NCBI GenBank assembly: GCA_051362555.1
Contig: JBPQGU010000016.1
Coordinates: 2,542,001-2,606,000, forward strand
Reading direction: 5' to 3'
Source of the DNA: Lingula anatina
Taxonomy: Eukaryota; Animalia; Brachiopoda
DNA length: 64,000 nucleotides
The translations under genes were made by a program, and so were the position numbers. Numbering within the stretch: the stretch's first letter is position 1; every line of letters starts with the position of its first letter. Positions 1 to 64,000 of the stretch are shown one piece after another. The notes beneath the pieces were generated by a model. The model was not told where the DNA came from. It saw only the letters and a list, made by a program, of their open reading frames with translations, and did no database searches.

Positions 1-3000
1 GTCATTATTAAGGAAGAAATAGAGCAAAAACTCTCTCCACCCCCCCCTCTCTCCAAATCCTGTTCTCAGGTGTGCTTTTTGGCCATCTTTAAAGCTGAAA
101 TTGGGGGCTTTAATGAAGTGATCCGGGCGCGTTTCCACATTTTTTATGAATGACAGGTGTGGTAGATTGATTTTCATCACTTTTTGGAAAATTTGGTGAC
201 GGGTCATTTTTGGGTGATTTTGAGTGATTTTCGTAAGGTCCGGATATGGCAGTTTTCTTCAATTTTGGCCAGGTAGGGTTGAAAAATTTTTTTCTTCATT
301 ATAGTGTCTGGTAGGTGTGTTTGGTCATTTGTAGTCAGAATAAAGTGCTGGAAGAGTGGTTGTGTCATTATTAAGGAAGAAATAGAGCAAAAACTCTCTC
401 CACCCCCCCTCTCTCCAAATCCTGTTCTCAGGTGTGCTTTTTGGCCATCTTTAAAGCTGAAATTGGGGGCTTTAATGAAGTGATCCGGGCGCGTTTCCAC
501 ATTTTTTATGAATGACAGGTGTGGTAGATTGATTTTCATCACTTTTTGGAAAATTTGGTGACGGGTCATTTTTGGGTGATTTTGAGTGATTTTCGTAAGG
601 TCCGGATATGGCAGTTTTCTTCAATTTTGGCCAGGTAGGGTTGAAAAATTTTTTTCTTCATTATAGTGTCTGGTAGGTGTGTTTGGTCATTTGTAGTCAG
701 AATAAAGTGCTGGAAGAGTGGTTGTGTCATTATTAAGGAAGAAATAGAGCAAAAACTCTCTCCACCCCCCCTCTCTCCAAATCCTGTTCTCAGGTGTGCT
801 TTTTGGCCATCTTTAAAGCTGAAATTGGGGGCTTTAATGAAGTGATCCGGGCGCGTTTCCACATTTTTTATGAATGACAGGTGTGGTAGATTGATTTTCA
901 TCACTTTTTGGAAAATTTGGTGACGGGTCATTTTTGGGTGATTTTGAGTGATTTTCGTAAGGTCCGGATATGGCAGTTTTCTTCAATTTTGGCCAGGTAG
1001 GGTTGAAAAATTTTTTTCTTCATTATAGTGTCTGGTAGGTGTGTTTGGTCATTTGTAGTCAGAATAAAGTGCTGGAAGAGTGGTTGTGTCATAATTAAGG
1101 AAGAAATAGAGCAAAAACTCTCTCCACCCCCCCTCTCTCCAAATCCTGTTCTCAGGTGTGCTTTTTGGCCATCTTTAAAGCTGAAATTGGGGGCTTTAAT
1201 GAAGTGATCCGGGCGCGTTTCCACATTTTTTATGAATGACAGGTGTGGTAGATTGATTTTCATCACTTTTTGGAAAATTTGGTGACGGGTCATTTTTGGG
1301 TGATTTTGAGTGATTTTCGTAAGGTCCGGATATGGCAGTTTTCTTCAATTTTGGCCAGGTAGGGTTGAAAAATTTTTTTCTTCATTATAGTGTCTGGTAG
1401 GTGTGTTTGGTCATTTGTAGTCAGAATAAAGTGCTGGAAGAGTGGTTGTGTCATTATTAAGGAAGAAATAGAGCAAAAACTCTCTCCACCCCCCCTCTCT
1501 CCAAATCCTGTTCTCAGGTGTGCTTTTTGGCCATCTTTAAAGCTGAAATTGGGGGCTTTAATGAAGTGATCCGGGCGCGTTTCCACATTTTTTATGAATG
1601 ACAGGTGTGGTAGATTGATTTTCATCACTTTTTGGAAAATTTGGTGACGGGTCATTTTTGGGTGATTTTGAGTGATTTTCGTAAGGTCCGGATATGGCAG
1701 TTTTCTTCAATTTTGGCCAGGTAGGGTTGAAAAATTTTTTTCTTCATTATAGTGTCTGGTAGGTGTGTTTGGTCATTTGTAGTCAGAATAAAGTGCTGGA
1801 AGAGTGGTTGTGTCATTATTAAGGAAGAAATAGAGCAAAAACTCTCTCCACCCCCCCTCTCTCCAAATCCTGTTCTCAGGTGTGCTTTTTGGCCATCTTT
1901 AAAGCTGAAATTGGGGGCTTTAATGAAGTGATCCGGGCGCGTTTCCACATTTTTTATGAATGACAGGTGTGGTAGATTGATTTTCATCACTTTTTGGAAA
2001 ATTTGGTGACGGGTCATTTTTGGGTGATTTTGAGTGATTTTCGTAAGGTCCGGATATGGCAGTTTTCTTCAATTTTGGCCAGGTAGGGTTGAAAAATTTT
2101 TTTCTTCATTATAGTGTCTGGTAGGTGTGTTTGGTCATTTGTAGTCAGAATAAAGTGCTGGAAGAGTGGTTGTGTCATTATTAAGGAAGAAATAGAGCAA
2201 AAACTCTCTCCACCCCCCCTCTCTCCAAATCCTGTTCTCAGGTGTGCTTTTTGGCCATCTTTAAAGCTGAAATTGGGGGCTTTAATGAAGTGATCCGGGC
2301 GCGTTTCCACATTTTTTATGAATGACAGGTGTGGTAGATTGATTTTCATCACTTTTTGGAAAATTTGGTGACGGGTCATTTTTGGGTGATTTTGAGTGAT
2401 TTTCGTAAGGTCCGGATATGGCAGTTTTCTTCAATTTTGGCCAGGTAGGGTTGAAAAATTTTTTTCTTCATTATAGTGTCTGGTAGGTGTGTTTGGTCAT
2501 TTGTAGTCAGAATAAAGTGCTGGAAGAGTGGTTGTGTCATTATTAAGGAAGAAATAGAGCAAAAACTCTCTCCACCCCCCCTCTCTCCAAATCCTGTTCT
2601 CAGGTGTGCTTTTTGGCCATCTTTAAAGCTGAAATTGGGGGCTTTAATGAAGTGATCCGGGCGCGTTTCCACATTTTTTATGAATGACAGGTGTGGTAGA
2701 TTGATTTTCATCACTTTTTGGAAAATTTGGTGACGGGTCATTTTTGGGTGATTTTGAGTGATTTTCGTAAGGTCCGGATATGGCAGTTTTCTTCAATTTT
2801 GGCCAGGTAGGGTTGAAAAATTTTTTTCTTCATTATAGTGTCTGGTAGGTGTGTTTGGTCATTTGTAGTCAGAATAAAGTGCTGGAAGAGTGGTTGTGTC
2901 ATTATTAAGGAAGAAATAGAGCAAAAACTCTCTCCACCCCCCCCTCTCTCCAAATCCTGTTCTCAGGTGTGCTTTTTGGCCATCTTTAAAGCTGAAATTG

Positions 3001-6000
3001 GGGGCTTTAATGAAGTGATCCGGGCGCGTTTCCACATTTTTTATGAATGACAGGTGTGGTAGATTGATTTTCATCACTTTTTGGAAAATTTGGTGACGGG
3101 TCATTTTTGGGTGATTTTGAGTGATTTTCGTAAGGTCCGGATATGGCAGTTTTCTTCAATTTTGGCCAGGTAGGGTTGAAAAATTTTTTTCTTCATTATA
3201 GTGTCTGGTAGGTGTGTTTGGTCATTTGTAGTCAGAATAAAGTGCTGGAAGAGTGGTTGTGTCATTATTAAGGAAGAAATAGAGCAAAAACTCTCTCCAC
3301 CCCCCCTCTCTCCAAATCCTGTTCTCAGGTGTGCTTTTTGGCCATCTTTAAAGCTGAAATTGGGGGCTTTAATGAAGTGATCCGGGCGCGTTTCCACATT
3401 TTTTATGAATGACAGGTGTGGTAGATTGATTTTCATCACTTTTTGGAAAATTTGGTGACGGGTCATTTTTGGGTGATTTTGAGTGATTTTCGTAAGGTCC
3501 GGATATGGCAGTTTTCTTCAATTTTGGCCAGGTAGGGTTGAAAAATTTTTTTCTTCATTATAGTGTCTGGTAGGTGTGTTTGGTCATTTGTAGTCAGAAT
3601 AAAGTGCTGGAAGAGTGGTTGTGTCATTATTAAGGAAGAAATAGAGCAAAAACTCTCTCCACCCCCCCCTCTCTCCAAATCCTGTTCTCAGGTGTGCTTT
3701 TTGGCCATCTTTAAAGCTGAAATTGGGGGCTTTAATGAAGTGATCCGGGCGCGTTTCCACATTTTTTATGAATGACAGGTGTGGTAGATTGATTTTCATC
3801 ACTTTTTGGAAAATTTGGTGACGGGTCATTTTTGGGTGATTTTGAGTGATTTTCGTAAGGTCCGGATATGGCAGTTTTCTTCAATTTTGGCCAGGTAGGG
3901 TTGAAAAATTTTTTTCTTCATTATAGTGTCTGGTAGGTGTGTTTGGTCATTTGTAGTCAGAATAAAGTGCTGGAAGAGTGGTTGTGTCATTATTAAGGAA
4001 GAAATAGAGCAAAAACTCTCTCCACCCCCCCTCTCTCCAAATCCTGTTCTCAGGTGTGCTTTTTGGCCATCTTTAAAGCTGAAATTGGGGGCTTTAATGA
4101 AGTGATCCGGGCGCGTTTCCACATTTTTTATGAATGACAGGTGTGGTAGATTGATTTTCATCACTTTTTGGAAAATTTGGTGACGGGTCATTTTTGGGTG
4201 ATTTTGAGTGATTTTCGTAAGGTCCGGATATGGCAGTTTTCTTCAATTTTGGCCAGGTAGGGTTGAAAAATTTTTTTCTTCATTATAGTGTCTGGTAGGT
4301 GTGTTTGGTCATTTGTAGTCAGAATAAAGTGCTGGAAGAGTGGTTGTGTCATTATTAAGGAAGAAATAGAGCAAAAACTCTCTCCACCCCCCCTCTCTCC
4401 AAATCCTGTTCTCAGGTGTGCTTTTTGGCCATCTTTAAAGCTGAAATTGGGGGCTTTAATGAAGTGATCCGGGCGCGTTTCCACATTTTTTATGAATGAC
4501 AGGTGTGGTAGATTGATTTTCATCACTTTTTGGAAAATTTGGTGACGGGTCATTTTTGGGTGATTTTGAGTGATTTTCGTAAGGTCCGGATATGGCAGTT
4601 TTCTTCAATTTTGGCCAGGTAGGGTTGAAAAATTTTTTTCTTCATTATAGTGTCTGGTAGGTGTGTTTGGTCATTTGTAGTCAGAATAAAGTGCTGGAAG
4701 AGTGGTTGTGTCATTATTAAGGAAGAAATAGAGCAAAAACTCTCTCCACCCCCCCCTCTCTCCAAATCCTGTTCTCAGGTGTGCTTTTTGGCCATCTTTA
4801 AAGCTGAAATTGGGGGCTTTAATGAAGTGATCCGGGCGCGTTTCCACATTTTTTATGAATGACAGGTGTGGTAGATTGATTTTCATCACTTTTTGGAAAA
4901 TTTGGTGACGGGTCATTTTTGGGTGATTTTGAGTGATTTTCGTAAGGTCCGGATATGGCAGTTTTCTTCAATTTTGGCCAGGTAGGGTTGAAAAATTTTT
5001 TTCTTCATTATAGTGTCTGGTAGGTGTGTTTGGTCATTTGTAGTCAGAATAAAGTGCTGGAAGAGTGGTTGTGTCATTATTAAGGAAGAAATAGAGCAAA
5101 AACTCTCTCCACCCCCCCTCTCTCCAAATCCTGTTCTCAGGTGTGCTTTTTGGCCATCTTTAAAGCTGAAATTGGGGGCTTTAATGAAGTGATCCGGGCG
5201 CGTTTCCACATTTTTTATGAATGACAGGTGTGGTAGATTGATTTTCATCACTTTTTGGAAAATTTGGTGACGGGTCATTTTTGGGTGATTTTGAGTGATT
5301 TTCGTAAGGTCCGGATATGGCAGTTTTCTTCAATTTTGGCCAGGTAGGGTTGAAAAATTTTTTTCTTCATTATAGTGTCTGGTAGGTGTGTTTGGTCATT
5401 TGTAGTCAGAATAAAGTGCTGGAAGAGTGGTTGTGTCATTATTAAGGAAGAAATAGAGCAAAAACTCTCTCCACCCCCCCCTCTCTCCAAATCCTGTTCT
5501 CAGGTGTGCTTTTTGGCCATCTTTAAAGCTGAAATTGGGGGCTTTAATGAAGTGATCCGGGCGCGTTTCCACATTTTTTATGAATGACAGGTGTGGTAGA
5601 TTGATTTTCATCACTTTTTGGAAAATTTGGTGACGGGTCATTTTTGGGTGATTTTGAGTGATTTTCGTAAGGTCCGGATATGGCAGTTTTCTTCAATTTT
5701 GGCCAGGTAGGGTTGAAAAATTTTTTTCTTCATTATAGTGTCTGGTAGGTGTGTTTGGTCATTTGTAGTCAGAATAAAGTGCTGGAAGAGTGGTTGTGTC
5801 ATTATTAAGGAAGAAATAGAGCAAAAACTCTCTCCACCCCCCCTCTCTCCAAATCCTGTTCTCAGGTGTGCTTTTTGGCCATCTTTAAAGCTGAAATTGG
5901 GGGCTTTAATGAAGTGATCCGGGCGCGTTTCCACATTTTTTATGAATGACAGGTGTGGTAGATTGATTTTCATCACTTTTTGGAAAATTTGGTGACGGGT

Positions 6001-9000
6001 CATTTTTGGGTGATTTTGAGTGATTTTCGTAAGGTCCGGATATGGCAGTTTTCTTCAATTTTGGCCAGGTAGGGTTGAAAAATTTTTTTCTTCATTATAG
6101 TGTCTGGTAGGTGTGTTTGGTCATTTGTAGTCAGAATAAAGTGCTGGAAGAGTGGTTGTGTCATTATTAAGGAAGAAATAGAGCAAAAACTCTCTCCACC
6201 CCCCCTCTCTCCAAATCCTGTTCTCAGGTGTGCTTTTTGGCCATCTTTAAAGCTGAAATTGGGGGCTTTAATGAAGTGATCCGGGCGCGTTTCCACATTT
6301 TTTATGAATGACAGGTGTGGTAGATTGATTTTCATCACTTTTTGGAAAATTTGGTGACGGGTCATTTTTGGGTGATTTTGTGTGATTTTCGTAAGGTCCG
6401 GATATGGCAGTTTTCTTCAATTTTGGCCAGGTAGGGTTGAAAATTTTTTTTCTTCATTATAGTGTCTGGTAGGTGTGTTTGGTCATTTGTAGTCAGAATA
6501 AAGTGCTGGAAGAGTGGTTGTGTCATTATTAAGGAAGAAATAGAGCAAAAACTCTCTCCACCCCCCCTCTCTCCAAATCCTGTTCTCAGGTGTGCTTTTT
6601 GGCCATCTTTAAAGCTGAAATTGGGGGCTTTAATGAAGTGATCCGGGCGCGTTTCCACATTTTTTATGAATGACAGGTGTGGTAGATTGATTTTCATCAC
6701 TTTTTGGAAAATTTGGTGACGGGTCATTTTTGGGTGATTTTGAGTGATTTTCGTAAGGTCCGGATATGGCAGTTTTCTTCAATTTTGGCCAGGTAGGGTT
6801 GAAAAATTTTTTTCTTCATTATAGTGTCTGGTAGGTGTGTTTGGTCATTTGTAGTCAGAATAAAGTGCTGGAAGAGTGGTTGTGTCATTATTAAGGAAGA
6901 AATAGAGCAAAAACTCTCTCCACCCCCCCCTCTCTCCAAATCCTGTTCTCAGGTGTGCTTTTTGGCCATCTTTAAAGCTGAAATTGGGGGCTTTAATGAA
7001 GTGATCCGGGCGCGTTTCCACATTTTTTATGAATGACAGGTGTGGTAGATTGATTTTCATCACTTTTTGGAAAATTTGGTGACGGGTCATTTTTGGGTGA
7101 TTTTGAGTGATTTTCGTAAGGTCCGGATATGGCAGTTTTCTTCAATTTTGGCCAGGTAGGGTTGAAAAATTTTTTTCTTCATTATAGTGTCTGGTAGGTG
7201 TGTTTGGTCATTTGTAGTCAGAATAAAGTGCTGGAAGAGTGGTTGTGTCATTATTAAGGAAGAAATAGAGCAAAAACTCTCTCCACCCCCCCTCTCTCCA
7301 AATCCTGTTCTCAGGTGTGCTTTTTGGCCATCTTTAAAGCTGAAATTGGGGGCTTTAATGAAGTGATCCGGGCGCGTTTCCACATTTTTTATGAATGACA
7401 GGTGTGGTAGATTGATTTTCATCACTTTTTGGAAAATTTGGTGACGGGTCATTTTTGGGTGATTTTGAGTGATTTTCGTAAGGTCCGGATATGGCAGTTT
7501 TCTTCAATTTTGGCCAGGTAGGGTTGAAAAATTTTTTTCTTCATTATAGTGTCTGGTAGGTGTGTTTGGTCATTTGTAGTCAGAATAAAGTGCTGGAAGA
7601 GTGGTTGTGTCATTATTAAGGAAGAAATAGAGCAAAAACTCTCTCCACCCCCCCTCTCTCCAAATCCTGTTCTCAGGTGTGCTTTTTGGCCATCTTTAAA
7701 GCTGAAATTGGGGGCTTTAATGAAGTGATCCGGGCGCGTTTCCACATTTTTTATGAATGACAGGTGTGGTAGATTGATTTTCATCACTTTTTGGAAAATT
7801 TGGTGACGGGTCATTTTTGGGTGATTTTGAGTGATTTTCGTAAGGTCCGGATATGGCAGTTTTCTTCAATTTTGGCCAGGTAGGGTTGAAAAATTTTTTT
7901 CTTCATTATAGTGTCTGGTAGGTGTGTTTGGTCATTTGTAGTCAGAATAAAGTGCTGGAAGAGTGGTTGTGTCATTATTAAGGAAGAAATAGAGCAAAAA
8001 CTCTCTCCACCCCCCCTCTCTCCAAATCCTGTTCTCAGGTGTGCTTTTTGGCCATCTTTAAAGCTGAAATTGGGGGCTTTAATGAAGTGATCCGGGCGCG
8101 TTTCCACATTTTTTATGAATGACAGGTGTGGTAGATTGATTTTCATCACTTTTTGGAAAATTTGGTGACGGGTCATTTTTGGGTGATTTTGAGTGATTTT
8201 CGTAAGGTCCGGATATGGCAGTTTTCTTCAATTTTGGCCAGGTAGGGTTGAAAAATTTTTTTCTTCATTATAGTGTCTGGTAGGTGTGTTTGGTCATTTG
8301 TAGTCAGAATAAAGTGCTGGAAGAGTGGTTGTGTCATTATTAAGGAAGAAATAGAGCAAAAACTCTCTCCACCCCCCCCTCTCTCCAAATCCTGTTCTCA
8401 GGTGTGCTTTTTGGCCATCTTTAAAGCTGAAATTGGGGGCTTTAATGAAGTGATCCGGGCGCGTTTCCACATTTTTTATGAATGACAGGTGTGGTAGATT
8501 GATTTTCATCACTTTTTGGAAAATTTGGTGACGGGTCATTTTTGGGTGATTTTGAGTGATTTTCGTAAGGTCCGGATATGGCAGTTTTCTTCAATTTTGG
8601 CCAGGTAGGGTTGAAAAATTTTTTTCTTCATTATAGTGTCTGGTAGGTGTGTTTGGTCATTTGTAGTCAGAATAAAGTGCTGGAAGAGTGGTTGTGTCAT
8701 TATTAAGGAAGAAATAGAGCAAAAACTCTCTCCACCCCCCCTCTCTCCAAATCCTGTTCTCAGGTGTGCTTTTTGGCCATCTTTAAAGCTGAAATTGGGG
8801 GCTTTAATGAAGTGATCCGGGCGCGTTTCCACATTTTTTATGAATGACAGGTGTGGTAGATTGATTTTCATCACTTTTTGGAAAATTTGGTGACGGGTCA
8901 TTTTTGGGTGATTTTGAGTGATTTTCGTAAGGTCCGGATATGGCAGTTTTCTTCAATTTTGGCCAGGTAGGGTTGAAAAATTTTTTTCTTCATTATAGTG

Positions 9001-12000
9001 TCTGGTAGGTGTGTTTGGTCATTTGTAGTCAGAATAAAGTGCTGGAAGAGTGGTTGTGTCATTATTAAGGAAGAAATAGAGCAAAAACTCTCTCCACCCC
9101 CCCTCTCTCCAAATCCTGTTCTCAGGTGTGCTTTTTGGCCATCTTTAAAGCTGAAATTGGGGGCTTTAATGAAGTGATCCGGGCGCGTTTCCACATTTTT
9201 TATGAATGACAGGTGTGGTAGATTGATTTTCATCACTTTTTGGAAAATTTGGTGACGGGTCATTTTTGGGTGATTTTGTGTGATTTTCGTAAGGTCCGGA
9301 TATGGCAGTTTTCTTCAATTTTGGCCAGGTAGGGTTGAAAATTTTTTTTCTTCATTATAGTGTCTGGTAGGTGTGTTTGGTCATTTGTAGTCAGAATAAA
9401 GTGCTGGAAGAGTGGTTGTGTCATTATTAAGGAAGAAATAGAGCAAAAACTCTCTCCACCCCCCCTCTCTCCAAATCCTGTTCTCAGGTGTGCTTTTTGG
9501 CCATCTTTAAAGCTGAAATTGGGGGCTTTAATGAAGTGATCCGGGCGCGTTTCCACATTTTTTATGAATGACAGGTGTGGTAGATTGATTTTCATCACTT
9601 TTTGGAAAATTTGGTGACGGGTCATTTTTGGGTGATTTTGAGTGATTTTCGTAAGGTCCGGATATGGCAGTTTTCTTCAATTTTGGCCAGGTAGGGTTGA
9701 AAAATTTTTTTCTTCATTATAGTGTCTGGTAGGTGTGTTTGGTCATTTGTAGTCAGAATAAAGTGCTGGAAGAGTGGTTGTGTCATTATTAAGGAAGAAA
9801 TAGAGCAAAAACTCTCTCCACCCCCCCTCTCTCCAAATCCTGTTCTCAGGTGTGCTTTTTGGCCATCTTTAAAGCTGAAATTGGGGGCTTTAATGAAGTG
9901 ATCCGGGCGCGTTTCCACATTTTTTATGAATGACAGGTGTGGTAGATTGATTTTCATCACTTTTTGGAAAATTTGGTGACGGGTCATTTTTGGGTGATTT
10001 TGAGTGATTTTCGTAAGGTCCGGATATGGCAGTTTTCTTCAATTTTGGCCAGGTAGGGTTGAAAAATTTTTTTCTTCATTATAGTGTCTGGTAGGTGTGT
10101 TTGGTCATTTGTAGTCAGAATAAAGTGCTGGAAGAGTGGTTGTGTCATTATTAAGGAAGAAATAGAGCAAAAACTCTCTCCACCCCCCCTCTCTCCAAAT
10201 CCTGTTCTCAGGTGTGCTTTTTGGCCATCTTTAAAGCTGAAATTGGGGGCTTTAATGAAGTGATCCGGGCGCGTTTCCACATTTTTTATGAATGACAGGT
10301 GTGGTAGATTGATTTTCATCACTTTTTGGAAAATTTGGTGACGGGTCATTTTTGGGTGATTTTGAGTGATTTTCGTAAGGTCCGGATATGGCAGTTTTCT
10401 TCAATTTTGGCCAGGTAGGGTTGAAAAATTTTTTTCTTCATTATAGTGTCTGGTAGGTGTGTTTGGTCATTTGTAGTCAGAATAAAGTGCTGGAAGAGTG
10501 GTTGTGTCATTATTAAGGAAGAAATAGAGCAAAAACTCTCTCCACCCCCCCTCTCTCCAAATCCTGTTCTCAGGTGTGCTTTTTGGCCATCTTTAAAGCT
10601 GAAATTGGGGGCTTTAATGAAGTGATCCGGGCGCGTTTCCACATTTTTTATGAATGACAGGTGTGGTAGATTGATTTTCATCACTTTTTGGAAAATTTGG
10701 TGACGGGTCATTTTTGGGTGATTTTGAGTGATTTTCGTAAGGTCCGGATATGGCAGTTTTCTTCAATTTTGGCCAGGTAGGGTTGAAAATTTTTTTTCTT
10801 CATTATAGTGTCTGGTAGGTGTGTTTGGTCATTTGTAGTCAGAATAAAGTGCTGGAAGAGTGGTTGTGTCATTATTAAGGAAGAAATAGAGCAAAAACTC
10901 TCTCCACCCCCCCTCTCTCCAAATCCTGTTCTCAGGTGTGCTTTTTGGCCATCTTTAAAGCTGAAATTGGGGGCTTTAATGAAGTGATCCGGGCGCGTTT
11001 CCACATTTTTTATGAATGACAGGTGTGGTAGATTGATTTTCATCACTTTTTGGAAAATTTGGTGACGGGTCATTTTTGGGTGATTTTGAGTGATTTTCGT
11101 AAGGTCCGGATATGGCAGTTTTCTTCAATTTTGGCCAGGTAGGGTTGAAAATTTTTTTTCTTCATTATAGTGTCTGGTAGGTGTGTTTGGTCATTTGTAG
11201 TCAGAATAAAGTGCTGGAAGAGTGGTTGTGTCATTATTAAGGAAGAAATAGAGCAAAAACTCTCTCCACCCCCCCTCTCTCCAAATCCTGTTCTCAGGTG
11301 TGCTTTTTGGCCATCTTTAAAGCTGAAATTGGGGGCTTTAATGAAGTGATCCGGGCGCGTTTCCACATTTTTTATGAATGACAGGTGTGGTAGATTGATT
11401 TTCATCACTTTTTGGAAAATTTGGTGACGGGTCATTTTTGGGTGATTTTGAGTGATTTTCGTAAGGTCCGGATATGGCAGTTTTCTTCAATTTTGGCCAG
11501 GTAGGGTTGAAAAATTTTTTTCTTCATTATAGTGTCTGGTAGGTGTGTTTGGTCATTTGTAGTCAGAATAAAGTGCTGGAAGAGTGGTTGTGTCATTATT
11601 AAGGAAGAAATAGAGCAAAAACTCTCTCCACCCCCCCTCTCTCCAAATCCTGTTCTCAGGTGTGCTTTTTGGCCATCTTTAAAGCTGAAATTGGGGGCTT
11701 TAATGAAGTGATCCGGGCGCGTTTCCACATTTTTTATGAATGACAGGTGTGGTAGATTGATTTTCATCACTTTTTGGAAAATTTGGTGACGGGTCATTTT
11801 TGGGTGATTTTGAGTGATTTTCGTAAGGTCCGGATATGGCAGTTTTCTTCAATTTTGGCCAGGTAGGGTTGAAAAATTTTTTTCTTCATTATAGTGTCTG
11901 GTAGGTGTGTTTGGTCATTTGTAGTCAGAATAAAGTGCTGGAAGAGTGGTTGTGTCATTATTAAGGAAGAAATAGAGCAAAAACTCTCTCCACCCCCCCT

Positions 12001-15000
12001 CTCTCCAAATCCTGTTCTCAGGTGTGCTTTTTGGCCATCTTTAAAGCTGAAATTGGGGGCTTTAATGAAGTGATCCGGGCGCGTTTCCACATTTTTTATG
12101 AATGACAGGTGTGGTAGATTGATTTTCATCACTTTTTGGAAAATTTGGTGACGGGTCATTTTTGGGTGATTTTGAGTGATTTTCGTAAGGTCCGGATATG
12201 GCAGTTTTCTTCAATTTTGGCCAGGTAGGGTTGAAAAATTTTTTTCTTCATTATAGTGTCTGGTAGGTGTGTTTGGTCATTTGTAGTCAGAATAAAGTGC
12301 TGGAAGAGTGGTTGTGTCATTATTAAGGAAGAAATAGAGCAAAAACTCTCTCCACCCCCCCCCCCTCTCTCCAAATCCTGTTCTCAGGTGTGCTTTTTGG
12401 CCATCTTTAAAGCTGAAATTGGGGGCTTTAATGAAGTGATCCGGGCGCGTTTCCACATTTTTTATGAATGACAGGTGTGGTAGATTGATTTTCATCACTT
12501 TTTGGAAAATTTGGTGACGGGTCATTTTTGGGTGATTTTGAGTGATTTTCGTAAGGTCCGGATATGGCAGTTTTCTTCAATTTTGGCCAGGTAGGGTTGA
12601 AAAATTTTTTTCTTCATTATAGTGTCTGGTAGGTGTGTTTGGTCATTTGTAGTCAGAATAAAGTGCTGGAAGAGTGGTTGTGTCATTATTAAAGTCATAA
12701 TAACTCTTCGTTTTGGCCAAAAATTGGATTTTCCTGGAAAAAACGGCAATTTTCCCGTACTTACCAATGGTCAACGACCCCATTTCTGCATTCAAAGTTA
12801 ATCCAGGGTTTTTTTCCTAAACGTACGGTTTTTTGTTAAAATCTCTTAAGAGATTTTAACTGACGGAGCTCTCTCTGACATTGCAAAGTCACTGGTGACC
12901 TACTTAAAACCGCGGGAAAAGCAGACAACAACAACACTATATAAGATTCATGAGATATATTCGTCTTTTTGTTAAAAATGCATTTATATCCACAATGTGT
13001 GCCATTCTGGGCTTTTCGTTATCCGACGCACTGTACAAAAACTCGCAACTTACGTCTGCGTCCGCATTAATGTGTTTGGCGCCATGTTATTTTGGTCTCG
13101 AATGAACGCGAGAATCCGCGTGACACCCTTACGTCATTAGCAACGAATGCCTTGATGACTGGGAAAAATGGCATCGAAAGCCCCATTGACAAGCACAGAT
13201 TTTAGTTTTACTCCAATAACGGCCGTTTTAGTGGTAAAATACGATAGAATATATTTCCATGCGTTGTTTAAAATGTATTTCATGCGGAATTTTGAATCTC
13301 AAAGGAAGAGTTATTATTGCTTTAAGGAAGAAATAGAGCAAAAACTCTCTCCACCCCCCCTCTCTCCAAATCCTGTTCTCAGGTGTGCTTTTTGGCCATC
13401 TTTAAAGCTGAAATTGGGGGCTTTAATGAAGTGATCTGGGCGCGTTTCCACATTTTTTATGAATGACAGGTGTGGTAGATTGATTTTCATCACTTTTTGG
13501 AAAATTTGGTGACGGGTCATTTTTGGGTGATTTTCGTAAGGTCCGGATATGGCAGTTTTCTTCAATTTTGGCCAGGTAGGGTTGAAAAATTTTTTTCTTC
13601 ATTATAGTGTCTGGTAGGTGTGTTTGGTCATTTGTAGTCAGAATAAAGTGCTGGAAGAGTGGTTGTGTCATTATTAAGGAAGAAATAGAGCAAAAACTCT
13701 CTCCACCCCCCCTCTCTCCAAATCCTGTTCTCAGGTGTGCTTTTTGGCCATCTTTAAAGCTGAAATTGGGGGCTTTAATGAAGTGATCCGGGCGCGTTTC
13801 CACATTTTTTATGAATGACAGGTGTGGTAGATTGATTTTCATCACTTTTTGGAAAATTTGGTGACGGGTCATTTTTGGGTGATTTTCGTAAGGTCCGGAT
13901 ATGGCAGTTTTCTTCAATTTTGGCCAGGTAGGGTTGAAAAATTTTTTTCTTCATTATAGTGTCTGGTAGGTGTGTTTGGTCATTTGTAGTCAGAATAAAG
14001 TGCTGGAAGAGTGGTTGTGTCATTATTAAGGAAGAAATAGAGCAAAAACTCTCTCCACCCCCCCTCTCTCCAAATCCTGTTCTCAGGTGTGCTTTTTGGC
14101 CATCTTTAAAGCTGAAATTGGGGGCTTTAATGAAGTGATCCGGGCGCGTTTCCACATTTTTTATGAATGACAGGTGTGGTAGATTGATTTTCATCACTTT
14201 TTGGAAAATTTGGTGACGGGTCATTTTTGGGTGATTTTCGTAAGGTCCGGATATGGCAGTTTTCTTCAATTTTGGCCAGGTAGGGTTGAAAAATTTTTTT
14301 CTTCATTATAGTGTCTGGTAGGTGTGTTTGGTCATTTGTAGTCAGAATAAAGTGCTGGAAGAGTGGTTGTGTCATTATTAAGGAAGAAATAGAGCAAAAA
14401 CTCTCTCCACCCCTCCTCTCTCCAAATCCTGTTCTCAGGTGTGCTTTTTGGCCATCTTTAAAGCTGAAATTGGGGGCTTTAATGAAGTGATCCGGGCGCG
14501 TTTCCACATTTTTTATGAATGACAGGTGTGGTAGATTGATTTTCATCACTTTTTGGAAAATTTGGTGACGGGTCATTTTTGGGTGATTTTGAGTGATTTT
14601 CGTAAGGTCCGGATATGGCAGTTTTCTTCAATTTTGGCCAGGTAGGGTTGAAAAATTTTTTTCTTCATTATAGTGTCTGGTAGGTGTGTTTGGTCATTTG
14701 TAGTCAGAATAAAGTGCTGGAAGAGTGGTTGTGTCATTATTAAGGAAGAAATAGAGCAAAAACTCTCTCCACCCCCCCTCTCTCCAAATCCTGTTCTCAG
14801 GTGTGCTTTTTGGCCATCTTTAAAGCTGAAATTGGGGGCTTTAATGAAGTGATCCGGGCGCGTTTCCACATTTTTTATGAATGACAGGTGTGGTAGATTG
14901 ATTTTCATCACTTTTTGGAAAATTTGGTGACGGGTCATTTTTGGGTGATTTTGAGTGATTTTCGTAAGGTCCGGATATGGCAGTTTTCTTCAATTTTGGC

Positions 15001-18000
15001 CAGGTAGGGTTGAAAAATTTTTTTCTTCATTATAGTGTCTGGTAGGTGTGTTTGGTCATTTGTAGTCAGAATAAAGTGCTGGAAGAGTGGTTGTGTCATT
15101 ATTAAGGAAGAAATAGAGCAAAAACTCTCTCCACCCCCCCCTCTCTCCAAATCCTGTTCTCAGGTGTGCTTTTTGGCCATCTTTAAAGCTGAAATTGGGG
15201 GCTTTAATGAAGTGATCCGGGCGCGTTTCCACATTTTTTATGAATGACAGGTGTGGTAGATTGATTTTCATCACTTTTTGGAAAATTTGGTGACGGGTCA
15301 TTTTTGGGTGATTTTGAGTGATTTTCGTAAGGTCCGGATATGGCAGTTTTCTTCAATTTTGGCCAGGTAGGGTTGAAAATTTTTATTCTTCATTATAGTG
15401 TCTGGTAGGTGTGTTTGGTCATTTGTAGTCAGAATAAAGTGCTGGAAGAGTGGTTGTGTCATTATTAAGGAAGAAATAGAGCAAAAACTCTCTCCACCCC
15501 CCCCCCTCTCTCCAAATCCTGTTCTCAGGTGTGCTTTTTGGCCATCTTTAAAGCTGAAATTGGGGGCTTTAATGAAGTGATCCGGGCGCGTTTCCACATT
15601 TTTTATGAATGACAGGTGTGGTAGATTGATTTTCATCACTTTTTGGAAAATTTGGTGACGGGTCATTTTTGGGTGATTTTGAGTGATTTTCGTAAGGTCC
15701 GGATATGGCAGTTTTCTTCAATTTTGGCCAGGTAGGGTTGAAAAATTTTTTTCTTCATTATAGTGTCTGGTAGGTGTGTTTGGTCATTTGTAGTCAGAAT
15801 AAAGTGCTGGAAGAGTGGTTGTGTCATTATTAAGGAAGAAATAGAGCAAAAACTCTCTCCACCCCCCCTCTCTCCAAATCCTGTTCTCAGGTGTGCTTTT
15901 TGGCCATCTTTAAAGCTGAAATTGGGGGCTTTAATGAAGTGATCCGGGCGCGTTTCCACATTTTTTATGAATGACAGGTGTGGTAGATTGATTTTCATCA
16001 CTTTTTGGAAAATTTGGTGACGGGTCATTTTTGGGTGATTTTGAGTGATTTTCGTAAGGTCCGGATATGGCAGTTTTCTTCAATTTTGGCCAGGTAGGGT
16101 TGAAAATTTTTTTTCTTCATTATAGTGTCTGGTAGGTGTGTTTGGTCATTTGTAGTCAGAATAAAGTGCTGGAAGAGTGGTTGTGTCATTATTAAGGAAG
16201 AAATAGAGCAAAAACTCTCTCCACCCCCCCCCCCCTCTCTCCAAATCCTGTTCTCAGGTGTGCTTTTTGGCCATCTTTAAAGCTGAAATTGGGGGCTTTA
16301 ATGAAGTGATCCGGGCGCGTTTCCACATTTTTTATGAATGACAGGTGTGGTAGATTGATTTTCATCACTTTTTGGAAAATTTGGTGACGGGTCATTTTTG
16401 GGTGATTTTGAGTGATTTTCGTAAGGTCCGGATATGGCAGTTTTCTTCAATTTTGGCCAGGTAGGGTTGAAAAATTTTTTTCTTCATTATAGTGTCTGGT
16501 AGGTGTGTTTGGTCATTTGTAGTCAGAATAAAGTGCTGGAAGAGTGGTTGTGTCATTATTAAGGAAGAAATAGAGCAAAAACTCTCTCCACCCCCCCTCT
16601 CTCCAAATCCTGTTCTCAGGTGTGCTTTCTGGCCATCTTTAAAGCTGAAATTGGGGGCTTTAATGAAGTGATCCGGGCGCGTTTCCACATTTTTTATGAA
16701 TGACAGGTGTGGTAGATTGATTTTCATCACTTTTTGGAAAATTTGGTGACGGGTCATTTTTGGGTGATTTTGAGTGATTTTCGTAAGGTCCGGATATGGC
16801 AGTTTTCTTCAATTTTGGCCAGGTAGGGTTGAAAAATTTTTTTCTTCATTATAGTGTCTGGTAGGTGTGTTTGGTCATTTGTAGTCAGAATAAAGTGCTG
16901 GAAGAGTGGTTGTGTCATTATTAAGGAAGAAATAGAGCAAAAACTCTCTCCACCCCCCCTCTCTCCAAATCCTGTTCTCAGGTGTGCTTTTTGGCCATCT
17001 TTAAAGCTGAAATTGGGGGCTTTAATGAAGTGATCCGGGCGCGTTTCCACATTTTTTATGAATGACAGGTGTGGTAGATTGATTTTCATCACTTTTTGGA
17101 AAATTTGGTGACGGGTCATTTTTGGGTGATTTTGAGTGATTTTCGTAAGGTCCGGATATGGCAGTTTTCTTCAATTTTGGCCAGGTAGGGTTGAAAAATT
17201 TTTTTCTTCATTATAGTGTCTGGTAGGTGTGTTTGGTCATTTGTAGTCAGAATAAAGTGCTGGAAGAGTGGTTGTGTCATTATTAAGGAAGAAATAGAGC
17301 AAAAACTCTCTCCACCCCCCCTCTCTCCAAATCCTGTTCTCAGGTGTGCTTTTTGGCCATCTTTAAAGCTGAAATTGGGGGCTTTAATGAAGTGATCCGG
17401 GCGCGTTTCCACATTTTTTATGAATGACAGGTGTGGTAGATTGATTTTCATCACTTTTTGGAAAATTTGGTGACGGGTCATTTTTGGGTGATTTTGAGTG
17501 ATTTTCGTAAGGTCCGGATATGGCAGTTTTCTTCAATTTTGGCCAGGTAGGGTTGAAAAATTTTTTTCTTCATTATAGTGTCTGGTAGGTGTGTTTGGTC
17601 ATTTGTAGTCAGAATAAAGTGCTGGAAGAGTGGTTGTGTCATTATTAAGGAAGAAATAGAGCAAAAACTCTCTCCACCCCCCCTCTCTCCAAATCCTGTT
17701 CTCAGGTGTGCTTTTTGGCCATCTTTAAAGCTGAAATTGGGGGCTTTAATGAAGTGATCCGGGCGCGTTTCCACATTTTTTATGAATGACAGGTGTGGTA
17801 GATTGATTTTCATCACTTTTTGGAAAATTTGGTGACGGGTCATTTTTGGGTGATTTTGAGTGATTTTCGTAAGGACCGGATATGGCAGTTTTCTTCAATT
17901 TTGGCCAGGTAGGGTTGAAAAATTTTTTTCTTCATTATAGTGTCTGGTAGGTGTGTTTGGTCATTTGTAGTCAGAATAAAGTGCTGGAAGAGTGGTTGTG

Positions 18001-21000
18001 TCATTATTAAGGAAGAAATAGAGCAAAAACTCTCTCCACCCCCCCTCTCTCCAAATCCTGTTCTCAGGTGTGCTTTTTGGCCATCTTTAAAGCTGAAATT
18101 GGGGGCTTTAATGAAGTGATCCGGGCGCGTTTCCACATTTTTTATGAATGACAGGTGTGGTAGATTGATTTTCATCACTTTTTGGAAAATTTGGTGACGG
18201 GTCATTTTTGGGTGATTTTGAGTGATTTTCGTAAGGTCCGAATATGGCAGTTTTCTTCAATTTTGGCCAGGTAGGGTTGAAAAATTTTTTTCTTCATTAT
18301 AGTGTCTGGTAGGTGTGTTTGGTCATTTGTAGTCAGAATAAAGTGCTGGAAGAGTGGTTGTGTCATTATTAAGGAAGAAATAGAGCAAAAACTCTCTCCA
18401 CCCCCCCTCTCTCCAAATCCTGTTCTCAGGTGTGCTTTTTGGCCATCTTTAAAGCTGAAATGGGGGGCTTTAATGATGTGATCCGGGCGCGTTTCCACAT
18501 TTTTTATGAATGACAGGTGTGGTAGATTGATTTTCATCACTTTTTGGAAAATTTGGTGACGGGTCATTTTTGGGTGATTTTGAGTGATTTTCGTAAGGAC
18601 CGGATATGGCAGTTTTCTTCAATTTTGGCCAGGTAGGGTTGAAAAATTTTTTTCTTCATTATAGTGTCTGGTAGGTGTGTTTGGTCATTTGTAGTCAGAA
18701 TAAAGTGCTGGAAGAGTGGTTGTGTCATTATTAAGGAAGAAATAGAGCAAAAACTCTCTCCACCCCCCCTCTCTCCAAATCCTGTTCTCAGGTGTGCTTT
18801 TTGGCCATCTTTAAAGCTGAAATTGGGGGCTTTAATGAAGTGATCCGGGCGCGTTTCCACATTTTTTATGAATGACAGGTGTGGTAGATTGATTTTCATC
18901 ACTTTTTGGAAAATTTGGTGACGGGTCATTTTTGGGTGATTTTGAGTGATTTTCGTAAGGTCCGGATATGGCAGTTTTCTTCAATTTTGGCCAGGTAGGG
19001 TTGAAAAATTTTTTTCTTCATTATAGTGTCTGGTAGGTGTGTTTGGTCATTTGTAGTCAGAATAAAGTGCTGGAAGAGTGGTTGTGTCATTATTAAGGAA
19101 GAAATAGAGCAAAAACTCTCTCCACCCCCCCTCTCTCTCCAAATCCTGTTCTCAGGTGTGCTTTTTGGCCATCTTTAAAGCTGAAATTGGGGGCTTTAAT
19201 GAAGTGATCCGGGCGCGTTTCCACATTTTTTATGAATGACAGGTGTGGTAGATTGATTTTCATCACTTTTTGGAAAATTTGGTGACGGGTCATTTTTGGG
19301 TGATTTTGAGTGATTTTCGTAAGGTCCGGATATGGCAGTTTTCTTCAATTTTGGCCAGGTAGGGTTGAAAAATTTTTTTCTTCATTATAGTGTCTGGTAG
19401 GTGTGTTTGGTCATTTGTAGTCAGAATAAAGTGCTGGAAGAGTGGTAGTGTCATTATTAAGGAAGAAATAGAGCAAAAACTCTCTCCACCCCCCCTCTCT
19501 CCAAATCCTGTTCTCAGGTGTGCTTTTTGGCCATCTTTAAAGCTGAAATTGGGGGCTTTAATGAAGTGATCCGGGCGCATTTCCACATTTTTTATGAATG
19601 ACAGGTGTGGTAGATTGATTTTCATCACTTTTTGGAAAATTTGGTGACAGGTCATTTTTGGGTGATTTTGAGTGATTTTAGTAAGGTCCGGATATGGCAG
19701 TTTTCTTCAATTTTGGCCAGGTAGGGTTGAAAAATTTTTTTCTTCATTATAGTGTCTGGTAGGTGTGTTTGGTCATTTGTAGTCAGAATAAAGTGCTGGA
19801 AGAGTGGTTGTGTCATTATTAAGGAAGAAATAGAGCAAAAACTCTCTCCACCCCCCCTCTCTCTCCAAATCCTGTTCTCAGGTGTGCTTTTTGGCCATCT
19901 TTAAAGCTGAAATTGGGGGCTTTAATGAAGTGATCCGGGCGCATTTCCACATTTTTTATGAATGACAGGTGTGGTAGATTGATTTTCATCACTTTTTGGA
20001 AAATTTGGTGACGGGTCATTTTTGGGTGATTTTGAGTGATTTTCGTAAGGTCCGGATATGGCAGTTTTCTTCAATTTTGGCCAGGTAGGGTTGAAAAATT
20101 TTTTTCTTCATTATAGTGTCTGGTAGGTGTGTTTGGTCATTTGTAGTCAGAATAAAGTGCTGGAAGAGTGGTTGTGTCATTATTAAGGAAGAAATAGAGC
20201 AAAAACTCTCTCCACCCCCCCTCTCTCCAAATCCTGTTCTCAGGTGTGCTTTTTGGCCATCTTTAAAGCTGAAATTGGGGGCTTTAATGAAGTGATCCGG
20301 GCGCGTTTCCACATTTTTTATGAATGACAGGTGTGGTAGATTGATTTTCATCACTTTTTGGAAAATTTGGTGACGGGTCATTTTTGGGTGATTTTGAGTG
20401 ATTTTCGTAAGGTCCGGATATGGCAGTTTTCTTCAATTTTGGCCAGGTAGGGTTGAAAAATTTTTTTCTTCATTATAGTGTCTGGTAGGTGTGTTTGGTC
20501 ATTTGTAGTCAGAATAAAGTGCTGGAAGAGTGGTTGTGTCATTATTAAGGAAGAAATAGAGCAAAAACTCTCTCCACCCCCCCTCTCTCCAAATCCTGTT
20601 CTCAGGTGTGCTTTTTGGCCATCTTTAAAGCTGAAATTGGGGGCTTTAATGAAGTGATCCGGGCGCGTTTCCACATTTTTTATGAATGACAGGTGTGGTA
20701 GATTGATTTTCATCACTTTTTGGAAAATTTGGTGACGGGTCATTTTTGGGTGATTTTGAGTGATTTTCGTAAGGTCCGGATATGGCAGTTTTCTTCAATT
20801 TTGGCCAGGTAGGGTTGAAAAATTTTTTTCTTCATTATAGTGTCTGGTAGGTGTGTTTGGTCATTTGTAGTCAGAATAAAGTGCTGGAAGAGTGGTTGTG
20901 TCATTATTAAGGAAGAAATAGAGCAAAAACTCTCTCCACCCCCCCTCTCTCCAAATCCTGTTCTCAGGTGTGCTTTTTGGCCATCTTTAAAGCTGAAATT

Positions 21001-22020
21001 GGGGGCTTTAATGAAGTGATCCGGGCGCGTTTCCACATTTTTTATGAATGACAGGTGTGGTAGATTGATTTTCATCACTTTTTGGAAAATTTGGTGACGG
21101 GTCATTTTTGGGTGATTTTGAGTGATTTTCGTAAGGTCCGGATATGGCGGTTTTCTTCAATTTTGGCCAGGTAGGGTTGAAAAATTTTTTTCTTCATTAT
21201 AGTGTCTGGTAGGTGTGTTTGGTCATTTGTAGTCAGAATAAAGTGCTGGAAGAGTGGTTGTGTCATTATTAAGGAAGAAATAGAGCAAAAACTCTCTCCA
21301 CCCCCCCTCTCTCCAAATCCTGTTCTCAGGTGTGCTTTTTGGCCATCTTTAAAGCTGAAATTGGGGGCTTTAATGAAGTGATCCGGGCGCGTTTCCACAT
21401 TTTTTATGAATGACAGGTGTGGTAGATTGATTTTCATCACTTTTTGGAAAATTTGGTGACGGGTCATTTTTGGGTGATTTTGAGTGATTTTCGTAAGGTC
21501 CGGATATGGCAGTTTTCTTCAATTTTGGCCAGGTAGGGTTGAAAAATTTTTTTCTTCATTATAGTGTCTGGTAGGTGTGTTTGGTCATTTGTAGTCAGAA
21601 TAAAGTGCTGGAAGAGTGGTTGTGTCATTATTAAGGAAGAAATAGAGCAAAAACTCTCTCCACCCCCCCTCTCTCCAAATCCTGTTCTCAGGTGTGCTTT
21701 TTGGCCATCTTTAAAGCTGAAATTGGGGGCTTTAATGAAGTGATCCGGGCGCGTTTCCACATTTTTTATGAATGACAGGTGTGGTAGATTGATTTTCATC
21801 ACTTTTTGGAAAATTTGGTGACGGGTCATTTTTGGGTGATTTTGAGTGATTTTCGTAAGGTCCGGATATGGCAGTTTTCTTCAATTTTGGCCAGGTAGGG
21901 TTGAAAAATTTTTTTCTTCATTATAGTGTCTGGTAGGTGTGTTTGGTCATTTGTAGTCAGAATAAAGTGCTGGAAGAGTGGTTGTGTCATTATTAAGGAA
22001 GAAATAGAGCAAAAACTCTC
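1..22020. repeat. 362-bp satellite DNA tandem array, ~59 near-identical units, continuing beyond the left edge
   Basis: The same sequence recurs every 362 bp (ORF track period 204, 566, 928...). Variation is limited to C-run length, a few SNPs and a 10-bp deletion variant. The array ends mid-unit at ...GCAAAAACTCTC (22020). Confidence 0.99.
12693..13321. mobile_element. 629-bp non-autonomous DNA transposon (MITE), Kolobok-like, inserted in the satellite
   Basis: The satellite TTAA is duplicated on both sides (12689-12692 and 13322-13325). Terminal inverted repeats AGTCATAATAACTCTTC / GAAGAGTTATTATTGCT match 15/17. A TTAA TSD with 5'-RR ends fits Kolobok better than piggyBac. No coding capacity. 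Confidence 0.85.
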
Positions 22021-22442
22021 TGGTTAGCCGGGCTTACTATAAGGGACGAATTTCACCTGTACAAAGTAATGGTAAAGGGACTACGGTTCTTAGCTACCAT
22101 TTCTGTCCCACTAGATCCTAACATGTAATTATAGGGAGTTTTACTTGTTTTCACAAGTTCGCTTCTTACTGTTTAGGTTGATGTAGAGAACGTTGCATTA
22201 TGTATACATCAAAAATAATTAAAGGAATAAAATTGAAATCTAGTGAGCTCGTAGCTGGGAGAGGCCTGTAATTATAAAAGTGAACTTCCAACTACATGTA
22301 CTGTTACAATTCTAAGAATTGGCTGTGCTGGATCGTGACTGCGCACGTGCGGGACGGGAAGGGATGTGTGAATTGAATATGCGCCACCAACCCTAGCAGT
22401 TTTTTCAGACACTACACATTTCCCATTTCTTATTTCTTACAG

Positions 22443-23803
22443 TGAAAGTCGATGTGGATGATGGCGGTTATCGACTGAACAGCAATAAGTTCTCACACGC
22501 ATATAAACTGGCGCAGTTTCACTGGCATTGGGGTAACGGAAGCACCGAGGGTTCGGAGCACACTATCGATGGTACTGAATACCCACTGGAGGTACGTGTT
22601 TAGTTGTCAAGCTAATTTGATATTGCCATAGGACCTTAATGAATTTTAATACAAGTAGATGTGAAATGGAAACCATTAAAAAGTTGTGGAGTGAGTCCGA
22701 GTGAGCCAATAAGTGCGTGTTTGCGTACAGAGTGCACCTCTGCGTGCCTATAGTTCGTCTATGCCCAAACCTGTTTGTGGACAGTATTTTTAACCTCTCG
22801 GATATTATGGATGGAAATAAAATGGTAAATACATATTTTTTTCTATTTCAGATGCATTTCGTCCATTACTCAACTGCTTACAATGCTATCGGCGATGCCA
22901 TATCCCAATCAAAAGGTCTTGCGGCTCTGGGCGTCATGTTTACAGTAAGTAAAATACCTTGTCGCTCTTTCCGTCACATTAACACTATATAAAATATTAT
23001 AAGGCATTACTAATGTATAATACATCTCATGAAAAGTTCACATTAAGAAAATAACGCTAAATCAATACCTTTTACAACATAACTTTCACTTGCATAAATT
23101 TGCATCAATAAATTGTATTTAGTCGGTATTCATTTCTTATTATGAAGACTCTGTTTTAGTTTTACTATTTTTTCACAATTTGTTATTAAATGTAAATATA
23201 GTTTTCTTCATCGTCGTATTTATGTTGAAGTAACAGCTACACGCGCCTCATTACATTTAGATTCAGTCCAGCGACAATCAGGCTTTGAAACCAATTTTTG
23301 ATCTGCTTCCAAACATACAATCTTCAGGTTGGTATAATATTCTATAAAACGTAATTATCATTCATTTATCATGTTAAAAACAACCTTGAATCAGCGATTG
23401 AAGTGCATAATGTGCTTTTGTATGTAATAAGTAGCAGTTTGTTTCCACAACGCGCAGTAGTTTACACAGAGTAAAAATTTTAGTTACGTAGGCAAAGTAA
23501 ATGAATAAATAAAATTAATTAATTAACCTCATTTTTCAAATTAATAGGTTCTTCGCATACTTTTAACTATACCGGCAGCCTGATGAGCTTCCTGCCAAGC
23601 GATAAGTCGTATTACCGGTACATGGGCAGTTTGACGACTCCAGCTTGCCAAGAGTCCGTTGTGTGGACATTACTTCAAACGCCAGTCGGTATTTCTGAGG
23701 CTCAGGTGTGTACAGGATTTATTCATTATGTTTGCAAGTTTCTAGTGGGTTGTGAAAATGCAAATTTTGATTCCTTCCTTGGTGTGTGTTTTGTGCGTGT
23801 GTG

Positions 23804-23846
<43 letters not shown>

Positions 23847-24126
23847 GAGAGACGGTGATAGTCATTTTTTTCCTGAGAAGTCAAAATATTTTGAAAAAAA
23901 TTAAAATTCGCTTACATATTTCTTATTCCAGATGAACCTACTTAGGACTAACCCAATGTTCGAAAACAACGGAGGCTATATGGTGAATAATTACCGCCCT
24001 CCTCAGCCTCTGAACGGGAGGACAATCTCCAAACCGGGCACCGCAGGCTCCAGTGCAGGTCAAGTCGTCCATTCCGTCGCAGCTTTTGTCCTCACGATGG
24101 TTGCAGCAGCCTTATGGTTTCTTTAA
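22443..24126 (+). CDS. Alpha-carbonic anhydrase 1, 3' five exons (22443-22591, 22852-22944, 23261-23327, 23548-23705, 23932-24126); probably GPI-anchored; 5' exons not in window
   Basis: GT-AG exons splice in frame to give [51 protein letters not shown] and [11 protein letters not shown]. The protein ends in small residues plus a hydrophobic tail with no cytoplasmic segment. Confidence 0.93.
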
Positions 24127-25719
24127 GTAATTGTATATGTTATATCAAATACTCTAAAATCAGATATCAAACTTACAAAACGTATGCAATGGTTGAATGC
24201 ACAATTTCTATTCCCGATTCCGAAAAATGTTACATACAGTTTTAATGTGAAAAGAATTGTTGTTGTCTTACTTGCCAAACTAACTGCTGAGAAAATGAAT
24301 TTATACTGCACTTATGCGTCATATTAGCATGTTTCCAAATGAAAACTATACCAAAGAAAATAATTTAGAGGCCAAAAGAGAGGCAGCCAAGGGCACGTTT
24401 CGGTATGACTATTAAAAACTGCAGGTTTAATATGAACAGAGTCTATTAATAAACACACAAAGTCCTACAGTATGACACAGCTGACCATGTGCGGATTTGA
24501 CTGACGGCACAAGTTTACATACATGGCACATAATCATAGATAAAGAGTTTTTAATGTTGCTTTTGGGCCATGGAGCCAATACAAGGCAAAACAAAAATAT
24601 TCAACGTTAATTATACATCTAATTTCTTGATACGAAGGCTTTTAGGAAACCGTATGTTCTATTTTGCGCGTTATATCTCTTATGCAACGATTATGTTATG
24701 AAACAGAAGAACGATCTGAAATAAAAAAGATGTCAAGTTGAGCCTTTCTATTGATATATATATATATATATATAACATGTTTCGTGATTATCTAGCTTGG
24801 TCGGTTGAGAAGATATATATAAACATCCCCATCCCCCGCCCACACTAATTTCAAAATCTCACTATCTCCACATCTGGTTTCTATCAAGCGCGTTCAGAGC
24901 TTGGGATAAACATACCGGTATAGCTCCTCGGGCCAGGAAATCAGGAGAGGGGGAGTAGAGAGGAGCATGTCTTCTCAATATGGAAATCTATATATTTTTG
25001 GTAATTTCCTTTTTAACATTTACGAACACTATAAAATACCCTTTCTCGAATTAATATCAGGTTCACACATTTCTGTAAATGTCCTGAATCTAAATGCTAA
25101 TTAATGTAAAATGTCAGAGACTTTAATTTATGACGATAGAGAGAGGTAAAGGGCCTTAATTGTGCTCCTGCACCACCTCTCTCTTTGTTGGGAGGAACAT
25201 GGCTTCTCTACCCTAGGTTCTAGATTTCACGACAGTGGATGGTATAATTGAGCAAATGAGGAATTCCCAGCTGCAGTCATAGAAGGATGGCGACATAAAC
25301 ACAAAATTAGTATTTCAGTGACAGAGAAATTCAGAAGCTACATTATTTCATTTTGATTTAGAAATTGAAAGGTTAAAATATGTTAGCTTTGCTGTTGCCT
25401 TGGATAGCAATAAAATCGTAAATGCATTCGGAATCAAAATATCATTATAGTATGTTTAAAAATTAAAATATTTGATTGATTAATGCCTGTTGAAAAAAGC
25501 GTTGGAGGCAGTACGTATTCCAGTTGATGGATTTGAACACCTTTGTTATTCAAACTTTTTGAGTCCGAAAATAATGCCAGAATTGCATCTTTAATGCCAA
25601 CATTGTTTTCTTTTTTATAATTTTTCAACAGTGTCCTCAACTTTATGACCTTCTTATTTATAGTTACACCATGTGATATTATATAAGTTAAGTAAGCTTA
25701 CATCTTGTAGTTTAGAGAA

Positions 25720-26078
25720 CCGACCGGATGGCCTTGTGGTTAGAGTGTCCGCCTCCGGAGCGGGAGGACGTGGGTTCAAATCCCGTCCGGGGACATACCA
25801 GTCCTTAATAAACGGTACCTGCTGTCTCCCCGCTTGGCACTCAGCATAAAGGGGTTGAAGCAGGGGCCTGGTCAGGCAGGTTGGAAATGTTATATTAGCT
25901 ATGAGCGCCTTATATGGCAGCCGAGCTGTATGCTCCCCAGGGAGGTGAGACCGCCTACGGAGTGCACCAGTGCAAAAATAACCAGGCTTCCTTGACTTAA
26001 ATATTCATATATGTAATTGTATAACTTCAACCTTCGGGTTGCGATTTCTCCAATAAAGATTATTATTATTATTATTAT
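25720..26078 (+). mobile_element. tRNA-derived SINE, MetaSINE-like
   Basis: tRNA-like head with A box (TGGCCTTGTGG) and B box (GGTTCAAATCC). The central GGTACCTGCTGTCTCCCCGCTTGGCACTCAGCAT resembles the Meta domain as I recall it. It ends in a (TTA)n tail. Confidence 0.75.
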
Positions 26079-26090
26079 GAAGTGTGAGAT

Positions 26091-26186
26091 AATACACTGT
26101 CACCCGAGCGATATATGCCATAACACCTCGAGCGTCAGCGAGAGGTGTTCATGGCATATATCGCGAGAGGGTGACAGTGTATTATT
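26091..26186. repeat. Long imperfect palindrome, probable end of a non-autonomous DNA element
   Basis: ATAATACACTGTCACCC..GCGATATATGCCAT..AACACCTC pairs with GAGGTGTT..ATGGCATATATCGC..GGGTGACAGTGTATTAT. Confidence 0.7.
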
Positions 26187-26539
26187 TGACATACATACCG
26201 AGAACAAATACAGTCATTTCATCCTAAAACACCCCTAAAACCGAATAAAGTGACCCTATATCACGCTCTAGAGATGTTATATGAAATAAACTCGTCCACG
26301 TGCGCTGGTCACCTCCCGCCAAATTCTTACGTAATGCCTGACCAATTTGGTCATTTTTTGCTAAATACTTGTCATGAACGTTCAACTGGCGTGAAAAGTA
26401 TTTAATCAATCGTCGACACTGACCATGCGCGTCTCAGCTGAGCCACACCTAGCTGGACCTGCTGCAGAAAAAGGTCCCACGGCAAAACCTCTACTTTTAA
26501 GTGACATTTCTTATAAACAAGGAGCGTCGGACCGGTGAT

Positions 26540-26942
26540 ATTTCTGACAACGAGGCAGTTTCGGAATATAGTCAAAATCAAACAGATGTGTATTACAAGT
26601 TCACAGGAGTAATAATTCTAATTTTTATTGTTATTTCTGACGACGAGGCGGTTACGGAATATAGTCAAAATCAAACGGATGTTTATTTCAAGTTCACGGG
26701 AGTAATAATTCTAGTTTTTATTGTTCTTTCTGACGACGAGGCGGTTACGGAATATAGTCAAAATCAAACGGATGTTTATTCCAAGTTCACGGGAGTAATA
26801 ATTCTAGTTTTTATTGTTATTTCTGACGACGAGGCGGTTACGGAATATAGTCAAAATCAAACGGATGTTTATTTCAAGGTCACAGGAGTAATAATTCTAC
26901 GTTTTGGTGACATGTTTTACTACGAGGGGGTTTCGGAATATA
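26540..26942. repeat. 93-bp minisatellite, ~4.3 copies
   Basis: TTTCTGACGACGAGGCGGTTACGGAATATAGTCAAAATCAAACGGATG... repeats at 93-bp spacing. Confidence 0.95.
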
Positions 26943-27751
26943 CATGTGCTGGTTTCATAGCATGGAGCATGCTTCATGTAATTACAAGTTCAAAGGGGGA
27001 AATATTTGATTTTTACCGATATATCTGGTAAAGAGGAAGAATGAACAGCTTAAAAACAAAAGGTAAATAACACAGCCCTCGTTAAAAAGTTATAGATTTA
27101 CAAAAAAAAATGTGTACGCACGTGTGGCTTAAATGTAAACTAATTCCCGTTTTCAAACCATATCCATATGGTATGAATTAGTGTAATAAAATTATAATTA
27201 ATAATTGTTAAGCGTGAAATGTTTATGCAAATTTTTTAAGAGGGAGAGATTTTAAATTTGTCTACTGGTAGATATATAACGCAAGCAACGTCACTATTCT
27301 CTTGATGCCAAGAAGGTCTCACGATCAATCTGTCTTTGACTTCCAGCATTTAAGAGACCTCGACTGATTTAATCAAGATGTAGTCGTGAAATTCTAGACT
27401 ACATCGAGGTTAAATCCGAGTTTTCCGAGAGACGCTACGCAGAAATGTCGAGTGAAGCGAGATATTTTTGGGTAGCGGCTCGAGGATGCCCTCGATCTTC
27501 ACTGAAGCTTGTCTAAATGGACAGGCTTCAGTGATCATCATATCGCCACAGCAAATAACATCCCTAGGTATGTATGAAATACAAGAGCCCTAATACATAT
27601 TATATGAACCTTAAAATGTTGATATTCTAAGCTTTCGTCTCTATGCTTAAATATCGTAAAATATGAATAACATAAAATGTGAAATTATTAATATTTAAAA
27701 ATCTATATTAAAAAATCTAATCGGTCATTTGTCAATATTATTAGCGACTGC

Positions 27752-28260
27752 ACTAGATAGATCCCCAGGGCAACTTTTTACATCATCCTTGTGGCTCTGT
27801 GACATCTGGTTTACCCCCTGCCGAATGTCAACCACTTAGAGCATATCGTGCAATAAGTTGACCTTGACCTGACCTACTTTCCTAAAATTGGGTCACATGA
27901 CATAGAATCATTGTGTGACCTCACCTATGAAAGGATTTGTCAAAATCTTGAAAATTCTAGGAAATATTGCATTTTGAAAATTGCAAAATTTTCACTTTAA
28001 AAGGCTCTGTGACCTTGAAAATAAGGTCAAGGTCAATGAAATTGGGTGGACCGGAATAACTTTTCATAGGCTATCAGTATGAATTTTTTCAGAATTTTAG
28101 AAAAAAAAATTTTGACGAAAAATAATAATAATAATAATAATAAGAAGAAGAAGAACAGCAAAAACAATAGTATTCCCCTATGGGGAATCCTAATAATAAT
28201 AATAATAACAACAACAAGAAGAAGAATAAATCCAAGGGGAACACAATTGCAATAGTGGTC
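27752..28260. mobile_element. Possible Helentron/HINE-type non-autonomous repeat remnant with (AAT)n/(AAG)n microsatellite
   Basis: TGACCTTGACC motifs, a GACCTTGA-AAAT-AAGGTCAAGGTCA inverted motif and a trailing microsatellite resemble mollusc HINE-type repeats. The family call is from memory only. Confidence 0.35.
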
Positions 28261-30377
28261 CACACACCATTGGTACTACTGCTACTTCTCTATCGCAATC
28301 TCTGGACAAGCTTCCTCATAAAACCCATGCTCTGGTTTTAATTAAAGAGAAGCCATCTTTTAAAAAAAGGAATAAATGCTAAAATAATGATCTTAGAGAT
28401 CTCAACTTTGAATTGTGCCTTCCTTCCGTAGATCTACTTTATTTTACTTTATGTACCGGAAAAAGAACATTTTAACAAATCTGGGACTTGACAGAAAAAA
28501 AGAAAGCTCATTCATCACATTTAAAAATTCATGCAGGACCCAAAATTTATCTTCTATCCTAGATAAAAACAAGCTGGTTTCAATTTCAGTAGAGGCAACG
28601 GTTGTCAGCAAAAACACCAATTTTTCAAGCATTGCTCCGAGAAAAGTTAGTATGCAACTCACCAACGCACTGTGCGTATACAGTATATATATCCTATATA
28701 TACGGCATTGAAAGGGGGACCAAGGTGAAAGGAGTGAGCATAAATATAATTTAAGCAGATCCGTATACACATGTATGTATTCGTATGGCGTATGTTATCA
28801 CTCGTATAATGGCGTAGTATGCCTATTAGAAGGTCGATTACAGGAGACACTAGTTATTACAGCAGACAATTCGGGGGGGGGGGGGGAGGGAGAAGGAGGA
28901 GTGAGTATCTGAAGAACGAGGAATATTGGGGTCTGATTAACCTTTTCTTCTCTGCTTTATTGAGCGCAATTCTAACCAGTACAATAGCGGTTGATTAACC
29001 TTCAAGGGTCTGGGGTCATATCCCTCATCCCTATACTTTTTCAGATTGATCAATACATTTCAAGTATAATAAACACGCTTGTCATTTTAGGTCTTTTGGG
29101 ATCTCTCCAGGGCATTTCTAGAAAAATATGATGTATGGTACTATGAGATTATGAAACATATGAATCTTGTCTTGCAGATTTGATGGTTTTTCTTTGCCTG
29201 CAGATGATGATTTCCGTTGGGGGAATATTTGGGACATTGAGCTCAATTCTTAAATTGAATACATTAAACTAAACTCACATGATGTCAAATTTATTTTTTC
29301 AGTGTAAGATGATTGATTACAAAATACCTTGCATCTATGTTCTCATTTGCAGATAGATCTCCGAAAAACATAAAAACCCATTTGAATAATAGAGTCTTAA
29401 TCACTACATGTACTTCTAGGTTATACTCCAGGCATGCTACAAAACTGCAGCTAAATCTCAAGAGTTATTACCAAGTATCCACTGTAACTTTGAGCGCAGC
29501 TGACGAAAGACTTTTTTCACTGTGATAACGAATAGTGTTCTTCGAAAGAGTCATGAAATAGGCTTTATCAAAAATGTCGTTTTTTATAGCTACTGGGATT
29601 TATTTGTTTCATACATATTTAATTTTGCCATACACGCATTACACTAATCAATCACAATACGCGCTTTGCTTTGTTACAAAAATTTACCCCTTTCCTAAGA
29701 AGAGAATATTGAGGGCCACAAGGCGTCTCTTCGATCTGGTAAATTTCTCAGCACTTTCCCACTAATAAACTTAGGCATTACCGTAATATGGCACTGCAAT
29801 GTAAAGATTTTTCTGCACGGTTATTGACCTATACAGCGGTGTGCGGAACTTTCGTTTATATGCAGGGCGCTCGGTAGGTATCGGTGAGGTATGCCTACAT
29901 AAACCTAGACCCATATAGTTCACAGAGTTCACCAATACTTTTATGGATTCTGGTGTTTTATGGTTTTTATAGTTTTATGGATCCCATCAAGAGCAAAAGA
30001 GCAAGTTCAGACTATGATAAAATATTTATATTGTCTAGCTGTATAAATTTAATCAGAGAGTAACCATTAATTTGAGCTGGTCGCGGTCTGGTCATTCATA
30101 TTGTTTGGTCAGTCAATTTTTTTAGAAAAAGGATTGTTAATTACTCAAATTAGTCGTGCGTGATCGTAACCATTAACGGGTGTTTTGCATGATTTGATCC
30201 ACTTGTAACTTGCATAAGGCTACATTTGGGTTACAATGCAAGAAGCTCCCCTCGGAGTCATACCTGGCTGGCTGCAAATAGACCAGTTGACTATATGATG
30301 TGTGAACAACGTGCTATTTCTGACATTCGTTGACAGCCAGTAACACTGTGAAGTCCCAGACAGCTGATCTGGCAGAG

Positions 30378-31980
30378 ATGACATCAACTTTTCTTTCACT
30401 GCTTTTATGTAGCTTGCAGGCTCTGGTCAATGTTTCTGGTAAGTAGCAACTATATCGGTACAGTTATCTTATTCATTGTATCTATATATCCGAACACAGC
30501 TGAACAGACAGTGAGTTTTACTATTTCTGTAATATTGAAGACAGGGATAGATATTAAAAACCTGTATTATTTACATGTATCACTATAAATATGTGTTACC
30601 CTGTCTCCACATGCATGGTTAGAGGGCGTTTAAGTGTGTTGGTATTACCGTGGTGTGTGTGTGTGCGTGATCGTTCGTTCACGTGTCGAACGTGTTTCAC
30701 GTGTATTTGTGTCAAGGTTGAACGTAGTAAGGGCGCTGAATGAGCACACACGGTTTCCACGTTATTCAGTTCTACGCCTCGTGCCTCATGCAGGCTCGTT
30801 ATTCAGATAATTCTCATTTCGTGACTTGAATAACGTACATGTACCTGTACATAGAACATGTATCACATGTAGTATATTTACTACGCTGTTTAGAATACAG
30901 CGTGTTAATGATAATGACGCGAGACAACTACATGCACACTTAACAACCACCCCAAGGAACAGTTGTTACTCGTCGGGCTTACTCAACAGTTATATATCCT
31001 TGTACATGATATCTCGCCTCAGTTTACTTCATATTGTGTAGAAGTGAAGCATCCTATTTGTTAAGCAAATATTCAGCGTTCGAGTTTATATGTTGCTCGC
31101 GTCAGCAGAGTGATGAAGAATTTATAGCTAACGTTCTATGAGAGGTCATAGTATTATCTCAGTCTCGAAAATATATTGTTGTTTCATAGCTTACAAGGAA
31201 GCGGCTTATAAGGATTTGAACAAAGAGTACTAAATCTTTGCGTGGATTGAAATTGCCTGAGCATTCAAATCAGTCCTTTTAAGATAACAAAAAACACCCT
31301 TTTTTATAGGTTGTAATACCTCTTTTCGGTCTTTTAACCGACCAGTAGTTCGCTGGACGTTACTGACTTCGCACTGCACCATATATGTATATATATATAT
31401 ATATACATGGTCTAGGGAAAAGTGAGAGAACCCGCAAAATGCTTTACATTAGCTCCCGTTGTCCAGGAAACGGCGAAAACGTGAAGCCATGCAGTCATCA
31501 GCCTTGTTTTCTTGTGTGCCTTGCTAACGTTGCTGTATCGAATATACATGCAAACCTAACCTAATGAAGTGATCAGCGTCATTAGTTCAAATTGCATCCA
31601 ATCTGACTTGTATGGATTTAGTCCCAGTTTCAGCCACTAGGCTATATAAAAGCATCGACTGAAGCATGCTTCTAATATAAAGCAAAGCTGATGAACATCA
31701 GTGTAAAATCTTGTTTAAGCACAGCCCACGCTTCAGACGCACAGACATTCGCAAATATTGAGGTATATTAGACCCATACACTGCATATTGCCTGCGCGAA
31801 ACGTGTAGTAAATTGTTAAGGAGAATAAATAATGGAGAGGATAGCGGTTACTTGCCCCGTGATATGTGTGTGTTAGTCATATGTAAGTTCAGTTAAGTTA
31901 TAATTACCTGATATAGTCACTTAATGTACCGTCGGTGTATGGTGACCATTTTTACTGGCTGTAGAAAATGAAAAAGAGGA

Positions 31981-32015
<35 letters not shown>

Positions 32016-35000
32016 ATATTATAATACGTTGAAATAAATATTATAATACGTTGAAACCAGTGTGTAACAGATCTGGCTGAAATTTTACTTTTTGTAAAAA
32101 AAATATTGTCAGCTTATTTGTTTTTTTTTCAGGATGGACGTACGACGGAAAAACAGGTGAGGCATATTTACTTTAATAAAAAATGTGGCGGTCACAAAAT
32201 GTGATGAGATGCATGTTCCTTTCAGTCGGTAGTAAACAAGAAAAATTAGGACTCGTAAAAAGGGGATACAAAAAGAACCACGATTGTGGTGGGAAATTGT
32301 ATACTCTGCACAAAATGCGATTTAGGTTCTTTGCTATTTTTCAAGTTGGGCCAACTAAAATGGTCCATTTCTTTTCAGAAAAAGATCCACTATGAAACTG
32401 CCACATGTAAAGACAGATTTAGAACAGTGCTTTTACCTTTGAAATAAGAGTCCCAGATTCTTATTGAACATTGGAGAAGCGGTGAAGTATGGGGTGAATC
32501 CCATGAATGAATACCCGAACAAGTTGAAAAATACCACTGACGCTATGAAACACAAGACCAATTTGATCTCAGGTCATACAATATTTCTTTTTTTCGGCAT
32601 TTTTACCAAAGAAAACGAATTGTATATTGAGCATATCTATCGTATTTCGTTTTACTGCATAAGTGGCTGTTACAATATTACATGCGTAACTATCACTCTA
32701 TCGTTCACTAGTTTGTTTGTTGGCGTATACAGCGAACCCTTGCACAATTTCGCGTTTTTGTCGTCCGGGTAGTTGTCAGCTAAGCACTTGATGACAGGTT
32801 TGATTTGAAAGATTTCTGCAAACCTGGTATTATCATATCTGTCATATGCACTTACAACTGACCAGATCACAATAATTTGCACTTGTCTCCGTAATAAACA
32901 TGGTTAGCTCAGGGCATAAAGATTAAGTTATTTTGTCTTTATGCTTCCTTTCATTTCAACCTATATATGATTTATTAAAGATAAAAACCAGTCTGGGCTT
33001 TAAAGTAAAATATTCCTTTCAATAATTTTGAATTTTTTTTATTCTTATCAAATTAATTAAATGAATTAAATGAATTAAAGTTGGGGTGCTTTTGTAAACC
33101 GTAGCTGATCCATACATAGTGTATTTGAAACGGATCAAGGTTGATAGAAATCGTATAATTCGAAACATAAAAAACACTTAATTGAGTACTGATGTTGTAC
33201 AGCAAATTACTTACACTTTTGCCATATACAGAAAACAATTAAAGCGGAATCAAATGAGTAAAAGGGACAAAGAGTTATTGAGTGTAAGTTAAGTTTCTCC
33301 AAGAGTCAACAAGTGTAGAACATGTTTTTAGTGTCAGAAAAAGATGGAAAAGGTCAAAGTCAGTAACAGTTAATGTGATTGGTTAATTTCATAACATATA
33401 ATAATTTTGATCATCTATTTATCACATGATAGCTGAGTTTTGGATAAGGTCCAAGCATGAGTAATCCAAATAATATTTTAGATATCTTTAATTGAAAACA
33501 AGTTTCTTAAGGATTACCTAATAAGGAAATGTTGCATAGTGACTTGCAACATGAGAATGGAAAATATTTTGTAATCACGCAAAGACAATGGAAAAGAAAA
33601 CAAGTAAATGCGTGATCAGTACGGAGAAATTGAGTATAAATATTTGTGAAGTTGTATGAAGAGAGAGTCGGTGAATAAACGTTCGAAAAACTGCTGTCGT
33701 CATTCCTCACTATAACACTGATCATCAGAAATAAATTGAGCGAGTTAAGTAACACGTGGTCCATATCGGTACTGAAGGTGGATCAAACACGGAGATTCCA
33801 CAGAGAGGAGCACAGCGGCGATCACCAATACAAACTGGATATTTAATATTGCAAACTTGCATTATGCGTTGTTTTCGCTTTACTGCCAATTCTTTATAAT
33901 CACAATAAGATAACCCTGCTAAATGCTGAAAATTTGATTATTCATTTCGAATACCCAAACTCTCGTCTATTTGAATTGTTTGCTGCAAACATTATGGGAA
34001 TGGTTCTTGATTATCTGTCTATCAAACATTTTTTTGAATTAATCATGGCTCACGCTGCGCTCTGCTTTCTGTAACCTTCGGTTTTACACTGATCTTTTTT
34101 TATCTTGGATTGCATTTTTTTTTTCAATAATGATTTAGAATAAGTCCATTTGTTTTTATTTTGTTGCAGAAACAAAGCTGGCTTATCGGTTGATTTATTT
34201 GCGATAAAAATTACTTAAAGAATATAATTTGCTTACACTTTGTCAAGACGATGATGCAAATAATAAACTGGTGATGATGACGATTATTTAGAACACTTAC
34301 GATGCTTTTTCATACCATTATTCTGTTCTTTTAGGCGTAGATCAATGGGCGAAACTTTTTGCACCATGCGGAGGACAAAAACAGTCCCCAATAGACATTC
34401 TGTCTGCCGATGCAGAGGAAGATTTAACTCTTAAGCCTTTCAAGCTGAACGGTTATAACAGCGTCCCAGCGAACGCCGAGTGGGTGATAGAGAATAACGC
34501 GCACACAGGTAATAAACTAAAAGAACGCTTGAAAGCAGGATCCAGCGTTGTGCTGGATCCAAGGGTAAACTAACGGTACGTGAAATTGTCGTTTAGCCAA
34601 AAGTTGCATAACGGGATGAAAATGTTTGGTATCTTGTTTGTGTAAACTTCACAACACGAACTTCCACATGTAGTCTTGCTGGAATTTTGTTTATTAGGTT
34701 TTCTTTTTTTTTGTTGGTAAGATATCGAGGCAGGAGGATCGAGTAAAGGGTCATGGATAGTCTGTTCGGTATTTGCGTCCCTCAAACAGCTGGACAGCAA
34801 CAACAATAACATCTTGTATTTTCATAATTTGCATCGTTCGTAATTTGTTATTATTTATACAACAACAATCATATTTGTTCTTGTTACAATAGGTGGATTA
34901 TGCCGATCATCACACTCTGTAAACAACAAAAGACGGAGTATTTTTATATATTATATAAGAAAAATTAGACACAGTTTGATTCAGACATTAATATATATAT

Positions 35001-35285
35001 AATTTTTCTTCGACAGTCCAAGTTAATATTAAATCGGGGGAATACAGTGTCCAAGGTGGAGGTTTGCCCAGGAATTACAAACTGCTTCAGTTCCACTGGC
35101 ACTGGGGTATGACCAGCAAGGAGGGCTCAGAACACACAGTTAATGGGAAAAGCTATCCCATGGAGGTAATCGAGAAAAAATATTTTATTTAGAGTAGATG
35201 TACTGAATATTATATTATAATATAGTATAATATTATATTATATTATACTATATTATGGCACATAAGGAGGGGAGGGGCAATAAAA

Positions 35286-35329
<44 letters not shown>

Positions 35330-36782
35330 AAGAAACGACACAAATAGCATATAAACCTAGATATTTTAAGGTAAGCATGTTCGTTTTGAGTCGGTTTTTA
35401 TAGATAAATTTCGATAAAAAAAGACCAGCAAATCAAATTATTAAAGACGACGATCAAATACCCCTGTCGGGAAATACCCCAGTCTCCCTGCCTACAGTAT
35501 CAGCGTCAGCAGAAAGTGATTAGCAATCTGCTTTGAAGAGATCGACTTCAGCTCGAAGTAATTCAATATGCCGGATAAGTCCTCTTCTAAATAAGAAATT
35601 AGTTTTACTCAATTTCATCACAAATACACGATGATGCCGTGATGATAAAACGCAACAGGTCATTATTGACGGACAGCCCTATCTTTGTCCGCAGACACAA
35701 ATACTTGTGCTTAACTATCTACAGTGGACTTAACAGACAAAATGCATATATCCGTACATAAAGCCGTGAACATGATTTGTCACCCATCTTTCAGGTGTTG
35801 AGTTGTCAATTCATGTAGTGGTATTTTGTCAGTTTGCTACTTTCAAACCGACACACCCCACTCACCACAGTATGGGGCGGGAATCTTTGTCTAATAATAC
35901 GTCTACATAGCTTGTTTTTCATTTTGGTAGTCATTTTTTTAAAACTCTTTATCTTCAATTCGATATTTTTTATTTGTAAAGCTTTAGATTTTAAATCATG
36001 AATAGGGCGCGCCTATGTTGTGCGAAAAAAAAAAGTAATCCATATCGATTAGATACATCATTTGTTGTTGATAGGGGCCTATATTGTGAGTTTTGTAAAA
36101 GCGACGGCTTACTTTTTTTATCAAACCTAACGCCAACATATATCTTTTTTCTTAACAGCTTCATTTAGTTCACTATGCGTCAAATTACACGTCGCCTGGA
36201 GATGCGCTCGATAAAACCAACGGGTTGGCAGTGTTGGGTTTCTTCATAGACGTACGTATTGAGAAGTGAAAAATCCAAAGTAAAGGGGCATCGGTGCTCA
36301 GTTTGCGAAAAAAAAAATCAAGGTTCAGTTTTAATCAAACAATTTCAAAAGAGCAATCGGTGTACTGATATGATTTTTTTTACGTAGGAAGCATTATTTC
36401 ATATGTCTTTGTCACCTTGACGATATTTGAATGTGATAATAGGTAACGTGTCTTTTCCCTTGAATTTCTCGTTTTGCCACCAATATTATTAATAATAATA
36501 AGAAAACAGCAACAAAAACGACACGTGCAAAACAGATGCCACTCCACTGTTATTTGATCCACAGGTCCAAGCGGAAGATAATCCATTCTGGGAAGGCGTA
36601 GTAAATATGATGTCTAAAGTTGCCTATGGAGGTAAATATAACTGCTACGTTTGACAAGTTGATTGCTGACAAGATGGAGTGACGACGGAAATTGTGAAAG
36701 CATAATGTGCAGCGGCACTGATATCTCTATTATACCGACAAAACCCCCATCAATTTATTTAAAAGGTGTGGAGGTGGTGTGT

Positions 36783-36813
<31 letters not shown>

Positions 36814-37485
36814 GGGAGAGAGAGAGAGAGAGAGAGAGAGAAGGGGTGATAGGGCACCTCTAAAGCTAACGCGGTGGTACGTGCCCGCTGTGTCCTTCCC
36901 TGGATTCCCCCATTGTGATCTAAAATGTATTGCGAATATAATGCAATTTTTAATTTAATTTATGCAGAACATTTACTTTTCGATATACAGTAACTCTCAG
37001 TACGGTGCGTTTTTCCCAGAAAATCTGACATGTTTTATACACTTCAGGTACCAGTGCTCCTATGCCTCCCGTAATCCTGGCAGAACTTTTACCCAACCCA
37101 GACAAACTGAACGAGTTCTACCGTTACGGAGGAAGTCTTACGACCCCTGGATGCTTTGAATCTGTCATATGGACCGTTTTCACTGAACCAATTCGTTTGT
37201 CCGAGAGACAGGTGAATGACCTATGTTATCCTATGCTTCGAAATATATAATGGGGTGTCACTATAACCGAATTTTGTGGATGAAAGGTGCTTGCAGCCAG
37301 TTTGTCACGCTAGATTACTAGAGCGGTTGATCTGTTCAAACTTAACAATCTAGAACTAGAGTGAATTATAGCTGTGTTCCAAGAGCAACTTACCAGCGGA
37401 AAAACTATCCTTTGTTATGTAATAGAACAAGTCGAAAGAATAATTATATGTAATTTTTGACATTTCAATCAAAAAGATATTACGC

Positions 37486-37534
<49 letters not shown>

Positions 37535-38180
37535 GAGAGAGAGTGCAAAAGGTTTTTTCCGGATTGCCTAACGCACGCCTCTCAAAACTACACATTTCTC
37601 AAATAAGGTCTTGATGTCCATCAATACAAATTTTAATTGAAGAAATGGAATTTTAGAAATTTTTGCATTACACATTAATGTTATTATACGAGTTCTTTGA
37701 TTGTTTAGATATGTACAGCTATGATATACTGTATGCCATGCTTAAAATTTAAATGGGTCGGGTTAGTTTATTTTTTAATTGCAACAGGAGTTTACTGCGA
37801 TTATTGATGGTGATGTTAATTAGGACAACTGAATTATGAAGCATAAAAATAAGAGATCAGCTTGTAAATTGATAACACCAGTCTTCACTAGTGACCAAAA
37901 CAGCTACCCCATTTGTTCTAACATGTGGAACATTTTCTATTTTCAGCTCCAAAAATTCCGCCTTTTCCTCAGGTTTAATAAAGCCGGAGAAGCCCCTGAA
38001 CCCATGGTTAATAACTACCGCCCAGTTCAACCTCTTTATGACCGGCTGGTATACAAAAGCGTATCTGATGATCGTCGTGGTTGGAGTATGGAATTGTTCC
38101 TTTTGCTTGCAGTTATGGCCGTGGCTTGCATGTTCTACCAATCCGTCACCAAGACCGTTACCACAAAAAAGGCGGATTGA
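30378..38180 (+). CDS. Alpha-carbonic anhydrase 2, complete, 8 coding exons (30378-30438, 32133-32156, 34335-34508, 35017-35165, 36159-36251, 36565-36631, 37048-37211, 37947-38180); signal peptide and C-terminal TM
   Basis: Splices in frame to MTSTFLSLLLCSLQALVNVSG-WTYDGKTGVDQW..CGGQKQSPIDI..NNAHT..QFHWHWG..GSEHTVNGKSYPMELHLVHY..FYRYGGSLTTPGCFESVIW..NYRPVQPL. The three Zn-binding His are intact. Confidence 0.93.
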
Positions 38181-39601
38181 GTCTTTTGGAGGAGGGAGTG
38201 AAATATATACCCTTGGCAATTATTGATATTGCAAAGAAAAGTACAAACACTTTTTACAACAGCATTATTATCTGCAATACAACCGAGTTGGCAGATTGAA
38301 ATATTAGTATTTTGGGGCATTTGTTTTTTGTTTGTTTTTATTAATTTTTTTTTTTTTTTTGGGGGGGGGGGGGGGTGGTAGAGAAGGGCTGGTGAGGGGG
38401 GTGTCTGATTGTTAGAGAAAAATAAATGGATGTGCACAAACATGTTGCAGCAATAAGAACCACATGTGAATGCACTTCATAGGACGCCAATCAGATCCTT
38501 GCAAATAAGATATACTGATTCACAATATTTCGAGATGTTATGGTGCTAATGCTGGGTGGGAGTGAGGGAGGGTAAGGACATGTAAACTAAATGGCAGAAT
38601 CTAAGTGCTTCTGATTTTACGAAGCTTTGGTATGCTAAAAACACTTTTAACATTGCCCATGAAGCTGTTTTTGTGAAAAAATGTAAGAAAATGGGGATAA
38701 ATAGATCAGGAACAATAAAATGGGATATTTCTACTACAATAAATAAAACATGGAGGACATTCCTTCATAAGAAACATCCCATTATACCAGTATAATTCTT
38801 GTCACATATTCATAAACATTAAAGTAGCCCTTGAAATAAGCATTTATCAGTTAATGGTAGGCAATTGGCTTCCTTAACATAACATCCATGCACCCAATAG
38901 GTTTTTTACTTTAAAAATTGCATACTTTGAATGAAATGCGAATGTTAACATAATTAGGCACCATGTTACGTATTTGAGTTTACACGTTGGTTTAGTCTCA
39001 GGGAAGAATATTTTTTAAAATTAATTTTGGATCATTTTAAGGAAAGGGCTTTTCAATAAGTCATGGGATCATTGCAATTTAACATCGACTCATATAAATG
39101 TTACAGTATAACTTGTTATCATATTGACTTTTTCAATATCATGTGTTAACCATTCACTTTGTTAGAGAATAAACTCTGCATTTAATTTTTGACGTTTTTT
39201 ATTATTTCATTATCTTTATATGAATTGCGTGGCTTAATATTCTTGTTGCCCAATTACAACTGGACAGCATCACACATATAATTCAATAAGACAAGAATTA
39301 AATGTATCATCTAACTTTTCATGCAAAATTTCATTCAGACATATAAAACACTCCAAATAAAATATAAAATGTCACTTTTATTTTGACAAAAAAAAATCCA
39401 AAAATTTAATTTCAAAAAAACCTACTCAGAAACTAGATATTACTCTAGACATTTTTCATTCACTACATCAGGTCCTGTGAAAAATTTAGTTAGTTTCAAG
39501 TCCCAGTGGACAACATTTGTTTAACATCAATAACTACCTTGCTGTATTACACAGGATCATACAGGTATATCCATATCGAAATATAATAACAAAGATGTAT
39601 G

Positions 39602-42600
39602 TTACCGATCTTCTTCGACTAGACCCTTCTTATTTTCCAGCAAGTCATTTGCTAAAGCCTTGAACCCTGGAGGTGGTCTCCTAGGTTTGTTATCCTTTTT
39701 TAAATCATTGCTAAATGAGGCAGACAATGCACAATCTGTTCTAAAATCCCCTTGAGGATTTGAAGGGGGTCCCTCCAGTTTAAAGCCGGGTGGTGGCCGG
39801 GTGGTTTTAACCACAGTTGCACTCAATTTTTCTGCAATTGAATTTAATGACAACTCATCATTTTTACCTCCTGTCTGGTCTGGTGTAGAATTTGCATTAG
39901 TTCCGGATTCATCTTCCAATTTGTTATGAGACTTGTCTCCGCTTTTCAATTGATTGGACTTGCCATGTGCATAATTATTTCCATCTGAACTAGGTTTCTC
40001 TCTCCTTCTCCTGCCTGACTGTGGCCTAGAAGTCTTACCACGCTGGTGATGACCATTCACTCCATGATCTAAGACTTCATCATCAGCACCATCTTTAGAA
40101 AAGTTTTTGTTGTCATGGGCTGGTTTACCCGTGTGGTATCTTCTGTTGTTTCGGCTATTTGTATTTGCATAATGACCTCTTCCCTTACCTTTGGCATGTC
40201 CACGTTCTCTGTGGAACTGTCTGACACTTGAAGGACTGCTTACGTGGCCACCTTCAACTTTTGACTCTTGTATAGCATCTTTTCTTCCTCTTCCTTCCTT
40301 TCCAAAAGGTGATCTTTGTCATTTTTGGTAATTGCCTCCTGATCATTTTCTGCTGTTTTCAGTGTTTTTTCTGGATTATCTGAAGCACTGTTCAATGTGT
40401 CTACTGCCCTGTTTCTGGTATCTACACCTAATTTTTTGAGATCACTATTTGGGTCTATTTCCTTCCCCTTCTCAACATTTTCATTTTGTAATCTTTTGTT
40501 ACTGATTGCATCGTCTGTGGTTTTAAGATTTTCAGAGGTGGGTTTATCTTTTGCAGGAGCGGCTTTGTGTCTGTGCTCTCTTGGTGACCTTTGACTTGGC
40601 CTGACCTCTCTACGTCCTGAGTATGGTCTCCCTCTGCCTCTTCCCCTTTCATGATGTGAGTAAGTATGGCGTCCAGAGCTAGGTCTGTATCCTTTCTTTA
40701 TTCCTTCATCCACCTTGTCACTATCAATACGCTTCTTCACACAAGGCTTATCTCCATCTGTCCCTTGCTGCGCAGGCGCCACACTTGCTGATTGTTGGGT
40801 ATTTTCTAGTGCAACCAAGTTTGTACCAGATGATGACTGTAAAGAAAATACAAAGGATTTGCACATATCTGAAACCAAAATCAAACATAATTGTTTTGGG
40901 GAAAAACGATCCATCTTTATAAAAAAAGTTGGCAAAAATTATCATGAATACACATATGCATACTGTACAACTTTATGTTTATTAATTTTGCCCCTTTATA
41001 CATAAAAAGCCCTTCACTTACAGATGATATCAAATACTTGTTTTTTTCTTCTTCAAGATCAATGATCCCTCCTTTTGCTTTTTGTTTCAGAAGTAACTGT
41101 TTCATATTCTCTTGCATTTCTTTGAGTTCCTCTGTAAGGAAGAAGTGGTCACTCCCTGTTGTGGGTGGGACTGCCTGGCGCAGAGAGTCTATATCAAAGG
41201 CTATTGGTGTTCTACACACTGGGCATACTGCCTATAGAAAACATTCCATTTTCTTTAATATACTCCATATGTTAGGGATATTCAGCATTTCATCACTTTT
41301 ATCATTTCAGTACATAAGACCATCCCTTACAACAATATAAAATAAGACAATTTTTGAAATAAATGAGAGTGCAGATTCAAGATTCAAAGCAATTATTTTC
41401 CAAATTACTTATGTTCTGGAATAGTACTGTTCGAAAAAATACTGAACTTACTTCCATCTTTGGTTGCTGTAAATGAATAGCACCTAATCTTGCTTGTTCT
41501 TCCTCCTCCTGCTTAATCAATTTCATTGTATGATCTATGTGCCTGTAGAGACAGTGGCAGTGGAAGTAATGGTAGCAGTCAGTTCTTGTGAACTCCTCGT
41601 CTTCATGGAAGCACTCCAAACAGATCACACACTGACCATGAGGGATGTTGCCTTCTGTCAAGCTCTCTTTAGCAAGCTAAAATATATATTTTACATATCA
41701 AAGAATGGTAAATAAAAATCTGTTAATCAAGATCCCTTCTAACTGCAGCTTCATCTTGTGTAATGGAGGTTTAAAAAATCAAAATTCAACCTTATTTTTG
41801 AAAATTTCTTAAATTTAGAACACCTGTACCAACATAGATAAGCTTAAAAACTAAATTCAATGTTTTTGCAACCAGTTTCAACTATTTAATCTTTTTAAAA
41901 AGTTAGTTAAGTATCATACGACTTTTACTACTTTATTTTTTTTACACTACTCAGTTATATTTTTACTACTTTAAAAAATTTGACTTGACCTTAGTTTACA
42001 CTAAATTCTATTTGCATAATGATGTTTATTTTCACCAAATACCTCAATCAGTTCATAAAGCATAGGGCTGCCTTCTCTCTCACTTGCTAGGTCTTGTAGC
42101 TTTTGAAAAGTCCTAGAAAAGACAAAAATCTCTTGAAGTATGCACTACACTAGTTAGCAAAGCACATAAAAACTTCAGAAAAAATATAAACACTGTATAT
42201 ATGTAATTAACCATTAAGCAAAATAAAACCACCTGTGTACTTTGTATCAATGTGTTCACATACATTTATTAAATCCACAACAATCTTAAATCATTGTTTT
42301 TATGTCCACTTTTCTATTCTGTACTACTGACCTGTTTATTTCTTCATCTGCTAGTCCTCTTGGGTTTTTTATCATTATTTTGGGAGCCTCATCTGGATAC
42401 TGAAAGACAGATTGTTATGTCTATTGTTGAAGTACAAATTCTTTGGTATTCAATTATTTGTATTATTAATGCAAACTGTAGATGAAACATCAACAGATTT
42501 TACGCAACCTAGCAAATGTTAAACAATTCTTTAAATCTCACTTTATAACATTTAAACCATTCAGATTGTTAACAAGAAGAGTGACACTGTCATCATAAAT

Positions 42601-42764
42601 TACAATTTATATCATGGGGAAAGTATGGTCAAGTTTTTATCTCATAAAGACTCATTCTCACCTCTGATGACAACTCCATAACCAGGGTCAGACACACATA
42701 TTTCTGTTCAACACTGTCCCCTGTAGATGGATGAAGACAAATGCTGATGACACAGGGACTAATC
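39602..42764 (-). CDS. RNF25: E3 ubiquitin ligase RNF25 (RWD + RING-H2). Exons 42662-42764, 42332-42399, 42043-42112, 41452-41676, 41022-41231, 39602-40836. 5' exons missing; apparent 1-bp frameshift near 40280
   Basis: Spliced translation LHPSTGDSVEQKYVCLTL..YPDEAPKIMIKNPRGL..MLYELIELAKESLTEGNIPHGQCVICL..CYHYFHCHCL..CPVCR closely matches known RNF25 motifs. Confidence 0.92.
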
Positions 42765-42802
42765 CTGAAATGATATAATTTACAATCAATAACTGCAGTT
42801 AC

Positions 42803-43995
42803 AGAAGATCATTCACTTGTTGGTTGAGAATTAGGTAAATACGATGTAAGATTTTTAATGTTTGAAGAATCATATCGTATGTCTGATTCAATGAGAGCAG
42901 CAGCTGGTGTTATATGTCGTAATCAACAGGTACTTTTTAGAATAAATGTATTAAATAATTGATCATATAAATCAGAATTAATTAAAGATTTAGATGAACA
43001 ATTACCATTTGATGGTTATAAAATGGAAAAAATTTTATTTCAAGTCTTAAAGATTATAAAATAAAGAAATTATGGAAAAAGTTCAAGGTTTTCAATATAA
43101 AGAAATTAAAGATCAAAAAAGAGTTATTTGAAAATTAAATCATATTCATTGTTAAGAGCTAATTTAATTAAAATGGAATATGTTGAAAATTTATGATTTG
43201 AAGCTACACGTGATAAATTAAGAAAAGACACAATTTTATGAGGTAAAACTGGTAACTTAGAAACTGGTATGTTTTCTTTGTATATGAAAAAAATTGTTGA
43301 TATTTCTTTTGAAGACAATATAAAAGATTTTAGAACAAATGAAAATTGAATACATTCACATTTTATGGTAGGTATTGACTTAGGATATACTTTTGATAAA
43401 ACTGTTGCTGTTATTGTAGCTATTTCACAAGATTTTAAAAAATTAGAATATTAGATACAAAAATCATAAAAATAAAAACAACTGTTTTAGATATAGAAAA
43501 ACAAATGCTATCAATTGTTGATTTTGTAAAAAGAAAATTAAAAATTTATGGTTATAATTTTGAAGAATATTGAGTTTCTGCAAATACAGTTCATGCAGTT
43601 CAACTTTCAATTGAAACTAAATTTCAACATATTTTTGGTGAAGAATTATTCTATTTTTACAATTTTAAAAGACCGCTTCCATTACTTGAAAGAACAAATC
43701 TTTTAAAGCAATTAATTTCTAATAATGCTTTGAAATTGTTAAAACACAAACTAATCAAAATTTTAAAATAGAATTAGAAAATTTAACATATGGAAATATA
43801 AACATTCCATGACAAACAAAACGTTTAGGTGAAGATGATATTGTTGAAGCATTTGAAAATGCAATTTTTCCAATGTTTAATCGCATATTTTCAAAAGCAT
43901 TTACACGTTGATATGATTTAGGTCCTACTGATTATTCAGATGCACAATTAAATTTAAAATCAGAATTAGAAAAAATAAAAAAACCCACTAAATAA
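42803..43995 (+). pseudogene. terL: 5'-truncated, frameshifted copy of the terminase large subunit gene
   Basis: Matches 61201-62398 except for five 1-bp homopolymer deletions within the coding part. Confidence 0.8.
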
Positions 43996-44006
43996 GTGGG
44001 TTTTTT
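43977..44006. terminator. Bidirectional intrinsic terminator between convergent operons (second copy 62381-62410)
   Basis: AAAAAACCCACT-AAATA-AGTGGGTTTTTT hairpin flanked by A and T tracts. Confidence 0.8.
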
Positions 44007-44089
44007 AACTATAATTTAATACTATACCAAAAATTTTCAATAAAAATATAATATTAAAAATACTCTTAAATAAATTATATACTATAATT

Positions 44090-44566
44090 TTATGATGGAA
44101 AGAAAAATTCTTCTAAGTTTAAATCTTTTTCAGATAAACCTATTTTTTCAATTTTTTCAATTTTTTCTAAATATTCATCAAATTTTTCAGGAATACCGTT
44201 TCTTGAAATAAAACTATTATATTTTTTTTCGTATTCTATTTCATCTGTTTGTTTAACATCATGAGCTTTTTTTATAAATGGTTTTATCAATGCTGCTAAA
44301 ACTATTTGAACAAATCCAGAAATTACAAACATGATTCAAGCACATTCTTCGCCATCAATTTTAATTTGTGATTTTCATTCATCTTTTGCAGATAAAATTA
44401 TTCCAATTAAAAATAATGCTAATGAACAAAAAGTTAAAAATCAATATAATAATTGAAATATACGTCTTATTCATGTAATTTTTGATCAACAAGTTGCAAT
44501 ATAATTAATTGTTGTATCATCTATTTTTAGATTTAATTTTTTATTGTTTATTTCGTTATTAAACAT
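44090..44566 (-). CDS. 158-aa membrane protein with two predicted TM helices, holin-like position (code 4)
   Basis: AGAAAGG SD before ATG at 44566. Open across TGA codons into the listed 44090..44332 ORF. Hydrophobic segments FLTFCSLALFLIGIIL and IMFVISGFVQIVLAALI. Confidence 0.75.
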
Positions 44567-44643
44567 TATTTGCCTTTCTTTTTTTTATTATAACTTTTTA
44601 TATTTGATATCTATTTTCTCTACTATCACTTTTATGTTGTTTC

Positions 44644-47600
44644 TTAACGTTTTTTTCTTTCATTAACTAATTCTCTTATACCACTTGGACTACCCCTGCT
44701 ACTATCTCTATCTGTGAAAGAACCAATTGCTCTAAACATTTTATCTTTTAAATCTTGGACTTTTTGATGTCAAGTAAGAGATTTATGTAAACTTTGTCCT
44801 CTTGAAGTTAAACCATCAATTCAGGCAGCAATTTTTTCATTTGTATTATAAGTTCTAACTAGATTTTGTATTGTAGCATCATTAAAACTAAAATCATCTC
44901 TAACAACCATATCATCTATCATTTCATTAGCAGATAATATTGTTTCATCTGCTGATATTGGTTCTGGTCCAAAATGGTGAATTAATCTAAATGTTATTCT
45001 TGTTCCATTAGCTGGTTTAATCACTTGTGTATAAGATTTATTTAAATCATAAGTATCAGCTAATGTAGATTTTACAAATACAACTTTTAAAAACTTAATT
45101 AATCTACCCATATGTTCCCAAGAACTTTCTTGATTTTCTCTTACATTAATATTTAATATTGAGTTTGAAGTAGTTATTCCATAATCACCTTTCATTTTAA
45201 TACCTCTTGATGAATATATTTGTCCTGGATAAATTGCTGTTGTTTTTGTACTTAAATATGTTTTTGCTACTGAGCTATTTGTTTCTATTTCTGTTGTAAA
45301 ACATCTTTTTCTATAAGTTCTATCTTGTTGTGTTTTAAAGAAATGTAATAAAGTAAAACAATTTTCAAGTCTTGGTGTAGCAGTAAATGTATATCTAGCG
45401 GTAGGACCTGGTTCAGCATTTAATAAATTAAATGAGTTTCAATTATAACAAGTAAAGGGAACAGTAAATCCTTCTTCCATTCTATTTCATAACATATTAT
45501 CAGTTGCATTTGTATCATTTGTAAATATTAAACCAGCAACAGCTAAAAATTTATCTTCTTGTATTAAATTGTTTTCTGCTTTTGATAATATGAAATCAAA
45601 ATCTACTTTTCAATTAGAGTTATTAATTTTTGAATTATCTTGGAATGTTAGTATTAAAAAATTGTCAGTAGTATGTCATACTGTAATTGCTTCTTTTGTA
45701 TTATTTTCAACTAATTTAGGAATACCTTCACTTCATTCAACAACAAAAGTTGGTTCTTCTCCACCAGCATCACCTTTATCACCTTTATCACCTTTAGGTC
45801 CTGCTGGTCCTGCTGGTCCTATTTGTCTATCAGCTCATCTAACATCTTTAACTTTTATATTATCTTTAAACTTAACATCATTTAAACTAATACCACCACC
45901 CGTTGGCCTTAAATTAGCAATTGTATTTTCAATATTATCAATTTTTTCTTTTAACGGGTCAAACTCATCTGTTTTTATTGTGGTAAGTGCATTTTGAACT
46001 GATGTTCTTGTTCTAGTTATAATATCATCTAATGTTCTTTTATTTATACCATCACTAGGTAATAATGGGTCTCCAACAGAAATTATTCTATTATTTCTTA
46101 ATGATATAGGTTTATGAAAACCTGTATAAGTTCCTGCCAAGAACATATTTTCAGTTCCAGCTACTTTTAATGATGCTTCATTATCACTATTTACTTCAAC
46201 ATCAAAATTACCTCATTTACTATCACCTGCTGGTCCTTGTTCTCCTCTTTGTCCGTGTGCACCTTGTGGTCCTATTGGTCCTCTTGGTCCTGTATCTCCT
46301 TTATCACCTTTAGGTCCTTGTGGTCCTGCTGGTCCTCTTGGTCCTATTCCACTACCGCCACTACTTGGTAAATTAGCAATAGCATTATCTAATTGCCTTT
46401 TGTTTATAGCATCTTTTGGTGCTGTTCCATCAGCAACATCCACTATTTTATTATTTTCTAAATCTAATGTTTTTCCACTAAATAAAAAAAGCTTATTATC
46501 TGTAAATTGTAAATATTTATTAATTAATGGTGATGGTTGTTTTCTTTCTAAAATACCTATATTAACAACTTTTTTACCACCTCTACTAATAAATTGTTTT
46601 ATATATATATCACCAACTTTTGTTCCGCCAGCAAATGTAGCATCACCACCTGAACCTCCACCACTAGGTAAATTATCTAAACGATTTTTATTATCAATAA
46701 TTCCTGCTGTATTAGCATTAACTCTTTCTTTTAATGGATCAAGTTCCTCTGTTTTTATTCTTGTAAGTGTAGTTTGTGTTGCTTCTTGTGTACTAGTTAT
46801 ATTTCTAGTATTTTGTGATACTTGATTTCTTAATGCATTTGTTGCTTGTTCTATATTATCTACATTTTGATTTGTTGTATCTAAATTAGAACTTAATTGA
46901 TTTATTTGAGTTCTAGCTGTTGTAATATTTGACCTGTTATTTCTAATATTTGTTGCATTTTCAAAAGTTTTGTTTTCTGTAAGTGTAATGTGTCCTGTTA
47001 AACTATCTACATCATCTCTAAGGTCTTTATTAATCTCGTATTGATTAGGTCCACCCTCTTCTTGATTATTAGTAGCTAATAATTCATTTGTTTTACTTGC
47101 ACCACCAACACTACTACCTGTTCCTGGATCACCTTTGTCACCTTTAGGTCCTCTAGCGTTTTCTTTTATAAAATTTTTAAAATCATTAGAACTTAAAAGC
47201 TTTGAAACCAATACACCAGCTGTTGCTGGATATTGATCAATAAATAAATCAAGAAAAGTAGCTCTTACAGCTTTAAAAAATTTATCATCATATTCTAATT
47301 GAATTTCTCTTTTTTTAATAACTTGATTTAAAAAAAAAATTGAAACTTGTTCTAGTTCAGAAATTACTGGAACAGAGTATTCAAACTTTAAAAATTGATT
47401 AACATCATTAACAGATATTGGGATTACTGAATAATTTTTATTAGTTCCAAAAGAATCATTTCCTTTTTCAAAAATAAATTTAATTAGTAAACAAATTGCA
47501 TTTCTTAGATGTAATTTGTCATTATTAGATAATGAATTTCATTTAGATTCTTCAGATAATTGATAATCATTTAAATCCCTGTTGATTTTCATCACAGCAA

Positions 47601-47802
47601 TTGTAAAATATTCTTGCAAGTATTCATTTGTAACATCTTTAATTGTTGGATCTAAAAATGTTAAATGAAGTTCTTTTGTAAAATATTGATAAACATCATT
47701 ATTATTCCTAATTTGTGGATTAGGAATTTTTTGTCCTGGATTTTTAGGATCATCAATTTCAAGTACTAAATTTTTATAATTTTTAAAAATATATTCAAAC
47801 AT
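44644..47802 (-). CDS. 1052-aa virion fibre protein with collagen repeats and coiled coils; possible head-tail adaptor-like N-terminus (code 4)
   Basis: Listed ORFs starting 47802, 47211, 46146 and 45195 are all in one frame, separated only by TGA. The first TAA is at 44644-44646. Gly-X-Y tracts and [14 protein letters not shown] / [14 protein letters not shown] fibre-neck-like motifs are present. Confidence 0.82.
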
Positions 47803-47826
47803 AATTGATATTTAAAAAAATTAAAA

Positions 47827-48906
47827 TTATGTATATTGAAAAGGTCTTCTTGTTCCAATTTTAATTCTTTTAATAAATTTTAAAGCTACTTGACCACTTG
47901 CTGAAACAAATTTGTCCCCTGATATCGGATCATGTGTATCAGGATCTGTATCTGTTCAAACTTCTTGAAAACCAACCACAGTTGTTGCAGAATTTATATA
48001 TTTTCCATCATTTTTAACTAAAATTACAGCATGAATATCTGAAAAATCAAATGATTCAGTATCATGTAAAATTCCAGCTGGATAATTGTTACCAAGTAAA
48101 TTATCTTCATAAATTGTAATTCCATTAACTTTTACAGCGGCTCTATTTTCTAGAATTTGTTGTACACTATGACCAAATCTACCTAAAGCAAATGTTATTT
48201 TTAAAAATGTAATTGGTGAAACAAATATTATGATTTTTTCTTTTTCAATTCCATCAGTAAATTGATCTATTAAATTTGTTATAGATAATGTTTGTTTTAA
48301 TAAATCATTTAATATTTTTCCATTTTCATCTGAATGTGGATATGTGGTATCATTAGAACTATCAAAATTAAATGATGGATTATATTGATTAATATTTCCA
48401 GCAGCAGGTGTTGTTTTAGCTAATAATTTTCAAGATGTCTTTGAAGCCGTTGGAACTTCTCACTCTTTTGAATTTGCAGTATCAATTACTGTTTTAAAAA
48501 ATCTTGCAGCAATTAATTTAGTTTTTTGAGCAGCTAAACTTGACATTACAACTCCTCTTAAATCCCCTGTTTTAGTGAACAATGCTGCATCTGCTGAATC
48601 TGTTGTGAATACAACTTTATCGTAATTTTCCATGAAAATATTTACATCTTCAGTTTTTAATTTTTGTCTTTCTGTAGTTGAACCAACAGTTTTATATTGC
48701 AATTTATATGCAATCTTTTTTTGTACTGTTGCTCCTTTGTTAACTTCTTCAATTTGAATAAAACCTGCATGAAATAAACCTGATACTTTATTTAAAATAC
48801 GTGAAATGTCTTCATACATTAATGTACCAGCTATTTTATTACCTTGTCCATCTTCAATAGATAAAGTTCTAGCTAATTTTTGTGTAGTTGTTGAAATACT
48901 TGCCAT
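47827..48906 (-). CDS. 359-aa putative major capsid protein (code 4)
   Basis: Open across three TGA to TAA at 47827. Size and position directly after a scaffold-like gene fit. IIIFVSP..KVNGITIYEDN resembles HK97-fold A-domain motifs. Confidence 0.7.
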
Positions 48907-48908
48907 TG

Positions 48909-49355
48909 TTAATTATTTTCTCCTTGATCAAAAACAACTCTTGGTTGTTTTTTTGGTGTTTTATCAATTTTAATTTGTTTTTCTTTAGAAAATGATGGAA
49001 TTGAACTTTCCATTGTTTCTTCTTTTTCTGTTTCAATTTTATTATTTTTTAATGGTTTTTCATTAAAAAATGAAGATAAATTTAAATCATTTATATCTAA
49101 ACCAGCTGATTTTGCTTTATCTATTTTTTGAATGTATTCATTAAATTTATCTTTTTTACCACCATCTAAAATAAATTTATTTTTTTTAAATTCTAATTTT
49201 TCATTTTGAAATGTTTTTTTTTGAAATTCAAAATCTTTTTTTTCTTTTTTTAATTTTTCTATTGTTTCTTTTGTTTCTTCTTGAAGTTTTTTAAATTCTT
49301 CTTTTTCTTTTAAAAAGTTTAAATATTCATTTGTTTTGTTAAAATCATTTTCCAT
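48909..49355 (-). CDS. 148-aa charged coiled-coil protein, putative capsid scaffold
   Basis: K/E-rich helical protein immediately upstream of the putative MCP. Confidence 0.6.
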   Translation of the reverse strand: MENDFNKTNEYLNFLKEKEEFKKLQEETKETIEKLKKEKKDFEFQKKTFQNEKLEFKKNKFILDGGKKDKFNEYIQKIDKAKSAGLDINDLNLSSFFNEKPLKNNKIETEKEETMESSIPSFSKEKQIKIDKTPKKQPRVVFDQGENN

Positions 49356-50254
49356 AATATAATAATGTAATAATAAAAGAGAGGAAAAAGCATTCCATGT
49401 TTAATGTAATATATTTAAGTATAATAAATCAAAAAAAATTATTTTTTAAAAACAACAAACAAAAAATGCTTTTTTTTATTAAAAACAGTAAACAAAAAAC
49501 AAACACAAAACAAGTCCTACCTATCTTACGTAAGCTGTCCGCCTACTGCTTAATTTAATTATATATTAATTTAATTTATTTTTATTTTTTTTATAATTTA
49601 AGTTAATAATTTTTTTTAAAGCTTTTTTAGAAGTGTTGGGAAGTTATTATTATTATAAAAAAAATATAGCTTTCCCACTACTATTACCAGAATAGTATAT
49701 ATATACATATATATTAAGAAATATATAATATATAGAAAAATATGTCAAAAATCAATTTATTATAAAAAATTTATATTGTTAAATTTTTTTATATATCGCT
49801 ATTCTGTATAATGAGCAGCGGGTTTTGCCAACTTTTTTATAATAATTAAATTTATTATATTATTTAAATTAAATAATTACAAGAAAAAATATTCTAATTT
49901 AATACTATACCAAAAACAACCAATAGCAAGTCCTTGCAAATTTATATACAAAAAAAAGCAGACATTTCTGCCTGCTAATGTTGTGTAAGTAACAAAAATT
50001 TTTTAAAAAAAACAAATCCAATAGTTTTAAAAAAAAATTTATTTAATTCTAGTTTTAACAATACAACTAGCAAGTCCTTACTATCTTATTATCTATCAAA
50101 AACAAAAAATAAAAATATTTATAAAAAATATTTTAAATAAATAATAAATATATATTATAATAAAAATATTAAATAAATAATATTAAATATATAATAAAAA
50201 TATTAAATAAATAATATTATTTATTATAATAATAAAAATATAGAAAGGAAAAAT
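49356..50254. promoter_or_regulatory. Extremely AT-rich divergent control region (promoters, possible origin)
   Basis: A 900-bp non-coding gap lies between divergent operons. CAAGTCCT motif x3 (49511, 49927, 50071), imperfect hairpin 49633-49681, AT direct repeats 50150-50240. Confidence 0.6.
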
Positions 50255-50407
50255 ATGAAAGTAACAATAACAGCCAGAGTTGAACATGACTTATGAAAAA
50301 AAATTCAAAAGTTATGTTTTAAAAAAGGAATTACATTTTCAAGTTTTGTAAATGATTCAATAAAAATGCATTTTGAAAATGAAAAATTAATTAGTAAAAA
50401 AAATTAA
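50255..50407 (+). CDS. 50-aa ribbon-helix-helix (CopG/Arc-like) regulator
   Basis: Strong SD. MKVTITARVEHDLWKKIQKLCFKKGITFSSFVNDSIKMHF follows the RHH pattern. Confidence 0.7.
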
Positions 50408-50432
50408 ATAAAAAAAGAAAGAAAACACAAAA

Positions 50433-50606
50433 ATGGAATATTATAAAAATCAAAAAATAGTTAAAAAATATTTGAATTGTTTTGAATTAGAAAATGGTGA
50501 AATTATTAAATGTAATAATGGAATATGTTTAATATGTAAAAACATTAACTATTTTATGGATGATAAAAAAATAGTTAGTTGTAATTGTTTTAAAAATCAA
50601 AAATAG
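50433..50606 (+). CDS. 57-aa Cys-rich protein
   Basis: MEYYKNQ..KCNNGICLICK..SCNCFKNQK. Confidence 0.6.
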   Translation: MEYYKNQKIVKKYLNCFELENGEIIKCNNGICLICKNINYFMDDKKIVSCNCFKNQK

Positions 50607-50621
50607 AAAGGAAAAAAACAA

Positions 50622-50741
50622 ATGACATATTGTAAAAATTGTGAAAAAAATGTAGATGCTTACCACATTCAATGTGAGTGTATGTATCCATCTTGTAAAT
50701 ATAATATTTGCACTGAATGTAAAAAAATAATTGTTGATTAA
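50622..50741 (+). CDS. 39-aa Cys-rich Zn-finger-like microprotein
   Basis: SD AGAAAGGA. MTYCKNCEKNVDAYHIQCECMYPSCKYNICTECKKIIVD. Confidence 0.65.
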   Translation: MTYCKNCEKNVDAYHIQCECMYPSCKYNICTECKKIIVD

Positions 50742-50777
50742 GAAATAAAAACTGAAAGGAAAAAAAAATAAAAAATA

Positions 50778-50981
50778 ATGAATTTATTAGATCTAGAAAA
50801 AATAAGAGTTTGCAGAGTTTGTAAAATTAGAGAAAGTAATCAAAATTTAAAAAAAATAATTGTTTCTAATGTTTGAAGAATGAAAAACAGTTATTTATAT
50901 GATGAATGATTTGTATGTAGAAAATGTTTAAGAATAAAATTTAAAAAAGATAATTTACAAAGTTATTCATATTTAAAATAG
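50778..50981 (+). CDS. 67-aa protein with two CxxC motifs (code 4)
   Basis: CRVC..CRKC, open across two TGA. Confidence 0.65.
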
Positions 50982-50994
50982 AAAGGAATAAATA

Positions 50995-51321
50995 ATGGAA
51001 TTGAAATATAGAGCTTGTTGTGAATGTTTTGAAGTTATAAGTTCAGGAAAGTATTATTTAACAGCTGAAAGTTTTGGAAGATATACAAGATGTTTTAAAT
51101 GTCATTATAAAAAGAATAGGATAAAAAAAATGAAAATTGAAGAAAAAATGAAATGTTATAGTTGCTTAAAAATGTTTAATTCTAAAGAACTTAAACATAT
51201 TTATGTTAATGAATGACCAAATCAATTAGATAATGCATATGTTTGTACTGCATGTTTTAAAAGCAATATTAAAAAAGATTTTATAGTATATGAAAAGATT
51301 AAATGAAAGGATATTAAATAA
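50995..51321 (+). CDS. 108-aa protein with four CxxC motifs (code 4)
   Basis: CCEC, CFKC, CYSC, CTAC. The fourth motif appears only after TGA read-through. Confidence 0.7.
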
Positions 51322-51440
51322 TGGGAAAAGTAAACTTAGTAATAGAAATATTAAAAGAGTTAAAAAAAATAAATAAAAATTTACAAGAAATAAATGATAC
51401 TTTAATGACTGGGTTGGACGTTATAGATGTAACAGATTAA
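51321..51440 (+). CDS. 39-aa coiled-coil microprotein
   Basis: TAATG coupling. MGKVNLVIEILKELKKINKNLQEINDTLMTGLDVIDVTD. Confidence 0.5.
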   Translation: MGKVNLVIEILKELKKINKNLQEINDTLMTGLDVIDVTD

Positions 51441-51462
51441 ATAGATTAAGGAGTGTATAAAT

Positions 51463-51816
51463 ATGAAAATAATAAAAACAAAAGAATTTAAACTAACAAA
51501 AGAAGAAATTAAAGAATTTGAAAAAGATCAAAAAAAATATGATAGACATTATTATTTTAAATGTTTAGGATGTAACAAAAGATACAACAATTTAAGAAAC
51601 GATACAATTCAAAGCCAATATTGTTCTTTGGTTTGTAAAATAGAATATTTTGACAAAAATGAAAAGTTGTCAAAAGAAAACCCTAAAGCATGAAAAAAGA
51701 AATTAGGTCTTAAAGATCTAGATGAAAGATTTTGAAATTTAAAACAAAAACACCAACAAAAACTAGATAAAACAATAGAAAAATTAAAAAAAGATACAGA
51801 AGGGAATAAAAATTAA
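51463..51816 (+). CDS. 117-aa protein with CxxC..YCSxxC treble-clef-like motif (code 4)
   Basis: SD AAGGAG. CLGC..YCSLVC. Confidence 0.65.
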
Positions 51817-52072
51817 AGCTATAAATGAAATAACAAAACTTAATTTAGATTGTAATTGTTATCCATGTTTTAGAGTAAAAAAAGGTGATATATCTTGTCA
51901 AGAAACTGCAAAATTTTTAATAATAGATAAAGAAAATAAATTTAATCAAAAGTTTTTATGTACAACATGTTTAAAAGAAAGAATTGATGATTTAGAATTT
52001 AAAAAAAATAAATTAGATGATGAAATTACACTTTTTAAAAATATGTTAAAGGAATTCAAAGAAAAAAAATAA
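51806..52072 (+). CDS. ~88-aa Cys-rich protein, start codon uncertain (ATA/ATT)
   Basis: Open frame with CNCYPC..C..CTTC, ending in a TAATG overlap. SD-like AGAAGGGA upstream but no ATG. Confidence 0.45.
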   Translation: MKIKAINEITKLNLDCNCYPCFRVKKGDISCQETAKFLIIDKENKFNQKFLCTTCLKERIDDLEFKKNKLDDEITLFKNMLKEFKEKK

Positions 52073-52491
52073 TGGAAAATATAAAAATAATTAAAAATTT
52101 AATATGTAAAAATTGTAAAAAAAAAGATTATCAATTTAATGGACAAAAAGTTTATATGAATAAAAGAACTAATGAAATTTTATGTTCATCATGTTTTGCA
52201 AAAAGACATATTGGTAAAGATCAAGTTGATATTGTTCAACTTAAATTTCCAGATGCAATTCAAAGAATTATAGACTTAGAAAAAAAACTTGAATTTTTAA
52301 AAGGTAAAAATTTTTTAATTAATAAAATGTTGAAATTTATTGCATTAAAACCAAGTTATACTTCAGAAGAAATAACTAAAGAATTATTAAAAACTTCATT
52401 TGGAATTAATGAAGAAATTATACAAACAGAAAAAGAAATAGAAACAAAAGTAAATGAAGATATCAAAAATAGGGAGATATTAAATGATTAA
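52072..52491 (+). CDS. 139-aa protein with two CxxC motifs and a coiled coil
   Basis: CKNC..CSSC. Confidence 0.7.
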   Translation: MENIKIIKNLICKNCKKKDYQFNGQKVYMNKRTNEILCSSCFAKRHIGKDQVDIVQLKFPDAIQRIIDLEKKLEFLKGKNFLINKMLKFIALKPSYTSEEITKELLKTSFGINEEIIQTEKEIETKVNEDIKNREILND

Positions 52492-52657
52492 AACAAATAC
52501 TATTAAATATTGTATGAATTGTAACCGTTTAACTATTTGATCTATTCTTAAAGATATAAATATAAAAAAAATTGGAAAAAAAGATTTGTTCTATTGTGAT
52601 TTTTGTTTTGGTGATAAAAAAGGAGTAGATATAAGAAATTATTCTTGAATGAAATAA
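52484..52657 (+). CDS. 57-aa Zn-ribbon-like protein (code 4)
   Basis: SD AGGGAG. YCMNC..YCDFC. Confidence 0.65.
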
Positions 52658-52830
52658 TGAATTATAAATCAATACTATATGCTTTAGAAAAATGTAATGA
52701 ATGTGAAGATCCACGTTCAAATTTAAAATGTGAATATGGATGTGGTTGATGTTTCCTCCATTGCATTGGACATTATACAAAAGATGGAAAAATTGTTTTT
52801 TCTAAAAAATATCAAAAAAATATAAAATAA
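52657..52830 (+). CDS. 57-aa Cys/His-rich protein (code 4)
   Basis: TAATG coupling. CNEC..CEYGCGWCFLHC..H. Confidence 0.6.
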
Positions 52831-53104
52831 AAATATCGGGGTTGGTTGATTGTTTTTATTGTATTATTATTTCATTTCTCATAATTACATTTTCCAACCC
52901 CAAAATAAAAATATAAAATAAAAAATAAATATGGTAAGTTTTTATTTCTTACCACTAAATACCATTCATACCGCAACCATTGTTAAAATAATGTATTATC
53001 TTATTCTTTTTATTTCTTGGTTGCGGTTGTTTTTTAAATAAAAAAAATAATATTAAAATATAAAAAAAATATTATAATAAAAATTATAGAAAGGAAAAGA
53101 AAAA

Positions 53105-53641
53105 ATGAAAATTGAATTTAAAAAAGAAGAAGAAAAATCAGATAATGAAATATTAAATAATATGAAAAAATATTCAAAAAAAGAATTGATTGATTATTTT
53201 GAAAAATTAATTTTTATGAAATCTTTATTAGAAGATGAAAAAGATAAAGTAAATGAATATAGAGAAAATGCTTTAGAATGTTTAGAAAGAATTATAAATA
53301 AAGCATCAAGATTAGCTAAATTTTTTGAAAAAGAAATTTCAGAAAGAAAAGATGAATTAGAAATTAAATATGGTAAAAAATTAGCAGATTTTTTAAATAA
53401 ATATCATTTTTATCAAAATGGAGATGATCACTTTCATGTTTGTAATGATAATGATGATGGTGGTATTTTTAATATATATATTACTGATAAAAAAGAATAT
53501 AACAAATATAATTTTTACAATAAAGTTATAGAACCAAGTTGAGGTCAATTTTGTTATTATAGTTTTGGTTCAAACAATTTAGATGAATTTATTGAAAAAT
53601 TTAATAATATGTTAAAAGAAATTAAAGATAGAAAGGAATAA
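53105..53641 (+). CDS. 178-aa hypothetical protein (code 4)
   Basis: Strong SD. The listed ORF extends through TGA at 53540 to TAA at 53639-53641. Confidence 0.7.
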
Positions 53642-53643
53642 AT

Positions 53644-53823
53644 ATGAATAAAGAATATGAAGCTTTAAAGTATAGAAAAAAAACAGTAACTACAATTATA
53701 GATTATGCTGTTTTTTTAGAAGCTAAAAGATTATCTTTTGAACAAGAAATAACTTTTTCAGAATTTGTAAATAGAGCATTAAAGGAGTATTTAAAAATTC
53801 AAAATGAAAAATGAAAAAGATAA
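53644..53823 (+). CDS. 59-aa ribbon-helix-helix regulator
   Basis: KKTVTTIIDYAVFLEAKRLSFEQEITFSEFVNRALKEYL, similar to the 50255 protein (ITFSxFVN). Confidence 0.7.
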
Positions 53824-54007
53824 AGAAGCAAAATTTAATTTAGTAGAAGAAACATGACAAGAACTAACTAAAAAAATGTTTCCAAAACATAAAATGAAAA
53901 AAATGCTTTCAGAAGAATTTAAAGAACTTTTAAAAGAGTTTTTAAAAAAAGAAGGTTATATAAAAAAAACCGATTTGTTAGATTTTATAAAGAAAGGAAA
54001 AGAATAA
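53804..54007 (+). CDS. 67-aa RHH-like protein (code 4)
   Basis: SD AAGGAG. AKFNLVEETWQELTKK..LSEEFKELLKEFLKKE. Confidence 0.5.
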
Positions 54008-54010
54008 AAA

Positions 54011-55732
54011 ATGATTGATACAAATAAAAATAAATTAAATTTAAAAGAAATAGGAATAGTAACAATAGCTACAACTTCTTTAGTTGTTGGTGCTGTAGCT
54101 TTAGGAATGATTGCAAATCAACCTAAAACAGTTGTTGAAAGTAAAATTTCAAAAGAAAAAGAAGATAAACTTTTAAAACTTTTAGAAAAAAAAGATTTAA
54201 CTATTGATGAAATTAAAAAAATAGTTAATAAAGCTGTTTTAGATGCTTTAAAAAATGTTAAAACAGGTAAAGATGGTTTACCAGGACCACAAGGACCTAA
54301 AGGTGATAAAGGTGAACCCGGAATTAAAGGTAAATCTTTTGATAATTCAGAATTAGAAGCAATTAAAAGTACTTTAGATAATTTAGAACAAAAAATAAAA
54401 GAATATGGTGATTCTATTTATGATTTAAAAAATAATCCAAAATTTAAAGGTTTACCAGGACCGCAAGGTCCTAAAGGTGAAAAAGGTGACAAAGGCGAAA
54501 AAGGTGATACTGGACCAGAAGGACCACATGGACCACCCGGACCAAGAGGTGAAAGAGGTGAACCAGGACAAAGAGGAGAAAGAGGTTTACCAGGACCACA
54601 AGGACCAGCAGGTAAAGATGCGCCAGTTCCTACAGTTGAAACATTAAGACCATTAGTAAATGAAGTTATATCAAGATTATGAAGTGAACAAAATAAAAGA
54701 TTACAAGAAGTAAATAATGATTTAGCATCTGCTAGTCGTAGCTTACAATTAAGATACAATGAATTAAATACAAAATATCAAGAATTATATAGTGATTATT
54801 TAAGTAAAGTTGGTGAAGATGGTGAATTAACTTCAAAAATAGAAGAATTTAAAAATAAAGTAGATGAAACTAAAAGATTAATAGATTCTTCAATTGAAAG
54901 AATTGGTACAGAAAAACAAGCTATTGATGATCAAATAAATGCTTTAAAAGAAAAAGTTAAAAAAGTAATTGAAAATCCAAAAGATTTTGTTTGAGAACAT
55001 TTAGAAGATAATATTCAAGAATTGATAAATAATCTTGAAGCACCACAAGGTGAACCAGGACCAGGTCCAACTAAAGAACAAATTGCAGAAGCTGTTGATG
55101 CTTGATTTTTAAAACATCCAGCACTTTCAGGACCTAAAGGTGAACCAGGTGATAGAGGACCACAAGGACCAAGAGGTTTTGCAGGAGAAAGCGGAAAAGA
55201 TGTAACACCTAAACAAATAATAGATGCATTTACAGCCTTTATAAATTCTAATGCCTTTAGAAATTCTATAAGAGAAAAAGTTAGAAATTATGGTAATGAA
55301 GAATTAGAAACTTTAAGAACAGAATTACAAGGTATTAAAAATTCAATAATACCATTAATTGGAAGACAAACTACACCTGATGAATTAAACAGAGATATAG
55401 CATTTGAAAATGAATTACTTAAAAAATCATTATCTGGTAATTTAGGAATAACTGATGAAACAAAAGATGAATTATTAGAATTTGCAAAAATATTTAAAAA
55501 TGAAATTTATAAAGTAACACCTCGTTCACTTTTAAATAATGGAGTAACAACAAAAACATGAATATTTGGTAATTTTAGAATAACTATTTTTTCTAATAAA
55601 AAAACACTTGTTCAACTTGAAAATATGAATTATTCAGATACAACAAAATGAATTAGAATGCATGTTAATATGGTAGGTAATGGTTGAGATTTAACACCAC
55701 TTGAAAATAATGATAATGTAGATGAAAAATAA
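54011..55732 (+). CDS. 573-aa N-terminally membrane-anchored collagen-like / coiled-coil surface protein (code 4)
   Basis: Hydrophobic IGIVTIATTSLVVGAVALGMIA segment and several Gly-X-Y tracts. Open across TGA to TAA at 55730. Confidence 0.82.
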
Positions 55733-55764
55733 AGCGATTGAGAAGTAAATAGAAAGGAATAAAT

Positions 55765-55799
55765 AAAAAAAACGGATGATAAAATATCATCCGTTTTTT
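55765..55799. terminator. Bidirectional intrinsic terminator
   Basis: AAAAAACGGATGATA-AAA-TATCATCCGTTTTTT. Confidence 0.85.
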
Positions 55800-55982
55800 G
55801 TTATAATGTTATATGATCTTGATCTATTAAATTTATTAATAGACTTTTTCTTTTTTTTATTTTTTTGTTTAAAGATGTTTTCATGATATTCCTTTCTTTT
55901 GCAAAAAAATAATTACCTCTATTTTTATTTAAAAAATAGAGGTATTTTCTTCAAAAACAAACCAAAACGCGCATTTCACACA

Positions 55983-56036
55983 TTACTATAGACTATATAA
56001 TATTATATATATATAATATTATATAGTCTATAGTAA
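55983..56036. repeat. Perfect 54-bp palindrome
   Basis: TTACTATAGACTATATAATATTATATA|TATATAATATTATATAGTCTATAGTAA. The arms are exact reverse complements with no loop. Confidence 0.95.
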
Positions 56037-56116
56037 AATATATAAATGAAATGTATATATTTTATGAAAAAATCCAAAAATTCAAAATTTCAAAACAGGG
56101 GGGTATAATTTTTAAT

Positions 56117-57448
56117 ATGGCAAATAAACAACCAATTGAATACAAAAAATTCATTGATATAGGTAAAATCATATCAATTGTATTTACAAATTTAGAATTT
56201 GGACGTGGTATATATTTTGAAACTGAAGATAAAGAATTAAATAAATTATGATTAACTTTAAATAAAAAAAATAATATTAATGGTATTGTTTGAAGATTGC
56301 TTTATGAAAAAAATAAATATGGAAATCAAGTTTTAAAGTTTGATTTAATTAATTCAAAAGAAAAAGATATAAGATTAATCATTCCTAATTTTAATAATTT
56401 AAGAATTACAAATGCATATGAAACTGACATGATTCTTATGGAAATAGAAAATCATCCAATAACAGTTTCAGGTCAAGTTACACTTGATTATTTGATTAGA
56501 GAAAATTGAAATAAAGAAACATATAGATTGACATTTTTTTATCAAAATAAACAATTAACATTTGCAGAATTTTTAACAAAAATTCCTGATGAATATCAAA
56601 AAGAAAAAGTACAATCATTATTTAATATTAAAGAATACAAATTAAATAAATCAAATATTAATTATGAAAGAAAAAATCCATTTAATGACATTCCAGCTGT
56701 TCTTTTTTCAACACCAACACAAAAAAAATTATTAGAAAATGAAGAATCTTTTTCTGATCTACTTGATAGATTATTTAATGAAATGATTAATGATGTTGTT
56801 TATTCAAGACCATTTACAAATTTCATTACAAATAATAAAAACTTACCAAATTATTTTAAAAAATATGGTGTTCAACCACCAATCAATTTTTCAACAAATA
56901 CAGTATCAAGAGACGATAAATCAATAACTATAGCTCCAAAAGAAAGATTATCTGTTTTAACTGCTGCTATTGAAAAAACAATTTCTTTTGCTTTTAATCA
57001 AGCAAATACTTCTTATATTAAACAATTAGCATCTGTACCATCAAATTCAAATGATTTAGCAAATTCAGCTGGTTCTAGAAATTCAGACATTGCAAGATTT
57101 AAAACAAATTATTTATTAAAATTATTTTTTAAAAAAATATTTAAAATCTTTAAATTAGATAATAAAAAATTTAAAATATATCTTTTAGAAGCTGATCAAA
57201 GTAAAGAATTACAAATTAAAAATATAGCTGAACAAGTAGCTATGAATTTAATTTCAAAAGAACAAGCTAAAAAACAATTAAATGTTGAAGAAAATACAAC
57301 AGAATCTGAAATTGCTAAAGAAAATAAAAAACAAATTGAAACAGATATAGCTTCTTCAATATCAGAACAAAAAATAAAACCTGAACAAGCAAAACCTGAA
57401 CAAGCAAAAACAAAAGAAGAAACAAAAGATAATGTCAGCTCAAATTAA
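56117..57448 (+). CDS. 443-aa putative portal protein (code 4)
   Basis: Three listed ORFs join in frame across TGA. Size, an N-terminal DKELNKLW..NNIN..LLYEKNKYGNQVLKF pattern and a C-terminal LISKEQAKKQL helix resemble SPP1/A118-type portals. Confidence 0.65.
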
Positions 57449-60400
57449 GTTTTATATAAAAAGAAGTAGAAGAACTCCATTTTTTAAATTAAATTCAAAT
57501 ACAGATACATTTTTTTTCCCATTCTATGTACAAGATGAATTTGATTCAAAATTTACATACAATAAAATAAATTTTGAACGTGTATATTCTGGAAATAAAA
57601 CAACAACTTTAAAATTGATAGATTGAGAACAACAAATGGTTCCTTATGATTTAACAACAAATTCTGAAATACCTTTTGAAAATATAGATAAAAACAGTGT
57701 TTTTAAACGAAAATTTAACATAGGAACGTTTTTTATAGGTAAAGTTCTTTCTTTAAAAATTAGAAATCAATTTACAAAAAAATATGGTTTTATTCATCAA
57801 AAATTAATAAAATCTACTTCAGTTTATTTTAATTCTGAAGATAAATCTTTAGCTTCATTTATTTGAGATGAAAAAAATCAATCAATTAAAGAAGAAAATA
57901 TATATTTATTTTTTATGGCACCTGAAATTGCAGGAGATGATATTTTAAAACCAGTAAATGTTAATATTCAATTAGATTTATATGGAAGATTTATTTGTGC
58001 AATTGTAGATTTTACATCAGTTACTGAAGAATTTAAAGAAAAAGGCAAAAATATTGATGCAGCCATTCAATTTGGAGCTCCGGGTGAAATACCAATTTTA
58101 CCTACTGTTAAACCAACATTAATTTATAATCCTAATGTTCCAAAAAATTTAACAAAAAACAATATATTATTTTTTGAACCTGAAAAACAAATAACATTTA
58201 AAAATGAAAATAATGAAGATATAACATTAAATTTGTATCTACAAACACAAGGGACAAAACAAGCTTATATTGATGTTCGTTATTTTGAAAGAATTAAACC
58301 AATTAAAAATATTCAATTAAAAATTAAAGGTGAAGTTGGATTTGGTGGTATTAAAATTATTGGAAGAAAAATAATAAAAAATACTAAAAATGAAATAATT
58401 TATGGAAGGCCACAAAATTTATTTGTTCATAAATTACATGAACCAATTTTTAATGTCTTTGATAAAACAAAAAATTTTAATAATAATTTTATAATAATTT
58501 CTAATTTACAACCTATACGACAAATTTGAACAGATGTTCAAAGATTGGAAAGTTTTTATTCCAATATAAATCCTGATGTTAAAAGATCATCACAAATGAT
58601 TTTAAAAATAGATACAAGTTATGATAATATTATTCCTAAAAATGAAAAAAATGAAATATTAAATACATTTCCAATATCAAATTCAGATGAAAAATTTCCT
58701 TTAACTTCAAGAAATAAACTAATTGGAAAAAATACTATTGCATATTCAAAATACTCTGATTTTAAACTAAAACGTAATGATATAGTATCAAATAATAAAT
58801 TGATTGTTTATGATAATGATTTTATTAATATTTCTAAAATTTCACCTGAAGAATTTATAAATTTCAATCCATTTTTAATTGATAACATCCAATATTTACA
58901 AATTGGACAAACATTGCTTTCAAATAACAAAGGTGAAGCACAAGCAGCAGTTAATACATCAATAGGACTTGGATCAGATTTTATTTTTAAATTATCAAAA
59001 AAAATATTTGCATTTATAAAACCAAGTGCAATAGTTTCAACGTTTTTTCAATGGAGTCCTCATTCTTGATTTGTAGGAAAAAAAATATTAAAATTAAGTT
59101 CAAAAATCAATTTATTATTTTCACGTGAAATCATGGATTTTTTTGCTGCTGAACTTCCAAAAGGTAGAATATCAACTGATTTTTATATTCCACTTGATTT
59201 TTTTTTAACTGGATTTAGAAATCAATTTTCAAGATTTTTAGCAACAGAAGATATTAACAAATTTTTTAATATGGAATTAACAAATAGAGCTTTTTTAAAA
59301 AAGAAAAATAGTTCTAATATTGAATTGGTTGATACAGAAACTTTAAGAAAAGGAACATATTTTATTACTAAAATTCCATTTAAAACTGCAGAAGCTGATG
59401 AAGAAGGATTTTTAATAGATGCAATTGAAGTAACTGTTTTAGGACAAAGAATTTTAGAATTTTCTTTTTTTGATTCTAGCGGTGAACTTTCAAATTATTT
59501 TAGAATCAAAACACAATCTTTATATGCTTTTAATATTTCAGAAATTAAAAATACTATTCAACTTTCAAAATTAAATGAAAATTTTTCATCAAAAGAAGAA
59601 TTTATAGATACTGTATTAAATCAAAATAGAAAAGAAGCTGTTCAATTAGGATACTATATAGATGAAATTGAACAAAATATTAAAAATTTAGCTACAAGAC
59701 AAGAAAAATTAAATTATTTAAATTCATTAATAAATTCATTTACATTTCCTGAAATAGAATATTCAACTTCAATTTTACATGATAGAACAAAACAAAATTA
59801 TGTTAGAAACATAAACAAAAGATTTATTAAAGAAGTTGATTTTTCTAATGGTTGAAATTTTATAAAAAAACATATTAGATATATAGGTCAAGAATTTACA
59901 TTATTTGAAAATATTGGAGAAGCTAGAGATTGAATACTTAATAAATTTAAACTTAAATTAACAACTAAAACAAAAATAGATTTAGAAGTTAATACTGAAA
60001 ATTATTTAACTATACAACAAAAAGATTTTGATGAAAATCCAGAAGTAACTAGAATAGTACATGGAAGAGGTACACCGCCAGGTGGAAGAAAAGTAACTGT
60101 TGTTGAAGCTCCAGAGCTTAAATTAACTGATACAACTTCTGTTTCAGTTTCATATTTAGATGAAATACCTAAATCTAAATGAGTAAGAACAAGTCCATTT
60201 AAACAAATAAAAGAAAATTGAAATTATCCGCAAGAATTATCAAAATTAAAAAATTATTCTGATTTAAATAACATAACAAGTAATTTCCATTTACGTTTCG
60301 AATTTGAAGGAGATGATATTTTAATTAAAAGAACTTTTAATTTATGAAAATATTACTCTCCAAATGTATTTCATAGCCCTTATTCATGATCAAACTTTGA

Positions 60401-60653
60401 AGGTAATGGTCAAGAAATAGTTTTACAAAACGGAGATGAAACTTCACAATATAGAGATTTATTTTTAAATACATTTGACATTTATATTGAAAATTTAGAT
60501 GTTACATTAAATGTTAACACTGGTAAATTTGAAATATCATTTTTAATTAAAAGAATAAATTATGTACATTCTAGAGGATATAAAATTGATACAACAAAAA
60601 GAATGTATCATGAATTTTATATAAATTTTAAAATGGAAATGTTAAAAAAATAA
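57432..60653 (+). CDS. 1073-aa putative tail/structural protein (code 4)
   Basis: Listed ORFs at 57432, 57636, 57915, 58545 and 59133 share one frame, broken only by TGA. It ends in a TAATG overlap with terL. Function is inferred from position. Confidence 0.7.
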
Positions 60654-62398
60654 TGAATAAAGACTATTTAAAAAATTATTCTTTACAAAAAAAAACAAAA
60701 AATTTTGATTTTGAATCAGAATGAAAAAAATGATTATTTTTTATTGATACTCAAAATTTAATTTTTTTTCCAAAACTTAGAAGAACATTTCCAGAACTAT
60801 TTAAAAAACCAACAGGTAGATTAAAAAAAGAAATTAAAAGATTACCTAAAAGTTGAGAAAATAGACCTGATTTTACACGTGAAGATATGTATGGTTCAAG
60901 AGCAAACGGAAAAACATTTAATTGAATACTTTATCAATGATATTTAAGAGATTTGTTTGCTTCTTTAACTTTTTGTTTTGTATGGACTAGAGTAAGGTTG
61001 AAAGAATGTTATGAAGTTTTTCGAACAATTCAAATGTTAGGTCCATTAGATTTTAAAAAAAGATTAAAACAAAAAGGTTATAGCAATAATCATCATCAAA
61101 TAAATAAAATTCATATTTCAAAAGATGAATTAATTATTGAATATGGCAAAAGTACTTTTAGAGTTATAAATTTAATTGGTAGAACAGATTCAGTACATCA
61201 AGAAGATCATTCACTTGTTGGTTGAGAATTAGGTAAATACGATGTAAGATTTTTAATGTTTGAAGAATCATATCGTATGTCTGATTCAATGAGAGCAGCA
61301 GCTGGTGTTATATGTCGTAATCAACAGGTACTTTTTAGAATAAATGTATTAAATAATTGATCATATAAATCAGAATTAATTAAAGATTTAGATGAACAAT
61401 TACCATTTGATGGTTATAAAATGGGAAAAAATTTTATTTCAAGTCTTAAAGATTATAAAAATAAAGAAATTATGGAAAAAGTTCAAGGTTTTCAATATAA
61501 AGAAATTAAAGATCAAAAAAGAGTTATTTGAAAATTAAATCATATTCCATTGTTAAGAGCTAATTTAATTAAAATGGAATATGTTGAAAATTTATGATTT
61601 GAAGCTACACGTGATAAATTAAGAAAAGACACAATTTTATGAGGTAAAACTGGTAACTTAGAAACTGGTATGTTTTCTTTGTATATGAAAAAAATTGTTG
61701 ATATTTCTTTTGAAGACAATATAAAAGATTTTAGAACAAATGAAAATTGAATACATTCACATTTTATGGTAGGTATTGACTTAGGATATACTTTTGATAA
61801 AACTGTTGCTGTTATTGTAGCTATTTCACAAGATTTTAAAAAAATTAGAATATTAGATACAAAAATCATAAAAATAAAAACAACTGTTTTAGATATAGAA
61901 AAACAAATGCTATCAATTGTTGATTTTGTAAAAAGAAAATTAAAAATTTATGGTTATAATTTTGAAGAATATTGAGTTTCTGCAAATACAGTTCATGCAG
62001 TTCAACTTTCAATTGAAACTAAATTTCAACATATTTTTGGTGAAGAATTATTCTATTTTTACAATTTTAAAAGACCGCTTCCATTACTTGAAAGAACAAA
62101 TCTTTTAAAGCAATTAATTTCTAATAATGCTTTTGAAATTGTTAAAACACAAACTAATCAAAATTTTAAAATAGAATTAGAAAATTTAACATATGGAAAT
62201 ATAAACATTCCATGACAAACAAAACGTTTAGGTGAAGATGATATTGTTGAAGCATTTGAAAATGCAATTTTTCCAATGTTTAATCGCATATTTTCAAAAG
62301 CATTTACACGTTGATATGATTTAGGTCCTACTGATTATTCAGATGCACAATTAAATTTAAAATCAGAATTAGAAAAAATAAAAAAACCCACTAAATAA
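60653..62398 (+). CDS. terL: 581-aa terminase large subunit (code 4)
   Basis: Walker A GSRANGKT, Walker B FLMFEES, RNase-H-like nuclease VGIDLGY and terminal EDDIVEA. I count 14 in-frame TGA against a single TGG. Confidence 0.88.
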
Positions 62399-62493
62399 GT
62401 GGGTTTTTTTAACTATAATTTAATACTATACCAAAAATTTTCAATAAAAATATAATATTAAAAATACTCTTAAATAAATTATATACTATAATT

Positions 62494-62970
62494 TTATGAT
62501 GGAAAGAAAAATTCTTCTAAGTTTAAATCTTTTTCAGATAAACCTATTTTTTCAATTTTTTCAATTTTTTCTAAATATTCATCAAATTTTTCAGGAATAC
62601 CGTTTCTTGAAATAAAACTATTATATTTTTTTTCGTATTCTATTTCATCTGTTTGTTTAACATCATGAGCTTTTTTTATAAATGGTTTTATCAATGCTGC
62701 TAAAACTATTTGAACAAATCCAGAAATTACAAACATGATTCAAGCACATTCTTCGCCATCAATTTTAATTTGTGATTTTCATTCATCTTTTGCAGATAAA
62801 ATTATTCCAATTAAAAATAATGCTAATGAACAAAAAGTTAAAAATCAATATAATAATTGAAATATACGTCTTATTCATGTAATTTTTGATCAACAAGTTG
62901 CAATATAATTAATTGTTGTATCATCTATTTTTAGATTTAATTTTTTATTGTTTATTTCGTTATTAAACAT
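62494..62970 (-). CDS. Second copy of the 158-aa two-TM protein
   Basis: Identical to 44090-44566. Confidence 0.75.
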
Positions 62971-63047
62971 TATTTGCCTTTCTTTTTTTTATTATAACTT
63001 TTTATATTTGATATCTATTTTCTCTACTATCACTTTTATGTTGTTTC

Positions 63048-64000
63048 TTAACGTTTTTTTCTTTCATTAACTAATTCTCTTATACCACTTGGACTACCCC
63101 TGCTACTATCTCTATCTGTGAAAGAACCAATTGCTCTAAACATTTTATCTTTTAAATCTTGGACTTTTTGATGTCAAGTAAGAGATTTATGTAAACTTTG
63201 TCCTCTTGAAGTTAAACCATCAATTCAGGCAGCAATTTTTTCATTTGTATTATAAGTTCTAACTAGATTTTGTATTGTAGCATCATTAAAACTAAAATCA
63301 TCTCTAACAACCATATCATCTATCATTTCATTAGCAGATAATATTGTTTCATCTGCTGATATTGGTTCTGGTCCAAAATGGTGAATTAATCTAAATGTTA
63401 TTCTTGTTCCATTAGCTGGTTTAATCACTTGTGTATAAGATTTATTTAAATCATAAGTATCAGCTAATGTAGATTTTACAAATACAACTTTTAAAAACTT
63501 AATTAATCTACCCATATGTTCCCAAGAACTTTCTTGATTTTCTCTTACATTAATATTTAATATTGAGTTTGAAGTAGTTATTCCATAATCACCTTTCATT
63601 TTAATACCTCTTGATGAATATATTTGTCCTGGATAAATTGCTGTTGTTTTTGTACTTAAATATGTTTTTGCTACTGAGCTATTTGTTTCTATTTCTGTTG
63701 TAAAACATCTTTTTCTATAAGTTCTATCTTGTTGTGTTTTAAAGAAATGTAATAAAGTAAAACAATTTTCAAGTCTTGGTGTAGCAGTAAATGTATATCT
63801 AGCGGTAGGACCTGGTTCAGCATTTAATAAATTAAATGAGTTTCAATTATAACAAGTAAAGGGAACAGTAAATCCTTCTTCCATTCTATTTCATAACATA
63901 TTATCAGTTGCATTTGTATCATTTGTAAATATTAAACCAGCAACAGCTAAAAATTTATCTTCTTGTATTAAATTGTTTTCTGCTTTTGATAATATGAAAT
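63048..64000 (-). CDS. Second copy of the collagen fibre gene, C-terminal part only
   Basis: Identical to 44644-45596. Confidence 0.75.

Follow-up and report, generated by a model that had tools for sequence, protein, structure and literature searches.

A complete 18.4-kb TGA=Trp phage genome with distant relatives among the Spiroplasma NSRO-P/P58 phages, likely of a Mollicute host and likely fused to a Lingula anatina contig by a chimeric read

According to the accessible text of one source (PMC13375369), the Mollicute phages sequenced so far are few and stem from hosts among vertebrates, insects and plants, and that of another (PMC11535214) describes, in Mollicutes of marine invertebrates, large CRISPR arrays for which targets could not be identified. 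The closest named systems to the phage treated here are NSRO-P1/P2 and MSRO-Br-P1 (OL689226; Spiroplasma group 3 / SRO viruses) and the P58-P54-P123 locus of S. citri. The NSRO-P phages of Spiroplasma poulsonii measure about 19 kb and, as far as the accessible part of the preprint goes, have no recognised integrase (bioRxiv 10.1101/2021.12.09.471767). In the present study, we analysed 64,000 nucleotides of a Lingula anatina contig (the window), in which 1.15 tandem copies of an 18,404-bp unit adjoin animal DNA. We hold with good confidence that this unit is a complete 18.4-kb TGA=Trp dsDNA phage related to NSRO-P/P58, whose host is likely a Mollicute and which was likely fused to the contig by a chimeric read. 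The complete genome of about 18.4 kb announced by the original prediction was borne out, at 23.0% GC against 36.5% in the flanking animal DNA and with 21 ORFs covering 88.8% of the unit.

42803..64000, no strand: tandem phage copies, with one clean copy at 45597-64000 (self-BLAST, GC)
42802..42803, no strand: animal/phage junction, inside the TerL gene, with 1 base common to both sides
42803..43994, plus strand: left copy of the TerL 3' end, its frame shifted by single-base losses
39602..41661, minus strand: pieces of a RING-finger gene in the animal flank, outside the phage (zf-RING_2, E 2.4e-5)

Self-BLAST matched 42803-45596 to 61201-64000 with 99.8% identity over 2,800 nt, and six one-base losses in the left copy, with no substitutions, are the sole differences between the repeat ends. 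A restart of the unit at 61201, taken as a sign of a circular or concatemeric genome, held as far as the repeat is concerned; position 61201 itself lies inside TerL, only mirrors the cut point of the junction at 42803 and marks no biological boundary. The tandem restart, which is known from one assembly, would fit a circular genome, a concatemer or a linear genome with terminal redundancy alike.

The phage uses code 4 (TGA=Trp). The share of the unit occupied by ATG-initiated ORFs of at least 100 aa rises from 32% with code 11 to 71% with code 4, and re-calling with translation table 4 gave the 21 ORFs, which stop at TAA (19) or TAG (2). Tryptophan is encoded by 64 TGA versus 3 TGG codons (95.5% A-ending, with 92-99% in the other two-codon families). 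The residues aligned at TGA columns (n=53) include W 22, F 10, L 6 and Y 5; the W matches are partly circular if the relatives were translated with code 4, whereas the F/Y/L pattern is free of circularity, and three TGA-encoded tryptophans of TerL align with Trp of Spiroplasma TerL. Code 25 (TGA=Gly), the competing code named beforehand, is ruled out by the absence of TGA from all 63 collagen Gly positions and of Gly from all 53 aligned residues. The claim of about 20 genes with Shine-Dalgarno (SD) sites, continuous only if TGA is sense, agrees with the gene number but was too broad, as TGA occurs in 16 of the 21 ORFs and an SD-like AAGG/GGAG lies within 25 nt of the start in 15 of the 21 (13 of 14 early ORFs); that 25-nt search found none before the portal, 1073-aa, TerL, 148-aa and 1052-aa genes.

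The following genes were compared with phage proteins.

60653..62398, plus strand: large terminase TerL, 581 aa, 14 TGA (Walker A GSRANGKT, Walker B FLMFEE, RNase H-like GID)
57432..60653, plus strand: 1073-aa protein, homologous to the Spiroplasma P123/NSRO 1073-aa protein
56117..57448, plus strand: portal candidate, 443 aa (ORF open from 56051)
47827..48906, minus strand: major capsid protein, 359 aa, by profile homology
48909..49355, minus strand: charged 148-aa protein, encoded next to and upstream of the capsid gene, an arrangement shared with NSRO-P2, MAV1 and L134

TerL is homologous to the Spiroplasma P58/NSRO TerL family (PF04466; hhalign 97.7%, E 1.4e-12), its motifs are invariant, and its relatives match Terminase_6C and PHROG TerL; by homology and motifs it is a Caudoviricetes large terminase with an ATPase and an RNase H-like nuclease. 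The 1073-aa protein (hhalign 96.9%, E 1.4e-10, 502 columns, with the hmmsearch whole-sequence score below significance) is likely a virion protein of a short tail or of ejection. The 443-aa protein is likely the portal: its N-terminal ~95 aa only score 18.9 bits against 4.6 for the best of 40 decoys and hhalign gives only 14%, while family member L106 matches the phrog_533 portal, and the size and position of the ORF agree. For the capsid, the profile reaches 31 bits (E 6.9e-12) against a decoy at 2.0 and hhalign 93%, and its relatives match phrog_267 major head or bear a P22-like capsid annotation, so the HK97 fold is assigned by homology only, its own fold model being uninformative. The 148-aa protein, likely a scaffold by position only, gave no significant sequence match, and no ORF of the unit gave a significant TerS match.

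Pfam, PHROGs and NCBIfam gave no direct match to TerL, portal or capsid, nor did PDB sequence searches give any match. Single-sequence AlphaFold models made without alignment reached pLDDT 35 and 33, and fold searches returned no significant match; the SPP1 terminase nuclease that Foldseek placed second and fourth (E 0.38, 0.51) was not taken as evidence. Of the profile and fold comparisons that the original prediction had proposed for these three proteins, the profile side succeeded for TerL and capsid and more weakly for the portal, and their homology supports a dsDNA phage. The particle is presumably tailed. A fibre-like gene is present in the unit and no major tail, tape-measure or long-tail gene was recognised there, so any tail is likely short.

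Relatives were found only by full HMMER, with eight matches (one repetitive 3,475-aa protein left out). In a 22-row tree with deep forks unresolved, the TerL phylogeny proposed at the outset, phage TerL groups with P0020-P0024 and P0037 (metagenomic ENA/Logan contigs up to 16-27 kb; 26-38% identity; support 89/93, unstarred), separate from the Spiroplasma clade. Word-seeded protein searches with TerL (6,503 candidates) and capsid (2,938) yielded nothing at E<=0.001, tblastn of TerL, capsid, portal and the 1073-aa protein against 50,697 phage records (NSRO-P2 and MAV1 included) nothing meaningful, and the same protein search of plasmid records likewise nothing meaningful. In INPHARED and IMG/VR no relative was found, and pattern scans of IMG/VR, GTDB contigs and JGI metagenomes found none; these blanks are weak because Trp-containing patterns probably miss TGA-coded DNA, and the same scan also missed Spiroplasma TerL in IMG/VR. 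Profiles built from close Spiroplasma copies alone missed TerL, portal and P123, which broader sets detected. The literature searched, which left bioRxiv supplements and largely also subscription journals outside its scope, does not describe this phage. The novelty claimed for the element is upheld in so far as no described phage was found with high identity to it, and sequence comparison supports an undescribed lineage whose relationship to the Spiroplasma NSRO-P/P58 phages is distant.

The remaining features concern the surface, the early genes and the non-coding DNA.

44644..47802, minus strand: 1052-aa fibre/adhesin-like protein with collagen repeats and a YadA-stalk motif
49356..50254, no strand: divergent A+T-rich control region with three CAAGTCCT repeats and the cumulative GC-skew minimum at 50103
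50255..54007, plus strand: early operon of about 15 small ORFs, nine of them Cys-rich (CxxC)
54011..55732, plus strand: 573-aa collagen/coiled-coil protein with an N-terminal hydrophobic anchor by hydropathy (Pfam Collagen, E 6e-16)
55983..56036, no strand: perfect 54-bp palindrome, 27-bp arms without spacer, just upstream of the portal gene
62379..62411, no strand: terminator-like hairpin, bidirectional, at the point where the late operons converge
62494..62970, minus strand: 158-aa protein; two stretches are hydrophobic, and the C-terminus carries a 50-aa domain also present in the 148-aa protein

The head-tail-adaptor N-terminus of L134 was below significance in the 1052-aa protein, and the 573-aa protein is, judging from its sequence, likely a host-surface protein. 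The 50-aa domain common to the 158-aa protein (second gene copy at 44090-44566) and the 148-aa protein scores 110 (z 10.4, 0/1000 shuffles) and is visible in the DNA too. Two early genes encode Arc/RHH-like repressors (50255-50407 and 53644-53823; phrog_582 E 1.9e-5, phrog_3180 E 3e-5). For a 139-aa ORF the Atlas gave viral clusters only, at 0.84. No integrase, recombinase, replication gene or endolysin was recognised among the ORFs of the unit, the missing endolysin being as first noted. The control region is a candidate origin, the palindrome arm of 27 bp compares with a longest arm of 15 in 30 block shuffles, a second, similar hairpin lies at 55767-55799, and Rfam gave 0 matches.

The phage was found again in four studies (2015-2025) under the same species label, namely in 7 runs of 3 studies and as the X18 variant, with next to no words in 2 more DNA/unknown runs. 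The X18 variant is ~89% identical and its phage contigs have a depth of ~1,630 against ~42 for animal contigs, contig depth not being copy number; this depth and the recurrence make a free replicon likely. A host genome, 16S or CRISPR spacer, also looked for at the prompting of the original prediction, was not found: the 314 genomes scored gave only short DNA matches, and three near-exact ones considered as spacers were rejected as collagen repeats or A+T-rich coding DNA in ordinary genes. Within the Spiroplasma order, the TerL profile matches 14 of 398 genomes and the capsid profile 11 of 400; almost all of these matches contain in-frame TGA, and they lie in neighbourhoods ordered TerL-portal-~940aa-scaffold-capsid-adaptor/fibre. 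Because the relatives sit in TGA-using genomes of this order, the host is likely a wall-less Mollicute living in the animal, in line with the inference originally drawn.

Where the phage meets the animal DNA, the view of a phage hidden in an animal scaffold was not supported. A true endogenous insertion, germline or somatic, with a decayed left copy, would fit the direct joining of animal and phage sequence without an N gap and the frameshifted left TerL, and a rare insertion could escape contigs, which lose rare forms. We consider it exceedingly improbable, however, since the animal contigs of X1 (identical to the window over 40600-42803), X3 and X6 run uninterrupted past 42803 as other, animal sequence, and the phage contigs of X6 and X18 run upstream of 42803 into TerL. 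The six homopolymer-type losses all lie within 1.2 kb next to the junction, and at 5 of these 6 sites the contigs of X6/X18 have the missing base, so that the losses are likely read errors; moreover, neither codon use nor SD sites nor terminators show damage. An 8-bp GATC microhomology was considered for the junction and discarded, as only 1 base is common to the animal side. In X1 and X3 phage cover at 42823-44100 is almost nil, although the two contain 0.97 and 0.83, respectively, of the words from 52001-62000; a filter that removes records may affect the cover seen. An assembly chimera, probably from a chimeric long read, is the most likely origin of the junction at 42803.

A temperate phage, tandem prophage or gene-transfer-agent-like element retained in a Mollicute chromosome through host or IS recombination, like the Spiroplasma relatives, with the tandem copy as a chromosomal array, is suggested by the closest named relatives, which are multi-copy prophages beside transposases, by the NSRO-P phages, likewise without a recognised integrase in the accessible preprint text (bioRxiv 10.1101/2021.12.09.471767), and by the two RHH repressors, which suggest a quiet state. 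We nevertheless regard it as unlikely: transposase, RecT, exonuclease and RuvC gave no match in the unit, while the same library detects the RecT/exonuclease/RuvC genes of L134, the X18 depth is very high and family relatives occur on stand-alone 16-27 kb contigs. It is very unlikely, in turn, that we deal with a phage of a non-Mollicute TGA=Trp bacterium or with a helper-dependent satellite, as four structural genes have relatives, in similar order, in the Spiroplasma order and the phage encodes its own capsid, portal and terminase; on the other side stand the lack of a host among the genomes scored, a TerL clade apart from that of Spiroplasma and near the unplaced P0026/P0027, and the unrecognised replication gene.

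In the free Mollicute phage that we favour, the divergent region at about 50 kb and a promoter ahead of the portal gene would drive an early operon read rightward (the two RHH repressors, the small Cys-rich proteins and the membrane-anchored collagen protein) together with two convergent late operons, portal-1073aa-TerL and scaffold-capsid-fibre-membrane protein. Replication would likely proceed outside the chromosome on host enzymes, since integrase is absent and a replication gene was not recognised. TerL then likely carries out headful packaging of concatemers, which would account for the tandem, permuted copy; the particle would be small and likely short-tailed. Exit would do without an endolysin, dispensable because the host is presumably wall-less, and the 158-aa membrane protein is likely involved. 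Going further, and rather doubtful, is a minimal non-integrating phage family of animal-associated Mollicutes that lives as a high-copy episome and encodes no proteins for replication or recombination, in which the palindrome may be an origin or hairpin-telomere resolution site for a host enzyme and the two-helix membrane protein with its copy of the scaffold domain may tether capsid assembly to the membrane for exit by budding. Searches of Pfam, PHROGs, NCBIfam and IMG/VR do not see this genome or its TerL clade, so that both are of value as bait for CRISPR-array targets and the hidden symbiont; as the phage recurs over ten years under the same species label, the host link is testable from public reads. 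The contaminant is flagged for removal from the animal assembly, and the scaffold-like domain on a membrane protein offers a concrete approach to the exit of tailed phages from cells that lack a wall.

With regard to known systems, Mycoplasma phage P1 (Delislevirus) shares code 4 and a collagen-repeat fibre, but only the collagen repeat matches, and its 11.7-kb genome has terminal repeats and its own DNA polymerase, neither of which is seen here. MAV1 and phiMFV1 are alike in size (15-19 kb), code 4 and gene series; the capsid has a homologue in their HtpE (z 7.9 and 2.7), the portal a weak one in HtpN (z 3.6, 3.3), and the match between TerL and their TerL/MarRP is weak (hhalign 23%), whereas they carry a tyrosine integrase, excisionase, Rep and methylase, of which integrase, excisionase and Rep are lacking here. 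Prophages of the Spiroplasma order (G035, G044, G053, G059, G064, G069, G104 and G024) give the best capsid match (37-39% over ~90 aa) and share the portal adjoining a large protein and the order scaffold-capsid-fibre, but are integrated and multi-copy, with a one-strand structural operon and RecT plus exonuclease. The layout had been said to match neither P1 nor MAV1/phiMFV1; no close described relative was found, but that comparison left out the NSRO-P phages, which have much of the layout and homologues of TerL, capsid, the 1073-aa protein and, more weakly, the portal. From the NSRO-P type, for which circular permutation is reported, the phage departs in its TerL (only ~20% identical, separate clade), in the order portal-P123-like-TerL without a TerS match instead of TerS-TerL-portal-P123 on one strand, in its two converging late operons, in the lack of recognised RecT, RuvC, SSB/helicase and transposase, and in its collagen fibre, collagen surface proteins and Cys-rich early operon. 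Nevertheless, both are ~19 kb in code 4 with 21-24 ORFs, have no recognised integrase, lysis or tail genes, place the 1073-aa gene directly after the portal and a small gene before the capsid, and share homologous TerL, capsid and 1073-aa proteins and, weakly, the portal, so that the P58/P54/P123/capsid set is found in the phage as well.

The features of the window, with those of the phage to which the text refers, are as follows:

1-22021, tandem satellite of 362 bp, >99% similarity among copies, a break near 12.7-13.3 kb, strong GC and AT skew
between the satellite and 42803, animal-type DNA with a RING-finger gene
from 42803, phage block, 23% GC
44644-47802 (-), fibre-like protein, 1052 aa
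47827-48906 (-), capsid, 359 aa
48909-49355 (-), likely scaffold, 148 aa
49356-50254, divergent control region
51788-52071, extra Cys-rich frame without an ATG
56117-57448 (+), likely portal, 443 aa
57432-60653 (+), 1073-aa protein
60653-62398 (+), large terminase subunit (TerL), 581 aa
62494-62970 (-), membrane protein, 158 aa

The animal part also holds a short tandem repeat of ~93 bp (26536-26942). Comparing the window with itself, we found that 42803-45596 recurs at 61201-64000 without any substitution, the left copy lacking a single base at six places, which sets the unit at 18,404 bp, in line with the ~18.4-kb unit restarting at 61201 of the original prediction. Its claim of about 20 genes continuous only with TGA as sense is largely borne out as well: code 4 gave 21 ORFs over 88.8% of the unit, 16 of them with internal TGA, and long-ORF cover was 71% versus 32% under code 11. 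Shine-Dalgarno-like motifs precede 15 of the 21 ORFs, chiefly early ones, so the claimed sites hold there and not at the remaining ORFs.

The reading of TGA as Trp is well founded. TGA outnumbers TGG by 64 to 3 in 5,425 phage codons, the same A-ending bias as in Lys, Glu, Gln and Arg codons, and without TGA the Trp share would be 0.06%. Three TGA-encoded Trp of TerL line up with Trp in Spiroplasma TerL. In the alignment with five relatives, TGA columns held W 22, F 10, L 6, Y 5 and G 0 among 53 residues. Translation of the relatives with code 4 could make the W figure circular, but not the aromatic substitutions. Code 25 (TGA as Gly) is ruled out by this lack of Gly and by the collagen runs, with TGA at 0 of 63 Gly positions.

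The only matches of profile-library scans of the unit were to repeats of the collagen/tail-fibre type, to a YadA stalk and to two Arc-like repressors, and alignment-free fold predictions failed. For the 581-aa protein, eight relatives emerged when 1.84 billion representatives were searched with full HMMER, the closest at 38% (E 6e-94); their longest contigs are mostly 16-27 kb. More distant relatives match Terminase_6C above cut-off, and PHROG terminases. The family profile of the 581-aa protein matches the P58/NSRO terminase family of Spiroplasma phages (97.7%, E 1.4e-12, 390 columns), and Walker A, Walker B and nuclease residues are retained. With profiles from NSRO-P2 and related prophages, window sequences excluded, the capsid was detected at 31 bits (best decoy 2.0) and the portal, over its N-terminus only, at 18.9 bits (decoy 4.6); members of both sets carry those annotations or match the corresponding PHROGs. 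The same approach identified the 1073-aa protein as like the large Spiroplasma phage protein P123 (hhalign 96.9%). As TerL and capsid match phage families by profile, the phage call stands.

Its place in an animal scaffold is another matter. Between 0.27 and 0.97 of the phage words (52001-62000) were present in seven of the 19 runs listed, from four samples and three studies (2015, 2018, 2025); one of these runs may be the source. Across 40600-44100 we compared four runs by their assembled contigs, which lose rare forms. In X1, X3 and X6 the animal contig runs through 42803 into the same non-phage sequence, X1 matching the window exactly for 2.2 kb, and depth in X1 and X3 is zero immediately past 42803. 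Phage contigs of X6 and X18 extend upstream of 42803 into TerL sequence resembling that before 61201 and carry the missing base at five of the six left-copy losses. In X18, which comes from a fourth study, the phage is present as a variant (96 differences in about 890 nt), with contig depth, which is not copy number, of ~1,630 for phage versus ~42 for animal. No junction-spanning piece occurred among the 21 listed of 78. These observations agree with a free replicon of varying abundance and a chimeric read that joined it to the animal sequence. The hidden phage of the original prediction is real, and its location is most likely a misassembly. The animal flank (40600-42803) is itself highly polymorphic among runs of the same species label, with up to ~6-7% differences in X18, as large outbred populations typically are.

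Upstream of the portal gene lies a perfect 54-bp palindrome without spacer (55983-56036), part of which its 12-nt TA core renders trivial; the longest arm in 30 shuffles was 15, and among 18 loci used for comparison a 22-bp arm occurred once. Operator, origin, pac and resolution site are candidate roles; it may resemble hairpin-telomere resolution sites, and no resolvase gene was recognised in the unit. Terminator-like hairpins lie at 55767, 55914 and 62379, and the divergent region holds three CAAGTCCT repeats and a skew switch. An identical direct repeat of ~22 bp (49895-49916 and 62416-62437), resembling on the minus strand an extended -10 box, lies at the two boundaries where gene blocks of opposite orientation meet. 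An early-operon non-coding gap (52831-53045) contains two long G+C-closed hairpins, for which Rfam gave no match. A 50-aa domain is common to the membrane protein and the likely scaffold (z 10.4, 0 of 1000 shuffles), alike also at the DNA level and not seen in six related scaffolds tested; it is an internal duplication.

The phage would replicate extrachromosomally, driven by the host, under RHH repressors, package by headful from concatemers, bear a short tail, adhere through its collagen/YadA fibre and leave without endolysin. As to the host, the spacer matches that the original prediction looked to did not appear: among 314 scored genomes (87 further were not scored) we found neither a spacer nor a close DNA match. 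Marine-invertebrate Mollicutes with untargeted spacers exist, according to the available portion of PMC11535214.

In the TerL tree (22 rows, the longer cluster member P0037 replacing metagenomic protein P0024, and P0025 omitted), the phage TerL falls with five metagenomic proteins (support 89/93; the grouping appears in 92% of 200 bootstrap trees) and is separate from Spiroplasma and the Mycoplasma phage MAV1, deep forks being open. This phylogeny agrees with the predicted undescribed lineage, and we conclude that the lineage is complete, real and undescribed, and belongs to an already known type of small Mollicute phage. In three small Spiroplasma-order genomes (loci L107, L108, L109; genomes G326, G146, G382), TGA-containing TerL-like genes stand in isolation and form a clade of their own. 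In MAV1 (L003:2900-9582) and phiMFV1 (L001), MarRP carries the annotation of a putative restriction endonuclease or regulator, and its motifs and position resemble those of a terminase; HtpE shows homology to capsid proteins and HtpN, weakly, to portals.

Among 398 Spiroplasma-order genomes 14 matched the TerL profile, and 11 of 400 the capsid protein, in neighbourhoods ordered TerS-TerL-portal-~940 aa-scaffold-capsid-260 aa-adaptor/fibre, plus RecT and exonuclease. In the window, by contrast, the portal-1073 aa-TerL strand converges on scaffold, capsid, fibre and membrane protein of the opposite strand, and TerS, RecT, exonuclease, RuvC, integrase, polymerase, helicase and Rep were not recognised in the unit. 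The closest described kind, as far as the accessible part of bioRxiv 10.1101/2021.12.09.471767 describes it, is its ~19-kb NSRO-P-type Spiroplasma phages, contigs with 21-24 ORFs and circular permutation, in which that part reports no recognised integrase, lysis or tail genes. Group 3 Spiroplasma viruses are, in what PMC13375369 makes available, short-tailed and 16-22 kb, some leaving by budding. The window phage works like an NSRO-P/group 3 phage, yet is not filed in that group.

Follow-up and report, generated by a model that had tools for sequence, protein, structure and literature searches.

A full phage map in a brachiopod assembly

The window, 64,000 nucleotides of a contig assigned to Lingula anatina (JBPQGU010000016.1, positions 2,542,001 to 2,606,000), holds from 42803 to its end one 18,404-bp phage map in genetic code 4 followed by a repeat no shorter than 2.8 kb. 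Positions 42803-45596 and 61201-64000 are 99.8% identical across 2,800 bp, and the second copy represents terminal redundancy, a concatemer or an over-assembled circle. The first copy has six single-base gaps. Five of them lie within reach of one short-read contig from run X2, which closes all five, so the true unit is 18,404 bp. TGA occurs in frame 64 times, versus 3 for TGG, across the 22 genes and is the stop codon of none (0/22), a usage suggesting that the phage is likely a virus of wall-less bacteria that read TGA as tryptophan. The features, with their strand where they have one, are:

42802..42803: point at which eukaryote-like DNA meets terL, midway along that gene (run contigs)
42803..61200: the phage map in full, 18,404 bp once the six one-base gaps are corrected, code 4, 23% GC
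44090..44566, minus: membrane protein, 158 aa (PHROG membrane protein, E=0.058; placed as the membrane genes of relatives)
44644..47802, minus: collagen/YadA-stalk fibre, 1052 aa (tail fibre, E=2e-18)
47827..48906, minus: major capsid protein, 359 aa (E=1.3e-7; E=4.8e-7 against the family that includes the capsid of NSRO)
48909..49355, minus: charged protein, 148 aa, putative scaffold from position and size
49356..50254: non-coding region between divergent gene blocks, 899 bp, candidate origin (skew, composition, structure)
50255..50407, plus: Arc/CopG-like ribbon-helix-helix (RHH) protein, 50 aa (PHROG, E=1.9e-5)
50433..52830, plus: ten small ORFs, 39-139 aa (ORF and motif count)
51812-52072, plus: one of these ten, 86 aa, ATT start
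52072-52491, plus: another of the ten, 139 aa
52831..53104: intergenic region, 274 bp, three hairpins (structure z -4.4)
53105..53641, plus: orphan of 178 aa, the largest early ORF (N-half predicted helical, C-half predicted beta-rich)
53644..53823, plus: second Arc-like RHH protein, 59 aa (PHROG, E=3e-5)
53804..54007, plus: orphan of 67 aa, no family
54011..55732, plus: collagen-repeat protein, 573 aa, with an N-terminal hydrophobic segment (family searches)
55733..56116: intergenic region, 384 bp, with hairpins and a palindrome
56117..57448, plus: portal, 443 aa, frame open from 56051 (E=0.005, weak; synteny with the tail gene)
57432..60653, plus: beta-rich tail protein, 1073 aa (E=4.8e-7; model)
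60653..62398, plus: terminase large subunit (TerL), 581 aa, Walker A at residues 81-88 (profile matches)
61201..64000: repeat of the first 2.8 kb of the unit, cut off by the window end (99.8% identity)
62379..62411: bidirectional terminator where two gene blocks converge (terminator scan)

At the join the host contigs run on with other letters in all four runs, and the phage contigs of X2 and X7 run on with the phage's own letters of 61183-61200; the phage was also found as free-standing contigs in two runs. The join of phage to animal-like DNA is thus likely an assembly chimera, here flagged in a eukaryote assembly, and true insertion into a eukaryote genome, unsupported in 4/4 runs, was rejected. 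Phage words from 47000-56000, which includes the whole early region, occur in three runs of two studies (shares of 0.98, 0.83 and 0.75; X1 may be the source). Two runs that carry the same organism label contain almost none of these words. X1 and X3 contain this interval yet have no phage contig at 42803-44100, a hole that proves nothing. The map might still be that of an incomplete or defective variant without a recombination module, or might have lost that module in assembly: there are read-type errors in the first copy, no single unit-spanning contig was seen, and reads cover the junction region only. The recurrence of 47000-56000 in three runs and the intact, tightly coupled genes of the early region make this very improbable.

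The large genes encode virion proteins

Counterparts of TerL, the capsid, the 1073-aa tail protein and, weakly, the portal are found in (pro)phages of Mycoplasmatales and in the Spiroplasma NSRO-P phages. Matches to the NSRO-P-type families were at E=1.5e-12 for TerL (a partly circular value, as the loci were found with a TerL profile), 0.005 for the portal (weak) and 4.8e-7 for both tail and capsid; one of eight TerL matches (P0006) is a YD-repeat protein and was dropped. Among the Mycoplasmatales genomes searched, the TerL profile matched 33 of 398 and the tail profile 32 of 398. The 1073-aa protein, the largest ORF lacking an assignment at the outset, resembles tail and baseplate domains, and in its predicted structure no enzyme appears within the modelled part, residues 763-1073 being of low confidence. 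Of the minus-strand proteins, the 158-aa membrane protein is probably holin-like, and the 1052-aa fibre's N-terminal portion is possibly, by synteny, a head-tail adaptor. Word-based protein searches with the capsid, the TerL alignment and the 178-aa ORF gave no match, and no close relative with gene context was found in viral, metagenome or genome contigs or in phage records; the closest relatives are P0001-P0005, on contigs of 6.7-27 kb. In a DNA search for the host, 378 of 398 genomes matched, the matches listed being short A/T- or collagen-type stretches. The host likely belongs to the Mollicutes.

No replication, recombination or integration gene is detectable

No family for replication, recombination or integration was matched at E<0.001 in Pfam (26 ORFs), PHROGs (26) or NCBIfam (23 proteins or parts). 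In a control, PHROGs detected 8 of 10 integrase, RecT/Bet, ERF, SSB, RuvC and exonuclease genes of relatives, and it recovered the TerL of relatives in 3/3 cases but not that of this phage, which is more divergent than the control set. Since PHROGs returned neither a terminase family for the phage's own TerL nor any family for its capsid, sensitivity is lower here and absence at the sequence level carries little weight alone. Most of the weight lies in the identification of the large ORFs together with the size limit on early frames: across 49356-54010, the longest stop-free stretch in six frames is 183 codons.

The RecT/ERF and RuvC recombination module likewise went undetected with PHROGs and in a comparison of relatives' proteins with the six frames, in which 15 recombination-region proteins gave nothing at E<0.01 among the unit's 355 six-frame stretches. 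Weak matches that speak against such an absence were a PHROG 'DNA primase' to a 59-residue piece of the portal (E=0.047), an HNH family to a 117-aa Cys protein (E=0.004), an RHH-type 'replication regulatory protein RepA' to the 50-aa RHH protein (E=0.052) and a RecN coiled coil to the 178-aa ORF (E=0.048). Overall, the results bear out a preliminary description of this DNA, according to which the unit has no recognisable gene of these kinds, nearly all coding space is accounted for (here 22 genes; 16,533 of 18,404 bp, or 89.8%, with main gaps of 899, 384 and 274 bp) and a Walker A motif occurs only in TerL (here the strict motif in 1 of 22 proteins). A confident initiator, primase, helicase or recombinase fold, named there as what would overturn it, was not found, the 178-aa protein being the one early ORF that was folded (single sequence, pLDDT 40).

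A small terminase subunit (TerS) was not recognisable either: directly upstream of terL lies a tail gene, and a nine-sequence TerS profile gave its best hit (E=0.058) on a membrane protein. Typical satellites are not known to carry their own capsid, portal, tail and TerL, as this phage does, which argues against dependence on a sibling (pro)phage, whether co-infecting or resident, as the source of RecT/ERF, SSB, RuvC and TerS; TerS sequences moreover diverge strongly, and one of the orphans may be a TerS. Relatives do carry such genes, the family is present in multiple copies in many Mycoplasmatales genomes, and NSRO harbours two such phages (10.1101/2021.12.09.471767). On balance, and even with no TerS recognisable, we regard such dependence as improbable.

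Small early proteins and the 178-aa ORF

Nine of the ten small ORFs at 50433..52830 are Cys-rich with CxxC, paired in seven. An atlas search with the 139-aa ORF returned unnamed viral clusters only (0.84), and neither it nor the 178-aa ORF had a tblastn match in plasmids. The C-half of the latter contains H101-x4-G-x2-H109-x-H111, the sole H-hydrophobic-H among the 22 proteins, whose spacing we take to resemble HUH motif II and which falls on a predicted beta-hairpin.

This motif, and the position of the gene between a structured intergenic region and an RHH gene, would suit a small unrecognised initiator or helicase recruiter, chiefly the 178-aa protein or one of the Cys proteins, with the host supplying the rest; Mollicute plasmids do have initiators without known homology. 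The 178-aa protein could possibly be a minimal HUH nickase acting on the palindrome of the 384-bp region or on the hairpins at 52831-53104. Its N-half is, however, predicted to be helical, no YxxK follows the His motif, and no HUH family matched its C-terminal 94 aa in Pfam even at E<=10. A PDB sequence search gave only E>=0.57, and its single-sequence fold gave generic helical matches, none significant, that barely covered residues 100-178. A small initiator is accordingly a possibility that we hold to be real, if rather doubtful.

An Spx/ArsC identity for this ORF was also considered. The lead was a single Spx, selected out of 398 genomes, with 29% identity across 94 aa, and a seven-sequence profile gave 7.8 bits, a score reached in 3/500 and 0/500 shuffles. 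With a 19-sequence profile the score fell to 4.7 bits (21 and 17 of 1000 shuffles), several unrelated ORFs scored above it and the hhalign probability was 0.2%; the identity was rejected.

Non-coding regions and a candidate origin

In the 899-bp region the GC skew reaches its minimum at 50103, next to a pure A/T run of 139 bp from 50104; the switch in skew is confounded as a sign of an origin because it coincides with the switch in transcription direction. The minus strand of 49900-50100 is structured (z -3.2), and CAAGTCCT occurs three times in the region, with four matches in the window, a marginal enrichment given that four were reached in 7 of 100 shuffles. Promoter-like sites are no commoner than in shuffles (140 vs 154), no DnaA box with up to one mismatch occurs in intergenic DNA, and there was no Rfam match. 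The 384-bp region has terminator-like hairpins at 55767-55799 and 55914-55944 and, at 55983-56036, a perfect 54-bp palindrome (no palindrome in 30 shuffles exceeded 24 bp), which creates promoter-like sites of the form TAGACT-17-TATAAT in mirror image. A hairpin-telomere (N15-like) reading of the palindrome was discarded, no ORF being left for a protelomerase.

Because no gene for copying, recombining or integrating DNA is detectable, host enzymes likely copy the phage from a non-coding origin. The best account, to which we give an even chance, is a complete 18.4-kb phage replicated by the host replisome from a transcription-activated candidate origin in the 899-bp divergent region. Virions would carry headful-packaged, terminally redundant DNA, as in the Spiroplasma NSRO-P phages, and host RecA would circularise it via the repeat, standing in for the RecT/ERF of relatives. 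Opening of the origin would come about as host RNA polymerase transcribes into the A/T-rich stretch at 50104-50242, giving access to the helicase, primase and polymerase III of the host. Transcription, copy number or host functions may be tuned by the small Cys proteins together with the two RHH proteins. Lacking an integrase, the phage would either be lytic or be maintained as a circle. A bolder version, which we think unlikely, sees an uncharted lineage of minimal tailed phages of Mollicutes in which TerL is the last DNA-handling enzyme left, TerS and the annealase having gone too. Replication would start from an origin acting in cis alone (either the 899-bp region or the palindrome with its mirror promoters), aided by an array of tiny zinc-finger proteins that recruit or redirect the helicase, primase or RNA polymerase of the host.

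Recruitment of the host replisome, one of the lifestyles offered in the preliminary description, therefore stands as the best reading, but the lifestyle is less unusual than was implied there, since PHROGs likewise show no polymerase, primase or initiator in those relatives whose early regions are in view and Ceduovirus origins replicate plasmids with no phage protein. Its further option, a gene transfer agent (GTA)-like element or a single segment of a multipartite genome, found little support. Virion genes without replication genes would fit it, and a GTA was raised for NSRO (10.1101/2021.12.09.471767), but genes for head, tail, packaging and regulation are all present in the unit, its early region is phage-like, its own map is repeated, free-standing contigs occur in two runs, the one place examined showed no bacterial flank, and virion genes need no second segment; we consider it extremely improbable.

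Comparison with known systems

A survey of dsDNA viruses reports helicases in 75% of them, states that those without frequently have integrases, recombination proteins or initiators, and names only three archaeal viruses without a typical replication protein (PMC4889955). In the literature covered, which is incomplete, we found no description of this lineage or of tailed phages without replication genes. If a tailed phage whose host has a minimal replisome encodes none of these, it would set the lower limit of tailed-phage coding needs, and the 899-bp origin, if truly protein-free, could provide a new small vector for Mollicutes.

The Spiroplasma poulsonii phage-like genomes NSRO-P1/P2 and MSRO-P1 (SpV3-type; OL689226, OL689227; 10.1101/2021.12.09.471767) also use code 4, measure ~19 kb and share with this phage the families of TerL, portal, ~1070-aa tail protein and capsid, as well as the scaffold-capsid-adaptor-membrane block. 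They too have no annotated polymerase, primase, initiator or integrase, although the record of NSRO-P1 annotates its 218-aa nuclease as 'helicase/nuclease'. Their reads are consistent with circular permutation; here the 18.4-kb unit and its repeat, 2.8 kb or longer, are seen on a single molecule that the window end truncates. Genes for TerS, RecT or ERF, RuvC, a RecB-like nuclease, an IS transposase and (P1) SSB are present in the Spiroplasma genomes, none of which is detectable here, and their order is TerL-portal-tail instead of portal-tail-TerL. The early region here has nine small Cys proteins, whereas L022 and L035 have no paired-CxxC frame. SpV3/NSRO-P-like phages are short-tailed particles infecting Spiroplasma. 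In a TerL tree (a quick method, in which long branches meet) the phage described here falls in a separate, long-branched group.

Mycoplasmatales prophages (G065, G266, G288, G381, G021 and G032) have the same virion families, but G065 has an integrase, a Bet-like annealase and RuvC, and G288 has ERF and an exonuclease. Where the early region of a relative is in view, PHROGs show no polymerase, primase or initiator, and RecT/ERF is kept, mostly with RuvC; as their tested early genes show no polymerase, primase, helicase or initiator family, host dependence appears common to the lineage. The replication strategy is likely a more stripped-down version of a known one.

Among Mollicute plasmids, Mycoplasma pMyBK1 is described as having an initiator without known homology (PMC3541243). 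Its CDSB and the S. citri pSci plasmids, unlike this phage, represent plasmid systems whose replication proteins have no recognisable homology, and the pMyBK1 initiator, at 272 aa, is larger than any early ORF here. The layout matches that of Lactococcus Ceduovirus, in which origins of c2 and bIL67 are reported to replicate plasmids without any phage protein (PMC7150918). Ceduoviruses are unrelated siphoviruses of another host that encode an ERF-like recombinase, and their type of origin combines a promoter with a structured non-coding transcript. Here promoter-like sites are at chance level, structure is predicted on the minus strand (z -3.2) and late genes lie on both strands. By analogy, the divergent gene blocks around a non-coding gap, with its skew minimum and A/T run, may serve this phage as theirs does.

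The phage unit and its flank

1 to ~22 kb: satellite-like 362-bp tandem repeat, ~59 near-identical copies, strong strand skew
Up to 42802: eukaryote-like DNA with microsatellites
From 42803: A/T-rich phage unit
49356-50254: 899-bp gap between divergent gene blocks; contains the GC-skew minimum, 139 bp made up of A/T only and CAAGTCCT three times, and is structured on its minus strand
53105-53641 (+): 178-aa orphan
55983-56036: perfect 54-bp palindrome with mirror-image promoter-like sites, before the portal gene
57432-60653 (+): 1073-aa protein
60653-62398 (+): TerL

The unit (18,404 bp, GC 23%) uses TGA as a tryptophan codon: its 22 genes contain 64 in-frame TGA and 3 TGG. These genes cover 89.8% of it. 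An incomplete map is very improbable. Its start is repeated, 42803-45596 being 99.8% identical to 61201-64000, with six one-base gaps in the first copy; five are covered by a contig from sequencing run X2, and all five are filled there. The join to flanking DNA at 42803 is likely an assembly chimera, because it interrupts terL; past 42803 the host contig runs on with different letters in all four runs aligned to 41800-44100, and phage contigs from X2 and X7 extend upstream into the phage's own 61183-61200 sequence. The phage is present in seven of nine listed runs (four samples, three studies, one organism label; X1 possibly being the source), which makes it likely that the virus infects a bacterium associated with that organism. 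That it is a GTA or a genome segment is scarcely credible. Within the flank, run X3 is ~4% divergent over 41800-42803 (41 differences per ~1,000 bases), pointing to a polymorphic host, and 39602-40938 holds two long, overlapping minus-strand frames of low-complexity eukaryote-like protein with a frame change between them.

Searches for replication, recombination and integration genes

The preliminary description found no recognisable gene of these classes and a Walker A motif confined to TerL. Both observations held: Pfam, PHROGs and NCBIfam gave no such family at E<0.001, and the strict motif was seen in TerL only. Weak matches were to a primase family (part of the portal, E=0.047), an HNH family (117-aa ORF, E=0.004), an RHH-type replication regulator (50-aa RHH, E=0.052) and a RecN coiled coil (178-aa orphan, E=0.048).

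PHROGs matched neither the phage's own TerL nor its capsid, so relatives were sought as a control. A TerL search gave eight representatives, seven terminase-like (top identity 38%), and the TerL profile matched in 33 of 398 Mycoplasmatales genomes. Family profiles built from Mycoplasmatales loci and Spiroplasma phages NSRO-P1/P2 matched the phage TerL (1.5e-12, partly circular), 1073-aa protein (4.8e-7), capsid (4.8e-7) and portal (0.005). In a quick tree with long branches, six metagenomic proteins cluster with the phage TerL (support 96), outside the genome-linked groups. Among relatives, PHROGs recovered eight of ten integrase, RecT/Bet, ERF, SSB, RuvC and exonuclease genes (the two it failed to detect being a RuvC and an exonuclease) and TerL in 3/3, with capsid, portal and tail proteins at 0/9. 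PHROGs gave no primase, helicase or initiator family for 62 proteins of relatives; a 'DNA polymerase' match there sits on a collagen repeat. Reliance of the phage on a helper is improbable.

A near-identical prophage of this family lies in two small genomes (loci L040/L027 of G065, L041/L028 of G266), that of G065 with integrase, Bet-like annealase and RuvC; other, divergent members lie on short contigs (L043 and L044 of G381, L023 of G021, L042 of G288). When 15 recombination-region proteins of relatives were compared with the unit's 355 six-frame stretches, none matched at E<0.01. A TerS profile gave no match in the unit either, and no small terminase gene was found upstream of terL at 60653.

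The largest possible hiding place for an enzyme is the 1073-aa protein. Folded with 30 sequences (mean pLDDT 41; 328 residues at 50 or above), its model, which excludes residues 763-1073, gave top named Foldseek matches that were mostly tail, tube and baseplate proteins.

The early region

Two Arc-like RHH genes, nine small CxxC proteins and the 178-aa orphan lie in the early region. Frames within 49356-54010 run to 183 codons at most, which leaves no room for a polymerase, replicative helicase, typical primase, integrase or RecT; an SSB, a resolvase, a loader or a minimal nickase could still fit. The CxxC proteins are consecutive (50433-52830); paired-CxxC frames number seven in the unit versus 0-2 in each of 14 loci of relatives. 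ATG-only calling overlooked an 86-aa Cys ORF (51812-52072), with an ATT start overlapping the preceding stop and a purine-rich ribosome-binding-like site.

Homolog searches with the orphan gave no match, its predicted model was unusable, and a resemblance to Spx weakened once the profile was enlarged. Its H101-x4-G-x2-H109-x-H111 motif resembles HUH motif II; YxxK is absent, and profile searches gave an HUH nickase no support. That the phage encodes an unrecognised small initiator is a rather unlikely alternative, with precedent in the available text of PMC3541243 and PMC2386487.

Candidate origin and comparison with known phages

The leading reading, to which we give roughly even chances, is that the host replisome copies the phage, starting at an origin inside the 899-bp region that transcription would activate; host RecA would circularise the phage's terminally redundant DNA, each step being inferred. 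No DnaA box was found in the gap, its skew minimum is confounded by gene direction, and promoter-like site counts are at chance level. The AATACTATACCAAAAA motif occurs twice, at 49900-49916 in the candidate origin and at 62421-62437 just beyond the convergent terminator. The 54-bp palindrome compares with a longest of 24 bp across 30 shuffles and has no exact copy in viral_contigs; its minus promoter-like site faces two hairpins and might yield a short antisense RNA.

Origins of the Lactococcus phages Ceduovirus occupy the same position as the 899-bp region and support plasmids without phage proteins, as the accessible part of PMC7150918 describes. NSRO-P phages are ~19 kb, with reads that fit headful packaging (10.1101/2021.12.09.471767, in part). 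The phage differs from its relatives in its portal-tail-terL gene order and is a distant relative of the NSRO-P group, not a strict member, because TerS and a recombination module were tested for and not found. Our literature search found no published description of its lineage; Mollicutes phages are reviewed in PMC13375369 and a different, 33.6-kb phage is described in PMC11004492 (both as available in part). Duplodnaviruses without almost all replication genes are already known (PMC11348598, available portion), and the consulted section of one survey names three archaeal viruses without any, its supplement perhaps listing phages (PMC4889955). We regard the phage as a genuine variant of a known strategy, and an unusually reduced one.
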